64,000 nt of DNA from a virus (lineage: Duplodnaviria; Caudoviricetes), in the IMG/VR virus record IMGVR_UViG_3300028591_000079, positions 32,001 through 96,000 of that record. One strand, written 5' to 3'. Shown piece after piece: positions 1 through 64,000 of the stretch. The position numbers were made by a program, and so were the translations under genes. Positions within the stretch are counted from its first letter, which is position 1. Each line of letters opens with the position of its first letter. A model generated the notes under the pieces. It was not told where the DNA came from. It did no database searches and saw only the letters and a list, made by a program, of their open reading frames with translations.

Positions 1-2
1 AT

Positions 3-479
3 ATAGTAAAGACGGTTGAAAGGTATCCAGATCTAAAAGTGAATGTACAAATGATTTTAACACAGCACCTTATCAATGAATACAATAAAAATAACAACAT
101 ATTGAAAGAATTAGAAGAAAAACTGCATATTGAATCTATAAATCTTCTTTTCCCACACAAACACAACACTGGAAAGACTCTTGTTGATTTTTATTTGAAG
201 AGAAGTGATTTTTTGAAGTTTTTATATGAGCTAAATAATACAGATCATAAAAAAGTAAGACAGTTTGTGGATAGTATTGTAAATGTGGATGATAATGCTT
301 TAATTGGACTTTATAGAAGAGATAAAATTGAAAAAAATGAAATAAACATAGACCAATTACCAATGAAGGAAGATAATAAAACCGTAATAAATCCAAAATG
401 CGGACACTCAACATTATATCAGTGCTATGAAGACTCTGATAAGTGTATGTTTTGTGATATAAGAAAGTTTCAGTGCTAA
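3..479 (+). CDS. C-terminal part of radical-SAM family paralog (5'-truncated by window)
   Basis: Frame open from base 3; ends in CGHSTLYQCYEDSDKCMFCD, the same Cys tail as the downstream radical-SAM proteins. Confidence 0.75.
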   Translation: MVKTVERYPDLKVNVQMILTQHLINEYNKNNNILKELEEKLHIESINLLFPHKHNTGKTLVDFYLKRSDFLKFLYELNNTDHKKVRQFVDSIVNVDDNALIGLYRRDKIEKNEINIDQLPMKEDNKTVINPKCGHSTLYQCYEDSDKCMFCDIRKFQC

Positions 480-499
480 TCATCTAAAAGGAGGAGGAA

Positions 500-1630
500 A
501 TGATACCACTATTTAAAGTTTTTATGGCAGATTCAGTAGATAAGCCATTATTAGAAACACTTCATTCTGGTTTTATTGGTGAAGGTCCAAAAGTACTAGA
601 ATTTGAAGAAACACTTAAAAAACATCTTAAAACAGAAAATGTATTAACTACTAATTCTGGTACTTCTGCATTATATCTTATTTATCATATGATAAAACAT
701 CCAAAAACTTCACATGTGTTGCGAAAAACAATTATAACAACACCCATAACTTGTACGGCAACAAATAATCCAATTGTTCTAAATGATATAGACATTGCTT
801 GGGCTGATGTTGATCCAATTACGGGAAACATTACTCCAGAATCGTTACTGGAAGCGCTGATGATAGAGCCAAATGGATATGCTTACAACACCCAGGGTGT
901 ATCTATAGTTCATTGGGGTGGAAATCCTTGTGATATAGAGGATATAGCTAAAATATCACATTCTTATGGTCTAAAACTTATAGAAGATGGTGCGCATTCA
1001 TTTGGTATGGAATATAATGGAAAACCTTTTGGATATTATTCAGATTTTGCTATGCACTCATTTCAAGCAATAAAGCATATAACTGCGGGGGATGGTGGTT
1101 GTTTAATATGTAAAAATAAGGATGATTATGAAAGAGCCAAGCTATTAAGATGGTATGGTATAGATAGAGAAATAAAAGAAGGCATAGATCTAAGATGCGA
1201 ATTAGACATTGCTGAAGCTGGATATAAATTTCACATGAATGATTTAGCGGCAACAATTGGTAATGAAAATTTTAAATATCTACCACAAATATTACAAAAG
1301 CATAGAGATAATGCAAAATTTTATGACAAAGCATTTGAGGGAAAAGTAAAATATGCACCAGAAAATCCAAATGGTAAATCAGCTTATTGGTTATATACTA
1401 TTCATGCCGAAAATAGAGATGAATTGATGCAAAAACTAAAAGAAAAAGGTATTATGGCATCAAAGGTACACTCAAGAAATGACACTCATAGTATGTTTAA
1501 GAGTTTTCAAAGACCATTGCCAGGAGTAGAAGAATTCAATCGTACCCATCTTTGTATTCCTGTTGGTTGGTGGGTTACAGAAGAAGATCGTGAATATATT
1601 GCAGAACAGGTGATAAAATATGCAAGATAA
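500..1630 (+). CDS. DegT/DnrJ/EryC1/StrS family PLP-dependent sugar aminotransferase
   Basis: NSGTSAL, VHWGG, IEDGAHSFG, SFQAIKHITAGDGG (PLP Lys), GYKFHMND; SD AGGAGG. Confidence 0.95.
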   Translation: MIPLFKVFMADSVDKPLLETLHSGFIGEGPKVLEFEETLKKHLKTENVLTTNSGTSALYLIYHMIKHPKTSHVLRKTIITTPITCTATNNPIVLNDIDIAWADVDPITGNITPESLLEALMIEPNGYAYNTQGVSIVHWGGNPCDIEDIAKISHSYGLKLIEDGAHSFGMEYNGKPFGYYSDFAMHSFQAIKHITAGDGGCLICKNKDDYERAKLLRWYGIDREIKEGIDLRCELDIAEAGYKFHMNDLAATIGNENFKYLPQILQKHRDNAKFYDKAFEGKVKYAPENPNGKSAYWLYTIHAENRDELMQKLKEKGIMASKVHSRNDTHSMFKSFQRPLPGVEEFNRTHLCIPVGWWVTEEDREYIAEQVIKYAR

Positions 1631-2459
1631 ACCAAAACTTTCAATTGTAGCCGGTATTTATTTTCCTCTAGAGATTTGTTTTAGAAGGTTTTTGGATGCG
1701 TGTCTTAGTCAAACAATAAAAGATGTTGAATTTATATTTCTATTAGATTCGCCTGAAGATAAACAATCAAGAAATATATTAGAAGAGTATAAAGACCTAT
1801 TGGATAACCGCTTTATAATTGTAGAAAATGAAAAAAATTTAGGGGTTGTTGATACATATTTGAAAGGTTGTGAGTTATCTAAAAGTGATTGTGTTATGAT
1901 AGTTGACTCAGATGATTTTTTTGATAATGACCTAATTGAAAAGATGTATAATTATTTTATTGAGCATGGTTTAGATTTTTTAGGCCCTAGAATATTGATG
2001 AGTTATCTTGGTGAATTAGATGTTTTTTATGCCTTAAACAATAACGATGATCCAACAGATACAGGAATAATGTTTAGAAAGAAGATTTTGGGTGAATATG
2101 AGGAATTTAGAAAATATATCAATTACACACTTATAAATACAATAAAAAAGACCAATTACAAAGTTGATGTTTTACCGTTAGATTTTGAAAGTTTTTATTA
2201 TTATACAGTCACCAATAGAAGTGCAACAAGTAGTTTTATATTACAAGACAACGGTGAAGTTCCCAAAAGCAAAGACTATCAATATTATAAAGATGGTGTG
2301 ATTAGATTTATAGAGACATTTTTGAGCAATACAACAAATAAAAAGATCAAATTTGAAGATTATACATTAGATGAATTGAAAGATATGGCAAAAAAGTATC
2401 TTGATTTAGACAATTTATTAGAAAACGACCTAACCTGTGAAGAGCTAAAAAAAATCTGA
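1620..2459 (+). CDS. GT2-family glycosyltransferase
   Basis: CLSQT, NEKNLG, DSDD DxD motif. Confidence 0.85.
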   Translation: MQDKPKLSIVAGIYFPLEICFRRFLDACLSQTIKDVEFIFLLDSPEDKQSRNILEEYKDLLDNRFIIVENEKNLGVVDTYLKGCELSKSDCVMIVDSDDFFDNDLIEKMYNYFIEHGLDFLGPRILMSYLGELDVFYALNNNDDPTDTGIMFRKKILGEYEEFRKYINYTLINTIKKTNYKVDVLPLDFESFYYYTVTNRSATSSFILQDNGEVPKSKDYQYYKDGVIRFIETFLSNTTNKKIKFEDYTLDELKDMAKKYLDLDNLLENDLTCEELKKI

Positions 2460-2812
2460 TGAATGAATATTATAATATCTTAAAAGAAAATCATAAAAAC
2501 ATAAAATACCATCCTGGTTTTGATATGCTAGTTATTAAGTGTACAAATATAAAAGAACAATTGACAGGCCTAAAAAAGATTGTAAAAACGCTCATATTTG
2601 GTATTCAATCTAAAAAAATAAACAAAAATTCGATTATAATAGAGATTAATGGTGAAGATTTTATTAAAGATGATATTATAATACTACTAAACATTATGAA
2701 ACTCACTAAAACGTCTCATTATTTCAATATAGTGGTCAAAAACGGATTAGATAGTAGGATAGAGTTTATAAGATGCAAATATAGAGGAGTAAAAATAAAT
2801 GAAGGGATATAA
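2459..2812 (+). CDS. hypothetical protein, paralog of 4045-4527
   Basis: Translationally coupled; LKKIVKTLIFGIQSKK resembles LKKLINMTLYMIQTKK. Confidence 0.65.
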   Translation: MNEYYNILKENHKNIKYHPGFDMLVIKCTNIKEQLTGLKKIVKTLIFGIQSKKINKNSIIIEINGEDFIKDDIIILLNIMKLTKTSHYFNIVVKNGLDSRIEFIRCKYRGVKINEGI

Positions 2813-3209
2813 AGTAATAGATTTTGAAGTGCACCCAGATGAGAGAGGAAAATTGACTGCTGTATCTGAAATGAAAGAGATACCGTTTGAGATAAAAAGA
2901 ATATACTACACATGGGATATGCCAAAAGAAGCAATTAGGGGAGGACATGCACACAAGGTTTTAGATGAAGTAATGATTTGTTTGCGTGGTTCTTGTGATT
3001 TTGTGTTAGATGATGGAAAAGAAAAAATTACAATCACACTAGACAGACCAAACAAGGGATTATATGTGTCAGCTCATTTATGGAGACATTTTACTAATTT
3101 TTCTCCAGACTGCGTTGTTATGTTGATTGCCTCAGACTATTTTCACCCAGAAGATCATGTAAAAGATTATAATGAGTTTTTAAAGCTAAGAGCAGAAGAT
3201 GAAGAATAA
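2799..3209 (+). CDS. FdtA/QdtA/WxcM-like dTDP-sugar 3,4-ketoisomerase (cupin)
   Basis: DERGKL, PFEIKRIYY, RGGHAH, LIASDYF. Confidence 0.92.
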   Translation: MKGYKVIDFEVHPDERGKLTAVSEMKEIPFEIKRIYYTWDMPKEAIRGGHAHKVLDEVMICLRGSCDFVLDDGKEKITITLDRPNKGLYVSAHLWRHFTNFSPDCVVMLIASDYFHPEDHVKDYNEFLKLRAEDEE

Positions 3210-4044
3210 TATAAAAATTTCTGTTATTACTGGAGTTTATCATCCGAATGAGTCTTTATTTCGGAAGTTTTTATATTCCTGCTTAAATCAAACTCTAGAT
3301 GGAATACAATTTATTATGGTTTTTGATGATCCAGAAGATAAAAATTCTAGAAGCATAATAAAAGAACACCAAGAACAAATAGATAATAACAAAAATACTT
3401 TTACGATACTAGAAAATAATAAAAACTTGGGAATATATGAAACACAAATGAAAGGATTGAAAAACGCATTGGGTGAATATATTGTGTTTTTTGATGATGA
3501 TGATTTTTTTGATTTTGAATATTTAGAGATAATGTACAAATATGCTAAAGAGTTTGATGCAAATGTCATAAAAGGCTGGGCATTGACTCATTATTTTGGA
3601 GATATAGATTTGAATTTTACTTTTATATGTCAACACGAAAATATATTCAATGAAGACGATTGGTTATATATGTACAAAAAAGATTTCTTCGTTAATTATT
3701 TCTATTATTCTAAAATGTACACTTCTGATACGGCAATAACAAACAGATCAAAAGAAAAAGAAATAATATTACAAATTCCATTTTATGAGGGTGTATTTTA
3801 TCATTATGTTAGGCACTGTGATAATACATCTTTTGTTCCAATTACAGAAGAAAATTTTAGCATCAGCAACAGTGAGGGTGTGGAAGATCAAAGAAGAATA
3901 TATGAAAGGTTTATGAAGGATGTAAAAGAAGAGTTTGATATAGAAAAAACAAACAAGCAAAAACTAACGACTATTTTACAAAATCATTTAAGACTAGATA
4001 ATACATCAAACGACTATAATTTTGAAAGACTGAAAGGATTATAA
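3199..4044 (+). CDS. GT2-family glycosyltransferase (paralog of 1620-2459)
   Basis: CLNQT, NNKNLG, GEYIVFFDDDD. Confidence 0.87.
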   Translation: MKNNIKISVITGVYHPNESLFRKFLYSCLNQTLDGIQFIMVFDDPEDKNSRSIIKEHQEQIDNNKNTFTILENNKNLGIYETQMKGLKNALGEYIVFFDDDDFFDFEYLEIMYKYAKEFDANVIKGWALTHYFGDIDLNFTFICQHENIFNEDDWLYMYKKDFFVNYFYYSKMYTSDTAITNRSKEKEIILQIPFYEGVFYHYVRHCDNTSFVPITEENFSISNSEGVEDQRRIYERFMKDVKEEFDIEKTNKQKLTTILQNHLRLDNTSNDYNFERLKGL

Positions 4045-4527
4045 ATGAACATAGGTATAGATATTTATAAAAACAGTCTTCATTTATCTAATCAACAGGC
4101 TATAAGTATAATAAAAAGAGCTCGTTATATGTTATCTGGACTGCAAACACAAAAAGAAGATATTATTGGATTTAATTTTGGTGGCATATTTACAAAAGAA
4201 GAAAAAGTATTGTTAGAGCTAAAAAAACTAATCAATATGACACTATACATGATACAAACAAAAAAATTAGATGGGATAGTATTATATATAGATGAATTGA
4301 TTGATAAAGAAGAATTTAGAAATATAATAGATCTTGCTAAATTTTCTGGTATAACAAACAGATTAAAAATAAAAACTAAAAGCATTAAAGATAAAGATTT
4401 TTTAATGTATTATCCTGAATTAAAAGTTGAAATTATTGAAAAAGATGATACAATATTCAGTAAAAGATATGTATTAGATCAAAAGGAAGAGTTTATTTGC
4501 AAATTATATGAAAATGGAGAAAAATAA
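4045..4527 (+). CDS. hypothetical protein, possibly degenerate radical-SAM N-terminal half
   Basis: GFNFGGIF aligns by eye with GIIGGEFF of neighbours; no CxxxCxxC. Confidence 0.55.
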   Translation: MNIGIDIYKNSLHLSNQQAISIIKRARYMLSGLQTQKEDIIGFNFGGIFTKEEKVLLELKKLINMTLYMIQTKKLDGIVLYIDELIDKEEFRNIIDLAKFSGITNRLKIKTKSIKDKDFLMYYPELKVEIIEKDDTIFSKRYVLDQKEEFICKLYENGEK

Positions 4528-5474
4528 TGCAGTTAGATAGTAGGTTTTTGCAATTAGTTTTATGGGTAGATTGTAATAGTCATTGTGCTTTTTGTTTGAA
4601 TCGAAGAGGATTAATGAATAAAGACTTTCACGAAGATAAGATAGAAAATATACATAAAGCCTTAGAAATAGTAAAAAACATAAAACAGGGACAGTATGAT
4701 TTTGTTGGTATTATCGGTGGCGAATTTTTTCAAGGACAAATAACGGAAGAAGTTGCACCACATTATCAAGAACTAGTAGATGAAATAAAAAGCAAAATTG
4801 ATAAAGGATATATAAAAAAATTGTTTGTGGCCAGTTCTTTGATGGGTCCGGATAATTATAATGAGTTTCAGAAATATTTTAGTGCATTTGATAGGTCTGA
4901 AATATTAATCTGTACATCATATAATACTTGGGGACAGTTTGGTTTTTTCCCTGAATCTAATTGGCAAGAAAACTACAAAAAATTTACAGATAATGGGTAC
5001 CAACTGCACATTGAAATTATAGCATCAGAAGCAAATCTAAATGCAATACTTGAAGGAAAATTGAATTTACTTCCTTGGGTTAGAAACAATATTAGAATAG
5101 ACTTCCTTAGACCAATTGATTTCCTAAATGAACCAAAACAAAAATTTCCATGCTTCTTTCCAAAACGAGAAACATTCATAAAATTCATGATGTTCTTAGA
5201 AGTCAATTTCCCGCAAATGATGGATGACTTCATGAGTCTAAAACAAAGAGCTTCGTTGCTACATAACTTTACATTTGATCAAACAGTAGAAAGAAAAGAA
5301 GAGTTTAACGAAGGTGAAGGTTATATAATGGATTGTGGACACTCTAGTTTATTTAAGGCATATATAGATTCAGATCATTGTATGGCTTGTGATATTTTGG
5401 CTTTTTATAAACGAAACAAATATAGAACAGTTGACAAAGATTTACCACAGGAGAAGAAAGATGGCAATGAATAA
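4527..5474 (+). CDS. radical SAM protein (phage paralog family)
   Basis: CNSHCAFC; GIIGGEFFQGQ; CTSYNTWG; C-terminal CGH...DSDHCMACD. Confidence 0.88.
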   Translation: MQLDSRFLQLVLWVDCNSHCAFCLNRRGLMNKDFHEDKIENIHKALEIVKNIKQGQYDFVGIIGGEFFQGQITEEVAPHYQELVDEIKSKIDKGYIKKLFVASSLMGPDNYNEFQKYFSAFDRSEILICTSYNTWGQFGFFPESNWQENYKKFTDNGYQLHIEIIASEANLNAILEGKLNLLPWVRNNIRIDFLRPIDFLNEPKQKFPCFFPKRETFIKFMMFLEVNFPQMMDDFMSLKQRASLLHNFTFDQTVERKEEFNEGEGYIMDCGHSSLFKAYIDSDHCMACDILAFYKRNKYRTVDKDLPQEKKDGNE

Positions 5475-6459
5475 AAGAATAATACAATATGAAGTTTGGA
5501 AGGAGTGCCATAATCACTGTAAATTTTGTTTTTTGAAAGATGATATACTTCACACTCCTGATCATGTAAAATTGGGTGGTATAAAAAACGCCATAAATCA
5601 AATCACAGATGATATAAACAATAAAAGAATAGATGGTGTAGGTATTATTGGTGGAGATTTTTGGCAAGGTGAAATTACAACAGAAGAAATAAGAACAGAA
5701 TTTTTCAAACTTATAGATTTATGTTTCAATTATCTAAAAAACGGAGACATAAGTGAAGTTTGGTTATCTGCAACATTAACATTAGGAGCTCAAGAAGATT
5801 TATATAGGGCTCTTGATATGTATAATGAAATGATTCCAGATGAAGAAAAAGAAGATAAAAGACTTTGGATCTGCACTTCTTATGATACAATTGGAAGGTT
5901 TCATATACCAGCAATGTTAGAAAACTGGGAATATCACATGAAGAATATTGGCGAAAAGTATCCAAAAGTCTTTAAAAACACATCATTTATTATAACCAAC
6001 GATCTAGTAAAGAAAACATTATCTGGCGAATTTGATTTTATAAAGTTTGAAGAAGAATTTGGAACCAATGTATATATGAAAACCCCATCACACATTTACG
6101 AAGATTGGGAAGAAGGTAAGAAGAAATTTCAAGAGACGGTGGGTGATTTCTTTTTAGAGCGCAAACCAACTATTGAATTCTTACAAAAGCTAAACGAGGT
6201 GTCTCCAGAGTTGTTGAACAAAATAATGAACAATGACTTAAGGGCTAATGTTTTGGTTGGACACAGTAATGATGGGAATTTTGATGTAATGATAAGAGAC
6301 CAAGAAGACCATCATAAAAATATTAGTGTGGCAACTGGCGGAGAAAACACTGAAAAAGCTCAAATAATGGCCTGTGGACACGAAAAACAGTATAAGTGCT
6401 ATATAGACTCAGACAAGTGTTTTATGTGCGATCTACAACGATTATTCAAGGTATTATAG
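5461..6459 (+). CDS. radical SAM protein (phage paralog family)
   Basis: CHNHCKFC; GIIGGDFWQG; CTSYDTIGRFH; CGHEKQYKCYIDSDKCFMCD; start moved to ATG 5461 after AGGAG. Confidence 0.88.
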   Translation: MAMNKRIIQYEVWKECHNHCKFCFLKDDILHTPDHVKLGGIKNAINQITDDINNKRIDGVGIIGGDFWQGEITTEEIRTEFFKLIDLCFNYLKNGDISEVWLSATLTLGAQEDLYRALDMYNEMIPDEEKEDKRLWICTSYDTIGRFHIPAMLENWEYHMKNIGEKYPKVFKNTSFIITNDLVKKTLSGEFDFIKFEEEFGTNVYMKTPSHIYEDWEEGKKKFQETVGDFFLERKPTIEFLQKLNEVSPELLNKIMNNDLRANVLVGHSNDGNFDVMIRDQEDHHKNISVATGGENTEKAQIMACGHEKQYKCYIDSDKCFMCDLQRLFKVL

Positions 6460-6467
6460 GGGGGAAA

Positions 6468-8078
6468 ATGAAAAAATATACTCTATTAGTTGAAGAAGAT
6501 ACAATACATGACAGTGATGTTGTATTGTTAGATGATAAAAAGATATTATGTATACTAGAAAATGAACGTGTAACAAAACATAAGCACGCAGTATATGAAA
6601 AATGTGATGCTATTATAGACTATGTATTGAAACGTTATAATATTGGCAAAGATGAAGTTAATATTGTCAAAGGAATAAATACACAACATAACAGCCATCA
6701 CGAATTACATGCTTTGGCCACATACCTTTCTTCTGGTTATGATAAAGCAAGTATTTTAGTTATAGATGGATATGGAGACCAAGATGATTCTGTGACTTTG
6801 TTTGCAGGGAGAGGTCAAAATATTTACGAATTAAAGAAGTATCACGTAATGTATTCTTTGGGTAATCTTTATAATTGTGCTTCTAGGTTACTCTATGATA
6901 ATGCTGGATATAGTGAAGGTAAGATGATGGGGTTGTCTTGTTGTTCTGAACCTGAATATAGTATACCAAGTCCAATACAATATCATGAAGATGGAACTGT
7001 AGAGTGTATTGCTAAAATAGATGAAAATTGTCCGATAGAAGAAAATATTATGAACTATATAAAGGAACAGTTTTCATATTTGATTGGTAATGATGGCAAT
7101 GTAATGGGTGTTGATATATATAAAGCTAAAATTGCTGCAACTGTTCAATGGTGGTTTACAGAGCAAGTTGTTAATCTGGTCAAATATATCAAAAAGCTAA
7201 ATCCTAACACTGAAAATCTTTGTGTTTGTGGTGGATGTTTTCTAAATTGCGAGACCAATGGAATTATAGACAGACTTGAATTATTCAAAAATATATATTG
7301 TATTCCAGCTCCTGCAGATAATTCAATAGTTTTAGGTAGAGCTCAACAATTTTTGGTAGAAATAGGATCAAAACCACAAACAATAAAAAGTCCATATTGG
7401 GGCCCTGACTCTGATAAAACTTTTGAAGATTTATTGGAAGAATTTAAAATAAAAGAAGTAGATGGTAAATTTAGATCACAAATAACAAATGCTCATGATA
7501 TAAGTAAGTATTCAGAAGATTGGGTTATTGAAAGACTAAAGGCAGATAGGGTTATTTTATGGTTTGATGGTGGTTCTGAATTTGGGCCTCGTGCATTAGG
7601 ACATAGATCGTTTTTAGCCAATCCTGCAACAAATGAAATGTTTTGGAGACTCAGTGTAAAAATCAAAAGTAGAGAAAACTATAGACCACTTGCGCCAATT
7701 ACAACAGATGAGCTATATCCAATGATTTTTGAAGATCCCAATCCAGAAAATCTTACACAATTTATGCTAAAAACAGTAAAAGTAAAAGATGAGTGGAGAT
7801 CTAAACTAAAAGCTGTTACACACATAAATCAAACAGCTCGTCCCCAACGTTTAACTGAAGATGTAAATCCAGTTCTATATTCATTAATAAGCAAATGGTA
7901 TAAAGAATCTGGACTGCCTTGTCTTATAAATACATCTCTAAATCTAAAAGGACAACCATTATTGGAAACATATGACGATTTAAAATCAATTCTTATAAAT
8001 CCTAACATTTTATTGAACAAGTGTAGTGTAGTAATTGATCATAAGTTGTGTTTTGATATTTACGAAGGAGCAGCATAA
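6468..8078 (+). CDS. carbamoyltransferase, NodU/CmcH/TobZ family
   Basis: ENER, SHHELHA, VIDGYGD, EGKMMGL, GGCFLNC, EFGPRALGHRS, RENYRPLAP, INTSLN. Confidence 0.95.
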   Translation: MKKYTLLVEEDTIHDSDVVLLDDKKILCILENERVTKHKHAVYEKCDAIIDYVLKRYNIGKDEVNIVKGINTQHNSHHELHALATYLSSGYDKASILVIDGYGDQDDSVTLFAGRGQNIYELKKYHVMYSLGNLYNCASRLLYDNAGYSEGKMMGLSCCSEPEYSIPSPIQYHEDGTVECIAKIDENCPIEENIMNYIKEQFSYLIGNDGNVMGVDIYKAKIAATVQWWFTEQVVNLVKYIKKLNPNTENLCVCGGCFLNCETNGIIDRLELFKNIYCIPAPADNSIVLGRAQQFLVEIGSKPQTIKSPYWGPDSDKTFEDLLEEFKIKEVDGKFRSQITNAHDISKYSEDWVIERLKADRVILWFDGGSEFGPRALGHRSFLANPATNEMFWRLSVKIKSRENYRPLAPITTDELYPMIFEDPNPENLTQFMLKTVKVKDEWRSKLKAVTHINQTARPQRLTEDVNPVLYSLISKWYKESGLPCLINTSLNLKGQPLLETYDDLKSILINPNILLNKCSVVIDHKLCFDIYEGAA

Positions 8079-10145
8079 ATGACATTTAAAGAGAAGATGG
8101 TAGAATTTTTACAGAACACAGATAAAGATAAAGTTCGTACAAATCTAAACGAAAACAGTATGAGCATATCTATTGGCTGCGACATAAACCATATAGAAGC
8201 TGAAAAAATTCGTACAATGATCAAAAATGCAAATGAGAACTATAAGGTTTGTATTATTCATACTTGTACTGCATATGGACAATTTATAGACTTGACGAAA
8301 GATGTAATCAATTTTGTATCTAAAAATCTTCCAAAGTCATATAGTTTATTTTTGGCTGGTTGTGGGGTAGATACATTTGCAGAAGAATTTCCAAAACTAA
8401 CAATAATATCTGGAAATGCAAAATTTGATGTAGAAAGTTATAATATTCCAAAAGTTGATGATGGCAAATCTGCAGATGCTCCAATGGGAATAATACAAAT
8501 TCAAACAGGATGCAATAATCAATGTTCATACTGCCAATTTCCAATGTTAAAAGGTCACAAATCAATATCTACACCTAAAAAAGAAATATTAGATCTGGTA
8601 AAATATAATATAAATAATGGAGTAAGAGACATAACATTGACAGGAGTAAACATCTGCCAGTATAAAGATCCAAATGATGAAACAGATCTAATTGGACTAC
8701 TAAAATATATAGTCAAAAATAGTATAGGGCTAAATAAACTTTCAATGTATTCGATAGATCCAGCTTATGAAGATATATTTAAATTGATTGATTATATAGA
8801 AGAAGAACCATTGATGAGTAAAGATTTGTATTTGGCAACTCAATCTGGTTCCGATAAGGTGTTGAAAAAAATGAATAGAAGACACAACACTTTTCGCATG
8901 AACTCTATAATAAACTATGTAAAAAATGTAAAACTAAGACATGATTTTATAATTGGGCACCCAGGCGAAGAAGATGAGGATTTTCAACAATCTTTACAAT
9001 TATTAAGAATGACTCAAGAAAACGAAATTGTTGGTGGTATAGCCGAGTTTTATGCGCACGAAGGAACAGCATCTTATTATATGGAAGACAAAGTAGATTC
9101 AAAAATAGCCCATGAAAGATATGAACTCATGACAAATACGCTAAATAAAATAACTAATCTAATAAAACAAGAAGTTAGATGTATTCAATTTGAACTTTGG
9201 CATAATTGTACTAATGAATGCAAATTTTGTTATTTAAATGGTTGTAGAAAGTGCTTTACCGAGGAACAAAAACAAAAATCAATACAAAAAGTTTTAGATA
9301 TATTAGAAACAGATAAAATAAATGGTTTCAATGCTGTTGGGCTTATAGGCGGGGAATTATTTATGGGGCAACAAGGAGATGAAAGAACACAAAACAAATT
9401 TCAAACACTGATACGCAAAATAAAAACATTCCTAGATAAAGATGAAATAAAGGAAGTCTGGTTAACATCCAATCTAATGACGGAAAACATTGGACCACTT
9501 ACGGAGACTTTAGATATATTGATGGAAAAATTGCCTAAATATCAAAGAATCATGTTGTGCACTTCTTATGATACAAAAGGAAGATTCCATACAGAGGCTG
9601 CTTATAAACAATGGTATGATAATTTATTGAGGCTTCGTGAAATTTATCCAAGACTCTGTATTCATATTCAATCTATTTGTACACAAGAATTAGTAAATGA
9701 GTGGTTGACTAACAAAGAAAAGTTTGTAGATTTTATAGATAGAGGCTTCTTAATTGATTTTAAACCACCTGCTACCAATGCTGTAGATTTTATATATAAC
9801 AACACAGGACATGATTCATACAGGGAAAATCTAGAAAAATTTGCAAAAACACAAGACTATAGATACTTAATTGATTCAAGAGAAAAGTTTATGAAATTCT
9901 GGGAGGTTGTATATAATACTTTTCCAGATGGGTTACAAAAACTAAAAGACTTTAATAGTAATCATGTTAAATCTGAGTGTTGTTATTCTGTCCCTTGGAA
10001 TGAATGGTTTGAAAATAGATGGGATAATAATATAGAAAACGCACCTTGTGGACACTGTTGGGATGGTTATTGTTATAAAGATCACCCGGATAGATGTGCC
10101 AAATGCGATGTAGAAAAACTAATAAAAATGTTGGAGAAAAAATAA
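8079..10145 (+). CDS. MiaB/RimO-like methylthiotransferase fused to second radical-SAM domain
   Basis: N-terminal GC..N/HTC/AGC cysteines, GCNNQCSYC, QSGSDKVLKKMNR, DFIIGHPGE; then CTNECKFC, GLIGGELF, TSYDTKGRFH, CGH tail. Confidence 0.88.
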   Translation: MTFKEKMVEFLQNTDKDKVRTNLNENSMSISIGCDINHIEAEKIRTMIKNANENYKVCIIHTCTAYGQFIDLTKDVINFVSKNLPKSYSLFLAGCGVDTFAEEFPKLTIISGNAKFDVESYNIPKVDDGKSADAPMGIIQIQTGCNNQCSYCQFPMLKGHKSISTPKKEILDLVKYNINNGVRDITLTGVNICQYKDPNDETDLIGLLKYIVKNSIGLNKLSMYSIDPAYEDIFKLIDYIEEEPLMSKDLYLATQSGSDKVLKKMNRRHNTFRMNSIINYVKNVKLRHDFIIGHPGEEDEDFQQSLQLLRMTQENEIVGGIAEFYAHEGTASYYMEDKVDSKIAHERYELMTNTLNKITNLIKQEVRCIQFELWHNCTNECKFCYLNGCRKCFTEEQKQKSIQKVLDILETDKINGFNAVGLIGGELFMGQQGDERTQNKFQTLIRKIKTFLDKDEIKEVWLTSNLMTENIGPLTETLDILMEKLPKYQRIMLCTSYDTKGRFHTEAAYKQWYDNLLRLREIYPRLCIHIQSICTQELVNEWLTNKEKFVDFIDRGFLIDFKPPATNAVDFIYNNTGHDSYRENLEKFAKTQDYRYLIDSREKFMKFWEVVYNTFPDGLQKLKDFNSNHVKSECCYSVPWNEWFENRWDNNIENAPCGHCWDGYCYKDHPDRCAKCDVEKLIKMLEKK

Positions 10146-11104
10146 TGAAAGTTTTGCAAATATCTCCTTGGTCTAATTGTAAAAACCACTGTGCCTTTTG
10201 TTCTCAGCGTGGGGATAGACCTTTTACGATTGAAGAAAGAAAACAGCATTTAGAAGATATATATTCTGAATTTATGGATGGTAGTATTTTTCAGAAGTAT
10301 GATTTTGAAGGTTTTGGTATTATAGGTGGAGAGTTTTTTGCCGGACAGATAGATGGAATAGAGGATGTTTGGTATAAGCTGGTTGAACATTTTGCAGAAC
10401 TATTGAAAACACACAAGCTAAAACAAATATGGATCAATAGTAATCTTATACAGGTCAATATGGAACAAATAGAAAAAACCTTTGAAAAATTTGACTGGGA
10501 TAGTTTGGGTGAAGATCAGAAAGTTTTATTACCAACCTCTTATGACACCAAAGGAAGATTTCATACAGAAGAAGATAAGACTCAATGGTATAAAAATGTG
10601 GAATATATAGCTAAAAAATTTCCAAAACTAGAAGTATATGGAACAGCTATTACCACCCAAGCATTTATTGAAGAATTGCTTGAAGATCGTTTTGTTTATC
10701 CAACTGGTCTTAGAGCTTTAAATTTATTGGTGCCAAGACTAACAGATGCAGATTATTTTAGCCCACAAACACACACAAAAGCGTATCGTGAAATTTTATT
10801 ATCTAAATTGAATGAATATCCTGAGTGGTTTTTCCCAAAGTCTAGAAAACAGTTTGTGCAATTTTTATATAAAGTAAGGGAAGTATTGGGAGATGGTGTG
10901 CTAAGAAACTTTTATGAGGTTGAAAGGCATTCTTCTGATGTGTTTACTTATTTTCCAGCTAAAAACACTTACTTTGTAGATCGTCATACTAAATGTAACT
11001 GTAAAGAAAACATGCCTTGTGGACACCCTTATACGTCTTGTTGTTATTTAGATTCTGATAAATGTTGCCACTGTGATGCTCAAAATATTGTAAAGTTTGA
11101 TTAG
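10145..11104 (+). CDS. radical SAM protein (phage paralog family)
   Basis: CKNHCAFC; GIIGGEFFAGQ; TSYDTKGRFH; CGHPYTSCCYLDSDKCCHCD. Confidence 0.88.
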   Translation: MKVLQISPWSNCKNHCAFCSQRGDRPFTIEERKQHLEDIYSEFMDGSIFQKYDFEGFGIIGGEFFAGQIDGIEDVWYKLVEHFAELLKTHKLKQIWINSNLIQVNMEQIEKTFEKFDWDSLGEDQKVLLPTSYDTKGRFHTEEDKTQWYKNVEYIAKKFPKLEVYGTAITTQAFIEELLEDRFVYPTGLRALNLLVPRLTDADYFSPQTHTKAYREILLSKLNEYPEWFFPKSRKQFVQFLYKVREVLGDGVLRNFYEVERHSSDVFTYFPAKNTYFVDRHTKCNCKENMPCGHPYTSCCYLDSDKCCHCDAQNIVKFD

Positions 11105-11124
11105 TATAACCTAACAAAAAGCAC

Positions 11125-11157
11125 AACCCATTGGATAATTCTGATGGGTTTTTTGTT
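11125..11157 (+). terminator. intrinsic terminator ending the modification operon
   Basis: AACCCATTGGA-TAAT-TCTGATGGGTT hairpin followed by T-tract. Confidence 0.8.
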
Positions 11158-11184
11158 TGATTTTTATATTAAATATGTTATAAT
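11157..11184 (+). promoter_or_regulatory. sigma70-type promoter, extended -10
   Basis: TTGATT-16-TATAAT with TG at -15/-14 and ATTAAA in spacer. Confidence 0.7.
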
Positions 11185-11204
11185 AAAATCAAAAGGAGTA
11201 AATA

Positions 11205-11447
11205 ATGTATTTGGTAAAATGCACAGCTGAAGATGGAACATTTGTACTAATCAACCCTAAAGATATACGATGGATAAAACAAAACGAAAAAGATGCTCGA
11301 ATTGAATTTATGAATGGTGAGCAGGTTACTGTGTTATGTGATGATTTTGATGATTTAGAACAAAAAATATTGGATGCAAGTATGCCAGAAATAGATTTAA
11401 AGTCTTTCGATGGTATAAAAGTAATCATTGAAAAAGAGGATAAATAA
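11205..11447 (+). CDS. hypothetical protein
   Basis: AAGGAG SD, directly after promoter. Confidence 0.75.
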   Translation: MYLVKCTAEDGTFVLINPKDIRWIKQNEKDARIEFMNGEQVTVLCDDFDDLEQKILDASMPEIDLKSFDGIKVIIEKEDK

Positions 11448-11532
11448 TGAAAGTAATTGGATTATTGCTTTGTGCTATTTTTATTTTTACCATTTTGTAT
11501 CAAGAAATCAAAGGAATAAAAGGAGACAAATA

Positions 11533-12126
11533 ATGGGAGAGTTGTTGAGTTGTTGTGATGAGTATTTAGAAAAGATTGATCCAGTTGATAGAGATACTGT
11601 TCATAAAGAAGGAATCTGGCATAAAACTTCTCACGTCTGGTTGTATGATGAAGAAGGTTATGTATATTTTCAAGTAAGGGCTGATGCAGATAAACTTTAT
11701 ACTTCAGCTTCTGGTCATGTAAGAGCAGGAGAAGATCCGAGATATACAGGCTTAAGAGAAACAGCTGAAGAATTAGGATTTAGAATTGATGGTGAAGATA
11801 AGTTGGAATTGATAGAAATAGATGCGTGGAAATTAGATAACGAAGTAAAACACGACCATGCATTTGCTTATATCTATATCTGTAAAATACCTGCAAACTA
11901 TTCTTCTTTTAGTGTTGATCCAAATGAAGTATCTGATGTGGTAAAAGTAAAAGCAAAAGAACTACTTGGATATTTACTTGGTTTACCTTGCGCATGTGAA
12001 CAATTTGATGTGCATGGAAATAAACTAAAGAAGAATAAAGACCTACTACTGATGAACGGTGAAGTTAGTATTTTGAAGTATGGAAGAATTTTAAAAGCAA
12101 TTGTAGAAAGGATAAACAATGAATAA
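11533..12126 (+). CDS. NUDIX hydrolase (IDI-like)
   Basis: Nudix box GHVRAGEDPRYTGLRETAEELG; start moved to ATG 11533 after AAGGAG. Confidence 0.9.
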   Translation: MGELLSCCDEYLEKIDPVDRDTVHKEGIWHKTSHVWLYDEEGYVYFQVRADADKLYTSASGHVRAGEDPRYTGLRETAEELGFRIDGEDKLELIEIDAWKLDNEVKHDHAFAYIYICKIPANYSSFSVDPNEVSDVVKVKAKELLGYLLGLPCACEQFDVHGNKLKKNKDLLLMNGEVSILKYGRILKAIVERINNE

Positions 12127-12374
12127 TATATTGTGGAAGCTTAGAAAATTGTTTTGTTGGCATAGTTGGGAGTTTTTTACCGAGTATGATGAATATAATG
12201 GTAAAAAAGACTATCATTATACTGTTTATCAATGCAAAAAATGTAATCAAGTGAAAATAGAAAGAAGAATAAAGGATTAATAATGAATAATGTTTGGGGT
12301 TATGTATTTTGTTTTTTGGTTGGATATATAATGGGTGCAATAAATGATTACTATCAAAATAAAGAGGGTAAATA

Positions 12375-13109
12375 ATGAATAAAATAATGTTAGATATCGA
12401 AACCACTGGAAATATTGTAAACACAGCCATTATTCAACTCTCAATGGTTAGATTTGATGAAGAGGGGGGTGTTGGAGACTTTATACGTATTAATATTGAT
12501 GCAGAAGAACAATATAAGTTAGGGGCTCAATATACTCAAAATACTTTAGACTGGTGGCAGGAAACAAACAAAGAGCTCTTTGAGTCTATTACAACTAAAA
12601 ACGTTCTATCGGTAAATACAGCATTGGACATTATAGATGCTTTTGTTACTATGGATGATCAAATTTGGTGTCATGCTACTTTTGATATGCCAATACTAGA
12701 TAATCTTTACCATTTAGCAGGCAGAGATAAAAGACCGTGGAAATATACAAAAATAAGAGATATTAGAACAATTGTGGAACTCTCTGGTATTGACCTTTCA
12801 ACATATAATTGGGGAAAAGAAAAAACACACGACTCTTTGGATGATTGCAGATTCCAAATAAAATATACAACAGATGCCATGAAAATGTTGAAAATCAGTA
12901 AAAATGGTGTTGAAAATTTGGAGCGTATGATAAAAGGACTCTGTGAAATGGAAAATTATATTGTAGGACTCAAATCACCATCTAAAGACACAATAGAATT
13001 AGGTAATAAAATATTCAATCTACGTGTCGAACAAATGAAGGCTATGGATCTAATTAATCAAAATAATGAATATTCTTACTCTAATTGGATAGAAGGCGCC
13101 GATGATTAG
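12375..13109 (+). CDS. DEDDh 3'-5' exonuclease (Rv2179c/ExoVIII-like)
   Basis: MLDIETTG, TLDWW, FDMPIL, RDIRT, HDSLDDC. Confidence 0.88.
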   Translation: MNKIMLDIETTGNIVNTAIIQLSMVRFDEEGGVGDFIRINIDAEEQYKLGAQYTQNTLDWWQETNKELFESITTKNVLSVNTALDIIDAFVTMDDQIWCHATFDMPILDNLYHLAGRDKRPWKYTKIRDIRTIVELSGIDLSTYNWGKEKTHDSLDDCRFQIKYTTDAMKMLKISKNGVENLERMIKGLCEMENYIVGLKSPSKDTIELGNKIFNLRVEQMKAMDLINQNNEYSYSNWIEGADD

Positions 13110-13148
13110 TTCTATAAAATATCAACAATACAAACAAAAGGATAAATT

Positions 13149-13733
13149 ATGACACAACTACTTATCGGGATTGCTTGTTGTTTGGGTATGGCAGGAAGTC
13201 TTTGGGGATATTTAAAATGGACTAAAAATAAATATTATGGCGGGAAAGATCAATCAAGTCTATCAAATACATTTTACCATACTGGCTGGAAATTTAGGGC
13301 TTTATTGATTGTTATGGCTTTATTTTTGATTTATCCAGTATTATTGGCCAATGGAGTTTATACATCTTACGGTTGGGAATTATCTGCACCATATACGTTG
13401 TTATCTTGGAGTAAATTTGCTTTTGCATTGGCTGTTGGTGGAATTATTGGTGTTGCTCTTGATAGTGATTTTATGAAAAAAGAAAACACAGCTCATGTAG
13501 TATCTGCTGTTGGAGTTGCTGGTGGTGGTGCCTTGGCTGGTTGTTTGTTGCGCAATGAATGGTATATTGGGTTAGGTATTTGGCTTGCTTGGTTAGTATA
13601 TTTCCTTATCAAAAACTACAAAAATAATAAAAAAGGGAACCCAAACGCATTAGATTTATATTTAGAATTGATGGCCTTCTATGCCACACCAACCTGCTTA
13701 ATTGTTTACATGATAATGACGTATTTATTCTAA
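13149..13733 (+). CDS. multi-pass membrane protein
   Basis: Several hydrophobic segments. Confidence 0.75.
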   Translation: MTQLLIGIACCLGMAGSLWGYLKWTKNKYYGGKDQSSLSNTFYHTGWKFRALLIVMALFLIYPVLLANGVYTSYGWELSAPYTLLSWSKFAFALAVGGIIGVALDSDFMKKENTAHVVSAVGVAGGGALAGCLLRNEWYIGLGIWLAWLVYFLIKNYKNNKKGNPNALDLYLELMAFYATPTCLIVYMIMTYLF

Positions 13734-13749
13734 AAAAACAAAAGGTTTT

Positions 13750-14709
13750 ATGATGGCAATATTAGATTTACAAAAATCGAATGTGAGATTCATAAAAGAA
13801 GCATCAATTAGATGTGAAGATGTTTTTAGAGATGATGATGAACTAAAAATATCAAAAGCTATATATAATAGAATAAAAGATTCTATTTATGCGTCAATGA
13901 GTCGCAGTAGCAGAAGTAAATATTATAGAATAACATATAATACCTATAATAATCAAAACATAAAACTAACCTTAAATAAACAAAAAACAACACAAAATGG
14001 GTATTTGGGGTTTTTATATAGTGTTGCCACTTATATGTTTGGAAAGTTGTATAAACTAAATGTGTTTCTGCATATAAACACTCAAAATGATTCTAATATA
14101 GAAGAATTTGCGGCATATGATACACAAACAAACACATTGTTTTTACCGTTATTAAATGATGACTTGACACTAAATTCAAGATTGTTTTTAGCTTTTGAAG
14201 GTTCATCTTGGATAATTACACATGAAATGACTCACAAACTTGATTTTGATAATATGATTTTTACAGAAGATGATTTTATAGATGCACAGAATAGTGTAAA
14301 AAACGAACAAGAATATTACAATAACGAACCTGAATTTAGTGCACATTCAAAAGAGTTGATGCATTTTGTTTTGGATTGTTTTATGTCTTATTTGGTTGGT
14401 CAAAAAAGTGAACTAGATAATTTTTCTAATCCAGAATATGTAAAAGAGGCTTTTGATTATATTTTCAATAACAAATACACAGTGATGGATAGATTTCAAA
14501 AGATTGCAGATATAAAAAAAGATCCATATACAAAAAAAGAGTCATACAGTTTATCTGTTTTTTACAATGCATTAACTGACAAAAACAAAACAAGATTAGC
14601 AAATGATTTTGCGAGAAGAGTTGATAAAATAATAAAACCAAAATATGAAGATAAAAATGGCTACAAAGAGGTAATATTACAAATTTTGGATGGGTTATAT
14701 GATGAATAA
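13750..14709 (+). CDS. hypothetical protein with HExxH motif
   Basis: ITHEMTH and downstream EFSA; possible zincin-like fold. Confidence 0.6.
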   Translation: MMAILDLQKSNVRFIKEASIRCEDVFRDDDELKISKAIYNRIKDSIYASMSRSSRSKYYRITYNTYNNQNIKLTLNKQKTTQNGYLGFLYSVATYMFGKLYKLNVFLHINTQNDSNIEEFAAYDTQTNTLFLPLLNDDLTLNSRLFLAFEGSSWIITHEMTHKLDFDNMIFTEDDFIDAQNSVKNEQEYYNNEPEFSAHSKELMHFVLDCFMSYLVGQKSELDNFSNPEYVKEAFDYIFNNKYTVMDRFQKIADIKKDPYTKKESYSLSVFYNALTDKNKTRLANDFARRVDKIIKPKYEDKNGYKEVILQILDGLYDE

Positions 14710-15106
14710 TAAAACAAAAGCTATTTACTGTGATATAGATGGCGTGGTGACTCATAAGTTTGCTGTGCCTAACTATGATCATTTTGGAGAACCTAATGAA
14801 AAAATGTTGCCAATACTAAAATGTTTAGGCCAAGAGTTTACAATTGTATTTATAACCGGTAGATGGGCAATGGGACAAGAAAAAGTAGAAAAACTATTGA
14901 ATGAGTTGTTGCCAAATATAAAGAAAAAAGTCTACTGTAAACCACATGATTATCCTGGAACAACTGCAGAATATAAACTTGCTAAAATAAAAGAATTAGA
15001 GGAAGAAGGATTTGATTTTCACTTGGGGCTAGATGACCATGGCGCGGTGGTTGGTTTAATGCATAATCACGGTATGTTCATGGCTCAAGTGTGGTCAGAA
15101 AAGTAG
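14699..15106 (+). CDS. HAD-family phosphatase (PNKP phosphatase-like)
   Basis: CDIDGV, FITGR, conserved K, LDD. Confidence 0.85.
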   Translation: MMNNKTKAIYCDIDGVVTHKFAVPNYDHFGEPNEKMLPILKCLGQEFTIVFITGRWAMGQEKVEKLLNELLPNIKKKVYCKPHDYPGTTAEYKLAKIKELEEEGFDFHLGLDDHGAVVGLMHNHGMFMAQVWSEK

Positions 15107-15129
15107 AACCGAAACATAAGGAGGTAAAA

Positions 15130-15375
15130 ATGGTTCAAAACAAAAGAGTGGCCGATGCAAAAAATGACAACTGGGAATTGTTCTTGTTGGGACATGTAAA
15201 TGAAAAACAACGTAAGGCTTTGATTCTAAATATTCTAACAAAAGAAGAGTTAGATGCAAAAGTTTCAATTTATGAAGACAAAGCAAAAACTACATATATT
15301 GTTACTGAAGCTGTGGATCCAAAGAAAAATATGTTTGTAGATTTTGCCAAGTCTTTTGTTGTAAATCATCGCTAA
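15130..15375 (+). CDS. hypothetical protein
   Basis: AAGGAGGT SD before ATG 15130. Confidence 0.7.
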   Translation: MVQNKRVADAKNDNWELFLLGHVNEKQRKALILNILTKEELDAKVSIYEDKAKTTYIVTEAVDPKKNMFVDFAKSFVVNHR

Positions 15376-15464
15376 TTTTCCACCCACTTAATATAATTAC
15401 TTCTTGTTGTTATGTTTTGTGGGTGTTTTTTATGTTCTATTTTTTATCAAGAAGAGGTGGCGTA

Positions 15465-15659
15465 ATGCAAATAGATCTAACCACAATGAAAGCAATAATG
15501 GAAAATGATGTTTTTGCTTTATATATTATAAAAGAGTTAAAAAAAGACCAATATGAAGGTGTTAGGCTAGATAAAAGAACAAACAAGCAAGTTGGAGTAT
15601 ATATACAAAAAACAAACCTTCCAAAACCACCTTATAGAGTAATTGGTTTTTGCAGATAA
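15465..15659 (+). CDS. hypothetical protein
   Basis: GAGGT SD; converges on the minus-strand block. Confidence 0.6.
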   Translation: MQIDLTTMKAIMENDVFALYIIKELKKDQYEGVRLDKRTNKQVGVYIQKTNLPKPPYRVIGFCR

Positions 15660-16241
15660 TTAAGAGTAAAGCATAATTAGATTTTCTAGTGCACTCATAT
15701 CTAATTCTAAGACTTTATATTTACAGTTGAGTTGATTGGTTTTTATTTCAAGTCCTTCAGTCATCTTGGCCAAGGGATTTATTATTGATAACGCACCTAA
15801 TCTTCCAACATCTAAAAAAAGAGTATAATTATTTTTATTCTGGCTAAATACGGTTAATATACAGTCCTGCCACTTATATGTTTCGTTTATTGCGCCTGTT
15901 TCTGACATGTTGAATTTGTTCACAAACATGTTAGCAAGATACAATAAGAAATTTTTACGGTCTTTGAAGAAATTTAAACTTTGATTACAGAATGTTTCTA
16001 TTTTTTCTTCTGCAGTATCATCTTTCATTGATTGTCCATTTAAACTATTGAAGAATATATGATTAAGAGTTGATTCTACTATTTGAGTTGGTTTATTATC
16101 TACCATATAAAAAAAAGATAACCTATATACTTTCCATTGTTTATCATAGCCGAAAAAGCAATTGCAAGATGTACCGAAGTTTTTTCTTATCATTCGGTTT
16201 ATTTTTCTGGTTGTTTTGTTATAATTAAAATCTGTGGTCAT
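15660..16241 (-). CDS. hypothetical protein
   Basis: Coupled ORF; ends LENLIMLYS. Confidence 0.7.
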   Translation of the reverse strand: MTTDFNYNKTTRKINRMIRKNFGTSCNCFFGYDKQWKVYRLSFFYMVDNKPTQIVESTLNHIFFNSLNGQSMKDDTAEEKIETFCNQSLNFFKDRKNFLLYLANMFVNKFNMSETGAINETYKWQDCILTVFSQNKNNYTLFLDVGRLGALSIINPLAKMTEGLEIKTNQLNCKYKVLELDMSALENLIMLYS

Positions 16242-16534
16242 AAGTTTGTATATCTCTTATCTTTTTTCCAAATATTGGTTAGTTCTTCTTCAATATCATA
16301 TAAAGATCCTTCTAATGTCATTTTTTTGGTCACAGACACGTATTTCTTTATTGATTCAGGAAAGTAGTCTGATTTGTGTTTTATTGTTATTTTCCAACCA
16401 TTTTTGACTCTTTCTATTGAATCTACCCAGTTAAAGTTTTTGGGTGTTTGTTCTTCTACTTGTTCAATGATATACCCCAATAGTCCAATAGCCAATTTTG
16501 TTTCATTGAATTTAGGACATGGTTTTTCTGTCAT
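16238..16534 (-). CDS. hypothetical protein
   Basis: AAGGAG SD after promoter. Confidence 0.75.
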   Translation of the reverse strand: MTEKPCPKFNETKLAIGLLGYIIEQVEEQTPKNFNWVDSIERVKNGWKITIKHKSDYFPESIKKYVSVTKKMTLEGSLYDIEEELTNIWKKDKRYTNL

Positions 16535-16556
16535 AATATATTCTCCTTTTTGAAGT

Positions 16557-16584
16557 ATAATAGCATAATTAATTCTTACTTCAA
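16557..16584 (-). promoter_or_regulatory. phage promoter (AATTAA-spacer class)
   Basis: TTGAAG-TAAGAATTAATTATGC-TATTAT. Confidence 0.65.
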
Positions 16585-16845
16585 GGCATTTTCACAAACT
16601 TTTTTTATATAACCTATTGCTTTACTGTCTATATGCGTTACAAAATCTTTCGAATATGAAGTAACGTCTGATTGGATAACTTCATCAACACCCAAAGAGC
16701 TGAACAATGGAAAACTTCTAACCGTAAAGACTGGATATTGATTAACTTGGCTAGTAATATAATCATGAAACATATTACAGCTCACATGATCTTCAAACAA
16801 TGTGGGATGTTTATGTTTTATAAGATTTATATTTTCTTTATTCAT
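16576..16845 (-). CDS. hypothetical protein
   Basis: Coupled ORF. Confidence 0.6.
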   Translation of the reverse strand: MNKENINLIKHKHPTLFEDHVSCNMFHDYITSQVNQYPVFTVRSFPLFSSLGVDEVIQSDVTSYSKDFVTHIDSKAIGYIKKVCENALK

Positions 16846-17470
16846 TGATTATTTCCACAATTGCCTTTATTTCTTCTAGTGTCATCCAATTATCAACCAG
16901 CGTTTCAACTTTGCTATTATATTTATAGCCTGCTGTTTTTGAAAGTCTATATTCAACTTTGTCATCTTCTTTTTTTATATCTATATTTATTCCTATTCCA
17001 TAATCATCCATATTTAAATTCAATTTTTCAAACAGCATATCTACTAAAATAAATTTATATATCATTTTTTGAATCTGTTTTTCTGTTTCTTCTAATACTC
17101 TTTCTGGTGTTATGTCTGGTAGATTCATTTTTTCCGTAACCAAATTGAAATTATTTTTACTAATATATTTTCTATTCCAATCATACCCTGTTATTTTTAA
17201 TTTATCTATTTGAACATAAAAATAAAACCTTGGACTTAATGAATTCCTATCTGTATCAAACTTTACATGCACATTATAATCATAACTTTCTTTTTTACCT
17301 AGATCAACAATTTGAAGTTTTTGTATTATGGATTGCTTTATCGAATGTTCCAACACACGAAAAAAGTCAGCGGCATGACTATTGTCATACACTATTGATG
17401 GATTTATACATAACTGGTGCGGCAATTGGGCTGGCATAATCAATCCTTTATGATAATATAAGTGTTCCAA
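16838..17470 (-). CDS. hypothetical protein
   Basis: Ends LEEIKAIVEIINE (long-form tail). Confidence 0.7.
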   Translation of the reverse strand: MEHLYYHKGLIMPAQLPHQLCINPSIVYDNSHAADFFRVLEHSIKQSIIQKLQIVDLGKKESYDYNVHVKFDTDRNSLSPRFYFYVQIDKLKITGYDWNRKYISKNNFNLVTEKMNLPDITPERVLEETEKQIQKMIYKFILVDMLFEKLNLNMDDYGIGINIDIKKEDDKVEYRLSKTAGYKYNSKVETLVDNWMTLEEIKAIVEIINE

Positions 17471-17648
17471 TGTAATAAATCCATGCCAGTGATGCGATTA
17501 TTGCTCCGGCTCCAACTAAATACCCCCCGAAATCAAAAAACACATCTTGGGTTGATAATTTTTTTGCAACCAATGAACCAGTAATTCCAAACATAAAACC
17601 CAATAATATCATAATAATTCCAATAAACATACACTCTAAAGCTGTCAT
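17448..17648 (-). CDS. small two-TM membrane protein
   Basis: Two hydrophobic segments. Confidence 0.65.
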   Translation of the reverse strand: MTALECMFIGIIMILLGFMFGITGSLVAKKLSTQDVFFDFGGYLVGAGAIIASLAWIYYIGTLILS

Positions 17649-17893
17649 TTTATATCCTTTTGTTCTAGTGCCGTTATTTCATTTATTGTTTCCTGTGCTA
17701 CTACAGAATCATAATTATCGTCATACCAATGAAGAGTGTCTTTTGCGATATCCAATGCCTTACGAGCATATATAAGTTCTTGCCAGAGCATTTCAGTTCC
17801 AAGATTGCGGCATTTAGGACAGCCACGCAATATACCATCAACGCCGCCAATTTCTAACTCATGCTGACAGAATGGACATTTCATATTACTCAT
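17645..17893 (-). CDS. zinc-ribbon protein
   Basis: CPFC and CPKC. Confidence 0.7.
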   Translation of the reverse strand: MSNMKCPFCQHELEIGGVDGILRGCPKCRNLGTEMLWQELIYARKALDIAKDTLHWYDDNYDSVVAQETINEITALEQKDIK

Positions 17894-18081
17894 TTTACAT
17901 CCTTTTTTAAGTTTATATCTTATGGCAGTCTTTCCACATAATAAAACCTATTATTTCCAAAAATGTTTCTATACACGCAAAAGTCATACAAATATGAATA
18001 AAAGTTTCATTAGGTGTATAATTCCACAACCATACCAAGAATTTCATAAGTAGTGTTATTATCATTATTTATCCTTTTGTT

Positions 18082-18303
18082 TTACCATATTATATAAAAG
18101 AGTGTTGCATTTAATGGTATGGCAATTATAATAAAAACTATAAATAACCATATTCCAAATCTAACAGCGTCTTTTCCTAAATAATCAAACGCATCATATA
18201 TAAAAGCACACAATCCGAATACATAATAAATCGTAATCAATGCAATAAAAATAGATGATACTTTTAGAAATAATTCTAATAAAAACAATAACACTTCAAT
18301 CAT
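18082..18303 (-). CDS. small membrane protein
   Basis: AGGAGG SD; two hydrophobic segments. Confidence 0.7.
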   Translation of the reverse strand: MIEVLLFLLELFLKVSSIFIALITIYYVFGLCAFIYDAFDYLGKDAVRFGIWLFIVFIIIAIPLNATLFYIIW

Positions 18304-18315
18304 ATAAACCTCCTA

Positions 18316-18939
18316 TTATAAGAACTCCCATATTGTTTTGTTTTCAGACAATTTTTCAACATCTAAATCGTAGAACCAAATTGTGCTAAGATTTACCGCT
18401 TGTGATTTTTGTTTTTCATAACCTAATAATTCTAAAAATTTTATAAGTTTTCCAAGGTCAGAACATATACTTTCTCCGTATGGATTTATTGATATTGTTA
18501 ATTTATCGGCAGTATCTAAATAAAAATTATCCATATATCTAAAACAGCAACAATCAAAATCTATATAATCCAAAAAATTATAAATTTCTTTTAATGCTTT
18601 TAGTTTTTGTTCAAACTCTAATAATTCATTTTTTCTATTTGTTCCTTGCCAATCTCCAGAACCAAAAGAGAAGAAATAAGCACATGCCGATACTTGTCGT
18701 ATTGCCCTTTCTATTGCCTTCATTGCTTTGAGAATATATTCTTCATTTATTCTTGGACCCCAAAAATTACTACCTTTATCTATGTATAATTTTGCGGCCT
18801 TTGTGTTCAAAAACTCTTTTACATTATTTGCACTAATTGATACGCGTATATTTTGTCCTTTACCTTTGTTGCAAGCCTTTATAAAATGCTTACATAAAAC
18901 AAATCTTGGATCATTTAAATCTACTATATCCATTTTCAT
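18316..18939 (-). CDS. hypothetical protein
   Basis: Start overlaps upstream stop (ATGA). Confidence 0.7.
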   Translation of the reverse strand: MKMDIVDLNDPRFVLCKHFIKACNKGKGQNIRVSISANNVKEFLNTKAAKLYIDKGSNFWGPRINEEYILKAMKAIERAIRQVSACAYFFSFGSGDWQGTNRKNELLEFEQKLKALKEIYNFLDYIDFDCCCFRYMDNFYLDTADKLTISINPYGESICSDLGKLIKFLELLGYEKQKSQAVNLSTIWFYDLDVEKLSENKTIWEFL

Positions 18940-19247
18940 TTTAATATCTCCTCTAATACACACTTAGCAAAAAGATCTACATAATTTTCTGCCGCAACAT
19001 AGTTTTTTATATACCAAATTCCACCAGATAAGCTCAGAAAAAACCTTGAATCGTGTAATAAAATTTTATCCTTTTTCTTTTTTGGTTTTATTGTGTAATT
19101 TGAATATAACCCATCTGCAGTTATAAGACCTATTTGCCTAAAATAACAATGACCATCTTCAGAATATTTATCGGTCCCATCATCTATTATTTTGATGTAT
19201 CCTCCATATCTTTTTTTTACCAAAGATCTAAATTCTTCTATTTTCAT
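18936..19247 (-). CDS. orphan with C-terminal tail VLEEILK
   Basis: Coupled ORF, tail motif. Confidence 0.7.
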   Translation of the reverse strand: MKIEEFRSLVKKRYGGYIKIIDDGTDKYSEDGHCYFRQIGLITADGLYSNYTIKPKKKKDKILLHDSRFFLSLSGGIWYIKNYVAAENYVDLFAKCVLEEILK

Positions 19248-19504
19248 TTGGTGGCATTTAGTTTTTCTTCTGTATAATAATATACTACCCCATAAGTGCT
19301 TGATTCTATTTTTACTAGATTTATTTTTATGCCGTGGCGGGCGTTTGCGTCTACAAAGTCTTGAAAATATATATCAGCAAGACCAACAGTAACACAATGT
19401 GGGTGAAATTTTTTTACTTTTTCAGCATTATTCCACTTTTCTGGTAAGCCCAGTACGCACGCAATTATGATCAAAATAAAACATATGACACAAGCAACAA
19501 TCAT
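19244..19504 (-). CDS. small protein with N-terminal TM
   Basis: AAGGAG SD; hydrophobic N-terminus. Confidence 0.7.
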   Translation of the reverse strand: MIVACVICFILIIIACVLGLPEKWNNAEKVKKFHPHCVTVGLADIYFQDFVDANARHGIKINLVKIESSTYGVVYYYTEEKLNATK

Positions 19505-19524
19505 TTATTATCTCCTTTTGTTTT

Positions 19525-19552
19525 ATTTTATCATGTTTAATTATTATTTCAA
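19525..19552 (-). promoter_or_regulatory. phage promoter (AATTAAA-spacer class)
   Basis: TTGAAA-TAATAATTAAACATGA-TAAAAT. Confidence 0.7.
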
Positions 19553-19852
19553 CAATTCTTCTATAATTTTTTTCTTACCAATCAGCGTTATGTGTTTTCT
19601 GTTTCCAATGTCCCAGTTGCCTATGGCATACACAGATATCGGCCTTATCTTAATTGTTTCGTCTATATTTTGTGCCAATTCAAAGCTAAAAAAAGCCCAC
19701 TGTAATTCTTTTTTAGCAGAAAAAGAATTATAATATCTAACATAGTCTTTTTTATACCACCCACCTTCTGATTCTGAAAAAAATCTAGCCCCTTGTGTAT
19801 GTTTTCCCCAACAGGCTTTTGTAAAATGAAAAAGATGTGTTTGATTATTCAT
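19544..19852 (-). CDS. orphan with tail IIEELLK
   Basis: Tail motif. Confidence 0.7.
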   Translation of the reverse strand: MNNQTHLFHFTKACWGKHTQGARFFSESEGGWYKKDYVRYYNSFSAKKELQWAFFSFELAQNIDETIKIRPISVYAIGNWDIGNRKHITLIGKKKIIEELLK

Positions 19853-20166
19853 GATAATAATTTTTCCAATATTCCCTTGTCGGTTATTATGATGTTTTCA
19901 ATAATATGTGTAACACTTTCTTTTATTTTTTCTAATTCCAGAAACACACATTGTTTGCTTGGATTGAATATTTCATTGTTACCAATATCATAAAACGAAA
20001 ACATTCTACCGCTAAAATCAAAATTTCGAAATTCCAATGTTAAATATAAATCGAGAACTTCACCATTGCGCAACACAACTCTTGGATGGGCACCTTCTTT
20101 ATTTGGATCCATTGGATATGATATTCCTGCAATATTGTTTCTTTCTATAATAATCCCTTTTATCAC
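19849..20166 (-). CDS. orphan with tail ILEKLLS
   Basis: Tail motif; GTG start overlapping stop. Confidence 0.7.
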   Translation of the reverse strand: MIKGIIIERNNIAGISYPMDPNKEGAHPRVVLRNGEVLDLYLTLEFRNFDFSGRMFSFYDIGNNEIFNPSKQCVFLELEKIKESVTHIIENIIITDKGILEKLLS

Positions 20167-20555
20167 AATAAAAACTCCATTATTTTATTTATATTAGAAA
20201 CAAAACCAACAATCCTATTATCTTCCAACAACACAATAAACTTTTTTGGTTGTTCAAATTTTACATAGTCATAATCATCTTTTGCTATACTATTAAAACA
20301 CGATCCACTTTTATTTGTTATATACCAAGTTGTCGTTTTTTCGTTTACTTTCCATGTATCGCTTCTATTATAAAATTTTGTAAAAGCAGCCATTACTCCA
20401 TTACTATTAGAAAACCAAAACCATTTATCCATACTTAGTCCAGATTCCCAAGTGCAAAGCTTGCAACAAAAAACCCCCTCAATAGGTACAACCAAACAAG
20501 AAGTCCATCTATTTTTCCCATCTGTCATATTCCATATCCAATCGTATTTATCCAT
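20163..20555 (-). CDS. orphan with tail IMEFLL
   Basis: Tail motif. Confidence 0.7.
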   Translation of the reverse strand: MDKYDWIWNMTDGKNRWTSCLVVPIEGVFCCKLCTWESGLSMDKWFWFSNSNGVMAAFTKFYNRSDTWKVNEKTTTWYITNKSGSCFNSIAKDDYDYVKFEQPKKFIVLLEDNRIVGFVSNINKIMEFLL

Positions 20556-20558
20556 TTC

Positions 20559-20927
20559 TCACTCCAATAACATTTCTAATATTGTAACATGTGAATCTTT
20601 TGCTAATTTTGCATCGTACATATATAAAAAGTCTTCAAGAGCATTATTATAACTCATTGTTTTTCCACAAGTTTTCCAATCTGAACTTATATTTTCACCA
20701 GCATAAGTTGTATAATACATTACTTTTCTATTTTGGTTCATTGTTTTTATTGTTGGCCAAACTTTTCTTATGTGTGATTGTGGTAAATGTTCATAATTGT
20801 TGCTTCTTATAAAATCACCCTCCCACTTGTTACCATTAATATCAACCATAAACCTATTACCCATCTCGTCTTTCTCCCAATGGTCTATTTTTACATAATG
20901 CTTCCAAGATGTTAGTTTTGTCACCAT
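20559..20927 (-). CDS. orphan with tail ILEMLLE
   Basis: Tail motif; follows promoter. Confidence 0.7.
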   Translation of the reverse strand: MVTKLTSWKHYVKIDHWEKDEMGNRFMVDINGNKWEGDFIRSNNYEHLPQSHIRKVWPTIKTMNQNRKVMYYTTYAGENISSDWKTCGKTMSYNNALEDFLYMYDAKLAKDSHVTILEMLLE

Positions 20928-20943
20928 TTTTCCTTTTTAACCT

Positions 20944-20971
20944 ATTCTATCATGTTTAATTCTTAACTCAA
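20944..20971 (-). promoter_or_regulatory. phage promoter (AATTAAA-spacer class)
   Basis: TTGAGT-TAAGAATTAAACATGA-TAGAAT. Confidence 0.7.
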
Positions 20972-21169
20972 CAACATTTCTAAAACTTCATCTACCCCTT
21001 TCCAATCATTATGAGGGTTTCTTGTCAAAATAGCTATTGTCATCTCACACAAACAGTCTCTAAGTAACCATTCTAATACAAAGCGTTTATCACCCAACTC
21101 CCTTCCTTGAGCTGCATACCAAACCATTTGTGTTATATCTTCTCCTGTTGTTGTTATTCTTCTAACCAT
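20963..21169 (-). CDS. orphan with tail VLEMLLS
   Basis: Tail motif; start uncertain. Confidence 0.6.
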   Translation of the reverse strand: MVRRITTTGEDITQMVWYAAQGRELGDKRFVLEWLLRDCLCEMTIAILTRNPHNDWKGVDEVLEMLLS

Positions 21170-21381
21170 TTTTCTATATCTTCTTTTTTTACTCTTTCTA
21201 CCCAAACCTCCCAGCAACAAGGAACATTGGTACTATCTTCTGTTTTTACCCAATACCCCGCTTTTTCAATATATCTTACATGTAGTCTTTCTTTCAATTC
21301 TTCTGTGAGCTCGACAAAAACATAATACCAATAACCATCGTATCTTGAATTAACTTTATATTTAGCTTTCTTTAAAATCAT
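21154..21381 (-). CDS. orphan, paralog of 21971-22213, tail IEKWLEE
   Basis: AKYKV..YD.Y.Y.VFV.L shared. Confidence 0.7.
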   Translation of the reverse strand: MILKKAKYKVNSRYDGYWYYVFVELTEELKERLHVRYIEKAGYWVKTEDSTNVPCCWEVWVERVKKEDIEKWLEE

Positions 21382-21656
21382 TTTAGTAACTCTTCTAATA
21401 TTTTTTCTATACCAACGCAAGTCTCTTTACAGTCTATTATGCTTATTATTCCTTCTGCTCTTTTTTTATCTACCAATGCCCAATTCTTCTTTTTTATTAG
21501 TGACAATGTGGTTTTTAGGTTTGGATTTGAATGATACAATGATGTTCTATATTGTATGCGATCAAGAGGAAAATTACTTATATACCATTCGCGAGTAGCT
21601 TTTCTTCCTGTTCCTTCTAAATATGTCTCACAATAAAGAAGCTCAATCAATTCCAT
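21378..21656 (-). CDS. orphan, paralog of 21687-21968, tail ILEELLK
   Basis: WAL....AE...SIID shared. Confidence 0.7.
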   Translation of the reverse strand: MELIELLYCETYLEGTGRKATREWYISNFPLDRIQYRTSLYHSNPNLKTTLSLIKKKNWALVDKKRAEGIISIIDCKETCVGIEKILEELLK

Positions 21657-21686
21657 CTATTTTTCCCTTATATAATGCCTTTCTTA

Positions 21687-21968
21687 TTATTTTAGTAGCT
21701 CCCTCAATATTAGATTTACTTTTATTATAGGACAACCTTCTCTATATTCATCATCAATTATACTTAAGGCTTCTGCATCTTCTTCTGGTATTAAAGCCCA
21801 ACCATTATACTCTCCATATTCCGCCAGTCGTCTTGTGTTAAATCGTAAAAAGCCATTTAAATTTCTATTTATAATATATACACCTTTCCCAGTATAATAT
21901 TCTATCACCGGCCTTGCTTCTATCCAGTTAGTTGTTTTCGTATAATAATAAAGCTTTACCAGTATCAT
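21687..21968 (-). CDS. orphan with tail ILRELLK
   Basis: Paralog of 21378-21656. Confidence 0.7.
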   Translation of the reverse strand: MILVKLYYYTKTTNWIEARPVIEYYTGKGVYIINRNLNGFLRFNTRRLAEYGEYNGWALIPEEDAEALSIIDDEYREGCPIIKVNLILRELLK

Positions 21969-21970
21969 TT

Positions 21971-22213
21971 TTATTCCAACCATTTATTTATTTGTCTATC
22001 TGTTACTTTATGTGTCAAATGCTCAAAACAATATCTCTCAAGGTTGTCTGGATTGGGCGCTTTCTCATCTACCCAAACCCAATAATCATCTAATTTTACA
22101 GCTTTTTTTACGCTCAACCAAGATTTTATATCATCATCCAAATCCACAAATACAAGATAAGTATAACAATCATATTCAGACCAAACCTTGTATTTTGCTT
22201 GTCTTATTGCCAT
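21971..22213 (-). CDS. orphan with tail INKWLE
   Basis: Paralog of 21154-21381. Confidence 0.7.
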   Translation of the reverse strand: MAIRQAKYKVWSEYDCYTYLVFVDLDDDIKSWLSVKKAVKLDDYWVWVDEKAPNPDNLERYCFEHLTHKVTDRQINKWLE

Positions 22214-22593
22214 CTGTTTTTACCATTTATTTTAGCTAATTCTGCTCTTGTTATTACTTTCAAATTACTTAACTCATTGTTCATAGGGTCTCCGTCTATA
22301 TGATAAATGACTTCTAACCTATCTAACTTTCTACCCAATTCTTTTTCCATCAGCCATTTAGCATAACTTACTCGCTTTTGATGCATATAGACTTTACCAT
22401 TACGACTTCTAATTGGTGTCTTTTCTTCACTAACACACACTAATTGATCTTTTCCTTGCATAACTTTACCAATATGTCTCTTAGATTCTGCATCTTCTTT
22501 AGTAAAACTTGTGCAATTGGCTCCCATATACCCAAACAGGCCTTTATTCCAAGTCTTATGCCCTTTTATAAATTGTCCACTATTAGTTTTCAT
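22204..22593 (-). CDS. HNH-family endonuclease
   Basis: GQFIKGHKTWNKG N-terminal motif; VIYHIDGDPMNNELSNL. Confidence 0.8.
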   Translation of the reverse strand: MKTNSGQFIKGHKTWNKGLFGYMGANCTSFTKEDAESKRHIGKVMQGKDQLVCVSEEKTPIRSRNGKVYMHQKRVSYAKWLMEKELGRKLDRLEVIYHIDGDPMNNELSNLKVITRAELAKINGKNRWQ

Positions 22594-23020
22594 GTTTTTT
22601 CTTCCAGTTTAAGTACATTTTCATATTATCTGATTTTTCTTTTGATTTTTCTTCGGCTCTTTCAACACTGGTAGCCACAATGCCCAAACCACCTTTTTTA
22701 TTCCAAACAAATTTATCATAGGAAAAACAAAATTCCATACCTTTATTCATTACTAAGTTATAAAAGTAATCAAAGTCAGCCTGTTTATTGATCATACGGC
22801 TAACCCATTCAAAAGCAACAATAATATCTGTACCATACTTTGCAATAATCTTTTCCATACCTTTAGGCCCCAATGAATATGAACCTTTGCCTAGTACATA
22901 TATTTCTTTTTCCAAACCAGGCCCATAAACACTATCTACATATTCACCCAATTGAGATGCCCATTCTTCTGCTGTTACTGCACTGGTTTCTTTTACTACT
23001 AATATTACTTTTTTATTCAT
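22583..23020 (-). CDS. hypothetical protein, weak resemblance to serine-recombinase catalytic fold
   Basis: GMEKII..DIIVAFEWVSRM..LVMNKGMEF pattern; no canonical YxRVS motif. Confidence 0.45.
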   Translation of the reverse strand: MNKKVILVVKETSAVTAEEWASQLGEYVDSVYGPGLEKEIYVLGKGSYSLGPKGMEKIIAKYGTDIIVAFEWVSRMINKQADFDYFYNLVMNKGMEFCFSYDKFVWNKKGGLGIVATSVERAEEKSKEKSDNMKMYLNWKKKHEN

Positions 23021-23042
23021 ATTGGCTCCTTTTGATACTACT

Positions 23043-23070
23043 ATTATACCAAATTTAATTATTATGTCAA
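23043..23070 (-). promoter_or_regulatory. phage promoter (AATTAAA-spacer class)
   Basis: TTGACA-TAATAATTAAATTTGG-TATAAT. Confidence 0.85.
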
Positions 23071-23393
23071 AACAACAGGCGCTCTAATAATTTTGACCTT
23101 TCTATTATTTTTCCTTCATAAACTCTACGATATAAAAAAGAATTTAGATCATTACTCTTTTTGTAAACTATCATTAAGTCTTCTTGTTTTATTTCAGCTC
23201 CAACTTTATATTCCATTCCATCTTTTAGTTTCAGTCCATTATTTGCATAGGTTGGTTCAGATTCTGTATGTTTACTACCTATACATTCCCATGATGATGT
23301 GTTTTCCCTTTCCCATACCAAATTATCTTCATCCACATAGGCTTTCATACGATCTATATACCTAACTATGTTCTTAATTCTGTATCCACTCAT
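23067..23393 (-). CDS. orphan with tail LLERLLF
   Basis: Tail motif. Confidence 0.7.
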   Translation of the reverse strand: MSGYRIKNIVRYIDRMKAYVDEDNLVWERENTSSWECIGSKHTESEPTYANNGLKLKDGMEYKVGAEIKQEDLMIVYKKSNDLNSFLYRRVYEGKIIERSKLLERLLF

Positions 23394-23518
23394 TTCAACC
23401 ACCAATCCAATACCAATTTTTCTAATTCTTCACTCAACCTTCCCATCTTCTTTGCATATATGATTGATCCAATATCCAAACTACCAAGAAAATGAGCCCA
23501 TATATCTTCTGTATTCAT
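23390..23518 (-). CDS. 42-aa orphan with tail VLDWWLK (not in ORF track)
   Basis: Manual translation MNTEDIWAHF...EKLVLDWWLK; stop overlaps next ATG. Confidence 0.6.
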   Translation of the reverse strand: MNTEDIWAHFLGSLDIGSIIYAKKMGRLSEELEKLVLDWWLK

Positions 23519-23599
23519 TTTTATTTCCTTTTGGATATCCTTATATCTAAATTCAAAAAATCTCTCTGTACGGTCAAATTTACTACTATAACGTTCATT

Positions 23600-23917
23600 T
23601 TATTCTAACAACCTATCTATAATCTGTTCTGGCCCAAAATAAAAGTTCCAACCCCAATGACCGATACTTATTGTTCCATAGTAATCAAAACTCAAAATAC
23701 CATGTTGTACCGTATGATCTACTCCAACACCTACTAACAACCAAAAATCTGCAGGTGTCCAATCATATTTATCAAGATCATATTTTTCACATACACCATT
23801 ACCAATAACTTTTATTTCAGAGGCCGTCTCAAATACATCTCTATCAGACTTAACATATTTAAGCTCTGCAATATCTTTCTTTCTTATAATGGCTTTGACT
23901 TTTACTAATTTTATCAT
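23600..23917 (-). CDS. orphan with tail IIDRLLE
   Basis: Tail motif. Confidence 0.7.
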   Translation of the reverse strand: MIKLVKVKAIIRKKDIAELKYVKSDRDVFETASEIKVIGNGVCEKYDLDKYDWTPADFWLLVGVGVDHTVQHGILSFDYYGTISIGHWGWNFYFGPEQIIDRLLE

Positions 23918-24048
23918 TTCAACAGCTCTTCTAGTATAAAACCTGTATTGACGACCATTAAACTACCTGAGCTCTTCTCTTTGTTTTCCATACATATTAC
24001 CCAGAAACCAGGCTCCGTTGTTGCTCTTATACTTGTTATTGTATTCAT
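23914..24048 (-). CDS. 44-aa orphan with tail ILEELLK (not in ORF track)
   Basis: Manual translation MNTITSIRATTEPG...FILEELLK; ATGA overlaps at both ends. Confidence 0.7.
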   Translation of the reverse strand: MNTITSIRATTEPGFWVICMENKEKSSGSLMVVNTGFILEELLK

Positions 24049-24332
24049 TCTAACAAACTCCCAATTTCTTTTATTTGATCCAACCCATACCCCATCAAAA
24101 CCCTTCCAGGTACCTCTAATTCATTTCCATATTTTTTCAATTCTATTATAACATGCTCTTTACATTCTTCAAAATTAAAATCGCTACGTTGAAAACCAGT
24201 GGTCCCAAAAAATATCCACCAACGACCCCTAAATTTTATCATATGTGAGTTGTCTTCATCTAAAACATAGGCGGCTAATTTTTTATCTTTCTTCCAATAT
24301 ATCTTCCAAAATACTTTATAAACACGATTCAT
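24045..24332 (-). CDS. orphan with tail IGSLLE
   Basis: Tail motif. Confidence 0.7.
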   Translation of the reverse strand: MNRVYKVFWKIYWKKDKKLAAYVLDEDNSHMIKFRGRWWIFFGTTGFQRSDFNFEECKEHVIIELKKYGNELEVPGRVLMGYGLDQIKEIGSLLE

Positions 24333-24655
24333 CTTAGCCACCTATTGATTATTACACCCTTATCTTTTTCAGTTAGTTCATCATTTTCACTCATAAAATC
24401 CATATAATTACCATCCTCAAAATCAAAATACTCTAGGCAGTCTTCTAAACATCCCCTAAACAATTCTTTTCCACCAACTCTATAAACAACCCACCTATCC
24501 TCTTCGATTTTATGTTTATATGTACTACTCCAACGCTCTATTTCTTTGTATATTCCATTTTTCCATTTTTGAATTTTATTAGGTCCACCCAGTTCATTAG
24601 ATAAAACACACCAGCCATCACCCAATTCTTTCCAAATCCTTAACATCAAAATCAT
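24329..24655 (-). CDS. orphan with tail IINRWLR
   Basis: Tail motif; AAGGAGG SD. Confidence 0.7.
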   Translation of the reverse strand: MILMLRIWKELGDGWCVLSNELGGPNKIQKWKNGIYKEIERWSSTYKHKIEEDRWVVYRVGGKELFRGCLEDCLEYFDFEDGNYMDFMSENDELTEKDKGVIINRWLR

Positions 24656-24778
24656 CTAACAACCTCCTTAATATTTCTTTTTTTATTTTTTCTAGTCCAA
24701 TTTGTTCAATATATACACTACTTATTTCTTTGTTATAATAATTCGCCAATACACCAACCCAAAAAGACACATCAAAAC

Positions 24779-25099
24779 TCATTTCAACAACTCTTCTATC
24801 ATTTCTTCAACATTAATCCATAAAGACTTTATTTCTCCTAATTTTTCTAACCAATCTCCAGTCTTTTCAATCGTAAACTCACAATAAATCAATGCATATT
24901 TGTTTGATACTGGTTTATATTTTCCTTCCCAAAACTTATTTCCAAGACCAACATTCCATCCTATATCATCTGTTTTTGGACTTACCCAAGATGTACCATC
25001 AACAGACCAATCCCATATCCATCTATTGTCTTCGGTCACAAAACCCTCCATTCCGTTTCTATTATCAAACACTCCAATACATTTTACAAGTAGATACAT
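24779..25099 (-). CDS. orphan with tail MIEELLK
   Basis: Tail motif. Confidence 0.7.
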   Translation of the reverse strand: MYLLVKCIGVFDNRNGMEGFVTEDNRWIWDWSVDGTSWVSPKTDDIGWNVGLGNKFWEGKYKPVSNKYALIYCEFTIEKTGDWLEKLGEIKSLWINVEEMIEELLK

Positions 25100-25180
25100 A
25101 GTTCAAGTCTTTTCTTTTATTAATTTTCTTTTTAATTTAAATTTTAATATTAATTTAATTAAATATATTAATTAAACAAA

Positions 25181-26041
25181 TTATCCTTTCTTTACGAGTT
25201 TCACCATGTTATCTAATTCCTCATAAGTTCCTTCAACGATTAAGCTTCCATACTCATTAGGTTTACCGCATATCGCCTCTATCCACTTCAATTCTTTATC
25301 CTCTTCTCCATGAAACAATTCCCAGTAATTAAATTCGACACGATATATTTCATTACCTAAATCTACCACTTGACAACAATTTCTGCCCAGTTTTTCTATA
25401 CCTTCATCTCCTTCTTGTAAAAATAATTTGGCAACTTTTACTTCTTTACTTGTTGATTCTATTTTATTTGTTATTTCTTTTATGGTTGATTCACTTACTA
25501 TTCCATCATAATCTGTTTCAATTTCATAATCATCCATCCAATTAAAGTTTATCAATCTGTAAGGAATACCATCTCTGCGATTCATTATAAGCTTTTCTTT
25601 TCCAATTTCTCCATCCAAAACTATATCAACACTTAAATTTGCCATCTCGTCATCTGAATCAACAAGAAGATCAATTTCAAATCCAACATGATATATTTCA
25701 CTTCTTTTGTTATATAATCTTCTCAAATACTTGCATACATCTTCTTCTTCAATAAAAACACCAATGTCACCTAAAAAACTGTCCACCCACTTGTTTATAA
25801 ATCCATCATCATAGTCTTTATTGTATGTTTTTTTCCCTCTTTTCAAATACTTACCCTCAAATCTGCCAAAAATTTTTAAATTCCATTCCAACACTTCCCT
25901 TAATGTAACATATATAAAACAATTATCTTGACCTTTAGTGTCCAGATCTACCCCAAAGAAATCTCCACAATCAAACTCTTTATCTCCAAAAACCTTCTTC
26001 TTCAAAATATCTATAACTTTTTCATACATATAACAACTCAT
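25181..26041 (-). CDS. 286-aa protein, paralog of 53854-54714
   Basis: Shared WVxSFL.DI, YLR.L.NK, AKLF, GTYEE...M..LVK. Confidence 0.8.
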   Translation of the reverse strand: MSCYMYEKVIDILKKKVFGDKEFDCGDFFGVDLDTKGQDNCFIYVTLREVLEWNLKIFGRFEGKYLKRGKKTYNKDYDDGFINKWVDSFLGDIGVFIEEEDVCKYLRRLYNKRSEIYHVGFEIDLLVDSDDEMANLSVDIVLDGEIGKEKLIMNRRDGIPYRLINFNWMDDYEIETDYDGIVSESTIKEITNKIESTSKEVKVAKLFLQEGDEGIEKLGRNCCQVVDLGNEIYRVEFNYWELFHGEEDKELKWIEAICGKPNEYGSLIVEGTYEELDNMVKLVKKG

Positions 26042-26205
26042 TTTAATACCTCTTCTAAATACCCTTCCAATGTTCTTGTTGCAATTACATAATCTTCACC
26101 AAACCGATTATAATACGTTACATACTTTGCCGGACCAGTTACCCACACAATTATATTTTTTCCGTTTCCCAATCCAGCTAAAAACTCTCCAACATATCCG
26201 TTCAT
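26038..26205 (-). CDS. 55-aa orphan with tail YLEEVLK (not in ORF track)
   Basis: Manual translation MNGYVGEFLAG...GYLEEVLK. Confidence 0.6.
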   Translation of the reverse strand: MNGYVGEFLAGLGNGKNIIVWVTGPAKYVTYYNRFGEDYVIATRTLEGYLEEVLK

Positions 26206-26371
26206 CTACCACCTGCCATCATTAATAAACTTAGACAAATCATCCCCCATCCAAATATAAACAAGCCAAATCCCTCACTAATATACCCCCACTGCTTCTT
26301 TTCTATATACATACCAATAAATAACCCTACAAAAAATAATATCACAATCCCAATCGCTAACAACATAATAA

Positions 26372-27100
26372 CTACCCCCTTACTAAATTTACCATTGTTT
26401 CTAATTCTTCAAAATCATCAAACTCTATTATTTTCCTACCATCTTTTTCTATTGCCAGTGTTTCTAATCTGTCCCCATTCCATTCATCGCCCACTAATTC
26501 TAAATAATTCTCGTGTAACTTATATTTCTTAATCTTTTTATAATACGAAACATCAATAAATAAATCCCATATAAATTTCCACCTCTTATAATACTCTAAT
26601 GTTCCCTTCTCACATAATCTATCTAATGCATCTAAACATTCTTCATTAAACGCATAAATACCATTCCCATAATCAGATCCTACGCCTAAAAACTCCCCTA
26701 TCCTTATCGCATCATCACTACTGTTTATCATCAAGCATATCCTATTCCCATCATGCCTCGCCCATATGTTTACCATACCGTAGTTCTTCAATATCTCTTC
26801 GTTCAATTCCACTCTCTTCTTAACCCAATCACCCATCTCTATCAATCTTTCATTTTTCTCCAAGATATCTATAGCGTCTGTGTTTCTTCCACTTATTATA
26901 TCTTCTACCATGCCACTTATACTATCATACTCCCCACAAAATTTCCCACATACATATAAATACCTACCATCCCCTACAACAACCTCATTACAAAAACCAA
27001 ATACCTCCTCCCCAAAATAATAAGTCCCATTACAATAAACTATCCCACTCTGTGACTCTAACCATTTTCTTCCTAACTCTAAATGCTCTTCTATCGTCAT
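26372..27100 (-). CDS. 242-aa protein, probable paralog of 51457-52194
   Basis: Ends FEELETMVNLVRG. Confidence 0.75.
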   Translation of the reverse strand: MTIEEHLELGRKWLESQSGIVYCNGTYYFGEEVFGFCNEVVVGDGRYLYVCGKFCGEYDSISGMVEDIISGRNTDAIDILEKNERLIEMGDWVKKRVELNEEILKNYGMVNIWARHDGNRICLMINSSDDAIRIGEFLGVGSDYGNGIYAFNEECLDALDRLCEKGTLEYYKRWKFIWDLFIDVSYYKKIKKYKLHENYLELVGDEWNGDRLETLAIEKDGRKIIEFDDFEELETMVNLVRG

Positions 27101-27135
27101 AATTTTATCCTTTTTAATAACATTCCTTTGTATTT

Positions 27136-27909
27136 TTATGATTTACTATTTGGACTGTTGGGATATAACTCATCTAAAAAATTGCTTTTCATATATCCAC
27201 GTTTCACTCCCTTAAACATAGTACTTAAATAAAACATCCCAGACCTTTCTTCTGTCTCACTATTACTATAACACTTCAACTCCTTTACAAAAAATAAACA
27301 TATCCCTTCTTTATCATACACATATCTCACATCTATTGAATCATGCTCTAAATCAAATTCATCAATAAGCCACCGTACACCTTCACACACCTTCCGTACT
27401 AATCCTACCTCGTCTTCATTATTGTATCTCGGTATTAGTAAGTGTAAATGCCAAAAACTACTCTCACCACGATCCATACACCCAATAAAATGTAACGGAT
27501 GCCTTCTCCAATTTTTCCCATATAAATGACACTCAAAACTACCTACCAATTTTTTATATCTCTCAAATGCTTCTTCACACTTCCTCGTCTTTTCTATCCC
27601 CTGTATATTTTTTGTTGGTAATGTCATAGTAATAAGAAGCGTGTAATCTAACCCTATCAATTTGTTATACCATCCGCTTTGATAATTGTTTATATTCACT
27701 CTATGTTCACGATATGCTTCCCCAAATACACTCTTATTATATAAACAATATTCTTCTCTTATTATCTTGTCTATTAATTCTGCATTGTCTTCCATATCTT
27801 TATTTGCCCTTTTGTTTTGTTCTTTTTTGAGAAGGGTTAGGTTTAGCTTATAGATGCGATCCCCTAACTCACCCGAAAGTCCATAATTAATCTCTTTATT
27901 CCTTCTCAA
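27136..27909 (-). CDS. HUH-motif (Rep-like) protein
   Basis: LITMTL (motif I-like), WHLHLLI (HUH), FFVKE (motif III position, Tyr absent). Confidence 0.55.
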   Translation of the reverse strand: MRRNKEINYGLSGELGDRIYKLNLTLLKKEQNKRANKDMEDNAELIDKIIREEYCLYNKSVFGEAYREHRVNINNYQSGWYNKLIGLDYTLLITMTLPTKNIQGIEKTRKCEEAFERYKKLVGSFECHLYGKNWRRHPLHFIGCMDRGESSFWHLHLLIPRYNNEDEVGLVRKVCEGVRWLIDEFDLEHDSIDVRYVYDKEGICLFFVKELKCYSNSETEERSGMFYLSTMFKGVKRGYMKSNFLDELYPNSPNSKS

Positions 27910-27921
27910 AACTCTTTCTAC

Positions 27922-28251
27922 TTATTTCATTAATACTTCTAACCACTCTTTCTTTGCTTTACTATCTACAAAATATATCCCCACACCTTTCTTTATATAC
28001 TTCACTAAATCCCATACCGTTATATCTTTTACCCTCTTCAATATCGCATCCCCATATCTGCGTCCACCACCTTTTTCACATATACACCCCTTACCGTCAG
28101 CCCCAATAAATATATATAATCCACCAGCCTTTACTTTATAATCATCACCATACCAAGGATCTTTATAATAAACATACATATCACGCCCAAAACCAAATCC
28201 CTCTAGCTCTATTATATCATCATCTACTAATCTTACTTCCTTATAACTCAT
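27922..28251 (-). CDS. orphan with tail WLEVLMK
   Basis: Tail motif. Confidence 0.7.
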   Translation of the reverse strand: MSYKEVRLVDDDIIELEGFGFGRDMYVYYKDPWYGDDYKVKAGGLYIFIGADGKGCICEKGGGRRYGDAILKRVKDITVWDLVKYIKKGVGIYFVDSKAKKEWLEVLMK

Positions 28252-28274
28252 CTATCCACCCCCTTCTTACTTAA

Positions 28275-28601
28275 TCAAGCTTCATAATAATCAGTCGGTT
28301 TATAAAATTCAATGTCCTCCGCCCCGTCATATTCACTAATCCTAAATACCTTACCCTTCTCAACCCATATAACCGTCAAACCATCTACCCCACCATAATA
28401 CCCGTCTGCACCAAATAATTCCTCCGCCTTTTGTATTATCTCTTCTTCCCCTGCACCCCTTTCTACTAATTCTATAATCTCAGGACTAAATACCATCTCT
28501 TCAACTTTATCAGGAACCCCACACCAAGTACTCCAACCAGCCCCATACCCACATGAAATCAATACCCCAATCTTTCCATCACGTTCTACTTTCTTTACCA
28601 T
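28275..28601 (-). CDS. conserved phage hypothetical protein (GYGAGWSTW type)
   Basis: SCGYGAGWSTW and FRISEYDGAE motifs. Confidence 0.75.
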   Translation of the reverse strand: MVKKVERDGKIGVLISCGYGAGWSTWCGVPDKVEEMVFSPEIIELVERGAGEEEIIQKAEELFGADGYYGGVDGLTVIWVEKGKVFRISEYDGAEDIEFYKPTDYYEA

Positions 28602-28773
28602 ACCTAATCACCCCTTTTCGTTATATGTGCTTCGTTCCCTATAAGACCCATTTCATTCCCTAAACAGTCTCAAAACCCCATCAGTAAAGTGTCATCTCCC
28701 TATATCAATAAAAAGACTCTATATACACTAGACTAAACTACCCCTCATGCTGTTTTAGACTCTTTTTTCTTAT

Positions 28774-28801
28774 ACTTTACCATATTTAATTCCGCTAACA
28801 A
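28774..28801 (-). promoter_or_regulatory. promoter heading the left orphan block
   Basis: TTGTTA-GCGGAATTAAATATGG-TAAAGT. Confidence 0.6.
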
Positions 28802-28820
28802 CATTAATTATCCCATACCC

Positions 28821-28890
28821 CATTTAATACCATACACTACCATATCATACCATCTTCACCCATAACTATACATAACAATACATAAAAAAC
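28821..28890. repeat. seven degenerate 10-bp units each starting CAT
   Basis: catttaatac catacactac catatcatac catcttcacc cataactata cataacaata cataaaaaac. Confidence 0.7.
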
Positions 28891-28913
28891 CAAAGAAAAG
28901 CACCGAATAACAG

Positions 28914-29115
28914 GACTCTAAGGCTCAAAATAAGGACTCCAAAAGACTATAAAAAGGGACTCCAAAAGACTGAAAAAAGACTCCAAGGACTAATTAACAA
29001 CTGTTTTCAAAGCCTAAGTCCATTTTGAGTCTCATAGCACGCATTTAATTCTAGTCCTTTCAAAGTCTTATTCAGTCCGGCCCAAAGACTATTATAAGAC
29101 TTATTTTTATGGACT
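28914..29115. repeat. helically phased GACT/AGTC box array
   Basis: GACT at 28914, 28935, 28945, 28958, 28968, 28979, 28988; AGTC at 29017, 29028, 29053, 29064, 29074. Confidence 0.8.
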
Positions 29116-29502
29116 ATGAGATGGGATAAAAGTCTTGAATGTATAGTTGTGGCCCAAGATAATAAAAGTCTCTGTACGGTCAAAAAAAGTAGGTTTATGG
29201 AGACTTTGTATTTTTAGATTTTAGATGGGTGAGATTTTTTTATTATGAGTTGATAGTGGGGTGAGACTAATATATAGAGATGATGCGGTAATAAAAGAGA
29301 CTATATTAGGACTGGAGAGGACTATTAAAAGACTAAAAAGGGGAGTTTTGTATTGACAGATGTATATACAAAGGCAAGGAAATTCTTAAGAGGAAAAGGA
29401 AGGGGTAAAAAATAAAAAATGTAGTAAATTCAATAGATTAGAAAAAATAAGGCTAAAAAGTTTGTATAGACATTTGTATAGACATTATGAAGATTTGGGT
29501 AT

Positions 29503-29544
29503 AAAAAAGAAAAGTCCCGATCTAGGAGTAGTAAGATTGGGACT
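29503..29544 (-). terminator. intrinsic terminator of sRNA2
   Basis: AGTCCCAATCT..AGATCGGGACT then U-tract on minus strand. Confidence 0.75.
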
Positions 29545-29682
29545 AAAAAGGAGTTATGGAATATGTCTTAGGCCTAGAGGAGAGAGAATGTAGGAGGGAG
29601 ACTAGGACCTAAGACTTGTGTGTGTATATGAATGACTAAGAGGTACTATAAGTAAAACAAACCAGTCAAAACAAGAACACGC
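29503..29682 (-). ncRNA. predicted sRNA2 with anti-SD/anti-AUG loops
   Basis: Consensus promoter 29688-29716, hairpin 29565-29615, terminator; no convincing SD-led ORF seen on this strand. Confidence 0.6.
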
Positions 29683-29687
29683 GGTAG

Positions 29688-29716
29688 ATTATAGGATGGT
29701 TTAGGATGGGTGTCAA
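29688..29716 (-). promoter_or_regulatory. perfect sigma70 promoter
   Basis: TTGACA-17-TATAAT. Confidence 0.85.
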
Positions 29717-29744
29717 GATTAATGTTTTATGGGAGGATGATAAG

Positions 29745-29783
29745 AAAAAGAAAAACCCTCCTAGTCTATGCTCTAAGAGGGTT
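29745..29783 (-). terminator. intrinsic terminator of sRNA1
   Basis: AACCCTCTTAG..CTAGGAGGGTT then U-tract. Confidence 0.75.
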
Positions 29784-30081
29784 ACGCAACATGTTTATAA
29801 TCTACATCGTCTACTTTTGTCCTTGAGACTGGAGGATTTCTATAAGACTGAACAGATATCAATAAAAAGATCTTATAGATAAACCAGACAAGGGGGTACA
29901 TCAAGCAAACGGATCTATGGTAGAGGAGAGAGAATGTAGGAAAGGGAATCTACCATAGGCCTGTTTACTCTAGCTGAGGGGATAAGATGAAAGGAAGGAA
30001 AGGAGAAATTTGGACTACTGGAGAAAAAGAAATAATAACGTTCAACGAGTCCAAAAAGATCTTATCCCCCTTGCTGAGTAC
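29745..30081 (-). ncRNA. predicted structured sRNA1 (~335 nt)
   Basis: Promoter 30088-30116; stems 29967-30080, 29907-29966, 29821-29892; terminator. Confidence 0.6.
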
Positions 30082-30087
30082 GAATAC

Positions 30088-30116
30088 ATTATAAGCCTAT
30101 TTAATTATATTATCAA
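30088..30116 (-). promoter_or_regulatory. sigma70 promoter
   Basis: TTGATA-17-TATAAT with AATTAAA in spacer. Confidence 0.75.
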
Positions 30117-30313
30117 GCTTTATTTTTCTTATTTTGATTAATTTTATTAGGTTTACATGTATTATTTGGTGTTTTGAATGTTTTAGTTATTGGTTTTGTT
30201 CCTAGGGCCTGAGAGAATGCTTGACCAACTTGAGAGAATGAGGTGTTAGTATTTAGGCATTTGATCAGGTTTTTCATAAGGTTATCTTGGATTTGTTTAT
30301 TTGTTTTAGTCAT
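30113..30313 (-). CDS. small basic protein
   Basis: AAGGAG SD. Confidence 0.55.
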   Translation of the reverse strand: MTKTNKQIQDNLMKNLIKCLNTNTSFSQVGQAFSQALGTKPITKTFKTPNNTCKPNKINQNKKNKA

Positions 30314-30704
30314 TTATATCTCCTTCATCTTCGTTATAGTCTTCACCCCATTTTTCTGCTTCTTCTTTCCATTTAGACTTTTTATATTCTTCCTGGGCGA
30401 TTTTGAGGTTACGGTCTATCATGATTTGTTCTATTTTCTGGCGTGCTTCTTCTGCTAATTTTTGGGTAGAGAATAGGCAGCGGTAAGGTAAGACATCATA
30501 TACAGGTCCTCTACGTTCTTTAATATCCACACCAAATTCCCAATACTGTTTAGCCACCTTCATAAATTCTTCTACAGTCTTTGGTTTAGTCCCATCTGGT
30601 GCATGTTTGGTTGATACGATTCTGGTAGAGACTTTATAGATGTGTTGTTTTTGTGTGATTTTAGGTGTGTTATTGATGAGTGTTGTTGTTTGTTTTATTG
30701 CCAT
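30306..30704 (-). CDS. hypothetical protein
   Basis: AAGGAGG SD. Confidence 0.75.
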   Translation of the reverse strand: MAIKQTTTLINNTPKITQKQHIYKVSTRIVSTKHAPDGTKPKTVEEFMKVAKQYWEFGVDIKERRGPVYDVLPYRCLFSTQKLAEEARQKIEQIMIDRNLKIAQEEYKKSKWKEEAEKWGEDYNEDEGDIND

Positions 30705-30724
30705 TTATCCCTCCTTTGGTTTGT

Positions 30725-31057
30725 TTAGGCGTTGATCATTACAGTCATTTTGAAGTTATTATCCATCAAAAAGAGTTCATCATATCTAACAGTATCCCAG
30801 TCTATATTTAGGTTAGGATAGTTTTCTTTTACGTATTGGGTTAGTTTTTCTTCCAGCTGCGCATATAATTGATCCAGGACTTTTTGTTGTTTATACATTT
30901 CTTTATCTGGTACATCTGGGAAGAAGGTAGATTTCCATATTTCTGTATTCTCTCCCATGCCTGCTTCCATTGTCAATTCATCACCTTCTTCATTTGTATA
31001 TACGCTGATGGATAATGGGATGGATTTGTTATTATAGGTTAGTTTGATTTCGTTCAT
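30725..31057 (-). CDS. hypothetical protein
   Basis: AAGGAG SD. Confidence 0.75.
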   Translation of the reverse strand: MNEIKLTYNNKSIPLSISVYTNEEGDELTMEAGMGENTEIWKSTFFPDVPDKEMYKQQKVLDQLYAQLEEKLTQYVKENYPNLNIDWDTVRYDELFLMDNNFKMTVMINA

Positions 31058-31080
31058 TTGTTATATCTCCTTAGTATTGT

Positions 31081-31123
31081 AAAAAAAGAAACCCCATCAA
31101 AAGGACTGTAGCATATGATGGGG
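31081..31123 (-). terminator. intrinsic terminator
   Basis: CCCCATCA..TGATGGGG with U-tract on minus strand. Confidence 0.6.
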
Positions 31124-31152
31124 ATAAGTCAAAATTAAATCATATCTTTTTG

Positions 31153-31413
31153 TTAACATTTAGGGGGCTGATTACTAGACGGTTCGAACTTGATCTTATA
31201 CCCATCTTTCCACGTAGCCCCCAATCTAACATTCCGATATTTTCCAGACCCGATTATTACACCATAGTAGTTTCCCATAGAGTAAGTTCTGCCGGCCCAA
31301 GGTTTTCCGTTAGATTTTAGTACAGGATTTCCACTAGAGTCTACAACAGAATAGGTTCCAGTCACACCAGTATAGTTCTTTCTATTGAATTTTGTTATAA
31401 AGATATCTGACAT
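31153..31413 (-). CDS. hypothetical protein
   Basis: AAGGAGAGG SD. Confidence 0.75.
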   Translation of the reverse strand: MSDIFITKFNRKNYTGVTGTYSVVDSSGNPVLKSNGKPWAGRTYSMGNYYGVIIGSGKYRNVRLGATWKDGYKIKFEPSSNQPPKC

Positions 31414-31614
31414 AATTCCTCTCCTTTTCTTTGAGTTGTTGTTTAATAGATTGCCAAAAGTTTATAAAATCCTTTGTTCATCTTGCTTACAACCATATCA
31501 TTAAAAAACATTAAGGTACAGCTGTTTTTTTATATCTCCCAAACATTAATTTCTTGCTTTTATCTCCTTTATCATTTATACTTATTTCGGACTTATTTGC
31601 GGTTATTGATTCTA

Positions 31615-31857
31615 CTACCATTTTTTGTTTATGATATTGTTTTGAATCACGATTAGTTCAGAGTCTTTCATCCCAATTTCTTTCAAAACCTTCTTTATTT
31701 CTTCTTCTGCTTTTTTACGTATTCTCTTGGCCTCATTCTCTTTACCCAATCTCATAAGTGTCGCGTATTGTTCTACCTTTTTCATGACTCCGCGTTCTTC
31801 CAGCATTTTATTTGCTTTGTTATATTTACGTTTGATTCTATATTCTTTGAAAAACAT
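31615..31857 (-). CDS. small basic helical protein
   Basis: AAGGAG SD. Confidence 0.7.
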   Translation of the reverse strand: MFFKEYRIKRKYNKANKMLEERGVMKKVEQYATLMRLGKENEAKRIRKKAEEEIKKVLKEIGMKDSELIVIQNNIINKKW

Positions 31858-31877
31858 ATCCGGTCTCCTTTTATTTA

Positions 31878-32060
31878 TTACATTGCCACTGTAGAATCTG
31901 TTATTAGTGTTTTGTTGTTATCTAAAGCCTCAATTTTATATCCATCATCTGTCAAATAAATCAAGACTGTCAGTTCATCATTTACCTTCACCTCTATTGC
32001 ATCTTTATTTTTACGTAAGTTTGGGTGAAGGTGTGTCTGTATCATATCGAAGTCGCTCAT
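31878..32060 (-). CDS. hypothetical protein
   Basis: AAGGAGG SD. Confidence 0.7.
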   Translation of the reverse strand: MSDFDMIQTHLHPNLRKNKDAIEVKVNDELTVLIYLTDDGYKIEALDNNKTLITDSTVAM

Positions 32061-32072
32061 TTTAGTCCTCCT

Positions 32073-32498
32073 TTATATTAGTTGTAGGTTGATTAATTGT
32101 GCTTGTGCTTCTTGGATTACGTTTTCTTCTACCATATCAACATAATTATTATTCACCACGATACTATCTCCAGCATATCCATATTTATCCAGCAGCAGAT
32201 ATATGGCGTAGATGTTGATATTATGTTTTTGAATCAGAGGTGAACAACGAACAGACCCAAGACAATCATGCTTTATACTAAGAACATTATGAGTCTCTAA
32301 GAAGCCAAAGACAGTATCAGCTCCAAGATCCAGTTTTATATCACCATTTTCTTTTACTGTTAGTGTCATCGTCAAGCCTATTTTTTCATAATCTTCCTCG
32401 ATAAAATCCCCATAAACTTTCAAATCATCTATAAATTTCTGGGAGAGTTTATTCATTTTACGCCACTTATTTGACAGATGTATGTTGGTTATCTTCAT
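32073..32498 (-). CDS. hypothetical protein
   Basis: AAGGAGG SD. Confidence 0.7.
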   Translation of the reverse strand: MKITNIHLSNKWRKMNKLSQKFIDDLKVYGDFIEEDYEKIGLTMTLTVKENGDIKLDLGADTVFGFLETHNVLSIKHDCLGSVRCSPLIQKHNINIYAIYLLLDKYGYAGDSIVVNNNYVDMVEENVIQEAQAQLINLQLI

Positions 32499-32929
32499 TT
32501 GTTATCCTCCTTCATTGACAATATTATACTCCAGGCTGTTTCCCAAAGTTCTTTATTCTCTCCATCTTCTTCGATCCCGTTTACATTTACAGCCTTTATA
32601 TATCCTTCTCTTTCTAAGACTATTATAACACACATCAGGGCAATAGGAACAGCTTTATCTTGCCACATTTTAGTTACAAGCTGTTCTCTCCATGGTGTGT
32701 TCTCTTCATAAGGCTTGATTACATATTGGTCTCTTATTCCTCCCGATGTTCCTGCCGTTACTTTATCACCACAAATCATAAGGTTAGCAGTTCCAAGTCC
32801 CCATTCTCTCAAAGCCAAATCAACTTCACCCAACTTCTTCAATATTGGCAGCGGGAATGTTTTGTTATTATTGACTATTTCATAAGAGATGTGGCAGGAA
32901 TGTTTGGTTGTTCTGTTTTGATCCCACAT
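32495..32929 (-). CDS. hypothetical protein
   Basis: AAGGAG SD. Confidence 0.7.
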   Translation of the reverse strand: MWDQNRTTKHSCHISYEIVNNNKTFPLPILKKLGEVDLALREWGLGTANLMICGDKVTAGTSGGIRDQYVIKPYEENTPWREQLVTKMWQDKAVPIALMCVIIVLEREGYIKAVNVNGIEEDGENKELWETAWSIILSMKEDNK

Positions 32930-32940
32930 CTTATACTCCT

Positions 32941-33411
32941 TTAGATTAATTCCATTTCTATCATTAGGTTCTGCGCGTTGACGTATTCTGGATCTTTCTC
33001 ATCACCATCGAAGCACCAACCACATTTATCTCCATCACCACCCAAATGATTTCCGGCATCGTTTTCTAACAAATCATACTTATCAGCTAACATCAAGATA
33101 CATTTCACCGCTAAGTCATATGGTTCTCTGGCGGTTTTACAACAATTCCATTCACCATCAAAGACCAGCGCAAATGTTTCACAGCCTCGATCTAAGAATC
33201 CGTTGAAACATAACCCAGGTGCTCTATTCTCTTCCGGTTCCCAATAATTTATAATCTTATCTAAATCTAAGACTTCTGTTCCATCTGGGCTTGCTAATAT
33301 AATACCTTTAGAAATGATCTTATCTAATACTTTTTCACAATCATCCCAGAACTGTGCAGGTATTTGTTCTTCTGTTAGTTTCTTAGGTGTCCAATAAACG
33401 CTATATCCCAT
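32941..33411 (-). CDS. conserved phage hypothetical protein (CKTARxPYD type)
   Basis: MGYSVYW, CETF, CKTAREPYDLAV. Confidence 0.75.
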   Translation of the reverse strand: MGYSVYWTPKKLTEEQIPAQFWDDCEKVLDKIISKGIILASPDGTEVLDLDKIINYWEPEENRAPGLCFNGFLDRGCETFALVFDGEWNCCKTAREPYDLAVKCILMLADKYDLLENDAGNHLGGDGDKCGWCFDGDEKDPEYVNAQNLMIEMELI

Positions 33412-33442
33412 AATTCTACTCCTTTATTTATTTAGTTGTTAT

Positions 33443-33479
33443 AAAAAGAAGGGGATCTAAGTCTATAACCTAAATCCCC
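33443..33479 (-). terminator. intrinsic terminator
   Basis: GGGGAT..ATCCCC with U-tract on minus strand. Confidence 0.55.
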
Positions 33480-33499
33480 GCGTTCTCTGTTAGTCTTCT

Positions 33500-33724
33500 T
33501 TATTGTTCTACAAAGACTGCCTTAAAGTTTCTTGGCAATTTAGAGTATGTTCCAGTGCTACGCTTAGATAAAGACTTCAACGTATTATACAGCGGATACA
33601 CATTGTCAGTAATAAATTCTTTCAATGTTTTACCGTTATACATTACATACAATTTACCAGCTTTACCTCTATATTGAGCCATATTCTCTTTAGTAATTAC
33701 AATTTGTTCATTTACTTTTTTCAT
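33500..33724 (-). CDS. hypothetical protein
   Basis: AAGGTG SD. Confidence 0.65.
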   Translation of the reverse strand: MKKVNEQIVITKENMAQYRGKAGKLYVMYNGKTLKEFITDNVYPLYNTLKSLSKRSTGTYSKLPRNFKAVFVEQ

Positions 33725-34025
33725 TTCTTCACCTTTATTTTTCTTGTTTATTTACTTTTCTTTCCTGTCTTTCATTATTTCTTACGCTTCTGAGTGATTG
33801 GTGTTGGTTTTGTTTTTATAGGTGTCAGTCTATTTTTTGCCATGATTATACCTCCTTTATGACTTTAGAATTGTTCGATGATTGGTTGTAATGCTGTTGC
33901 TGTACTGTAATACTTTCTTTGACAATCTACAGCATCGTTATGGCTTGAGAAAACACCCAGAACCATACCGCTATTAGGGATAACTACACGATACATTTTA
34001 CACTCCTTTTTGTTTGTTCGTATCT

Positions 34026-34054
34026 ATTTTACATTAATTTTTAGGTTTTGTCAA
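34026..34054 (-). promoter_or_regulatory. sigma70 promoter
   Basis: TTGACA-17-TAAAAT. Confidence 0.75.
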
Positions 34055-34336
34055 TTAATTTTCTTTAATCTTTATCGCAACTACTGTATAAGAGTGGCCG
34101 CCATATTCATCTTCAGTAAGAACACTGCCCAAGTCTATATCCTCTAAGACCTTATTCTCTGCCTGGTTTTGGATAAATGTTATAAGCACAGAAGCAGTAT
34201 TATATGAATCACCCAACTGAGTATCATCATCAAAAGCCTCTACCTCATAACCCGGCATATTTTCTTTCACCGCGCTTTCAATACCCGCAGCAGATATATT
34301 CAAGTCTAATTCATTCAAAATGTCTTGCACTGTCAT
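34055..34336 (-). CDS. small acidic protein
   Basis: AAGGAG SD. Confidence 0.75.
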   Translation of the reverse strand: MTVQDILNELDLNISAAGIESAVKENMPGYEVEAFDDDTQLGDSYNTASVLITFIQNQAENKVLEDIDLGSVLTEDEYGGHSYTVVAIKIKEN

Positions 34337-34347
34337 GTTTCACTCCT

Positions 34348-34533
34348 TTATTCAAATACTACTTCTTCTGGTTTCATTCCCATGTGTTTTGCGACTCTTT
34401 GTCTGATGGTATCGATAATGTCTTCTTCGCTATCATACAACAAGAATCTTTCATCCAGGAACACCCACCCATTTATCAAAACTCTGTAATCATATTTACC
34501 AAGTTTCTGCAGCGTGATTATATCTCTGTCCAT
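34348..34533 (-). CDS. hypothetical protein
   Basis: AAGGAGG SD. Confidence 0.7.
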   Translation of the reverse strand: MDRDIITLQKLGKYDYRVLINGWVFLDERFLLYDSEEDIIDTIRQRVAKHMGMKPEEVVFE

Positions 34534-34550
34534 ATTATCCTCCTTTATTT

Positions 34551-34865
34551 TTATAAGCAGTCTGTTCCGTTCAGTTTCAAAGTATCAATGTCGTAGTAAT
34601 GATAATCGCCACAACAATCATCTTCACCTACTTCACAATTTACATACTTTTCGCCTTTATACCATTTAACACCATACGAATACTCTTTGTTCAGTTGTTT
34701 CATTACCTTCACAGCAGTATCGTAATCAGTATAAACCCCACAAGGACAACCCATATAATTTTCATCAGGCTGCCATTGTCTTACTACATATACCTTCTCA
34801 ACCGGAAAGCACATACCATCTGATTCTCTCTGTTCTACAATGTGTGTTTTTACTTGTTTTGTCAT
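34551..34865 (-). CDS. hypothetical protein; similar to C-half of 35633-36028
   Basis: LNKEY..DYHYYDI vs LNKMY..DLHYFEV. Confidence 0.7.
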   Translation of the reverse strand: MTKQVKTHIVEQRESDGMCFPVEKVYVVRQWQPDENYMGCPCGVYTDYDTAVKVMKQLNKEYSYGVKWYKGEKYVNCEVGEDDCCGDYHYYDIDTLKLNGTDCL

Positions 34866-34884
34866 TTTATACTCCTTTTGTTTT

Positions 34885-35136
34885 TTATTTTGTTTCTACT
34901 TTTTCCAGATATTTATAACCACCATTTTGACACTTATCCCATTCTTCATGTTCTTCAGTTGTCCAATCATAATCACTTCTGCAGGTATCTACAACATGGG
35001 TCTTTTCATCATTCTCTAATAAATCCGCTACTTGTTCCACACTCATATTCTCAATGTCTTTATCAGATTCAATGATTAATGTTTGACTCACATATACAGA
35101 TACCAATTCTCCGATTTCAATTTTGTGTTTTGCCAT
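34885..35136 (-). CDS. small acidic protein
   Basis: AAGGAGGT SD before ATG 35136. Confidence 0.7.
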   Translation of the reverse strand: MAKHKIEIGELVSVYVSQTLIIESDKDIENMSVEQVADLLENDEKTHVVDTCRSDYDWTTEEHEEWDKCQNGGYKYLEKVETK

Positions 35137-35299
35137 CTTTACCTCCTTTATTTTGTTTTGTTGCAAATGATCTACATGTTTCGATTATCTTATCTAAAGC
35201 CATTATAGTCATTATCGAATCGCCACCCGTTTTTTCTATAGTTTCTTCATAGATAGAAATAAGTAAGTTTGCCAATTCTTCCGCTGTCATTTTGCTCAT
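35117..35299 (-). CDS. hypothetical protein
   Basis: AAGGAGGT SD. Confidence 0.7.
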   Translation of the reverse strand: MSKMTAEELANLLISIYEETIEKTGGDSIMTIMALDKIIETCRSFATKQNKGGKDGKTQN

Positions 35300-35359
35300 T
35301 ATTTACCTCCTTTGTTGTTTTTGTTTTCTACATCCTTATTATCACCCAAGTTTAGAAAA

Positions 35360-35617
35360 CTAATCCTGAAAAACTCTCTTAATCGTTATTTCATATTCTT
35401 CAACATCTGCACCAATCAAAATCGCAATTGTCTTTTTGTTTGTGTATTTGTCTTTATTCAATGCAATTGAAAGCCTATCTTCTTCCAAAAAATTGCCCTC
35501 ATTTGTAGCTTCTTCAATAACATCATACACTCTTTCAGTGATTTTGTTTTCTTTGCCAAGACGTTCATTTGCGTATGCCATAGCTTCATCAAATTGCTCT
35601 TTCAAACTTTTGCTCAT
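35360..35617 (-). CDS. hypothetical protein
   Basis: AAGGAGGT SD. Confidence 0.75.
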   Translation of the reverse strand: MSKSLKEQFDEAMAYANERLGKENKITERVYDVIEEATNEGNFLEEDRLSIALNKDKYTNKKTIAILIGADVEEYEITIKRVFQD

Positions 35618-35632
35618 AATGACCTCCTTTAT

Positions 35633-36028
35633 TTATTTGGTTATATTCATAGAGACAACTTCAAAGTAATGTAAATCATTTGTATAGCATTCATCATAAT
35701 CTACTGATTCAAAGTCTCCTTCTTCACTAAAGATACAACTTTTACCATACATTTTATTCAACCCTCTGGCTTCTTCAAGTGCTCGTTCTCTATCGGCAAA
35801 TACATAGATAGTTTCGTTTTTCATCATATTATCTTCTTCGCCAATGATTTGTTTAGTTTCATTCACCAGATATATTTTGATTTGATCTATCCCGCGCGCC
35901 AAGTTATCATCTCCATCACCTTCATAAGTTTCCAGCAATTCAGAATCATATCCGGCTTTATCTAATAAGTTTTCAAGTGGTTCATATTCATTTGCTTCTA
36001 CACGAATATTATATACATTTTTTGCCAT
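35633..36028 (-). CDS. small acidic protein
   Basis: AAGGAG SD. Confidence 0.75.
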   Translation of the reverse strand: MAKNVYNIRVEANEYEPLENLLDKAGYDSELLETYEGDGDDNLARGIDQIKIYLVNETKQIIGEEDNMMKNETIYVFADRERALEEARGLNKMYGKSCIFSEEGDFESVDYDECYTNDLHYFEVVSMNITK

Positions 36029-36046
36029 AGTTCACTCCTTTAGTTT

Positions 36047-36307
36047 TTATAAGTTTGGAAAGATAATCAATACGTTCTGGTTCTTGTTCTCTGCCTTTAC
36101 TGCCGGGTCTTTATCGTATCCCCTGTAGTAATCATCCGCTGCCATATCTTTAGCGTTATCAACTTCAAACATTAACACATCACCATACGAATTACCTTCT
36201 TCATCTTGACTCATAATCACCGCAGCATCTCCACCTAATCGTTTCTTTGCTGCTTCTAATTCTTTTATCAAGTCATCTATTGTTTTTATTGTGCATACGT
36301 TTTTCAT
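36047..36307 (-). CDS. phage hypothetical protein (SQDEEGN motif)
   Basis: VIMSQDEEGNSY; AAGGAG SD. Confidence 0.75.
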   Translation of the reverse strand: MKNVCTIKTIDDLIKELEAAKKRLGGDAAVIMSQDEEGNSYGDVLMFEVDNAKDMAADDYYRGYDKDPAVKAENKNQNVLIIFPNL

Positions 36308-36318
36308 AGTTTACTCCT

Positions 36319-36654
36319 TTATTTTGTTTGTAATTTCTTTGCCAGTTGTTTTGCCAAGAGTTCAATGTTCCAGGATGGTTCTCTCATTTCAGATTCGCCA
36401 TAGTGTTTTCCAACCCAACAGCGGATAAAGTCTTCAATCTGGTCTGATAATGGCGCGTCTGATATGTTTGCTTCTACCATTACTACCTTGCCAAAACAAA
36501 ACACATCACCATCATATAAGGCCAAATATTTTTCTGCTTCTGCTTTGGATTTAAATTTCTTGGCTTTATTTCTATCATATGTAGGTTCTGTATCTGGTTC
36601 TTCTGTCAAATATCCCAAATACATATCATCTTCATAAACTTTTGCTAACTTCAT
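36319..36654 (-). CDS. hypothetical protein
   Basis: GGAGGT SD, ATGA overlap. Confidence 0.75.
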   Translation of the reverse strand: MKLAKVYEDDMYLGYLTEEPDTEPTYDRNKAKKFKSKAEAEKYLALYDGDVFCFGKVVMVEANISDAPLSDQIEDFIRCWVGKHYGESEMREPSWNIELLAKQLAKKLQTK

Positions 36655-36875
36655 GCTTCTACCTCCATGTTATAATATTCCCCAACCTCAAATTCAGTAT
36701 CAGGGTGTTCTCTTTTTAGTTTTATCATTACCTTCGCAGCAGATTCAAAGTTGGGATAATACAAAGCCATATCTACTGTTCTGGCAAGGTGATAATAATA
36801 GTCATCGGTATCATCTATATAAGTATAATCACCGTAATCTTTATCAAACACTTTTATTACGTAGCGCTTTTCCAT
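36651..36875 (-). CDS. hypothetical protein
   Basis: AAGGAGG SD. Confidence 0.75.
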   Translation of the reverse strand: MEKRYVIKVFDKDYGDYTYIDDTDDYYYHLARTVDMALYYPNFESAAKVMIKLKREHPDTEFEVGEYYNMEVEA

Positions 36876-36886
36876 ATTATCCTCCT

Positions 36887-37327
36887 TTAGTTTTTATTCA
36901 TTAGGCTATTCAAGTTTTCAATGTATTTGTTTGCTTCTTGGATTGTCTCAAATTTATAAGGCTTACCATCAGCATCACAAACCGTATCTTGCTTGAGTTG
37001 TTTTACCGTATATGTTCCATCCTGATTATAGGTGGGTTCATATTCCGGCAATTCATACCAGTCCCACACATAACCATCCGCGTCAAAGATGTCTAAGATT
37101 GTGCTGATGTCTGTTTTGGAAAGGTCAAGGCTATCAACATCAAATGTATCAAAGTCTATCCCCATTACATCACAATAAGTTTCAGGCGTTATAGTATCGT
37201 CTTTAATATATTGTTCGCACAGTTCTCTTAGTTGTGCCACAGTATAGATATTGGTTTCACTCAATGTATCTTTCCAAGTCTCGTCTTCACAGTCTTCATT
37301 TGGATAATACAATTTATATACTCGCAT
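36887..37327 (-). CDS. acidic protein sharing C-terminal module with 37638-38021
   Basis: FETIQEANKYIENLNSLMNKN. Confidence 0.75.
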   Translation of the reverse strand: MRVYKLYYPNEDCEDETWKDTLSETNIYTVAQLRELCEQYIKDDTITPETYCDVMGIDFDTFDVDSLDLSKTDISTILDIFDADGYVWDWYELPEYEPTYNQDGTYTVKQLKQDTVCDADGKPYKFETIQEANKYIENLNSLMNKN

Positions 37328-37338
37328 CTTATACTCCT

Positions 37339-37626
37339 TTATTTTTCATATAAGTCCATTACAGTATCCAAAGTATCAACAAACTCTCCAGGCAACGGTT
37401 TAATATTAGTGGTATCAAAACTAGCAAATGGTCTTACATGGTCTGGACAAAGTTTCTCAAAGCCCCTGAAGGAACAGTCAAACACACTCCAACTACCCCA
37501 ACAACCAGAACCTTTATATCCTTGTCCCCACGTTCTAATATATAAAATATTGTTAGAGTCTATTGCAAACTGGACACCATTACGCTGATACAATTTTTTA
37601 CAATACAGTTTAGGTTTCTTATTCAT
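37339..37626 (-). CDS. hypothetical protein
   Basis: AAGGAGG SD. Confidence 0.75.
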   Translation of the reverse strand: MNKKPKLYCKKLYQRNGVQFAIDSNNILYIRTWGQGYKGSGCWGSWSVFDCSFRGFEKLCPDHVRPFASFDTTNIKPLPGEFVDTLDTVMDLYEK

Positions 37627-37637
37627 TTCGGCCTCCT

Positions 37638-38021
37638 TTAGTTTTTGTTCATTAGATTTAACATATTGTCTATAAACCTATTTGCTTCTTCAAAGGTTTC
37701 AAAAGTATCTATAACCTTATTTCCATCTTCTATGTCTACCACATCATATTTGTTATTGTTATATGTTGCTCGGTATTTGACAAAGTTCCAGGTTATAAAG
37801 TTGATACTAAACCCATATTCTTCAGTCAAAACATTCATCAAAACTTCTTCTACATGTCCATCATCCATTTCACTTGTAGGTGTGTTCTCTTTATAGTCTT
37901 CCAAGGTTAGTTTAAAAGAGTGTAGTATAGTAGGTAATTCTTCGTCAAACTCCGGATAATCTTCTAAGTCTTCCAAATCCCAATCTATACTATCCACATC
38001 TACTAATACTGTTCTGCTCAT
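37638..38021 (-). CDS. acidic protein sharing C-terminal module with 36887-37327
   Basis: FETFEEANRFIDNMLNLMNKN; start moved to 38021. Confidence 0.7.
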   Translation of the reverse strand: MSRTVLVDVDSIDWDLEDLEDYPEFDEELPTILHSFKLTLEDYKENTPTSEMDDGHVEEVLMNVLTEEYGFSINFITWNFVKYRATYNNNKYDVVDIEDGNKVIDTFETFEEANRFIDNMLNLMNKN

Positions 38022-38022
38022 T

Positions 38023-38622
38023 TTATTCATCCTCATCTTCATCATCTCTAGGTGGGTCAACATCATAGCAAGAAAAAGTCTCACCATCTGAATAACCTTC
38101 CATATAGATTTCGTTTCCACCTTCTTCACAATCCCAATCAAACTGAACACCTAACTCAGCCATTTTATGTAAGACTGGTTCAGGTGGCGCCCAAGCAGTA
38201 TCAAATTGTAAATAAAAGGGTTCGTTGTTTTTTATTGCCTCATCTAAATTGTCCAAATTGCAATCGTCATGAGCCAAATCCCACTTAGTTCCCCAGTTAT
38301 CACAATCCCATTCATACCAATTACTAGGCTTTACCCCTGTTCTCTCAGCCTCTTTGTTCATCCATTCTTTAGCATATAAAAAGTCTATCACCCCATCACG
38401 AAAGAAATCATTATCCGGTTCTTTCCCCAATCTTTCTTTAGTTATTCCGGCTTCTTCCATTAGGTTTTCATCACTTTCGCTCATATTCAAGTCGTTATAG
38501 AGTTTCATATGTTCAGGCTGAGGTATAATGTTATCAAAGCAAAAGTTCCCATTCTTTACACATTTCTCTTTGAACACTTCTGGATTTGAGATTGTCATAT
38601 GATTTTCACACCAGTTTGGCAT
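38023..38622 (-). CDS. DUF1281/YubB ferredoxin-like domain protein
   Basis: MPNWCEN, WYEW..NWGTKW, FDTAWAPP. Confidence 0.85.
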   Translation of the reverse strand: MPNWCENHMTISNPEVFKEKCVKNGNFCFDNIIPQPEHMKLYNDLNMSESDENLMEEAGITKERLGKEPDNDFFRDGVIDFLYAKEWMNKEAERTGVKPSNWYEWDCDNWGTKWDLAHDDCNLDNLDEAIKNNEPFYLQFDTAWAPPEPVLHKMAELGVQFDWDCEEGGNEIYMEGYSDGETFSCYDVDPPRDDEDEDE

Positions 38623-38642
38623 ATTATCCTCCTTTGTTTATA

Positions 38643-39017
38643 TTATCGTTGTTCATTAGTTAAGAGTCCTAACAATACTTCCCCATTCTCTTCAACCAAT
38701 CTCGCAGCCGTCAATAAATCATCTGTCCCCCAAAAATCTATATGTAAGTCTTGTAAGTTTCTGGAAGCCACACAAGTAAAGAAGGCTACATCTGGATTAT
38801 TGTTTATTTTCTGCGCTACTTTGAATAACTTATATCTATCTTCTTTATCCAACTTAGCATCAAAACCAATAAACTCTGGATACATCTCCCTTGCTACTTT
38901 TGCTCCTTCACCCGTTAGCATTTTATCAAGTTTAGGATTATCAACTATACAACAAGGGATTTGAAAGTGTTCGTCTATATTGTAGTTCTTCAACAGTTCT
39001 TCTTTATTTGGTTTCAT
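38643..39017 (-). CDS. hypothetical protein
   Basis: AAGGAGTAGAA SD. Confidence 0.75.
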   Translation of the reverse strand: MKPNKEELLKNYNIDEHFQIPCCIVDNPKLDKMLTGEGAKVAREMYPEFIGFDAKLDKEDRYKLFKVAQKINNNPDVAFFTCVASRNLQDLHIDFWGTDDLLTAARLVEENGEVLLGLLTNEQR

Positions 39018-39588
39018 TTTCTACTCCTTTTGTTATAAAACCTTTGACTAATTTACGACCCCACAACTTAAATTCTACTCGCAAGTCTGTATCAACCTCT
39101 CGTAAAACTTTTTGTATCTTAGGTGTCATAGCATATTTTACAAGTTTCTCTAAGTCTGCTTCTATCTCTTCTTGTCTTCCAGCCATTGCACCATAAAGAC
39201 TAAATTCAAATGAGATAGTTATGACCTTTTTTCTTGTGTTTAAGTCTATCCCGCGCTGAATCAAAACTTCATTACTTCTGTTTTGTTTGTCGCGCTTAGT
39301 TAGATTATTTCCATACCAGCAAAAAGGCTCTAATACACCACGCAACTTATCACGAATCAAAGTATAATCACTCAAAGTCTTGTCGGTATCCATCATTTTC
39401 ATATCACTAACCTTGACCCTGAATATCTTATACTGACCACCCATATGACCTTTTCTACAAGCATCAATTAAAATACTCTGCGCTTCACTATAATCACAAG
39501 TTGCAGAACGATAATCCCACAATCTAAAACCTACATTATATACATTATCAAATCTGCCAACTAAATATATATAGTCAATATTATCCAT
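39004..39588 (-). CDS. hypothetical protein, possible paralog of 41797-42351
   Basis: YLV.R, ITISF, similar C-terminal beta pattern. Confidence 0.7.
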   Translation of the reverse strand: MDNIDYIYLVGRFDNVYNVGFRLWDYRSATCDYSEAQSILIDACRKGHMGGQYKIFRVKVSDMKMMDTDKTLSDYTLIRDKLRGVLEPFCWYGNNLTKRDKQNRSNEVLIQRGIDLNTRKKVITISFEFSLYGAMAGRQEEIEADLEKLVKYAMTPKIQKVLREVDTDLRVEFKLWGRKLVKGFITKGVENETK

Positions 39589-39589
39589 C

Positions 39590-39934
39590 TTATTCTCCTA
39601 TTGTTTTTACATAATTATTGAAACCACCACACAACGAAATCATATTCTTAAACTCTTCATCACCATACACACTTATCATTCCGCTTGATGTATTGTAATG
39701 AATTAGTTGTATATGTTCGTTCTTTTTCACCCAGTCCAATAACTTAGACCATACATTACAGCTCGGCATATCAAACTCTTCTTTATGCCAATCTATAACA
39801 CCCTCACCAATTACGGCTTCAAGTATCTGTATTCCTCCCCACGCCAAATACTTTCCGCCCGCCGCATCGCAAAACACAGCACTAACTGGCACATCTTTTT
39901 CTTTCAATATGTTTATAATTTCTTCTCTGGTCAT
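39590..39934 (-). CDS. hypothetical protein
   Basis: AAGGAGGT SD. Confidence 0.75.
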   Translation of the reverse strand: MTREEIINILKEKDVPVSAVFCDAAGGKYLAWGGIQILEAVIGEGVIDWHKEEFDMPSCNVWSKLLDWVKKNEHIQLIHYNTSSGMISVYGDEEFKNMISLCGGFNNYVKTIGE

Positions 39935-39947
39935 AATTCAACCTCCT

Positions 39948-41096
39948 TTATTTGTTATTTACCACTTCTAAAAACTTATGCACATCACCTATCATTTCAT
40001 AAGTCATAGCAGTTTCACCCCACATAAAGACATTATAGGTTTCCATATCACTATTTACACACCACACAATACAATGGTCTAATCCTTCAAATTCAATCAT
40101 TGGAATATTGTCGTGGTAAAACCGGATAGTCAAAACCGTTAGTCCATCGGTAGGCAAAAGGTTTATAATGTTTCTATGGTTTTCCTTTGGTCTCCCCATA
40201 TACTTATCCAATAACAACTTCGCAGCAATCCCAAAGTCCTCATTCTCTTTATCCCCCGCAACAATCTCAAATAATTCTTTTAAGGTCATTGTCGGTTTGC
40301 AGACTTCTTTGATTTCCACATCGTCATTTCTCAAAAACCTAGCAGCCATCAAAGCATCTATAAAGTCTAATTCTGGATAGTCTTTCAAATATAATTCACA
40401 CCCAGTCAAAGCAGTTGTAAGTCTAAACGCTTCTCTTGCTGCCGCCTCACAGAGTTCCACCTTGGTTTTTACTTCTTTCGGGTCAAACATTTTTACTGTA
40501 TCAAACCCTAAATATGTTCTTTGCCGTTTGTCATTTTCAAGACCTTCGCCAGATGGTAAAAAGTTTATTGCTCTTCCTTCCATATAGTCAGTCCAAATAT
40601 CCTTAGCACAACACAACAAACCAAACAGATTGAATACATTATCTACATTCAACCCACTAGTCGCTTGTTTAAATGTTTTGTCTATGATTTCTTTTTCGTG
40701 TGGTAATAAGTCTCTGGGTGTTCCTAATTTACAATGTGTCCCATACCAACTCAGCGCTCCACGAATTTTTGAATCCATAAGTGCAAAATCATTCATATTC
40801 TTATTTACATTTACTACATCATTTACAAAGTATTCACCATCAGCAATAGATTCAAACCTACTACTTTCTTTACCGCTTTGATAATTCTTGCCTACAACAC
40901 ATACCTTGATATTACCTTTTGCAAATGCTTCTTGAAACGCTATAATGCTTTCTTTGCAGAAACAATACCAAGCACCACCCAACAACAACTGGGTCATCAA
41001 TTCTTTCAAGTCTGTATAAAAATATGCTTTGCCCTGATAGGTGCCATGATTTTCTTTAAACCACAACAGAGCCATTTTTTGTTCTTTCTTTGCCAT
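39948..41096 (-). CDS. hypothetical protein (382 aa)
   Basis: AAGGAGTAGAA SD; no recognised motif. Confidence 0.8.
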   Translation of the reverse strand: MAKKEQKMALLWFKENHGTYQGKAYFYTDLKELMTQLLLGGAWYCFCKESIIAFQEAFAKGNIKVCVVGKNYQSGKESSRFESIADGEYFVNDVVNVNKNMNDFALMDSKIRGALSWYGTHCKLGTPRDLLPHEKEIIDKTFKQATSGLNVDNVFNLFGLLCCAKDIWTDYMEGRAINFLPSGEGLENDKRQRTYLGFDTVKMFDPKEVKTKVELCEAAAREAFRLTTALTGCELYLKDYPELDFIDALMAARFLRNDDVEIKEVCKPTMTLKELFEIVAGDKENEDFGIAAKLLLDKYMGRPKENHRNIINLLPTDGLTVLTIRFYHDNIPMIEFEGLDHCIVWCVNSDMETYNVFMWGETAMTYEMIGDVHKFLEVVNNK

Positions 41097-41124
41097 AATT
41101 CTACTCCTTTTAGTTCTAGTTGAT

Positions 41125-41157
41125 AAAGCCCCAAGGTTTGTATTCTCTCAGGGCTTT
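41125..41157. other. intergenic hairpin, twin of 43883-43917
   Basis: AAAGCCC..ATTCTCTCAGGGCTTT. Confidence 0.6.
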
Positions 41158-41164
41158 TGTTTTC

Positions 41165-41626
41165 TTATTTCATTGCTTCTAAGATACAGTAGATAAACGA
41201 TACAATATGCTTACACCCATACCCCATATTCTCTGCGTTCTTTTCAGGTCTATCTGTTTTCTTTTTATAGTTAGTCAGCACCTTATCGGTATATAAAGCA
41301 CAACCACTATGCAGATTACCTTTCAAAGCACCGCCCAAAGTATAGTCAGTGCAATCACAATCTACCTTTATCTCTTTATCTAACAGGTCTTTTGGTCTTG
41401 GAAACTTACCCGCAACCAAATCGTCAGTAGTTAAACTCCCAGGCTCAACACCATAGAAAGCAACCTCAACCTTATACAGTTTATTGTTGCTCCCTTTTGC
41501 CAATGCCTTGAACGATAACTTCTTTTGTGATAAATCGTATCTGGGGTTCTCAAACTTATCAAACTCTATATCACTATTATCACGACCCATTGCTTTACTG
41601 TTATCTAAAAATTCTTTCGTTGTCAT
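41165..41626 (-). CDS. SWIM-type zinc finger protein
   Basis: VDCDCTDY ... GCKH. Confidence 0.7.
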   Translation of the reverse strand: MTTKEFLDNSKAMGRDNSDIEFDKFENPRYDLSQKKLSFKALAKGSNNKLYKVEVAFYGVEPGSLTTDDLVAGKFPRPKDLLDKEIKVDCDCTDYTLGGALKGNLHSGCALYTDKVLTNYKKKTDRPEKNAENMGYGCKHIVSFIYCILEAMK

Positions 41627-41796
41627 ACTTCACTCCTTTATTCTACTATAAATTCTATTTGGTTTCCATTCACTTTATCAAACACATCATATTCTGCTTG
41701 ATTATAAAGGTCTTGGAATTCTTTTAGTGTGTATGTTTTTGCTCCGCCCATACCACTTGCCCACCATACTCTTACCTTTATCATTTTATACTCCTT

Positions 41797-42351
41797 TTAG
41801 TTTTCGTTAGATGGTCGATATTTCTTGAACAGTTTTCCATTTATATTTACCTTTACAGGAACAAATATATCTACACCTTTCATTTTCTTGTCCAATATAA
41901 TACCAAAGACTTTATTATATGCTTCCTCTGCCACATAATGACGATTTGCTTTGCTGTTATGTATCAATGAGCAATTAGTATTTCCATAGTGATTTGTTTT
42001 TGCTTCATCAACATCATCCACTGTAAAACTTATCGTCACTCCACCTTTTTGATTTGTGACAGCCCTTGAATTTGCACGAACAAATAAAGCACGAATAACT
42101 TTTTTAGTGATTTCATTGATTTGCTCATCTTGCATAGACTTTACTTGATATTCTGGTAAAGCATCTAAATCTACACATTTGATATGAGGAACACAATAAT
42201 CACCACAGTTTCTTGCTATTGTTCTAAACCGTTGTAATGCCATTTTTTCATCAACACCAAACCAATCCATATCTTGTTTAGAAAAGGTTTGTGTGCGATA
42301 TTGACTTTCATGTCCTGGTTTGATTTGACGATATACTAAATAAAATTTCAT
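41797..42351 (-). CDS. hypothetical protein
   Basis: AAGGAGGT SD before ATG 42351. Confidence 0.75.
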   Translation of the reverse strand: MKFYLVYRQIKPGHESQYRTQTFSKQDMDWFGVDEKMALQRFRTIARNCGDYCVPHIKCVDLDALPEYQVKSMQDEQINEITKKVIRALFVRANSRAVTNQKGGVTISFTVDDVDEAKTNHYGNTNCSLIHNSKANRHYVAEEAYNKVFGIILDKKMKGVDIFVPVKVNINGKLFKKYRPSNEN

Positions 42352-42370
42352 GGTTATACCTCCTTTATTA

Positions 42371-42889
42371 TTAATCTCTGTCAAACAACAATTTACATTT
42401 TACTTCGTTGTTTTCCTCTATAAAGTCCAAAGCTGCAGCACATTGGTCAAACACCCAAATATCTATGGACTCTTTTGTTGTATCACTACCCCAAGAATGA
42501 TTGTAGTTTCCATAGTGCACTCCCTCACCATAACCATCTCTACCACCTGAAATACAATCACTTATAAGATAGCAACCATCACCAACAATACTTTCTAACT
42601 TTTTTGTTATCTTGTTGATTATTGGCATTAGGACTTTCTTTCGTTCAATGTCATATCCATCTTTACTTAAATCTCCCCGCACATCAGCCTCAATATAACA
42701 ATGATACCCTAACACATCTAAGGTATCCGCAACTCTACCGCTTGTTGATGTCGCCTCTCGTAATAATTGATAAGCTTCTAATGTTAATTTTTTCCCATCA
42801 AACAACAACTCATCTGTAATCTGTTCATTGTTGTCAAAATATTTCATAAGCACTTCTTTTATTGCTTGTTTAGTTGTCAATTTATCCAT
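42371..42889 (-). CDS. hypothetical protein
   Basis: AAGGAG SD. Confidence 0.75.
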   Translation of the reverse strand: MDKLTTKQAIKEVLMKYFDNNEQITDELLFDGKKLTLEAYQLLREATSTSGRVADTLDVLGYHCYIEADVRGDLSKDGYDIERKKVLMPIINKITKKLESIVGDGCYLISDCISGGRDGYGEGVHYGNYNHSWGSDTTKESIDIWVFDQCAAALDFIEENNEVKCKLLFDRD

Positions 42890-43016
42890 GACTTACTCCT
42901 TTGGTTTTTTATTGTTGATTCTGTCTTTTTTCCACAACTCGCAAAGACAGAAAGAAGCGAGCCAACAGCAGGACTCTAAGTTAGGAGTAGAATAGAAAAC
43001 CTGCCTGTGGAAACCA

Positions 43017-43862
43017 CTAAGCCTTGTTCTCTGCCACACCTAAACGATTCCTGATATATTGTTCCAAGAGTTCTTTATTGTTATCAACCAAGGACGCATA
43101 GTTTATTAGTTCTTGGTCATTTACTCTTGATAATCCATAGTCTTTATTCCAGTCTGTATTTGCTTTGATTCTATACAAGACACTTAACAAACCACTCTTA
43201 TCATTCATATTCAAGATGTTTGGTGTTAGTTCGTGTTTGTCCAGCATAGTAATCAGCAAATCAACAGGATAACAATCGACTTCAACTTTACGATTCATTT
43301 CATACCCACCATTCTCTGTATAGTATTTCCATAACAGTTCATATGATGGTTTGTTCATAAGTTCAACCAAGCGTATATTCTTATTTGCATACTTGGCGAA
43401 GTCTTTTTGATTGAAATCTGACCGAAAGTATTTGATTGTTTTGACTGAGTATTTTTCCAACAATTCTTTTTTTGCTGTTGGGGACAATTCAAATCTACCT
43501 CTCCACAGTTCATAAATATTACAGACATCGTTTTCTACTAATCTTACGAACCAATCTAAATCTTTCATACCAACTTTTAGTTTTGATTCATACTTGATAC
43601 TTGGGTCATAACAAAAGTCTATAATTCGTTGTAAGATTTTGTGAGATGTTTGTTTATTATATGCTCTGATTACATTCAATTTATATTTACCCATTATTTC
43701 CATTATTTGTTCGGGTTTCAATTTGTCTATCTGCTTTATATTAAACAATTCCAACAGATGTCCGGTTTTTGTGCTTATGATTGTTGTATATAATTTATTT
43801 GCATCAAACTTAGACACAAACAAATCTTTCAACATTGCTACTTCACTAAAACTATTAAACAT
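43017..43862 (-). CDS. hypothetical protein (281 aa)
   Basis: AGGAG SD. Confidence 0.8.
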   Translation of the reverse strand: MFNSFSEVAMLKDLFVSKFDANKLYTTIISTKTGHLLELFNIKQIDKLKPEQIMEIMGKYKLNVIRAYNKQTSHKILQRIIDFCYDPSIKYESKLKVGMKDLDWFVRLVENDVCNIYELWRGRFELSPTAKKELLEKYSVKTIKYFRSDFNQKDFAKYANKNIRLVELMNKPSYELLWKYYTENGGYEMNRKVEVDCYPVDLLITMLDKHELTPNILNMNDKSGLLSVLYRIKANTDWNKDYGLSRVNDQELINYASLVDNNKELLEQYIRNRLGVAENKA

Positions 43863-43882
43863 ATTTTACTCCTATTAGTTAT

Positions 43883-43917
43883 AAAGTCCTGAAAGGTGTT
43901 GATTCTCTCAGGACTTT
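43883..43917. other. intergenic hairpin, twin of 41125-41157
   Basis: AAAGTCCTGA..ATTCTCTCAGGACTTT. Confidence 0.65.
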
Positions 43918-43927
43918 GTTGGTTTAT

Positions 43928-45229
43928 TTAGAACTCCAACCGCATGGTCTTTGCTCTTTTTACACCGACAGGATTTTGAAAGTTATCGTTGCCAGTGATT
44001 CCCCATATTACAGGACAATAATCAAATTTCAAATTATCTATACAGTCATATCCATCAGTCATACAAATAAACACATCATATTTCTTTTTGTTTTCTTTTA
44101 TCCAATCGAAACTAGATGCGATAGTTGTTCCACCAAAGGATGCCAACTTATAGTCTTTGATTTTATCCTGCGTTGGTTTTGTATAATTCACAAGGGTATC
44201 CTCATGAACTTGTGTTGAAAAGCACCAGATGTCAATGTCAAATGATTTAAAACTGTGCATAATCTTTGCTATATGCGCCAAGAATTCATGCACTTGTTCA
44301 TCACCAACCGACCCTGATGTATCAATCGCAATACCTAACTTGATATGCGTATCTGTGCTAGTTCCTGGAAGTATATTACCCATACCCCAACTTCTACGAG
44401 ATGGACGCTTCCAAGAAAAGTCAGATTTGATAAACGCTTTCAGATAGTTAGATAAGAAACCACGCCAATCAAATGGAGGTTCCTGAAACAAGAAGTCAAA
44501 TGCTCGTTCTAAGAAACTATCAACCTTACCTGCATCTTGACCACCCATTTGTTTTTGGACTGCTTGGACTTGGGCTTTGATTCTGCCTGTGTCTGTTTCA
44601 TCCATACTATCTTGCCCGCCATGGTCATCAAACTGTTTTTGTCCTTTCGCTTGTTTTTCTAACCACTTACCAACAGCACCCATCATTTCTTGTTCTACTT
44701 GTTCAGGTGTTTTGCCATCGTGGTCTTTCTTGAAGTCCTCTAACAGTTTTTCATATATCTGCTCACAAGTCATATTTCTATACTTTTCATCATATAAACC
44801 AAATTGCCCTTTCGGATTTTCTGGTTTGATTAACTTGTCGCTATGATACATTTCACCAATCGGTTTAGGCTTACCATATCTATCACTGTTATTTACAAGG
44901 TCTGAATTGATAGAGTAGTCAGTAGCATAATTCCATAACTGAGGATTCCTGCTACCCCGTCTTTCCATAGTCAGATTCAACAAATGCCCTACTTCATGAC
45001 AGATTATAAACAAGATATTATCAACTGACATTTCGTGCATATCCTCGTGTTCTACCATATACTTCCAGTTGAAATAAATACCTTTACCATCTGTCCAGGC
45101 TATTGAATCGTGGTCAGACTCTACAAATTCAACCCCGACCCTTGCAGATATTGCCGCTAAGAAACTATGCTTTATCCACAGTTTTGTATTTACGGCTTCT
45201 TGCATTTCGTCTTTATTTACTGTTATCAT
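43928..45229 (-). CDS. HExxH metallopeptidase-like + VWA domain protein (DUF2201-like)
   Basis: AWTDGK, HEVGH, WNYATD..IN, WKRPSRR, IDTSGS (MIDAS), GGTT, MTDGY. Confidence 0.9.
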   Translation of the reverse strand: MITVNKDEMQEAVNTKLWIKHSFLAAISARVGVEFVESDHDSIAWTDGKGIYFNWKYMVEHEDMHEMSVDNILFIICHEVGHLLNLTMERRGSRNPQLWNYATDYSINSDLVNNSDRYGKPKPIGEMYHSDKLIKPENPKGQFGLYDEKYRNMTCEQIYEKLLEDFKKDHDGKTPEQVEQEMMGAVGKWLEKQAKGQKQFDDHGGQDSMDETDTGRIKAQVQAVQKQMGGQDAGKVDSFLERAFDFLFQEPPFDWRGFLSNYLKAFIKSDFSWKRPSRRSWGMGNILPGTSTDTHIKLGIAIDTSGSVGDEQVHEFLAHIAKIMHSFKSFDIDIWCFSTQVHEDTLVNYTKPTQDKIKDYKLASFGGTTIASSFDWIKENKKKYDVFICMTDGYDCIDNLKFDYCPVIWGITGNDNFQNPVGVKRAKTMRLEF

Positions 45230-45363
45230 ACTTACCTCCTTTTAGTTTAGGATTACACAAATGACGGCTGCGAGTATCAACAAAATAATCAACATACACA
45301 GCATCATACCATTTACACTATCTTTTACACTATCAGTTATTGGATGCATATTTACCCCCTTTA

Positions 45364-45537
45364 TTATTCTTTATAAAATACATGCATCCAAGATTTTTTA
45401 TAATCACTGCTACATGTAAAGTGTGTATCATCTCTACTACAATGTTCCCTGGCTTCCTCTAAGGTCAAGCCAGTCATTATAGTTGTTTTTCTTTTATTCG
45501 GGTCACCCCATACTTTTACAATTTTATAAGTAGCCAT
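45364..45537 (-). CDS. small phage protein
   Basis: TGLTLEEAREHC; AAGGAGGT SD. Confidence 0.7.
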   Translation of the reverse strand: MATYKIVKVWGDPNKRKTTIMTGLTLEEAREHCSRDDTHFTCSSDYKKSWMHVFYKE

Positions 45538-45551
45538 ATTTACCTCCTTTA

Positions 45552-45914
45552 TCATTCTTGTTCATTATCATCTACACCAACACTTATCATACCATTACCC
45601 AAGTCTTTTACATTCAACTTTTCAGATAATTCCTCAGCCTCCTGTTCTCTCATTTGTTTTTCCATTTCTTTTTCGTGGTATTCTTTCAACAAGTCCGCCA
45701 CATTTTCATCAAACCATTTAGATTCGTGCAGGTGATATTCATAGTTGTCCTCATTGTTTAGTAAGGATTCCATTTTATCACCAACCTCAACTTTACACAA
45801 TAAATCATTAGCCATATTTAAACCTATCTGTTCGTGGTCATCATTCTCTTGCCACACCACCATCAAGGCTTTCATAATTGCTTTGATTTCTTTATCTGTA
45901 AATAGTCTTGCCAT
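45552..45914 (-). CDS. hypothetical acidic protein
   Basis: AAGGAG SD. Confidence 0.75.
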   Translation of the reverse strand: MARLFTDKEIKAIMKALMVVWQENDDHEQIGLNMANDLLCKVEVGDKMESLLNNEDNYEYHLHESKWFDENVADLLKEYHEKEMEKQMREQEAEELSEKLNVKDLGNGMISVGVDDNEQE

Positions 45915-45973
45915 AACTTACTCCTTTATAAATTGTTGGGCAGTTTTATATCTTACCCAGGATAGTTATGTTA

Positions 45974-47206
45974 TTAGAAGTTAGTTTTAGATGTGCAGAA
46001 TTTTGCGACTGCTTGAATATCTTTATGACTTACATACGACAACAGTTTATTATTCTGTGTGATATGTTTAGTCAAAATCGCTTGCCAATCCGCTCGTTTC
46101 AACTTCTGGCAGGCTTCAAACAGATTATGCACAGCCTCAACCAATGCCTTACCCTCTTTTGATTCTTTATTTGGGCGACCATTTTCATCTTTTTCTGGTT
46201 CGTCCATCTGATTCAAAGTGGCAATACAACCTGTCAATGTTCCGAAAAATCCGTTTATATCACCATCATCACGAAAACCTTTACCTTTGAATAAGATTTC
46301 CGCTGGGTCTTGATATTTTTCAGAGTTTTTCAGATATTCCAACAACATATTTGATACTGCTCCACCAAAATACATACTTGCAAAATGGAACACTTCATCA
46401 TAACTTGCATCCGTATTCATACTATATAACTTGATGAATCGTGACCAAGAACGAGGTGTGCCAAATGTATATGAATTGTTGTTGTAGTTATCAGTATCAA
46501 ACAACTTATCAGGATTACGCTTTACAAACGCAGCCACCATTTGTTTAATCTTTTCTGGTGTGATTCCTGCGATAAAAGGTTTTTCCTGTGCTGGTGTTGT
46601 ATCCAAGCCTAAGACATAATCAAACCACACATCCGCATTGGTTTTTACGAATATATGCCCGAATCTATCTTTGACTGGCGCTTGGATTTCAGTTGAGTAA
46701 GCATTGACCCCTGACTGATTACCTGCCGCAATGATACGATAACCATCTGGCAAGAAGTAATCACCAATTCGTCTTTCTTGAACCAACTGTTGAACAGCAT
46801 TTTGCATAGCCGCAGGTGCATTATTCATTTCATCAAAGTATAACAACCCACGACCATTTGGATTTGTTGGTAAGCATTTAGGAATCGCCCAAGTTGTCTT
46901 AGTCATTTCCTTACCATACTCATTTACTTTTTCAGGCATAGGAATACCAATCAAGTCAGCAGGTTCCATAGATGATAAAGGATAGTAGAAGTATTCAAAC
47001 TCTTTATCCTCTTGTTTCATCTTGCTTACAAACTGTTCTACCGATTGAGTTTTGCCAATACCAGGGTCACCCCAAACAAACAAGTTCAAGTTAGCCCGAT
47101 ACATACAATCAATCAATCTTGGTAATTTGTTTAAGACTATCCCCGAATCCATCAGTTCTTTGATTTCACGAGATACATTTACTTCATTGTTTTGATTTTT
47201 AGCCAT
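45974..47206 (-). CDS. MoxR-like AAA+ ATPase
   Basis: Walker A GDPGIGKT, DLIGIP, Walker B LYFDEMN, IIAAGN, DRF, TPRSW. Confidence 0.92.
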   Translation of the reverse strand: MAKNQNNEVNVSREIKELMDSGIVLNKLPRLIDCMYRANLNLFVWGDPGIGKTQSVEQFVSKMKQEDKEFEYFYYPLSSMEPADLIGIPMPEKVNEYGKEMTKTTWAIPKCLPTNPNGRGLLYFDEMNNAPAAMQNAVQQLVQERRIGDYFLPDGYRIIAAGNQSGVNAYSTEIQAPVKDRFGHIFVKTNADVWFDYVLGLDTTPAQEKPFIAGITPEKIKQMVAAFVKRNPDKLFDTDNYNNNSYTFGTPRSWSRFIKLYSMNTDASYDEVFHFASMYFGGAVSNMLLEYLKNSEKYQDPAEILFKGKGFRDDGDINGFFGTLTGCIATLNQMDEPEKDENGRPNKESKEGKALVEAVHNLFEACQKLKRADWQAILTKHITQNNKLLSYVSHKDIQAVAKFCTSKTNF

Positions 47207-47274
47207 ATTCTACTCCTTTTTTTAGTTTTTTGGTGTTGATTTTGTTAGGTTTTATTTATTGACTACCCTAACTT

Positions 47275-47823
47275 TTAGTCATCGGCTCTGAAACAGTAAT
47301 CGTGACTTGCCAATCCTGCTTCATAAGCCCATCTTGTTGAGGTATTACTGTAAATTGCTCCACATATATACCCCCCTAACTTTATATTGGTGACGGTTGA
47401 ATAGGTTTTTACTCCCTCAACTTCAACCCCATCAATATTCAGTTTTACATATTTAGGACAACTTGGACTATACCGCATCCATTTTCCACCCAAGTCCTCA
47501 ACACTTACATCATCATAACCACTCACCATTTTGTTATAGATGTAGTTTTGAACCTCTTGGAATGTCCGTCCTAAATATTTTTCACAAACCAAATCAGCCC
47601 ATCCGTCTTTGCGACTTTCTATTTCAATTTCTGCTCCCCAATGGTCTTTTATATTAAACTTTGTCTTGCATCCACTAATAGTAAAGTCACCAGTATCAGG
47701 ATTATAACTTTCAATGGTTCGTTTCAAGTAGTTTCGTTTGTTCTTGATGTCATATACCCTAGTCAAAGGTAAATGCTTGTCAAAATAATACTCAACCACT
47801 TCTTTTATTGTGATGTCGTTCAT
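47275..47823 (-). CDS. hypothetical protein
   Basis: AAGGAGGT SD. Confidence 0.75.
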   Translation of the reverse strand: MNDITIKEVVEYYFDKHLPLTRVYDIKNKRNYLKRTIESYNPDTGDFTISGCKTKFNIKDHWGAEIEIESRKDGWADLVCEKYLGRTFQEVQNYIYNKMVSGYDDVSVEDLGGKWMRYSPSCPKYVKLNIDGVEVEGVKTYSTVTNIKLGGYICGAIYSNTSTRWAYEAGLASHDYCFRADD

Positions 47824-48003
47824 TTTACACCTCCTTTATTTCTTTTGTTGCTAAGAATAAACAAACACTAGCAATAATACAGTGTCCGATATTTGCATTG
47901 TTAGGTATTGATACAAACAAAAACGCAGTCATTACAATTAGCAAGAATAACAACCACACATTTGATACCATCTTTTTAGTGTCTTTCATACTTACCTCCT
48001 TTA

Positions 48004-48609
48004 TTAGTATCTATTGTTATCTTTATAGTCCTCAACACCATACTTTTCTTTCATTTGCTCTTTCCACTCGTTTATTTCTTTTTGTGTTGATAGACTAGTG
48101 ATTTCATCAACAGGTTCATCATTGTAGTTATCATAGACATACAGGCGTTCAATACTTCCGTTCCAAGCGTCACTCAAATTACTTGCATATCTACTCAAAT
48201 CTACTTTCAATTCCTTGCTGATACCTACAAAACCACAAGTGCCGCTATCCCATCTACATCTTGTATCGTCACTCTTATTGAAAGCAAACGACACCATACC
48301 ATGCACATAAGCACCTAAGGCATACGCTTCATATTTGTCTTTTCCATAGGTTTCGTCAAGGTATTTTTGAAATGATTCTATGTCTTGTTCCACATTTCCA
48401 GTTTCAGGCTCCCAACTTTCATCAGTAGCCAACCTTTCAAACCCCTCACGATTTTTACCTATCCAGGCTTTGTTGTTCGCTTTAAAGTCCTCAACCACAA
48501 ATTCAGGTTCGCTTTCATCATACTCACAATAGCCTACATATCTATCTTGCTCGGTTGTTTCTATTACTTCAACCTTGCCACTTTCTAACAGTTTCTTTTC
48601 TACCGTCAT
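48004..48609 (-). CDS. hypothetical acidic phage protein
   Basis: AYVHG, CRWDSGTCGFV; AAGGAG SD. Confidence 0.75.
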   Translation of the reverse strand: MTVEKKLLESGKVEVIETTEQDRYVGYCEYDESEPEFVVEDFKANNKAWIGKNREGFERLATDESWEPETGNVEQDIESFQKYLDETYGKDKYEAYALGAYVHGMVSFAFNKSDDTRCRWDSGTCGFVGISKELKVDLSRYASNLSDAWNGSIERLYVYDNYNDEPVDEITSLSTQKEINEWKEQMKEKYGVEDYKDNNRY

Positions 48610-48738
48610 ATCTTTACTCCTTTATTTTTAGATGTTCTTGTTCAATTTCGTGTCTCATTTGTCTAAGGTTTTCTAAATATGCCCTAAACGATTCTACCTT
48701 ATTCACGATTTTCCACATTAGCGCCGCTCCTACCTTAT

Positions 48739-48996
48739 TTACAGTTCATAATTCCAACGGTTCTTGTCTATTGCTTTTTCTAAGTCTAACATCGCACAAA
48801 AACCGCTCACATCTGCCAAAACGCCGTTCAATATTCGTTCTTGTTGTCTAATCGTTATTCCACTATCTACACAATATTCATCAAACGCCGCTAGTATGCA
48901 CAAATTCTGCTCATACATCGCTCGTCTATAAACCTTATCATACTGATTCGCGTTCCGTCTTGCTATACTTTTTACTAATTTATTCAAGTTTGTCAT
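48739..48996 (-). CDS. hypothetical protein
   Basis: AAGGAGTAGAA SD. Confidence 0.75.
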   Translation of the reverse strand: MTNLNKLVKSIARRNANQYDKVYRRAMYEQNLCILAAFDEYCVDSGITIRQQERILNGVLADVSGFCAMLDLEKAIDKNRWNYEL

Positions 48997-49027
48997 TTTT
49001 CTACTCCTTTATGTTTTTTGTTGTTCC

Positions 49028-49161
49028 ACTAGCGCCGCTCATAGCCCTAGTCTTTTAGTATATACTTGGACTAGCACCGCTTATAGCACCAACCATAGTA
49101 TATACTACCCACTCGCACCGCTAATAGACCATAATAACCCTACTAGCGCCGCAAATAGACC
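49028..49161. repeat. four ~20-bp direct repeats ACTAGCRCCGCNNATAG
   Basis: Copies at 49028, 49070, 49111, 49142. Confidence 0.8.
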
Positions 49162-49313
49162 TACATACCAAATATTAACCCCATAGACCACTTTACACAT
49201 ACCGCAATAAGACAACTACAACCTAACACATTGAAAAAATAATCTAGTGCCTTGTTGATTGTGTCTATTGGATTTTTCTTGTAGTTTAATCTATCCAAAA
49301 ATTTGTTATACAT
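49161..49313 (-). CDS. 50-aa protein with hydrophobic C-terminus (not in ORF track)
   Basis: AAGGAGTAGAA SD; MYNKFLDRL...LIAVCVKWSMGLIFGM. Confidence 0.6.
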   Translation of the reverse strand: MYNKFLDRLNYKKNPIDTINKALDYFFNVLGCSCLIAVCVKWSMGLIFGM

Positions 49314-49475
49314 TTTATTCTACTCCTTTCTAAACCAACCCATACTATCTTTCTATCAACGAAAAATAGCAGGCAATAACTAACCGATACAATATAACCT
49401 ATACCAATTCGTTATTATCTGCTATCTACTTGAATCTATATTGGTCTTGGAATCACTCGCCCCTTGACATAACAC

Positions 49476-49503
49476 AATATAACACAATCAAAAACAAAAG
49501 CAA
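49476..49503 (-). promoter_or_regulatory. promoter for central module
   Basis: TTGCTT-16-TATATT with TG; duplicated unit at 49645-49693 (shared CAAGAAAAATTAAGTATATACTTT). Confidence 0.6.
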
Positions 49504-49920
49504 GAAAAATTAAGTATATACTTTTGACTTGCCTTGACTGGAATATAAAAACTTGACAAAAACAAAAACAAGTCAAGCCCCCGCCCCCCTGTCAAGTCGC
49601 AACCGATAAAATAAAACGAATCACCCGCCCGCTTTACATAGTCAATTAAAACACAAAACAAAAAAAACGCAAGAAAAATTAAGTATATACTTTTTAATCG
49701 CCTTTATATTATACTATTAAAGAAAAATTTTAAACTATAATAAACGCAATTTAAACGGGCTTTTAAAGGGCTTGTTTTTTTATAACTTTACACTATACCA
49801 AAAACAAAAAACACGCTTTTAAACGCAAAAAAACACCTATTAAAATAGTATATACTAAAAAAACGCCTTTAAGGGCTTATACTGGAAACCCCCACCAGTT
49901 AACAGTGCAAAAGATGTAGT

Positions 49921-49996
49921 TAGTCCTTTTGAGTCTCTGAAGTCCTTTTGAGTTCATGCAGTCTTTTGTGGTCTCTGGGGCTGGATCCTTTGAGTC
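49921..49996. repeat. helically phased AGTC box array
   Basis: AGTC at 49922, 49932, 49941, 49960, 49993; variants at 49951, 49970. Confidence 0.7.
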
Positions 49997-50105
49997 TTTA
50001 TTTGGCCAATTATAGGATTTTTGATTGGTAAGTTGTGGGATTATGTTTTATTGATTTTACTGATTAATTATAGATTTTTCTTTAAGTGGGTGTTATAATT
50101 AATGT

Positions 50106-50133
50106 TTGAGTTTAGAATTAAAAGCGATATAGT
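50106..50133 (+). promoter_or_regulatory. promoter heading right orphan block
   Basis: TTGAGT-TTAGAATTAAAAGCGA-TATAGT. Confidence 0.65.
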
Positions 50134-50158
50134 ATAACAAACGAGGAGTATAGTCATT

Positions 50159-50419
50159 ATGAGTAGAAGAAAAGAATTTTTATTATGGGGTGTAAAAAAG
50201 TCTAGGAATGGTATATATTGGAGTGATGGGTTAGGATTATCTTTTATTGATGGTGGTTTGATGACGGAATATGATGGTAAGTATGATGGATCAGGGAAAG
50301 ACATTGGTTGTTGCTTAGTAGAGATGGGGTATTGGTTAGGTGGTAGGACAAAGGTTGATATAAATGTAGCTGGTAAAAAGGAGTTATTGTTTTATTTATT
50401 GAAGAAAGCAAAGGTATAG
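50159..50419 (+). CDS. orphan, tail LLFYLLKKAKV
   Basis: GAGGAG SD. Confidence 0.7.
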   Translation: MSRRKEFLLWGVKKSRNGIYWSDGLGLSFIDGGLMTEYDGKYDGSGKDIGCCLVEMGYWLGGRTKVDINVAGKKELLFYLLKKAKV

Positions 50420-50422
50420 TAT

Positions 50423-50722
50423 ATGAGAAGGGTATTAGTAAGATATTATGGTTGTGTTTTAGAGGGTGGTAAGAAGAAGTATTTTATTTATAGTAATGAC
50501 GAGAGTAAGACTGGGAGGATTTACATATATGTTGGTGGTTATATTGGAATGGGAGACAATGGGATAAGGTTTGGCAGTGGTTATAGTTATGTATTAGGGG
50601 GAGTGGAGAAAAAAGATGGGTGGTTATATGTTGTTTTATTTGGGAGTGGTAAGGGTGGTAAGTATAGTATAGCCAACATAATAGAGAGTGATAAGTATAA
50701 ATTGACTGCTTTGTTAGGGTAA
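50423..50722 (+). CDS. orphan, tail LTALLG
   Basis: Tail motif. Confidence 0.7.
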   Translation: MRRVLVRYYGCVLEGGKKKYFIYSNDESKTGRIYIYVGGYIGMGDNGIRFGSGYSYVLGGVEKKDGWLYVVLFGSGKGGKYSIANIIESDKYKLTALLG

Positions 50723-50726
50723 TAAG

Positions 50727-51050
50727 ATGAGGGATTATGACACTTTGAATCTTTTTTGGGAATATGATGCGATACAGGACTGGGGTAAAGGCGGTTGTTG
50801 GTATCATTTAATCAAGGGAACAAAGAAGCAAGGTATATGGTATGAATGTGATAGTTGGATATTATGGAAAGACGGGAGAGGATATATAGGTTATTGTTTT
50901 AGAAATGAACATAAAAGGGCCAGCAAAACAAATAGAGTAGTATGTGAGATGAAGAGTGGAATAATTGGTGGATACTTAGTTGATAATGGGGACTTTTGTG
51001 ATGGTGGTTATGGCAAGAAAGAATATATAGATTGGTTGTTGGGGGGATAA
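50727..51050 (+). CDS. orphan, tail YIDWLLGG
   Basis: Tail motif. Confidence 0.7.
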   Translation: MRDYDTLNLFWEYDAIQDWGKGGCWYHLIKGTKKQGIWYECDSWILWKDGRGYIGYCFRNEHKRASKTNRVVCEMKSGIIGGYLVDNGDFCDGGYGKKEYIDWLLGG

Positions 51051-51054
51051 TGAG

Positions 51055-51426
51055 ATGATGATGAGGTGTTTGATTAGGTATATTGGGTATTTTGATGATC
51101 ACGACAGGCACAGGCATTATATTTGTAAAAGGATTAATATTTATAGGCATTTATTTGGGTATGGATGTTTAGTTGATAATGATCTTATAAGTTTTGGTGC
51201 TAATGGTGAATGGATATATGATGATTTAATAAGTAACAAGGATTTTGAGCGTGGATGTCCGACAGGGAGAAAGAATGAAATAATTAATAAGGTAGATGGA
51301 TGGGTGTGTGTATGTTATAATATTGAAGATGAGGGCGGCTGCAATGTTTCAACTGGGGAAGTAAGTTATTTTAAGTCTGATATTTTTGACAAAGAAGAGG
51401 ATATTTTAGAATATTTATTGGCTTGA
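51055..51426 (+). CDS. orphan, tail ILEYLLA
   Basis: Tail motif. Confidence 0.7.
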   Translation: MMMRCLIRYIGYFDDHDRHRHYICKRINIYRHLFGYGCLVDNDLISFGANGEWIYDDLISNKDFERGCPTGRKNEIINKVDGWVCVCYNIEDEGGCNVSTGEVSYFKSDIFDKEEDILEYLLA

Positions 51427-51450
51427 AGAAGTAATTAAATATGGTAAAAT
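51423..51450 (+). promoter_or_regulatory. phage promoter (AATTAAA-spacer class)
   Basis: TTGAAG-AAGTAATTAAATATGG-TAAAAT; ATG 7 nt downstream, possibly leaderless mRNA. Confidence 0.7.
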
Positions 51451-51456
51451 AGTAAT

Positions 51457-52194
51457 ATGGTGATAAATGAAGAAAAACATATTGTAAAGCATAATGAAGA
51501 CTTAGGATGGCTATTTGGTTTACCTGAGGGTGTTTTGTATGTATATTATGGTGGTTTGATATTTTTGAATTACGGTTGGTTTCACGAGATGGATAATTGT
51601 GGCAGGCCTGTAATAAACAACATGACGATTAGTGAAGTTGTAAGATTAATAAAAAGTGATACGGGATTAGTAGAGAGGATAGAATGTTTGAGTAAGGGCG
51701 TTATAAGAGACTATTATGACGCAAATGAGATGTTATCAAAGCACAAGAAATTATTAAGCAAGTACGGAATAAAAGAATTAGAGCCTGTTGTTGATGGACA
51801 TTCTTTTGTTATTAAGTTGTGGTTTGAAGATTTTGAAAACGACAGTATGTTTAGGTTTTATTTTAGGACCAGTGGGAGTTATATGGATGGAAGGGTATTA
51901 TTAAAGCTTTTGGGTAGGATAGTTGACAAAGGTGAAGACGGGGTAAAAGAATACAATAAGTGGTTAGAATTTGCACGGTTATTGAAGAAATTTGATATTG
52001 AGATTGGGTGGTTTAATTATTTTAGGTTAGAAGGTGATAATATAGTATTTAAGGGAAAAGACTGGAGATTGGATTGGTGTACTGATTTTGAAAAGAAGCT
52101 GATAAGTATATGTGAGAAGGATAAGGGTAATAATTATAGGATGAGGTGTGGTAGTATTGAAGAATTTGATGCATTATTGGAGTTATTAACGTGA
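51457..52194 (+). CDS. 245-aa protein, probable paralog of 26372-27100
   Basis: Ends EEFDALLELLT. Confidence 0.75.
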   Translation: MVINEEKHIVKHNEDLGWLFGLPEGVLYVYYGGLIFLNYGWFHEMDNCGRPVINNMTISEVVRLIKSDTGLVERIECLSKGVIRDYYDANEMLSKHKKLLSKYGIKELEPVVDGHSFVIKLWFEDFENDSMFRFYFRTSGSYMDGRVLLKLLGRIVDKGEDGVKEYNKWLEFARLLKKFDIEIGWFNYFRLEGDNIVFKGKDWRLDWCTDFEKKLISICEKDKGNNYRMRCGSIEEFDALLELLT

Positions 52195-52541
52195 TATATA
52201 AAAACACTGGAGCTGTTGTAGATTTTAGCAGTGGTTATCCTGAGACTGTTGGGAGACATTGGATTTATTGTAACAGGAATGAAAGAAGGATAACTGAATT
52301 CAAGAACCTATATAGTTCAAATGGGATAAATTGGTATGCTATTGGTTTTGAGAGTTGTGTTTCTGAGGATGTTGGAGAAAATGATGCAATAGAAAAGTGT
52401 AGTTTATGGGAATTATTTAAATGTAAGAAGGTTTTTGATGATGCTGGATTTGTAAGTTTTTGTCATGGTTTTGAGAACATATTTGACATTTTGGATAACA
52501 TAGAAGATAAAAGTGCGATATTGGAAGGGTTATTGAGATGA
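52191..52541 (+). CDS. orphan, tail ILEGLLR
   Basis: Tail motif. Confidence 0.7.
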   Translation: MIYKNTGAVVDFSSGYPETVGRHWIYCNRNERRITEFKNLYSSNGINWYAIGFESCVSEDVGENDAIEKCSLWELFKCKKVFDDAGFVSFCHGFENIFDILDNIEDKSAILEGLLR

Positions 52542-53236
52542 ATTGGGAAAAAATTGTAAAATATATTGAATCAGGGTATTATAAGAAAGATTTGAAGGCA
52601 GCCAAGGAAATTAGCGGATGGCTGGATGTAAGTTATAGGTTTGATTTATGCTCTGGGTGTATTATAGTTGGCGAAAATAATAGAGTTGATATTTTTGATA
52701 CGATGTTTAGGGTTGAAAATTATAAAATAGAACAAATAGAAAAACTGAAAGAGGTTATAGAAGGTTGGGATGATGTAATAAAAGAAATAAAGATTATAAT
52801 GGGGAACCAAGAATATCAAAAACTAATTGAGAAAAAAAGAGGGCATATAGAATTTAATAGGTATGCTAGTGATGGGCGAACTTTAGATTATATAGAATTG
52901 AAATGGGATAAGTCTTTGGTTGATTATATGTTGGGTTTGGATATTATTGGTAATGATTCTATAATTGAGCAGACGGAGGCTATAAACAATATTGATGATG
53001 AATTATATGCAGTTGGGGCGGTTTTTTGTAATCATTTGAAATCAGTGCTCTTTAGTAGATATTTTATATTAAAGAAAGACCCTGGAACTGGCAAATATTG
53101 TATAAAGTTTGAGTATAGCGATAAATTAAAATTGGAGAGTGTAGATCAAAAGCTTAGTATGTTGTTTGGTAATAGGAATAAGTTGTATGTAAAAAATGCA
53201 GAAGAGTTAGATGTTTTGATGGGGTTGATAGAATAA
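52538..53236 (+). CDS. orphan, tail EELDVLMGLIE
   Basis: Long-form tail. Confidence 0.75.
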   Translation: MNWEKIVKYIESGYYKKDLKAAKEISGWLDVSYRFDLCSGCIIVGENNRVDIFDTMFRVENYKIEQIEKLKEVIEGWDDVIKEIKIIMGNQEYQKLIEKKRGHIEFNRYASDGRTLDYIELKWDKSLVDYMLGLDIIGNDSIIEQTEAINNIDDELYAVGAVFCNHLKSVLFSRYFILKKDPGTGKYCIKFEYSDKLKLESVDQKLSMLFGNRNKLYVKNAEELDVLMGLIE

Positions 53237-53545
53237 ATGTTAGAGCGTATACCATTTATTTTTAAAATACTAGAAGCCTATAAGGATGAAACCTATGGGA
53301 ATTATTGGCTAAGGGTAAAATTGACTTTAGACGGATCAGAGCACGTAATGAGTTTGACAGAAGAAGATAAGCGTGTAATATTTTTTCAGAGCACAACCAC
53401 AGAATCCTCTCAAGAAGTGTTAGAAAAAGCAAGAAAAGACTTTAGAAAATTGGAAAAATTGAGAACCAGAAAGAATGATTTTACAATAGAAAGCACAGGT
53501 AAGGCAAAAAAAATCATAAAGGTATTAGAGGAGTTGTTGGTATGA
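53237..53545 (+). CDS. orphan, tail VLEELLV
   Basis: Tail motif. Confidence 0.7.
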   Translation: MLERIPFIFKILEAYKDETYGNYWLRVKLTLDGSEHVMSLTEEDKRVIFFQSTTTESSQEVLEKARKDFRKLEKLRTRKNDFTIESTGKAKKIIKVLEELLV

Positions 53546-53814
53546 TAATTTTTATAAGAGATGTTTTAGATATAGAGTTTGATAGTGAATTAAATGTTGT
53601 TTGGTATGTTATAAGAAATATCCATCAAACCCAAGTCACAGAATATATTAAAGTTTCATACAGCAGCAATCATCCTTTATTATATTGTCCACTTTCTATG
53701 GATTATAACCCCCCAGCAAAATCGTTATCTAAAAAAGTTATTATTGTATTAGATGGTGAAAATGGATATATTGAAGATTTTTATATGTGGCTGGAAAAAA
53801 TCTTGTCAAACTAA
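53542..53814 (+). CDS. orphan, tail WLEKILSN
   Basis: Tail motif. Confidence 0.7.
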   Translation: MIIFIRDVLDIEFDSELNVVWYVIRNIHQTQVTEYIKVSYSSNHPLLYCPLSMDYNPPAKSLSKKVIIVLDGENGYIEDFYMWLEKILSN

Positions 53815-53831
53815 TTAAAAGATGTTATTAT
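53803..53831 (+). promoter_or_regulatory. phage promoter (AATTAAA-spacer class)
   Basis: TTGTCA-17-TATTAT with TG. Confidence 0.6.
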
Positions 53832-53853
53832 AATTTGGAAATGGAGAGTAAAT

Positions 53854-54714
53854 ATGGAAATAAAAGATAAAATTTTAGAAATATTGATTTTTATGACTTT
53901 TGGAAATGATCCTAAGTATTTGTTTTCTGTTTCAAATATTGAAGATAATGCTAAAAGTTGTTATATTGGTATTTCTAATGTTTTATGGTATAATTCAGAT
54001 GTTTGGGGTAATGCTAATGGTAAGTTTATAGAAAATGGCAGACTTTCTTATAAAGATGAATATGAACAATTTTGTAAAGACTGGGTAGAAAGTTTTTTGA
54101 GCGATATAAGAGTTCGTTTGTTTTATCCTAATTCTGTATATAAATATTCTAGTGTGTATGATTATTTGAGAAAGTTACACAATAAATATGTTGCAAGCAT
54201 TGATTTAAATGCAAAATTTGAAAGAGAATTTCCAGAATTATATAGCCTTTGTAATTTTGTTTTTGATGTTTGTGGTAATGTTGGAGAAGAAACTGTTGGT
54301 GTTTTTAATGTTGGAAGAGAAAGTCCATTGTATTTATTAGATGATTATGAGTGGCTTGAACACGAAAAAATAATCAAAATAGATGAAAATGGTTGTGTTG
54401 ATCTTGGAAGCTTTTATCAGTTTATACAAAGACTAGAAGATAATAAAGATAAAATTCAATTAGCAAAATTATTTAATGATTATGCAGGAGAAAACGTAAC
54501 ATGTAGTAAAAGAATCGTAAAGCTTGATGGTGGCGTATATGAGTTTTCTTTTTTGAGTTGGGATCTGTGGAAAAATAAAGAAATAGAATGGCTAGAACAG
54601 ATAGGAGAAATAAAAAAAGAGCCTGGGTATTTTACTTCGTTTACTAATTTGGTTATAACTGGAACATATGAAGAAATTGAAACTATGTTGGAACTTGTAA
54701 AAGGTGGAAAATAA
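53854..54714 (+). CDS. 286-aa protein, paralog of 25181-26041
   Basis: Ends GTYEEIETMLELVKGGK. Confidence 0.8.
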   Translation: MEIKDKILEILIFMTFGNDPKYLFSVSNIEDNAKSCYIGISNVLWYNSDVWGNANGKFIENGRLSYKDEYEQFCKDWVESFLSDIRVRLFYPNSVYKYSSVYDYLRKLHNKYVASIDLNAKFEREFPELYSLCNFVFDVCGNVGEETVGVFNVGRESPLYLLDDYEWLEHEKIIKIDENGCVDLGSFYQFIQRLEDNKDKIQLAKLFNDYAGENVTCSKRIVKLDGGVYEFSFLSWDLWKNKEIEWLEQIGEIKKEPGYFTSFTNLVITGTYEEIETMLELVKGGK

Positions 54715-54716
54715 AG

Positions 54717-55418
54717 ATGATGTTTATAAATGTTCTCGTTTTTGTTGTAACTTTTGGTGTTTGTTTTTATATTGCAAAAAGAGATAAAAGAAATAGAAAC
54801 ATAAAAGCAACTTCGGCAAAAATCATGGCAGTAATAGTGGACATGGCTTACCACGGAGACGAATTTGCAAGTTGTTTAAGTATAGATGATCTTATTATTG
54901 ATCTAAAAGTAAAGGCTAGATATGACTTTTTAGATTATTTTGAATGGGATAAAAAATTGACAATTGACAGCGAAGATTCCAGTGCGTTTTGGAAAAAGTA
55001 TGAAGAAGAAAAAAGAAGGTTCAAATCAGATAGAAGATATAAAATATACAAACTCTTTCTAAAAAATCTAACCCGTCATGGGAAAATTATTGTTTTAGAT
55101 GATGGTAGTGTTTATTTGGTTGTTTATAAATACTATTATAATCCTGGTGGAGTGGTGTTGAATTATACATCTTGGCCTAATTCAGCTACTTGTATTGCTT
55201 TAGGCGGCGGTGGAGGAGGAGGCGGTTTTTATTATTTAAATGCGCCAGATTTGAAAAGGAATGACAAATTGAAATGTGAAGGGTTTGAAAAAATAAGACA
55301 AATATGGCACAATACAATAGAAGAAAGAACACACACAATATTTATAATCAAAGAAAACGAGATAGATGATTTTTATAGTATGTGTGAGCTAATATGTGGA
55401 GAAGAACTATCATGGTAA
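54717..55418 (+). CDS. membrane-anchored protein with poly-Gly tract
   Basis: N-terminal TM; ALGGGGGGGGF. Confidence 0.7.
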   Translation: MMFINVLVFVVTFGVCFYIAKRDKRNRNIKATSAKIMAVIVDMAYHGDEFASCLSIDDLIIDLKVKARYDFLDYFEWDKKLTIDSEDSSAFWKKYEEEKRRFKSDRRYKIYKLFLKNLTRHGKIIVLDDGSVYLVVYKYYYNPGGVVLNYTSWPNSATCIALGGGGGGGGFYYLNAPDLKRNDKLKCEGFEKIRQIWHNTIEERTHTIFIIKENEIDDFYSMCELICGEELSW

Positions 55419-55933
55419 TAAAAGAGCAAAATAAAAAAAGTAAAGTATGGTTTGTGGTGGCATGTGAAGAAGAATTTTATATGCCAGATGTTAATATTGT
55501 TTATACTGGAGTTGGTAAGGTAAGAGCTACAATGGCTACACAACACATTATAGACAAATATCAACCAGAAAAAATTATAAATATTGGGACTGCTGGTTGT
55601 ATTAGTGAGTCTTTATGCTTCAATGTTTTTCGTATTGGTAAGATTGTTGAAAGAGATTATGATACAAAAGATGGTAAAATCAATGAAATAGTCTTGGATG
55701 GCAATGTTGTTTTGGGCACCGGAGATAGCTTTGTGGAAGATTGGACTGGTTTGAATTTTTCTTTAGTAGATATGGAAGGGTATGCTGTTGGTTATGTATG
55801 TAAAGAAAATAATATAAAGTTCGAATGTTATAAATATGCAAGTGATACGGGAAATATGGAAAGTTGGGAAAAAAGTTTAGAAGGATGCAATAAAACATTT
55901 GTGGATCTAATTAAAAGCAGTAAAATAGGATAA
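55412..55933 (+). CDS. MTA/SAH nucleosidase-like nucleoside phosphorylase family protein
   Basis: TGVGKVRA, INIGTAG, TGDSFV, VDMEGYA, KYASD. Confidence 0.85.
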   Translation: MVIKEQNKKSKVWFVVACEEEFYMPDVNIVYTGVGKVRATMATQHIIDKYQPEKIINIGTAGCISESLCFNVFRIGKIVERDYDTKDGKINEIVLDGNVVLGTGDSFVEDWTGLNFSLVDMEGYAVGYVCKENNIKFECYKYASDTGNMESWEKSLEGCNKTFVDLIKSSKIG

Positions 55934-56731
55934 ATGAAAAAAGCTATAAATATTTTTGATCTAATAGAAGAAGTAAACAAGGACTTGGGAGAGGACTTGT
56001 TGTTTGCTGTTGTACCAGAAAATGATATTAGTGTTTATGTTATGGTTGCAGATAAAAAAATTGGTAAACAACAAAAACTAATAATAAGCTCAAAATATGA
56101 TATGTTTACCAAAAAAGATGATATACTACGCGCTAAAAAAAGAATTGTAAGTGTTTTGATTCCTTTTGGTTTTATATCTTTAGCAAATCCATATGAACAA
56201 TTTCTATCAAAGGCAAAACAACAAGTGAGTAAAATTAGAAACTTCTCAAAAACAAAAGATTATTTAGAATCCAGATATGGCATAGAATTTGGTCATTATG
56301 CTTGTATGGGAAATTCTTTAGATTGTTTTGTTGTTTTTCCAAAATTAGAGTGTAGAATGAATCCAATGTTTAAGTTTACCATGTATTATAGTCTTTTATT
56401 TGATGGTGATAAGATAAGCGAAAAAAGTTTGAAATCTTATTGTAGAAAAATGGATAAAGTAATAACGAGAATGAAATGTTTGTCTGCGGCTTTTGATAAT
56501 TGTGAGTTGATGTGGAATGGTAAAAACTTTTATAAACACTGTACAATAAAAAGAAGTGGTTTTGGAGATTGGATTATAAAGTTTCCGTATATTGATAAGT
56601 ATTTTGCTGCTCAAGGCATCAATGATATAAAAAAACTGATAAAAATATATCACTATAAAGACACAGACTATTGTATATGGAGAGGATCAACACCAGAAGA
56701 ATTTACTACAATGAGGGAATTACTGAAATGA
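55934..56731 (+). CDS. orphan, tail EEFTTMRELLK
   Basis: Long-form tail. Confidence 0.75.
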   Translation: MKKAINIFDLIEEVNKDLGEDLLFAVVPENDISVYVMVADKKIGKQQKLIISSKYDMFTKKDDILRAKKRIVSVLIPFGFISLANPYEQFLSKAKQQVSKIRNFSKTKDYLESRYGIEFGHYACMGNSLDCFVVFPKLECRMNPMFKFTMYYSLLFDGDKISEKSLKSYCRKMDKVITRMKCLSAAFDNCELMWNGKNFYKHCTIKRSGFGDWIIKFPYIDKYFAAQGINDIKKLIKIYHYKDTDYCIWRGSTPEEFTTMRELLK

Positions 56732-57105
56732 AAACTAAAGAACCTAAATTTGATACAGGTAAAGAGTTGATGGAGTGGAGAAGATCTTATGTCAAAAACT
56801 GGCTCAAAGAACACCATCCGGCCCTTACTTGCACCTACAGAAAAACAAAATTCGGTGGTGAAGACCTGTGGATATGTTTAAACTCTTATTTGAGTGATGA
56901 TGAAATAATGTTTGGAATTCAGTGTCCAGAGTATGCCAAAGACTCAAAAAGCATCATAGGCAATACAATAATTATGGGCGGTGTGAACTCTTTTACAGCT
57001 CCAGTTATGTGTGAAAGAATTGAGAAGCGCATAAAAAAATACGGTAATTATAATGCTTTATGTTTTTTGGATTCAGTTGTAAAAAGATCTGGCAAATATT
57101 ATTAA
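56728..57105 (+). CDS. hypothetical protein
   Basis: ATGA-coupled start 56728. Confidence 0.7.
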   Translation: MKTKEPKFDTGKELMEWRRSYVKNWLKEHHPALTCTYRKTKFGGEDLWICLNSYLSDDEIMFGIQCPEYAKDSKSIIGNTIIMGGVNSFTAPVMCERIEKRIKKYGNYNALCFLDSVVKRSGKYY

Positions 57106-57124
57106 ATGTGGTAGAATATAAATC

Positions 57125-57451
57125 ATGAAAATAAATGTACAGAAATATTTATCAATGCATGACTCGGTGGTAAAAGAAATATTGGATAAAACTGATATTC
57201 CTTTTGCCAGGGTTGAGACTACTTGGTTTAGAAAAGGACAACAGCATAGATATAAAGGTAAAATGCTAAAAATCGAATGTGAAGAACCTATTTTGATCTC
57301 TAGTTATATTGATCTTGGTGATGGTAGAACTTTGAGAATTAGTAATCATGAAAAAAAACAAGGACTACCACCGGCTATGTTGAATTGTGTTTATGAATGG
57401 CAGACTGGAAAAATAGACAATAAAGTGTTGAAAAAAATAATAGGAGACTAA
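57125..57451 (+). CDS. hypothetical protein (LRISNH motif)
   Basis: SSYI..TLRISNH; promoter TGGCAA-16-TAGAAT at 57090-57117. Confidence 0.7.
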   Translation: MKINVQKYLSMHDSVVKEILDKTDIPFARVETTWFRKGQQHRYKGKMLKIECEEPILISSYIDLGDGRTLRISNHEKKQGLPPAMLNCVYEWQTGKIDNKVLKKIIGD

Positions 57452-57452
57452 A

Positions 57453-58106
57453 ATGAAAAAAACATTTAGTAATATTTGGTATAGTATACGTTCTTTTTTG
57501 TGGAAGATAACACCCAAATATCAAGATAGAAGTATATTTACTAAAGAATATTGGGAAATGTGGAAAGATAGACGTAAACAAGGATTTGATGTTTCGGACA
57601 CTTGGAGTCTTGATTATACTTTTACTAAATTTATAGCTCCAAGACTTAATGCTTTTGCTTATACTTATGATTTAGGCAGACTGAGTGTTCCAAATGAAAT
57701 TTTAGATGAAGAACAAAGAGTATCTATCAATAAAGGTTATGAATGGGACGCAATGAAACATCAATTAGTTAATAAAAAAGAAAGACAAAGATGTTGGGAT
57801 AGAGCAATAAAACGCTGGACAAATATCTTACACGAAATGGCTGACGGTTTTAATGATATGAAATTGGAAGAAGATGATTGGGATGCTTGGAGAAAAAAAT
57901 GGGAACCTGTAGCAAATAAATGGAATAAAAAAATACAAAAAGCAAAAACCGTTCAGGAAAAACAAGCAATCTGGAATCAAGTAGGAACATGGAGAAAATA
58001 TGATAATCGTAGTTCCTTTGGTATAAATGTAGATGATGTTGTTTGGGCTATGCGTGAGAGATCTATGGACTTATTCAGAAAATATTATCATTGCTTGTGG
58101 TGGTAA
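57453..58106 (+). CDS. Trp-rich conserved phage protein
   Basis: DTWSLDYT..FIAPRL; LFRKYYHCLWW. Confidence 0.75.
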   Translation: MKKTFSNIWYSIRSFLWKITPKYQDRSIFTKEYWEMWKDRRKQGFDVSDTWSLDYTFTKFIAPRLNAFAYTYDLGRLSVPNEILDEEQRVSINKGYEWDAMKHQLVNKKERQRCWDRAIKRWTNILHEMADGFNDMKLEEDDWDAWRKKWEPVANKWNKKIQKAKTVQEKQAIWNQVGTWRKYDNRSSFGINVDDVVWAMRERSMDLFRKYYHCLWW

Positions 58107-58112
58107 AATGTC

Positions 58113-58141
58113 TTGTCAAAATAATTAAATAATACTACAAT
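58113..58141 (+). promoter_or_regulatory. phage promoter (AATTAAA-spacer class)
   Basis: TTGTCA-17-TACAAT. Confidence 0.65.
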
Positions 58142-58168
58142 ATAAGAGTCAAAACAAAGGAGTAAAAA

Positions 58169-58720
58169 ATGGATAATAAAATAAAACTTACATTGTTGTT
58201 GGTCTTTTGGGCTCTTATATTTTTTATTGTTGGTATTGGTGTTTCTGCTAGAGCTAATGCAAACAATATGGCTTTTCAATATGGTGTCTTGTATCCTCAA
58301 TATGTTAGAAATGCAAATTGTGAAATAGAAAAAATCTTAGTAGAAAAATCTCAAAAGAAAATGCACCTAATTGATTGTAATGGTAATGTAGTCAAGTCTT
58401 ATAATGTGGTAACTGGTAAAAACAAAGGCGCTAAACAATGTGATGGCGATAAAAAAACTCCAGAAGGCACTTACCATATTATAGAAAAACGTGACTCTAA
58501 ATATTATAAATTCTTGGCTTTAGATTATCCACAAGCTAAGGATATAAAAAAAGCAAAAGAATTAGGATGTAAGCCAGGAGACTCAATCGGTATTCATGGT
58601 TGGATTGAAGGACTTCCACTTGATGGTTCTCTTGGGTGTGTGCGGGTTATGACCAAAGAAGAAATATTAGAAATTGAAAAAATGGTAAAAGTAGGAACAG
58701 AAGTAGAGATAGTTAAATAA
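58169..58720 (+). CDS. L,D-transpeptidase (YkuD) family protein with N-terminal signal/TM
   Basis: GDKKTPEG, LDYP, IGIHG, SLGCVR catalytic His/Cys. Confidence 0.9.
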   Translation: MDNKIKLTLLLVFWALIFFIVGIGVSARANANNMAFQYGVLYPQYVRNANCEIEKILVEKSQKKMHLIDCNGNVVKSYNVVTGKNKGAKQCDGDKKTPEGTYHIIEKRDSKYYKFLALDYPQAKDIKKAKELGCKPGDSIGIHGWIEGLPLDGSLGCVRVMTKEEILEIEKMVKVGTEVEIVK

Positions 58721-58726
58721 TTTTTC

Positions 58727-58755
58727 TTGACTTTGTAGTTCTATTAGATTATCAT
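58727..58755 (+). promoter_or_regulatory. promoter of tRNA cluster
   Basis: TTGACT-17-TATCAT just upstream of first tRNA. Confidence 0.65.
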
Positions 58756-58762
58756 AATCATT

Positions 58763-58838
58763 GGGGTTGTAGCTCAGTTGGTAGAGCACCTGCTTTGCAA
58801 GCAGGGGGTCGTCAGTTCGAGTCTGATCAGCTCCACCA
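58763..58838 (+). tRNA. tRNA-Ala(UGC)
   Basis: Full cloverleaf, canonical TTCGA, encoded CCA. Confidence 0.95.
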
Positions 58839-58840
58839 GT

Positions 58841-58914
58841 GGTCCTGTCGTCTAAAGGAAGGACACCACCCTTTCAAGGTGAGAATGCGGTCTCGGGATC
58901 CGCCAGGACTACCA
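58841..58914 (+). tRNA. tRNA-Glu(UUC), atypical T-arm
   Basis: Acceptor GGTCCTG/CAGGACT, anticodon loop CTTTCAA, CCA. Confidence 0.85.
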
Positions 58915-58921
58915 TTTTTAT

Positions 58922-58997
58922 TCCCGCTTAGCTCAATGAGTAGAGCATCTGACTGTTAATCAGAAGGTTGTTGGGGCGGAGCCAACAGCGGGAGCCA
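58922..58997 (+). tRNA. tRNA-Asn(GUU), atypical T-loop
   Basis: Acceptor TCCCGCT/AGCGGGA, loop CTGTTAA, CCA. Confidence 0.9.
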
Positions 58998-58998
58998 C

Positions 58999-59074
58999 GC
59001 CTGTGTAGCACAATTGGTAGTGCATCCGATTTGTAATCGGAAGGTTGGCGGATCATGCCCGTCCACAGGCACCA
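58999..59074 (+). tRNA. tRNA-Thr(UGU), atypical T-loop
   Basis: Acceptor GCCTGTG/CACAGGC, loop TTTGTAA, CCA. Confidence 0.9.
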
Positions 59075-59082
59075 TTTTTATT

Positions 59083-59168
59083 GGGTCACTATTCCACTAA
59101 AGACGTGGGGCGGACTGTAAATCCGTTATCTTTCGATTGGCCTGGAGCGTTACCAGGGTGGCCCACCA
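59083..59168 (+). tRNA. tRNA-Tyr(GUA), long variable arm, atypical T-loop
   Basis: Acceptor GGGTCAC/GTGGCCC, loop CTGTAAA, CCA. Confidence 0.88.
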
Positions 59169-59176
59169 TCATATTT

Positions 59177-59202
59177 TACCACATTTATATGTGGTATTTT
59201 TT
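59177..59202 (+). terminator. intrinsic terminator after tRNA-Tyr
   Basis: TACCACAT-TTAT-ATGTGGTA then T-tract. Confidence 0.65.
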
Positions 59203-59268
59203 ATTAAATATTTCAAACATTAGTATGAAAAATAAGTTCTAATACTTATCCAGCAAAAGGTAAGTATT

Positions 59269-60159
59269 ATGTTTAATTGTAAATATTGTAATGAAAAATT
59301 TGAAAATGCCAAAAAAGTTGCAGCACATACAAAATGGTGCAAACAAAATCCAAATCGTGGGGTTGGGGTGTTGAAAATAAAACACAGATATTGTGCTATT
59401 TGTGGAAAAGAAATTTTTTGGAACAAAAAACACAGGAGTAAAGTGTGTGATAATGAAAATTGCAAAAAAGAAATAAGAAAACATACTGATGATTATAAAA
59501 AATCAATGTCTAAAAAAAGAAAAAAATGGCTAAAAGAACATCCAAATTTGCATCCATGGAAAAATAATAACAAATTTATATCAAAACCATGTGAACATTT
59601 AAAAAATATATTACAAAAAAACAATATTTTTTTTGAAAAAGAATTTTCGCCAATAGAAAACAGATTTTTTTCAATAGATATATTTATTCCATCTAAAAAT
59701 ATTGGATTAGAAGTGAACGGAAATCAACATTACACAAAAGATGGTAATTTAAAAAAATATTATCAAAACAGACATGATCTTATTGAAAAACATGGAATAA
59801 AATTAATAGAAATACATTATGCAATGGTTTATAATAATAATTTTATTGTTGATCTTTTGGGTTTTATAAATAATTTAAAAGAGATAAATATTGATCAATA
59901 TAAAAAAGATGTAAAATTATCTAAAAAACAAAAAATTATTGAACAAAAAAAATATAGAGAAAACAAAGCGAAGGAAAAAATACAAAAAAGAATTCAAAAA
60001 ATACAAAATATGAACATAAATTTTTCAAAATTTGGTTGGAACACCAAAGTGTCAAAAAATCTTCAAATTTCAAACACACAAGTAAGACGTTTTATGGAAA
60101 AATATATGCCAGAATTTTATTCAAAATGTTATAAAAGAAAAAGTTGTAAAAAAAATTAA
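59269..60159 (+). CDS. putative free-standing homing endonuclease (Vsr/DUF559-like PD-(D/E)xK with Zn fingers)
   Basis: CKYC..H...C, CAIC; FSIDIF..IGLEVNGNQHY; located inside tRNA cluster, very AT-rich. Confidence 0.7.
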   Translation: MFNCKYCNEKFENAKKVAAHTKWCKQNPNRGVGVLKIKHRYCAICGKEIFWNKKHRSKVCDNENCKKEIRKHTDDYKKSMSKKRKKWLKEHPNLHPWKNNNKFISKPCEHLKNILQKNNIFFEKEFSPIENRFFSIDIFIPSKNIGLEVNGNQHYTKDGNLKKYYQNRHDLIEKHGIKLIEIHYAMVYNNNFIVDLLGFINNLKEINIDQYKKDVKLSKKQKIIEQKKYRENKAKEKIQKRIQKIQNMNINFSKFGWNTKVSKNLQISNTQVRRFMEKYMPEFYSKCYKRKSCKKN

Positions 60160-60171
60160 ACATGCTATTAT
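60144..60171 (+). promoter_or_regulatory. phage promoter for second tRNA group
   Basis: TTGTAA-AAAAAATTAAACATGC-TATTAT. Confidence 0.6.
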
Positions 60172-60180
60172 ATAAATATA

Positions 60181-60255
60181 GCCCCTGTGGTGTAATAGAT
60201 AGCATTTATCTCTTCTAAAGATACGATCCTGGCGCACATCCAGGCAGGGGTGCCA
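60181..60255 (+). tRNA. tRNA-Arg(UCU), atypical T-loop
   Basis: Acceptor GCCCCTG/CAGGGGT, loop CTTCTAA, CCA. Confidence 0.88.
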
Positions 60256-60262
60256 GTTTTAT

Positions 60263-60347
60263 CCGTCTGTGGCGGAATTGGTAGACGCTCAGCACTAAGG
60301 ATGCTGTGGAGAAACCCGTGGGGGTTCAAGTCCCCCCAGACGGACCA
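60263..60347 (+). tRNA. tRNA-Leu(AAG)
   Basis: Leu-type D-arm GGCGGAATTGGTAGACGC, stem CAGCA/TGCTG, loop CTAAGGA, long variable arm, TTCAAGT, CCA. Confidence 0.88.
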
Positions 60348-60366
60348 AAAACAAAGGAGAAGAATT

Positions 60367-60930
60367 ATGAGTCGTATTGCTGTACCAAATATAAATGGAA
60401 CCATTGGAGCCATAACTGCTGTAGATAATTCCATAGATGCTTCTGGTTCTTGGGGACAAATTATTGGAGATTGTGGTAGTCCTATTTATACTACTGGTTA
60501 TCAATCTTCTTCTACTCGTATTGAAAACGTTTATAGTCTACAAGAGCGTCATAAAACATATAAAATCATCAGCGCAACAATATCGGAGTATAAAAAGAAC
60601 AAAAAGAATTATATATTAGGTGTTGGTAATTATTATTCATATGGCATTGGTAGAGAGTCTGGTTTGAGTTTTAAGATCAACACAACAATCGATATAAATT
60701 TATTTAACAAAAGAGAGCAAAGAACCGAGAAGATATGCAATGTAAGTCAATATGCGGCTCCTATATTTGAAAATTGTGTTATGAAGTTTTTGAACGATCA
60801 TGCGGAAGAATTTTTAGAATTATTAGAGTCCGAAACAAAAAAAGATGTTATAAGTTTTGCCAAGGAAGAGGGGCAAAAGTTGAAAGACCAGTTAGAGTTT
60901 ATTGAAGAATTAGAAAAGATAGGAGACTAA
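60367..60930 (+). CDS. hypothetical protein
   Basis: AAGGAG SD; start moved downstream of tRNA-Leu. Confidence 0.75.
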   Translation: MSRIAVPNINGTIGAITAVDNSIDASGSWGQIIGDCGSPIYTTGYQSSSTRIENVYSLQERHKTYKIISATISEYKKNKKNYILGVGNYYSYGIGRESGLSFKINTTIDINLFNKREQRTEKICNVSQYAAPIFENCVMKFLNDHAEEFLELLESETKKDVISFAKEEGQKLKDQLEFIEELEKIGD

Positions 60931-60932
60931 AT

Positions 60933-61490
60933 ATGAAGAAATTTACTGTTATTATGAATTGTATTAGTTTATTATTGATAGGTTTTATTTCCGTTATGCT
61001 TTTGACATGGAGTGTAAGTGCTGAAACAATAAGGGGCAAAGCAAGAGTTATAGATGGGGATACGATAGAAATAAACGGAGAAAAGATTAGATTATTGTGT
61101 GTTGATACTCCGGAAAGCAATTATCGTGGAAAGACTCAGTATTGCTTAGATAATGAGACTGATTGTGGTGATTTAGCTAAAAAAGCATTAAAACGTTTAA
61201 TTGGCAATGAACATGAAGTATGGTGTGAATATGAAAAACATGATATGTATGGTAGAATATTAGGTATGTGTCAAGAGTATTCATATTGGAATACATATCC
61301 ATATTGGGGTACCTATAATTATGAAATGATTTATTATGGATATGCTTGGTTTTATCCTGGTGGCAAAGAATGTGAAGAATTTAAACAAGCTTTTGAAAGT
61401 GCTAAAGAAAAAGGTCGTGGTTTATTTAATGAAGAATTAGGTGGATTTAAAGAACCAAAATTATGGAGGAAAAAGAGAAGCAATGACTAA
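60933..61490 (+). CDS. thermonuclease (SNase-like) with N-terminal signal/TM
   Basis: VIDGDTI, IRLLCVDTPE, DMYGRILG, GYAW. Confidence 0.92.
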   Translation: MKKFTVIMNCISLLLIGFISVMLLTWSVSAETIRGKARVIDGDTIEINGEKIRLLCVDTPESNYRGKTQYCLDNETDCGDLAKKALKRLIGNEHEVWCEYEKHDMYGRILGMCQEYSYWNTYPYWGTYNYEMIYYGYAWFYPGGKECEEFKQAFESAKEKGRGLFNEELGGFKEPKLWRKKRSND

Positions 61491-61680
61491 AACAATGCGC
61501 AATGTTTGTATTATGTTGGTTGTCATAGCTGTATTTTTGTGGCTTGTAGGTTTAGGTCTTGATTATCTAAAAGAAGCATCAATGACAAATAATGCGAAAA
61601 CTGGCTGGATTGTTTTTGGTTGGATTGGTGGTTGGGTTGTTATGGGACTTATTGCTAATTGGCTAGAACAAAGAGAGTGA
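61483..61680 (+). CDS. small two-TM membrane protein
   Basis: Two hydrophobic segments. Confidence 0.65.
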   Translation: MTKTMRNVCIMLVVIAVFLWLVGLGLDYLKEASMTNNAKTGWIVFGWIGGWVVMGLIANWLEQRE

Positions 61681-61684
61681 ATGA

Positions 61685-62125
61685 ATGGTAAATGATATGT
61701 TTGTTTTGAATAAGAAGATTGCTAAATTACGTCATTGTCACACTATCTATAATAATAATTTAGATTTAATGTATGATGCAAACGGAAAACAAACTGAACT
61801 AAGAAAAGAAATCAATCGTTTGCTATATAAAATTGCTACTGGGGAGCTTGGAACATCTTATCTTGCCGGTGTAAATTCTGAAATAAAATATGCAAAAGAA
61901 AAAATCAAAAAAGAAGAAAAACTAAAACTTGGAATTGGCAAAAGACATAAGAAGAAAAAAGAACCATCAATAGCAGAACAACAGGCGGCATTATTACGAG
62001 GGGTGAAAAATCTAGAAAAACAACAAGACAACCATCATCGGCAAGTATGTTTAGCTAAGATTGGAATGCTAAAAACTCAATTACAACAATCTTATAGAAA
62101 AGCATTGCCATATTATAAAGCTTGA
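61685..62125 (+). CDS. basic hypothetical protein
   Basis: In-operon ORF. Confidence 0.65.
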   Translation: MVNDMFVLNKKIAKLRHCHTIYNNNLDLMYDANGKQTELRKEINRLLYKIATGELGTSYLAGVNSEIKYAKEKIKKEEKLKLGIGKRHKKKKEPSIAEQQAALLRGVKNLEKQQDNHHRQVCLAKIGMLKTQLQQSYRKALPYYKA

Positions 62126-62149
62126 GTTTGTAATTAAATTTGATACAAT
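62122..62149 (+). promoter_or_regulatory. phage promoter (AATTAAA-spacer class)
   Basis: TTGAGT-TTGTAATTAAATTTGA-TACAAT. Confidence 0.7.
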
Positions 62150-62172
62150 GGTAATATAAAAGGAGATAAAGT

Positions 62173-63450
62173 ATGAAACAATATAAATTCAAAAATGGCT
62201 TAGTATTATTATATGAAAAGAATAAATACAATAATTTAGACTCTTTTCAAGTAAATGTTGGTACCGGATCATTATTAGAAGGAGAAGGTGAATATGGGAT
62301 TAATCATCTTATAGAACATCTTATTTTTAAATCCACAAAAAAACGTACAACACAACAGATTTCAACAGAATTAGAAATAACTGGAGCCAATATAAACGCA
62401 TGGACAAGTTATAGTAATGTTCGTTTTTATTTTGATGTATTACCGAAGCATTTAGAAAAGTGTGCAGAAATTTATGCTGATATGTTGTTCAATAAAGACA
62501 TAAAATTATCAGAATTCAAAATGGAACGTGATGTGGTATGTCAAGAAATTGCAATGTACGAAGATCATCCGGCGGTAATAAATGAAGAAAATTGGTGGAA
62601 TAAGTTTTATAACTGGAAACCTGTAGCTGGAACGATTGAAAGCGTGAAAACAATAACTCTTGGAAAAGCAAACAGATATATCGAAAAATATTATAACCCT
62701 CAAAATATGGTAATTTCTGTTTGTTCTAGATTGTCATTTCTTACCATAAAAAAGATTGTTGCAAAATATTATGGCTGTATTGAAAATCGTGAAGAAGCAA
62801 TTACAACCAAAGAAGCCTGGAATTTTATGTCTTATCAAGGACGCAGATCTTTTATTAAGAGCGATGTATTCAAAAAAGAAGTATATAAAAAGAAAAAGAA
62901 AACATCACAGGTTCAGATTGCTTATGGATATGATATGAAAGACTTTAATATTGAAGAAATAGAATTTTTGAACAATATTTTGTCTGATGGCCTATCCAGT
63001 ATCTTATATCGCGAAATTAGAGAAAAATATGGTTTGTGTTATGGATTTCATATTGATACAGATCCATATTATAACAAACAGGTAATGGAAGATCAGTGCC
63101 TTGTTTCTATGATAAAAGCAAGCACAGAATCTCAAAATGTGGACAAGTTTTGTAAAATATTTGAAGGCGTAATGTCTGATATAAAATCTGGTGAATTAAT
63201 ATTAGATAGTGATATTGAAAGGGTAAAAAATATTTATGAATCAAAAGAAATAAAAGCAGAAGATGTTGCCTCATATAATCACTATAGATACAATTCAATA
63301 TGTTGCGATTATCCAAGTCTTGAAAAAATGAAAAAAAGAATTTTGAAACGTAGCAACAGAGAAATAAGAGAATTGATTAATTATATGTTGGAGAATTCGA
63401 ATTTTAATGTCAGCATGCTTGGAAATATTGATACCAAAAAGATTAAATGA
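62173..63450 (+). CDS. M16 family zinc peptidase
   Basis: Inverted motif HLIEH, INAWTS, ERDVVCQEI, SSILYREIREKYGLCY. Confidence 0.93.
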   Translation: MKQYKFKNGLVLLYEKNKYNNLDSFQVNVGTGSLLEGEGEYGINHLIEHLIFKSTKKRTTQQISTELEITGANINAWTSYSNVRFYFDVLPKHLEKCAEIYADMLFNKDIKLSEFKMERDVVCQEIAMYEDHPAVINEENWWNKFYNWKPVAGTIESVKTITLGKANRYIEKYYNPQNMVISVCSRLSFLTIKKIVAKYYGCIENREEAITTKEAWNFMSYQGRRSFIKSDVFKKEVYKKKKKTSQVQIAYGYDMKDFNIEEIEFLNNILSDGLSSILYREIREKYGLCYGFHIDTDPYYNKQVMEDQCLVSMIKASTESQNVDKFCKIFEGVMSDIKSGELILDSDIERVKNIYESKEIKAEDVASYNHYRYNSICCDYPSLEKMKKRILKRSNREIRELINYMLENSNFNVSMLGNIDTKKIK

Positions 63451-63529
63451 TGTTACATTAATTGAGATTAAGGTCTGGTAATTCTGGGCCTTTTTCTTTA
63501 TAATGTGGGAGTAAGTAAAAGGAGATTGT

Positions 63530-64000
63530 ATGAAAAACCAACTCAAAAAATTTAGTTTTAGTATTGTTTTACACACGCTTAAGGAAATAGAAGATTTGTT
63601 TGCTGGTAATTGGAATTCTCTGAAAGTTGAAACAGAAGAAAGACCAATAAGGGCGCAAGATGATGACAACAGCATAGAAGAAAGAATAAAAGATTTTGAA
63701 CTTATGCAGCTTATTAAATACAAAAAAAATGCATATTTAGAACCATACAAAAAAAGAAATAAAAGTATGGAACATTACTCCCGTTGGTTGCTGAATTTTA
63801 TGGATATTTCTAATTTTGCGTATTTTTTGGCCTCTAATTGTCATAAGTTAAATATTGAGAGTATTTATAATTTTGAATGTAAAATAAATTCATTAGAGGA
63901 AACAAAAGTTTTTCTGAAAGAGTGGAATGATTCTAATGGGAATTTGCCTGCAGAAAGTATAATACAATTTTTCAAAAAAAAGATTGTGCGGGAGATGATT
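63530..64000 (+). CDS. hypothetical protein, 3'-truncated
   Basis: AAGGAG SD, ATG 63530, frame appears open to window end. Confidence 0.6.
   Translation, partial: MKNQLKKFSFSIVLHTLKEIEDLFAGNWNSLKVETEERPIRAQDDDNSIEERIKDFELMQLIKYKKNAYLEPYKKRNKSMEHYSRWLLNFMDISNFAYFLASNCHKLNIESIYNFECKINSLEETKVFLKEWNDSNGNLPAESIIQFFKKKIVREMI

What the first reader, a model, noticed from the sequence alone, without database searches (positions are those of the whole stretch)
33906..51761. Local absence of GATC (~14 kb) and GTAC (~18 kb)
Seen by manual scan: no GATC between 35888 and 49983, versus at least 15 in the adjacent 29.5-35.9 kb. No GTAC between 33906 and 51761, versus about 15 in the first 10 kb. Other palindromes (CCGG, GCGC, TCGA, CATG, GAATTC) are present in the gap. 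Base composition alone would predict tens of sites. The GATC void ends at the 49.9-kb boundary. Known: first-entering DNA of T5/T7-like phages is depleted of restriction targets. Inference: this segment enters the cell first and is exposed to GATC- and GTAC-specific defences until an anti-restriction factor encoded here is made.
Basis: partly seen in the sequence, partly recalled or inferred. Interest (0 to 1): 0.78.

Follow-up and report, generated by a model that had tools for sequence, protein, structure and literature searches.

The report
Restriction-site-free leading end of jumbo phage
About 14 kb next to what appears to be the physical end of a 231-kb rumen jumbo phage genome has lost every copy of several 4-5-letter restriction-enzyme target words that are common elsewhere in the genome, as expected if this stretch enters the cell first and must survive host restriction before the phage can protect the rest of its DNA.

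Summary
The window is bases 32001-96000 of a 231-kb uncultured jumbo phage. GATC is absent from 35885-49983 (553 sites genome-wide; next-longest gap 1.96 kb). GTAC is absent from 33903-51761. The same stretch also has no GTWAC or GGNCC and is 5-10-fold depleted in AGCT, TCGA, GGCC and ACGT. CCGG, GCGC, GANTC and TGCA are normal.

Synonymous-codon shuffling predicts about 34 GATC and 30 GTAC, so the loss lies in codon choice. No other 14-kb block of the genome shows it.

At least nine related contigs, about 77% nucleotide identity in the closer lineages, carry a void at the same place with partly different word sets. One relative has no GATC in 203 kb. This excludes recent import.

The voids start within 50-320 bp of a conserved junction GCAC|TGTTAA (window 49904|49905). 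Four contigs from three lineages begin at exactly that base, one joined directly to a sequencing adapter. I read this as a virion DNA end. A single operon of about 35 mostly unknown genes runs inward from it.

Best reading: T5/T7-type leading-end restriction avoidance. Entry order and the protective factor are inferred, not shown. New member of a known kind.

The parts
35885..49983 (.). GATC-free stretch (14,099 bp), the core of the island. Also nearly free of AGCT (3 sites), TCGA (3), GGCC (2) and ACGT (4).
33903..51761 (.). GTAC-free stretch (17.9 kb). The overlapping GTWAC-free stretch is 32758-51232.
49898..49909 (.). Conserved junction. The + strand reads GTTAACA|GTGCA, which in operon orientation is TTGCAC|TGTTAAC. 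The putative virion DNA end (terminase cut) lies between 49904 and 49905, and the void begins here.
   Evidence: Homologous base is the first base of contigs L033/L036, L038 and L057 (adapter-joined)
49905..50000 (.). AGTCY (RGACT) repeat array just outside the junction, including a 3 x 19-nt tandem repeat at 49922-49978. The strand composition flips here.
49028..49856 (.). Non-coding control region of the leftward operon. It holds all five exact AGTATATACT palindromes of the 231-kb genome, inside ~76-nt repeats, plus four ACTAGCRCCGC..ATAG repeats that are conserved in relative G001.
33500..49313 (-). Leftward operon of about 35 tightly packed genes, read inward from the junction. Nearly all have an AAAGGAG ribosome-binding site, most have no known family, and many are very acidic.
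48004..48609 (-). 201-aa acidic protein (net charge -20). Homologues in relatives hit Pfam RNase_T (DEDD exonuclease).
45974..47206 (-). MoxR-like AAA+ ATPase (AAA_5).
43928..45229 (-). DUF2201 protein with a putative metallopeptidase domain (HExxH conserved) and a VWA domain; partner of the ATPase.
38023..38622 (-). 199-aa very acidic protein (net charge -34) of the Api92/DUF1281 type; function unknown.
33451..33479 (-). Strong intrinsic-terminator-like hairpin (13 pairs plus a T run) near the distal edge of the voids. A near-consensus sigma-70-like promoter lies at 34026-34054 (-).
28602..30112 (.). 1.5-kb stretch with almost no ORFs, 19.8-21.3 kb inside the junction. It carries the densest RGACT/AGTCY array of the genome (22 per 400 bp against a mean of 1.1). 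The same arrangement is found in the L027 lineage. It may mark the inner boundary of the terminal segment.

Best explanation
The island is the leading end of the linear virion DNA of a jumbo myovirus-like phage from ruminant gut. The host is probably a low-GC Gram-positive.

Shown:
- About 12-17 kb, running inward from a conserved site at window 49904|49905, has been purged at synonymous codon positions of the recognition words of several type II restriction enzymes: GATC, GTAC, GTWAC, AGCT, TCGA, GGCC/GGNCC, ACGT and partly CATG.
- The rest of the genome carries these words at or near expectation.
- The purge is maintained by selection in every relative examined, with lineage-specific word sets.

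Supported by contig ends in relatives, and applied to this genome by homology:
- The conserved site is a physical DNA end.

Inferred:
- DNA enters the cell from this end.
- The inward-reading operon is expressed at once, probably by host RNA polymerase.
- One or more of its products then neutralise restriction broadly, so DNA that enters later need not avoid the sites. This is the logic shown experimentally for the T5/BF23 first-step-transfer DNA and for the leading region of T7-like phages.
- The motif-specific distal borders (about 12 kb for GGCC and ACGT, about 14 kb for GATC, 15-17 kb for GTAC) suggest a graded exposure rather than one sharp stop.
For: 1. Uniqueness and significance. The longest genome-wide gaps of GATC, GTAC, GTWAC, AGCT, TCGA, GGCC and ACGT all fall in this one place.
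2. Nucleotide-level selection. Synonymous shuffling of the island CDS gives GATC 33.9+-4.3 (1 observed), GTAC 29.5 (0), AGCT 34.4 (3), TCGA 39.4 (3) and ACGT 28 (4). CCGG, GCGC, GANTC and TGCA match expectation. In 14-kb blocks across the genome, only this block deviates.
3. Conservation with turnover. Relatives L025, L027, L032, L050-L052, G001 and L029 have a void at the homologous place with differing sets. L025 also lacks CATG (0 vs 24). L027 lacks GATC, GTAC, GGCC and GCGC but keeps GTWAC, TCGA and ACGT. G001 has no GATC in 202,747 bp.
4. Not a recent import. Island nucleotide identity is about 77%, at which about 27 new GATC sites per lineage are expected neutrally.
5. Physical end. Contigs L033/L036, L038 and L057 come from three lineages and begin at the exact homologous base after GCAC. 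L057 has an Illumina adapter joined directly to that base. Four more contigs break within 450 bp.
6. Border coincidence. The voids start 52-320 bp from that base in G000, L027, L032 and L050-L052.
7. No self-methylation. No Dam, N6_N4, C5 or T4-Dam methyltransferase domain is found in this genome.
8. Precedent. T5/BF23 are restricted only when sites lie in the first-step-transfer region (PMC10644984), and sensitivity depends on the leading region in Autographiviridae (PMC12455610).
Against: - No read-level data for this genome.
- This contig and several others read through the junction. Concatemers, circularised DNA or a terminal repeat must therefore exist, and I could not tell which.
- Entry polarity is inferred only.
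- No protein in the island matches a known anti-restriction family, and broad inhibitors of type II enzymes are barely known.
- The voids stop 3-8 kb short of the repeat-rich non-coding region that would be the natural counterpart of the T5 injection-stop region.
- In the L027 lineage different sub-segments avoid different words, which also fits mosaic recombination between lineages.
Confidence: 0.66

Rival explanations
1. The segment is specially vulnerable for a reason other than entry order. For example, the rest of the genome is shielded by a covalent modification, a co-injected DNA-coating protein or a compartment that does not cover the terminal ~14 kb. Alternatively the terminal segment stays exposed longer, for instance as a transcribed end. 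Selection against restriction sites is still the cause, but there is no polar or two-step entry.
For: All the evidence for selection fits this reading equally well. Entry order was not tested. The motif-specific distal borders are not what a single injection stop predicts.
Against: No known mechanism gives region-specific protection of that kind. No methyltransferase domains were found. The void starts at a putative DNA end and follows the direction of one operon, which is what polar entry predicts.
Confidence: 0.17
2. The island is a module recently imported from a phage whose whole genome avoids these palindromes (G001-like, GATC-free), and has not yet drifted back to equilibrium.
For: GATC-free relatives exist. 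Island GC is 35.6% against about 31% in the flank. Short patches of 90-96% identity between lineages point to recombination.
Against: - The void sits at the same place in all relatives despite about 23% nucleotide divergence and differing word sets.
- About 27 new GATC sites per lineage would be expected neutrally.
- The island genes are more diverged from G001 (49-64% aa) than the core genes are (55-82%).
- The proximal border is sharp but the distal borders differ by motif.
- In G001 the island has extra voids (GTAC, AGCT, GGCC) that the rest of that genome lacks.
Confidence: 0.05
3. The words are avoided for a reason unrelated to host restriction. Candidates are targets of the phage's own nucleases, avoidance of host methylation that would disturb early transcription, or a local mutational or repair bias.
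For: No host or R-M data are available. TTAA and CTAG are at about half of expectation across the whole genome for unknown reasons.
Against: - Seven or more different palindromes, all classic type II targets, are lost completely.
- The set changes between close lineages.
- The loss covers coding sequence evenly rather than only promoters.
- A mutational bias would not spare CCGG, GCGC, GANTC and TGCA.
Confidence: 0.05

Closest known systems
First-step-transfer (pre-early) DNA of T5-like phages (T5, BF23; Demerecviridae)
   Same: - A terminal segment of roughly 6-9% of the genome, free of restriction sites, while the rest of the genome carries them.
- Early genes of mostly unknown function.
- A large repeat-rich non-coding region at the inner side.
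- In T5/BF23, sensitivity to type I, II and III R-M appears only when sites lie in this segment, and the protective factor is still unidentified (PMC10644984; PMC8594841).
   Different: - An unrelated phage: a ~231-kb myovirus-like jumbo phage with a DnaE-type polymerase and a Gram-positive-style ribosome-binding site.
- No detectable homologues of T5 pre-early proteins.
- The avoided words are 4-5-bp palindromes, seven or more at once, so the statistical signature is far stronger.
- A long terminal repeat and a two-step pause are not shown here.
- The distal border is staggered by motif.
Leading-region dependence of restriction in T7-like phages (Ocr at the entering end; Murciavirus/Mme2I)
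   Same: Only motifs in the first-injected region decide sensitivity, and this leading region is variable and carries anti-defence genes (PMC12455610). Here too transcription runs inward from the putative entering end.
   Different: That case concerns one type I motif in ~40-kb podoviruses with transcription-coupled entry. No Ocr- or ArdA-like protein was found here.
Genome-wide restriction-site avoidance in phages (e.g. GATC-free Staphylococcus phage K; the surveys of Sharp 1986 and Rusinov 2018, cited from my own knowledge and via PMC8594841 ref. 64)
   Same: Selection removes short palindromic type II targets. Relative G001 does this for GATC over its whole 203 kb.
   Different: In this genome the avoidance is confined to one terminal segment, and GATC is at expectation elsewhere.
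Leading regions of conjugative plasmids that carry anti-defence genes
   Same: The first-entering DNA is specialised for surviving host defences.
   Different: That DNA enters as a single strand, and I know of no comparable multi-palindrome void described there.

Membership tests
T5-type first-entering (FST-like) restriction-avoiding terminal segment | Restriction sites absent from one segment but present at normal density in the rest of the genome | tested here: met
T5-type first-entering (FST-like) restriction-avoiding terminal segment | The segment abuts a physical end of the virion DNA | tested here: met
   Indirect. Four contigs of three related lineages begin at the exact homologous base, one of them adapter-joined, and four more break within 450 bp.
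T5-type first-entering (FST-like) restriction-avoiding terminal segment | The segment enters first, with a pause or slow polar entry before the rest | not testable with these tools
   Needs infection experiments.
T5-type first-entering (FST-like) restriction-avoiding terminal segment | The segment lies in a long direct terminal repeat | tested here: inconclusive
   No coverage data. Two RGACT arrays bracket ~20.5 kb in G000 and in the L027 lineage. However, a repeat of the TTGCAC cut motif at the inner array is seen only in L027, G001 has a single array, and no contig ends at the inner region.
T5-type first-entering (FST-like) restriction-avoiding terminal segment | Repeat-rich non-coding region at the inner border (counterpart of the injection-stop region) | tested here: met
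   28602-30112, conserved at +19.9 to +21.3 kb in the L027 lineage. The voids end 3-8 kb before it.
T5-type first-entering (FST-like) restriction-avoiding terminal segment | Homology to T5 pre-early proteins (A1, A2, Dmp) | tested here: not met
   PHROG and Pfam scans of island proteins gave no such hits. The resemblance is functional, not evolutionary.
Genome-wide restriction-site avoidance | Depletion of the word over the whole genome | tested here: not met
   GATC observed matches synonymous expectation in every block but one. The feature is met in relative G001 for GATC.
Recently imported foreign module | Absent or differently placed in relatives, with both borders sharp and shared by all compositional features | tested here: not met
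   Syntenic in all relatives. Distal borders differ by motif.
Known anti-restriction proteins (Ocr, ArdA, KlcA/ArdB) | Sequence or fold match of an island protein | tested here: not met
   Pfam at E<=0.05 on 30 island proteins. The model of the most acidic protein matches only Api92/DUF1281.

The most novel reading that the evidence does not exclude
This rumen jumbo-phage clade uses a T5-like staged genome entry, and its terminal operon encodes a broad-spectrum inhibitor of type II restriction enzymes of a kind not yet described. Candidates are the MoxR ATPase / VWA-metallopeptidase pair, the early DEDD exonuclease and the very acidic ORFans. Lineages that avoid GATC over the whole genome (G001, perhaps L029) versus only at the end (G000, L025, L027, L032, L050-52) then form a natural presence/absence screen for the factor that neutralises GATC-specific restriction.
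Probability: 0.25. Interest if true: 0.85.

Novelty: new member of a known kind. Interest (0 to 1): 0.68.

Why it matters
1. It extends the T5/T7 rule, that only the first-entering DNA must lack restriction sites, to an unrelated, uncultured jumbo-phage clade. The signal is much cleaner here because seven or more frequent 4-5-bp words vanish at once.
2. Sequence alone can locate the leading end of a phage genome, estimate how much DNA is exposed before protection sets in, and read out the restriction specificities of the unknown host of each lineage.
3. What protects the later-entering DNA from type II enzymes is still unsolved for T5. This clade offers many natural variants for a comparative search for such a factor.

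Tried and rejected
- Megablast of the island against INPHARED phages: no match.
- IMG/VR relatives by single protein: none for the ATPase. One relative was found through DnaE.
- Pattern scans for the junction: nothing in IMG/VR and one read-through contig in JGI metagenomes.
- The genome search on assembly loci: not held.
- Phage-encoded methylation as the explanation: no MTase domain in G000.
- Phage RNA polymerase: no Pfam hit. This is weak evidence, because jumbo-phage RNAPs are very divergent.
- Sigma-70 promoter scan: no more hits than in shuffles.
- Rfam: only tRNAs.
- Known anti-restriction folds: the most acidic protein matches only Api92/DUF1281. A literature search on DUF1281 gave nothing useful.
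- Long terminal repeat with a repeated TTGCAC cut site: seen in L027, not in G000. A second array in G001: absent.
- Apparent extension of the GTAC, ACGT and TCGA voids to the right of the junction (to 51.2-55.8 kb): within chance, given site spacing and the extreme GC skew there. Relatives have sites 50-320 bp outside the junction.
- 6-bp palindromes: too few expected for a test.


Full report
**Observation.** The window is bases 32001-96000 of a 231,064-bp virus record with 32% GC. In the whole genome GATC occurs 553 times, and its next-longest gap is 1,963 bp. GTAC occurs 334 times, with a next-longest gap of 4,927 bp. The gaps have Poisson probabilities of 2.5e-16 and 7e-13.

The longest genome-wide gaps of AGCT, TCGA, GGCC and ACGT lie in the same place. 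The interrupted palindrome GTWAC has 303 sites genome-wide and is absent from 32757 to 51233. GGNCC is absent as well. CCGG, GCGC, GANTC and TGCA are at expectation. TTAA and CTAG are at about half of expectation everywhere, so that is a genome-wide trait and not part of this feature.

**Is it selection on the DNA?** I kept every island protein and the island's own codon usage and shuffled synonymous codons. This predicts 33.9±4.3 GATC (1 observed, at the edge), 29.5 GTAC (0), 12.4 GTWAC (0), 34.4 AGCT (3), 39.4 TCGA (3), 28 ACGT (4) and 40 CATG (16). The same test in 14-kb blocks along the genome shows GATC at expectation in every other block, for example 36 observed against 35.9 expected and 33 against 30.4. 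The words were therefore removed through codon choice, in this one segment only.

**Anatomy.** All island genes lie on the minus strand. They form one dense operon running from a 1.1-kb non-coding region (49.0-50.15 kb) leftwards to about 33.5 kb, where a strong terminator-like hairpin sits at 33451-33479. Nearly every gene is preceded by AAAGGAG, which is typical of low-GC Gram-positive hosts.

Only a few proteins have family matches:
- a MoxR-like AAA+ ATPase (45974-47206);
- a DUF2201 metallopeptidase/VWA protein (43928-45229);
- an RNase_T-like acidic protein (48004-48609);
- an Api92/DUF1281-like protein with net charge -34 (38023-38622).

The other roughly 30 proteins are orphans, and many are very acidic. 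The control region holds all five exact copies of the palindrome AGTATATACT in the genome. It also holds ACTAGCRCCGC..ATAG repeats that are conserved in a relative.

**Relatives.** The DnaE-type polymerase led to IMG/VR contig G001 (202,747 bp, 80% aa identity). The VWA protein led to many ruminant-gut contigs at 74-81% aa identity and to a more distant lineage at 48%. Synteny is conserved.

G001 has no GATC in the whole genome. Its longest GTAC, GTWAC, AGCT, GGCC and GGNCC gaps all lie on the homologous operon. The other lineages show a void at the homologous place with partly different word sets:

| Lineage | Words missing or depleted in the terminal segment |
|---|---|
| L025 | GATC, GTAC, GTWAC, AGCT, GGCC, ACGT, and also CATG (0 vs 24) |
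| L032, L050-L052 | GATC, GTAC, GTWAC, AGCT, TCGA, GGCC, ACGT |
| L027 | GATC, GTAC, GGCC, and GCGC (0 in 31 kb); keeps GTWAC, TCGA, ACGT in the first 7 kb |
| L029 | GATC, absent over the whole 21-kb locus |

Island DNA of G000 is about 77% identical to L025, L027 and L032 over the alignable 55-70%. With 716 one-step precursors of GATC in the island, about 27 new sites per lineage would have arisen neutrally, and none did. This rules out a recent import that has simply not decayed. It shows continuing, lineage-specific selection, as expected from differing host restriction repertoires.

**A DNA end at the proximal border.**
- Contigs L033 and L036, probably the same sample assembled by two pipelines, begin at the same base, TGTTAATGGGGGTGGG.
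- L038, from another lineage and study, begins at the homologous TGTTAACGGGGGTGGG.
- L057, from a third lineage and another study, begins with the tail of an Illumina adapter joined directly to TGTTAACTGG.
- Read-through contigs show the conserved junction (RGACT repeats)...TTGCAC|TGTTAAY, also recognisable in L025 and in the distant L029.
- Four further contigs break 17-444 bp away.

In this window the junction is 49904|49905. The voids start right there. In G000 the last GATC is 81 bp outside, the last GGCC 101 bp and the last CATG 52 bp, and the next GATC is 14,019 bp inside. In L027 the figures are -76 and +11,154, and in L050-L052 -79 and +14.1 to +14.4 kb. I take this as good, though indirect, evidence for a terminase cut or virion DNA end. 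An adapter also occurs at a non-junction contig end (L035), so the adapter alone proves little. The weight lies in the identity of the base across lineages.

**Distal side.** The voids end at motif-specific distances:

| Motif | G000 | L050-L052 |
|---|---|---|
| GGCC, ACGT | about 12.3 kb | about 11.9-12.6 kb |
| GATC | about 14.0 kb | about 14.1-14.4 kb |
| AGCT | 14.3 kb | 15.9 kb |
| GTAC | 16.0 kb | 15.0-15.3 kb |
| GTWAC | 17.1 kb | 12.9-13.1 kb |

A 1.5-kb stretch with almost no ORFs follows at +19.8 to +21.3 kb and carries the densest RGACT array of the genome. The same arrangement is found in the L027 lineage. This recalls the repeat-rich non-coding border of the T5/BF23 first-step-transfer region (PMC10644984). 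I could not show a terminal repeat or a second end there.

**Why the rest of the genome is not purged.** G000 has no detectable DNA methyltransferase domain, so self-methylation is not the explanation. No RNA polymerase domain was found either, which is weak evidence that host polymerase reads the operon. The simplest model is the one established for T5-like phages: they resist type I, II and III systems unless a site lies in the first-entering segment (PMC10644984; PMC8594841). The same was recently shown for the leading region of T7-like phages (PMC12455610). On this model the segment enters first and its products neutralise restriction before the remaining DNA arrives. That G001 must avoid GATC over its whole genome suggests that some enzymes escape this protection in some hosts.

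**Limits.** Entry order, the nature of the ends (cohesive, short repeat or long repeat) and the protective factor are inferred. The read-based test was not available.

**Novelty.** I found no description of such a multi-palindrome void in a jumbo phage. The principle is known, so I class this as a new member of a known kind, with above-average interest because of the strength of the signal and its use as a sequence-only marker.

Noticed in passing
window 20000-29000 and 50100-53500: Extreme GC skew, down to -0.65 and up to +0.68: the coding strand of many small genes flanking the terminal segment is almost free of C. The island itself is much less skewed (-0.2 to -0.38). G001 shows the same just outside its junction (skew +0.69 at 170-171 kb).
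   Followed up: partly
whole genome G000: TTAA and CTAG are at about 0.45-0.5 of the synonymous-shuffle expectation in every 14-kb block. This is a genome-wide depletion separate from the island.
   Followed up: partly
G001 (L011-L021), whole 202,747 bp: No GATC site at all in a 203-kb relative with 35% GC. It carries a fragment of a C5 DNA methyltransferase at 66.2 kb.
   Followed up: partly
L027+L043 (31 kb of Logan contig SRR31077519_22932): GCGC is absent from all 31 kb, on both sides of the junction. GATC becomes unusually dense (51 sites in 13.5 kb) right after its void ends.
   Followed up: no
window 58763-60347: tRNA cluster. Rfam finds six tRNAs, while ARAGORN finds four (Ala, Asn, Thr, Leu).
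   Followed up: no
G001 152,874-153,418 (in L018): Non-coding region with two GC-rich alternating purine-pyrimidine tracts (CGCGCGGGCGGGCGCACACGCACGCGC... and its inverted counterpart) around a ~100-bp pure A/T core. It lies at the far side of the G001 terminal segment. A GCGGGCGGGC motif also recurs in the control regions of the other lineages.
   Followed up: no
G001 169,488-172,295 (in L019): Six consecutive genes of 151-158 aa just outside the junction, probably a paralogous family, on the strongly G-skewed strand.
   Followed up: no
L043 17367-19308; L025 20093-20590; L029 20713-21210: GIY-YIG and HNH homing-endonuclease genes sit just beyond or near the inner edge of the terminal segment in relatives. 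They probably cause some of the contig breaks there.
   Followed up: no
window 43928-47206: The MoxR ATPase / DUF2201-VWA pair is widespread in large phages. tblastn finds the VWA protein in 770 phage records (PA5oct-like, large Escherichia, Vibrio and Campylobacter phages), annotated variously as HNH endonuclease, hydrolase or hypothetical.
   Followed up: partly

What the first reader, a model, noticed from the sequence alone, without database searches (positions are those of the whole stretch)
58841..60255. Five of seven tRNAs have rewritten T-loops that lose the T54-psi55 (TTC) signature but keep C56
Seen: T-loops are CTCGGGA (Glu), GGCGGAG (Asn), ATCATGC (Thr), AGCGTTA (Tyr) and CGCACAT (Arg) instead of TTCRANY. 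Acceptor and anticodon stems and CCA are intact, and C56 plus purine 57 are kept in all five, which argues against random decay. Known: phage tRNA variants can escape host anticodon nucleases. Inference: systematic escape from a factor recognising the T-arm (host defence RNase, or a phage nuclease that destroys host tRNAs), or independence from TrmA/TruB modification.
Basis: partly seen in the sequence, partly recalled or inferred. Interest (0 to 1): 0.7.

Follow-up and report, generated by a model that had tools for sequence, protein, structure and literature searches.

The report
Phage tRNAs with rewired elbows
A 231-kb phage from animal-gut metagenomes carries tRNA genes whose normally invariant T-loop has been rewritten together with matching D-loop changes, so they look like working tRNAs that no longer show the U54-U55 site read by tRNA-modifying enzymes and by a recently described anti-phage nuclease.

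Summary
Seven tRNA genes lie at 58763-60347, and five of them (Glu, Asn, Thr, Tyr, Arg) lack T54. Asn, Tyr and Arg also lack U55. All five keep C56 and a purine at 57. A sixth odd tRNA, Trp with G55, lies elsewhere in the genome.

They are not decaying genes. In 66 distinct tRNAs from this phage and its relatives (T4-like, about 200-245 kb, from pig gut and rumen), G55 always comes with A18-G19 in the D-loop. U56 always comes with G18-A19. U55-C56 always comes with G18-G19 (Fisher p = 5e-13).

The odd Glu tRNA is identical from position 8 to 65 in a distant relative, while its acceptor stem carries two compensatory pair changes. At one syntenic Arg(TCT) locus, close relatives show all three elbow states.

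The cognate codons are the phage's preferred ones. The likely host group (Candidatus Enterousia) and a T5-like phage have canonical loops.

Why the loops changed is inferred. A published type III CRISPR Schlafen nuclease cuts tRNA T-loops and is blocked by single U54 or U55 changes, so escape is plausible but untested. Compensated neutral drift remains a serious rival.

Earlier notes of this scan report the A18/G55 swap in other phages. I found no paper describing it.

The parts
58711..59214 (+). Roughly 500-bp cassette (promoter-like site, five tRNAs, terminator) present here but absent from relatives at the same site
   Evidence: Alignment to relative L243 is homologous up to 58710 and resumes at about 59215. 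In L243-L247 the YkuD gene and the 296-aa ORF are only 65 nt apart, with no tRNA between them. The gene map of a 93%-identical relative shows a 66-nt gap.
58727..58755 (+). Sigma-70-like promoter, TTGACT-17-TATCAT, ending 7 nt before tRNA-Ala
   Evidence: Consensus scan, 10 of 12 matches. The number of such sites in the region is no higher than in shuffles, so only its position is suggestive.
58763..58838 (+). tRNA-Ala(UGC), canonical elbow (G18G19; T-loop TTCGAGT)
   Evidence: ARAGORN; Rfam 69.9 bits; 97% identical to a Candidatus Enterousia tRNA-Ala.
58841..58914 (+). tRNA-Glu(UUC): C54, U55, C56, G58; U53.U61 mismatch; G18G19 kept
   Evidence: Rfam 39.7 bits; ARAGORN only at relaxed threshold. 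Positions 8-65 are identical in relative L083:14753-14826, while acceptor pairs 2:71 and 6:67 changed on both sides.
58922..58997 (+). tRNA-Asn(GUU): G54, G55, C56, G58; D-loop has A18-G19 in place of G18-G19
   Evidence: Rfam 56.4 bits. Infernal itself aligns AG to the model's GG. It has the same T-stem as the canonical Asn of L083; only the two loops differ.
58999..59074 (+). tRNA-Thr(UGU): A54, U55, C56, U58 (the 54/58 pair is swapped); G18G19 kept
   Evidence: Rfam 65.3 bits. The T-stem is identical to the canonical Thr of G001 and L083; the loop differs at 54, 58 and 60. The minimum-energy fold is a cloverleaf, z = -3.1.
59083..59168 (+). tRNA-Tyr(GUA), class II with long variable arm: A54, G55, C56, U58; D-loop has AG and no GG
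   Evidence: ARAGORN only at relaxed threshold; no Rfam hit. The minimum-energy fold is a cloverleaf with a variable arm.
59177..59206 (+). Intrinsic-terminator-like hairpin (8 pairs) followed by a T run, 9 nt after tRNA-Tyr
   Evidence: Consensus scan.
59269..60159 (+). 296-aa endonuclease-like ORF between the two tRNA groups (probably a homing-type endonuclease)
   Evidence: No Pfam hit. Weak match to PHROG 559, HNH endonuclease. Homologues carry Vsr/DUF559-type domains or are named very-short-patch-repair endonuclease. Orthologues at 75-84% identity sit at the same site in relatives.
60144..60171 (+). Promoter-like site with TG-extended -10, 10 nt before tRNA-Arg
   Evidence: Consensus scan, 9 of 12 matches; weak.
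60181..60255 (+). tRNA-Arg(UCU): C54, G55, C56, C58; D-loop reads A18-G19-A20 when aligned to orthologues
   Evidence: Rfam 47.3 bits. Syntenic orthologues are canonical in L243 and have the G18-A19/U56 form in L246. 15 of 20 stem pairs in the Arg family show compensatory changes. MAFFT and Infernal place the D-loop one base differently, so the A18 call for this gene depends on the alignment.
60263..60347 (+). tRNA-Leu(AAG), canonical elbow, unusual A34
   Evidence: ARAGORN; Rfam 52.7 bits.

Best explanation
The five genes, plus tRNA-Trp elsewhere in the genome, are working elongator tRNAs built on an altered elbow.

The corner of the L-shape is normally locked by three contacts: G18 with psi55, G19 with C56, and T54 with A58. 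Here U55 has become G55 only where G18 has become A18. G19:C56, the outer stacking platform, is kept. The 54/58 pair is swapped or replaced. The fold is therefore preserved while the universal T-psi-C sequence is erased.

Two consequences follow from known enzymology. These tRNAs cannot receive m5U54, and three of the five cannot receive psi55. They also lack the U54-U55 dinucleotide that T-loop-cutting nucleases need.

I think the most likely reason for the rewriting is selection to hide phage tRNAs for its most-used codons from a host enzyme that reads the T-psi-C loop, most plausibly a Schlafen-type defence nuclease.

Shown by comparison: the genes are tRNAs under purifying selection with a compensated elbow (my odds about 0.85). 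Inferred: the selective agent (about 0.5 given function). The confidence of 0.45 is for the whole statement.
For: 1. Covariation. In 66 distinct tRNAs of the clade:
- 49 have U55-C56 with GG in the D-loop.
- 9 have G55-C56, all with AG where orthologues have GG. In one of these an unrelated GG sits at 15-16.
- 7 have U55-U56, all with GA.
- No G18/G55 or A18/U55 intermediate was seen.
Fisher p = 5e-13 on the crude test 'GG anywhere in the D-loop'.

2. Recurrence. The swaps occur in at least 9 (A18/G55) and at least 4 (A19/U56) different isoacceptor families. They arise inside otherwise homologous genes. Asn and Thr keep their T-stems. The Phe of L087 is a clear homologue of canonical Phe.

3. 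Purifying selection. The Glu body, including its odd loop, is 100% conserved between this phage and L083, whose anchor protein is only 64% identical. The acceptor stems differ by two compensatory double changes.

4. One syntenic Arg(UCU) locus shows the canonical, A19/U56 and A18/G55 states in close relatives. The stems covary.

5. The changes run against mutational bias. They are T-to-G/C and A-to-G in a genome of 32% G+C.

6. The anticodons match the dominant codons: GAA 61, AAT+AAC 70, ACA 36, TAT+TAC 49 and AGA 20.5 per thousand.

7. A promoter-like site and a terminator bracket the five-gene cassette.

8. Precedent for the agent. CbCash cuts 5' of U55, and single U54 or U55 mutations abolish cleavage. 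Its authors call the fate of phage tRNAs an open question (PMC13462974). CdiA-CT E479 also cuts the T-loop.

9. Schlafen-domain ORFs occur in 3 of 81 species of the likely host genus.

10. A relative carries T4-type Pnkp and Rnl1 tRNA-repair genes, which suggests tRNA-cutting defences act on this clade. This phage has none.
Against: - There are no expression, processing or charging data.
- Three of the five genes fall below ARAGORN's default threshold, and Tyr is missed by Rfam.
- Glu has two stem mismatches.
- G54/G58 and C54/C58 are not obvious isosteres of the reverse-Hoogsteen U54-A58 pair.
- The five-gene cassette is absent from the closest relatives, so it is dispensable.
- Only six amino acids are covered, which could not rescue translation if a nuclease removed every host tRNA.
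- The A19/U56 form keeps U54-U55, is AT-directed, and also occurs in a low-GC Clostridia genome. At least that rewiring needs no immune explanation.
- No T-loop nuclease has been shown in the host. The host itself is inferred only from tRNA similarity.
Confidence: 0.45

Rival explanations
1. Compensated neutral drift. The genes are working tRNAs, but the elbow changes have no adaptive value. Phage tRNAs act for minutes in a cell that also has host tRNAs, so constraint on the T-loop is relaxed. Slightly harmful single changes are then fixed together with compensating ones.
For: The rewired set differs from phage to phage, and the cassette is dispensable. The A19/U56 form follows AT pressure and occurs in a 27%-GC Clostridia genome. 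trmA and truB mutants of E. coli are viable (established knowledge), so losing the two modifications costs little.
Against: The U55-to-G and T54-to-G/C changes go against the AT bias of the genome. No single-change intermediates appear among 66 tRNAs, yet the double change arose in at least 9 families, which is many valley crossings for drift. The odd Glu loop is perfectly conserved across distant phages. Host-like phage tRNAs (Ala, Phe) in the same genomes stay canonical.
Confidence: 0.3
2. Decaying pseudogenes: former tRNA genes that are no longer used.
For: Lower Rfam scores (39.7-56.4 bits for Glu, Arg and Asn). ARAGORN at default misses three, and Tyr has no Rfam hit.
Against: All stems are intact or nearly so. 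U8, A14, U33, a purine at 37 and the 3' CCA are kept. Loop changes are matched between the D- and T-loops. Glu is conserved with compensatory stem changes. In the Arg family 15 of 20 pairs covary. G+C of 51-57% is maintained in a 32%-GC genome.
Confidence: 0.05
3. Self-immunity. The phage makes its own T-loop nuclease to destroy host tRNAs, and its rewired tRNAs are the resistant replacements.
For: A staphylococcal-nuclease-like gene lies just downstream at 60933-61490.
Against: The phage has only 11 tRNA genes for 11 amino acids, and five of them are canonical. It must therefore rely on host tRNAs. No Schlafen domain was found in the genome. The SNase-family gene is also present in relatives whose neighbouring tRNAs are canonical.
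Confidence: 0.05
4. Non-translational tRNA-like RNAs, for example decoys that soak up a tRNA-binding defence protein.
For: None directly. The altered elbow would change recognition by elbow-binding partners.
Against: Anticodon loops, discriminator bases and known identity features are those of real acceptors: G73 in Asn, A73 and a long arm in Tyr, A20 in Arg under the orthologue-guided alignment. The anticodons match the phage's commonest codons.
Confidence: 0.05

Closest known systems
Canonical bacterial and phage elongator tRNAs (Rfam RF00005)
   Same: Cloverleaf, 7-bp acceptor stem, U8, A14, U33, purine 37, C56, G19, encoded CCA. Arranged in arrays interrupted by endonuclease genes, as in T4- and T5-like phages.
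   Different: T54 is lost in all five and U55 in three. G18 is replaced by A18 where U55 is G55. The 54/58 pair is swapped or replaced. A T5-like array sampled here had 27 of 28 canonical loops.
Phage tRNAs that escape anticodon nucleases through anticodon-loop changes (PMC10264068; PMC11555353)
   Same: Phage-encoded copies of tRNAs that differ from host tRNAs at the site a defence nuclease reads. This is the same proposed logic of target-site escape.
   Different: There the changes lie in the anticodon loop, and resistance was argued or shown for specific nucleases. Here the anticodon loops are ordinary, the change is in the elbow, and it needs a compensating D-loop change. PMC10264068 does not mention the T- or D-loop.
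T-loop-directed tRNases: CbCash, a type III CRISPR Schlafen (PMC13462974), and CdiA-CT E479 (PMC9086364)
   Same: They read exactly the U54-U55(-C56) element that these tRNAs have lost. Single U54 or U55 substitutions block CbCash.
   Different: These are candidate adversaries, not relatives of the finding. None has been shown in this phage's host. Schlafen-domain ORFs occur in only 3 of 81 species of the likely host genus.
Animal mitochondrial tRNAs with degenerate D- and T-loops (reviewed in PMC4394434)
   Same: Loss of the G18G19 and T-psi-C signatures in tRNAs that still work.
   Different: Mitochondrial tRNAs lose the loop-loop contacts, shrink and become AT-rich. Here loop sizes and G19:C56 are kept, the changes are G/C-directed, and the two loops covary one-for-one.
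A18/G55 'rewired elbow' tRNA arrays noted earlier in this scan (e1-5405076, e1-5382721, e1-5392626, e1-4977530)
   Same: The same A18 with G55 swap, C56 retained, in large-phage tRNA sets.
   Different: Those are AI notes on soil and freshwater phages and on a Verrucomicrobia island. Here the phage is a gut/rumen T4-like phage with only a partial set. Two of the five rewritten tRNAs change only 54/58. Relatives show a second rewiring (A19/U56) and a three-state orthologous locus.

Membership tests
tRNA (Rfam RF00005) | Score at or above the curated gathering threshold (29 bits) | tested here: met
   Glu 39.7, Asn 56.4, Thr 65.3, Arg 47.3. Tyr is not hit, but the canonical class-II Tyr of relative L083 is not hit by RF00005 either.
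tRNA (Rfam RF00005) | Cloverleaf with four stems supported by compensatory changes | tested here: met
   Structures. The Arg family has 15 of 20 pairs with both-sided changes. The Glu acceptor stem has two compensatory changes against L083.
tRNA (Rfam RF00005) | Universal T54-psi55-C56 and G18-G19 elbow nucleotides | tested here: not met
   T54 is absent in all five, U55 in three, and G18 in the same three. This is the finding itself. The departures covary, so the contact is probably kept in another form.
tRNA (Rfam RF00005) | Expressed, 5'/3' processed and aminoacylated | not testable with these tools
Only a promoter-like site and a terminator-like hairpin flank the cassette.
A18:G55 compensated-elbow tRNAs (no published name found) | G55 together with A18, with G19:C56 retained | tested here: met
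   Met for Asn, Tyr and Arg in the window, and for Trp at genome 218128-218201. Arg depends on the orthologue-guided D-loop alignment. Not met for Glu and Thr, which keep G18/U55 and change only 54/58.
Phage tRNAs escaping anticodon nucleases (PMC10264068) | Anticodon-loop substitutions relative to host tRNAs at nuclease recognition positions | tested here: not met
   Anticodon loops are standard, with pyrimidine 32, U33 and A37-A38. The differences lie in the T- and D-loops.
tRNA pseudogene | Uncompensated stem disruptions and no conservation | tested here: not met
   0-2 unpaired stem positions per gene. The Glu body is identical in a distant relative.

The most novel reading that the evidence does not exclude
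The tRNA elbow has at least two alternative, fully compensated designs: A18:G55, and A19:U56 with free choice at 54/58. Phages reach them repeatedly and convergently because they make tRNAs invisible to immune nucleases that read the universal T-psi-C loop, such as Schlafen/Cash-type enzymes. This would be an elbow counterpart of the known anticodon-loop escape. It would also answer the question left open in PMC13462974 of whether phage tRNAs are targeted.
Probability: 0.35. Interest if true: 0.85.

Novelty: new variant of a known kind. Interest (0 to 1): 0.66.

Why it matters
T54, psi55, C56, G18 and G19 are among the most conserved nucleotides in biology. Gene finders, modification enzymes and at least two classes of toxin or defence nuclease rely on them.

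A natural family of tRNAs that replaces them in a matched way has three uses:
- It shows which elbow contacts are structurally necessary and which are merely frozen.
- It explains why standard tools under-call phage tRNAs. ARAGORN at default missed 3 of 7 here.
- It gives ready-made substrates to test whether T-loop-cutting immune nucleases are countered by phages.

The three-state Arg locus and the canonical/rewired Asn and Thr pairs are natural matched controls for such tests.

Tried and rejected
- Minimum-energy folding of single sequences was uninformative. Even canonical Ala and Leu do not give a cloverleaf. Thr and Tyr do, Glu and Arg do not.
- Exact or loop-open pattern scans of IMG/VR found nothing beyond one related phage and a fragment of it. 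The patterns were the Ala and Phe bodies, the Glu body, and Asn and Tyr with a free T-loop.
- The odd Glu T-arm is not in 185,579 species genomes.
- Tail-sheath relatives in IMG/VR were fragments without tRNAs.
- The 93%-identical relative could not be read because its files were too large.
- ENA and Logan contigs cannot be searched whole. Only +/-10 kb around two anchor genes was seen, so the full tRNA sets of most relatives are unknown.
- Searches of the phage for Terminase_6N, Rnl1, Rnl2-type ligase, RtcB and Schlafen domains found nothing.
- A literature search for A18 with G55 in tRNA found nothing relevant.
- A region of Sinorhizobium phage Phosso held too few tRNAs to serve as a baseline.
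- Rejected: the host uses the same odd loops. 18 of 18 sampled Enterousia tRNAs are canonical.
- Rejected: the odd Arg is unrelated to the canonical Arg of relatives. It sits at the same syntenic site with a near-identical acceptor stem.
Full report
WHAT IS THERE

The window is part of a 231,064-bp virus record with 32% G+C and an estimated completeness of 96%. A tail sheath, baseplate wedge and tape measure mark it as a myovirus. Relatives carry a T4 Gp23-type capsid gene.

Between a YkuD-type L,D-transpeptidase gene (58169-58720) and a block of unnamed and SNase-like genes lie seven tRNA genes, all on the + strand:
- Ala 58763-58838
- Glu 58841-58914
- Asn 58922-58997
- Thr 58999-59074
- Tyr 59083-59168
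- a 296-aa endonuclease-like ORF, 59269-60159
- Arg 60181-60255
- Leu 60263-60347

Default ARAGORN reports only Ala, Asn, Thr and Leu. A relaxed threshold adds Glu, Tyr and Arg. Rfam's tRNA model scores six of the seven above its 29-bit threshold, from Glu at 39.7 to Ala at 69.9, and misses Tyr. It also misses the canonical class-II Tyr of a relative.

A second cluster at genome 217892-218201 holds His, Pro and Phe, all canonical, and Trp with G55.

All lack T54, all keep C56 and a purine at 57, and all genes end in CCA. Two refinements are needed. Glu and Thr keep U55. Glu has U53.U61 in place of the usual G53-C61 pair.

Six of the genome's eleven tRNAs are non-canonical. That compares with 0 of 18 sampled from the likely host group and 1 of 28 in a T5-like phage array. 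Fisher p is about 0.001 in each comparison.

RELATIVES

The YkuD protein and a 130-aa protein next to the second cluster each have well over 90 homologues. They come from contigs of up to 245 kb whose record names point to pig gut and ruminant samples.

I read tRNA arrays from these sources:
- G001, a 231,566-bp IMG/VR phage with 17 tRNAs
- L080, L083 (about 20 tRNAs), L085, L087
- L063, L067, L073, L243 and L246

This gave 66 distinct tRNA sequences, of which 20 have a T-loop that does not begin TTC.

THE KEY RESULT: THE D-LOOP AND T-LOOP CHANGE TOGETHER

Every tRNA with G55-C56 has AG at the place where its canonical orthologues have G18-G19. These are Asn, Tyr, Arg and Trp here, Asp and Gly in G001, Cys in L080, Gln in L083 and Phe in L087.

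Every tRNA with U55-U56 has GA there. These are Cys and Trp in G001, Trp in L080 and L087, two Ser in L083 and Arg in L246.

All 49 tRNAs with U55-C56 have GG.

Even the crude test, GG anywhere in the D-loop against positions 55-56 not being UC, gives 15/2/0/49 and p = 5e-13.

The sequences are related, so that p-value overstates independence. But the swaps lie in at least nine and at least four different isoacceptor families. They also lie inside genes that are otherwise clear homologues of canonical ones, so they arose many times.

No half-changed intermediate (G18 with G55, or A18 with U55) was seen. G19:C56 to A19:U56 is an ordinary Watson-Crick compensation. G18.U55 to A18.G55 is a matched change of a tertiary contact.

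In T-loop motifs outside tRNA, position 2 is often G. That is my recollection of the T-loop motif literature and was not checked here.

For Arg in the window the A18 call depends on the alignment. Orthologues read GGA-U-A and this gene reads AGA-U-A, which also keeps A20. MAFFT and Infernal shift it by one base.

EVIDENCE FOR PURIFYING SELECTION

- The odd Glu tRNA is identical from position 8 to 65 in L083, including its D-loop, its C54/G58 loop and the U53.U61 mismatch. The acceptor stems differ by two compensatory double changes, at 2:71 and 6:67. L083's anchor protein is only 64% identical.
- Asn here and in L083 share the T-stem and anticodon arm and differ in the two loops. Thr here, in G001 and in L083 share the T-stem. 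The loop differs at 54 and 58 (U-A to A-U) and at 60.
- At the syntenic site after the 296-aa ORF, Arg(UCU) is canonical in L243-L245, G18-A19/U56 in L246-L247, and A18-G19/G55 here. The acceptor stems are near-identical.
- Across seven Arg genes, 15 of 20 stem pairs show both-sided changes.
- Stem mismatches are few: 0-2 per rewired gene.
- The T-loop substitutions are mostly toward G or C in a 32%-GC genome.

CONTEXT

The block from about 58711 to 59214 is absent from every relative read at this site. There YkuD and the endonuclease ORF are 65 nt apart. The block comprises a promoter-like TTGACT-17-TATCAT, the five tRNAs and a hairpin with a T run. It is therefore a self-contained, recently gained cassette.

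The anticodons of the rewired tRNAs read the phage's dominant codons. GAA is 61 per thousand, ACA 36 and AGA 20.5, and Asn and Tyr codons total 70 and 49 per thousand.

HOST LEAD

A 42-nt core of the phage tRNA-Phe occurs exactly in many gut MAGs labelled Candidatus Enterousia or Alphaproteobacteria, and in some labelled Clostridia.

The phage's canonical tRNAs match an Enterousia genome far better than a Clostridia one. Ala is 97-100% identical, Phe 95-97%, and Val, Thr, Tyr, His and Pro 84-87%. The rewired ones have no close host counterpart, at most 76%.

All 18 sampled Enterousia tRNAs are canonical. That genus has TruB in 5 of 5 genomes tested. TrmFO matches were all below the curated cut-off. 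A Schlafen-domain ORF occurs in 3 of 81 species.

The host assignment is an inference from tRNA similarity only.

WHY REWRITE THE LOOP

Published work gives a concrete candidate. CbCash is a Schlafen nuclease switched on by type III CRISPR signalling. It cuts tRNAs in the T-loop 5' of U55 at the UUC motif. Single U54 or U55 substitutions abolish cleavage. The authors state that whether phage tRNAs are targeted is open (PMC13462974).

CdiA-CT E479 also cuts between T and psi (PMC9086364). Bacterial Schlafens are widespread defence effectors (PMC13056530). Escape of phage tRNAs by anticodon-loop change is established as a concept (PMC10264068, PMC11555353). That literature does not discuss the T- or D-loop.

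All five rewritten tRNAs lack U54, and three also lack U55.

One relative (L071) carries T4-type Pnkp and Rnl1 repair genes. This phage has no detectable RNA ligase or Pnkp. That fits, but does not show, two alternative answers to tRNA-cutting defences.

Against the escape reading:
- Six resistant tRNAs cannot sustain translation if all host tRNAs are cut.
- The A19/U56 form keeps U54-U55, follows AT pressure, and also occurs in a bacterial tRNA-Gly.
- No such nuclease is shown in the host.

Compensated neutral drift is therefore a serious rival. Pseudogenes, a phage-made nuclease and decoy RNAs are unlikely, for the reasons given under the rival explanations.

RELATION TO WHAT IS KNOWN

These are tRNAs by every structural test except the universal elbow nucleotides. 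They are not members of the anticodon-loop-escape class. I found no paper describing A18 with G55 in tRNA.

Earlier notes of this scan report the same A18/G55 swap in other large phages and in a Verrucomicrobia island. I treated those as leads and established the covariation here independently.

New in this case:
- a partial set in a gut/rumen T4-like phage
- rewriting of 54/58 alone in Glu and Thr
- a second compensated state (A19/U56) in relatives
- a single orthologous locus showing all three states

I class it as a new variant of a known kind.

Noticed in passing
window 60263-60347; L043:7644-7733; L083:16445-16536: tRNA-Leu here has anticodon AAG. Relatives carry tRNA-Ser with anticodon ACU. 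A34 is unusual in bacterial-type tRNAs other than Arg(ACG). Both would read T-ending codons favoured by these AT-rich phages (CTT is 11.3 per thousand).
   Followed up: no
L083:13884-14036 and L043:5482-5634: Both relatives have a roughly 150-nt sub-threshold match to the alphaproteobacterial two-piece tmRNA model (36-37 bits against a cut-off of 50, E about 5e-8), just upstream of tRNA-Asp inside the tRNA array. It may be a phage-borne tmRNA piece or tRNA-like element. It fits an alphaproteobacterial host.
   Followed up: no
L071:3469-6722: A 233-kb pig-gut relative encodes a kinase-phosphatase (KTI12/AAA_33 + Metallophos, 494 aa) and a T4 Rnl1-type RNA ligase, separated by a LAGLIDADG-like ORF. 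This is a T4-style tRNA repair pair. This phage has no homologue.
   Followed up: partly
genome-wide; loci L090-L169, G009: Likely host group: Candidatus Enterousia and related gut Alphaproteobacteria, with genomes of only about 0.6-1.1 Mb. If right, this is a 231-kb phage on a host about four times its size.
   Followed up: partly
G010 (Clostridia MAG), tRNA-Gly(GCC): A bacterial chromosomal tRNA carries the G18-A19 / U55-U56 form, so this compensated elbow state is not confined to phages.
   Followed up: no
L043:8465-8542: A tRNA-like sequence with a canonical T-arm and CCA but a poor acceptor stem and an 8-nt anticodon loop (four-base anticodon call). It has no Rfam hit at E of 0.1 or lower. 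It may be a false positive, a degenerate gene or a frameshift-type tRNA.
   Followed up: no
L088:960-2478 and 7797-9056; L071:18940-20136: Relatives encode radical-SAM proteins next to weak TYW3-like and MiaB N-terminal (UPF0004) domains. These may be phage tRNA-modification enzymes.
   Followed up: no
L072:2417-3541: A 243-kb relative has a reverse transcriptase gene (RVT_1) beside an Lcl_C-like ORF, which may be a diversity-generating retroelement.
   Followed up: no
L249:14114-14187 (Providencia phage PSTCR5): The only non-canonical T-loop in this T5-like array is tRNA-Cys, with U54-U55-A56 and a D-loop lacking GG.
   Followed up: no
window 59269-60159: The 296-aa ORF between the tRNA groups has Cys-rich N-terminal motifs. 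Its homologues carry Vsr/DUF559-type endonuclease domains. It is conserved at this site in relatives, whether or not the five-tRNA cassette is present.
   Followed up: partly
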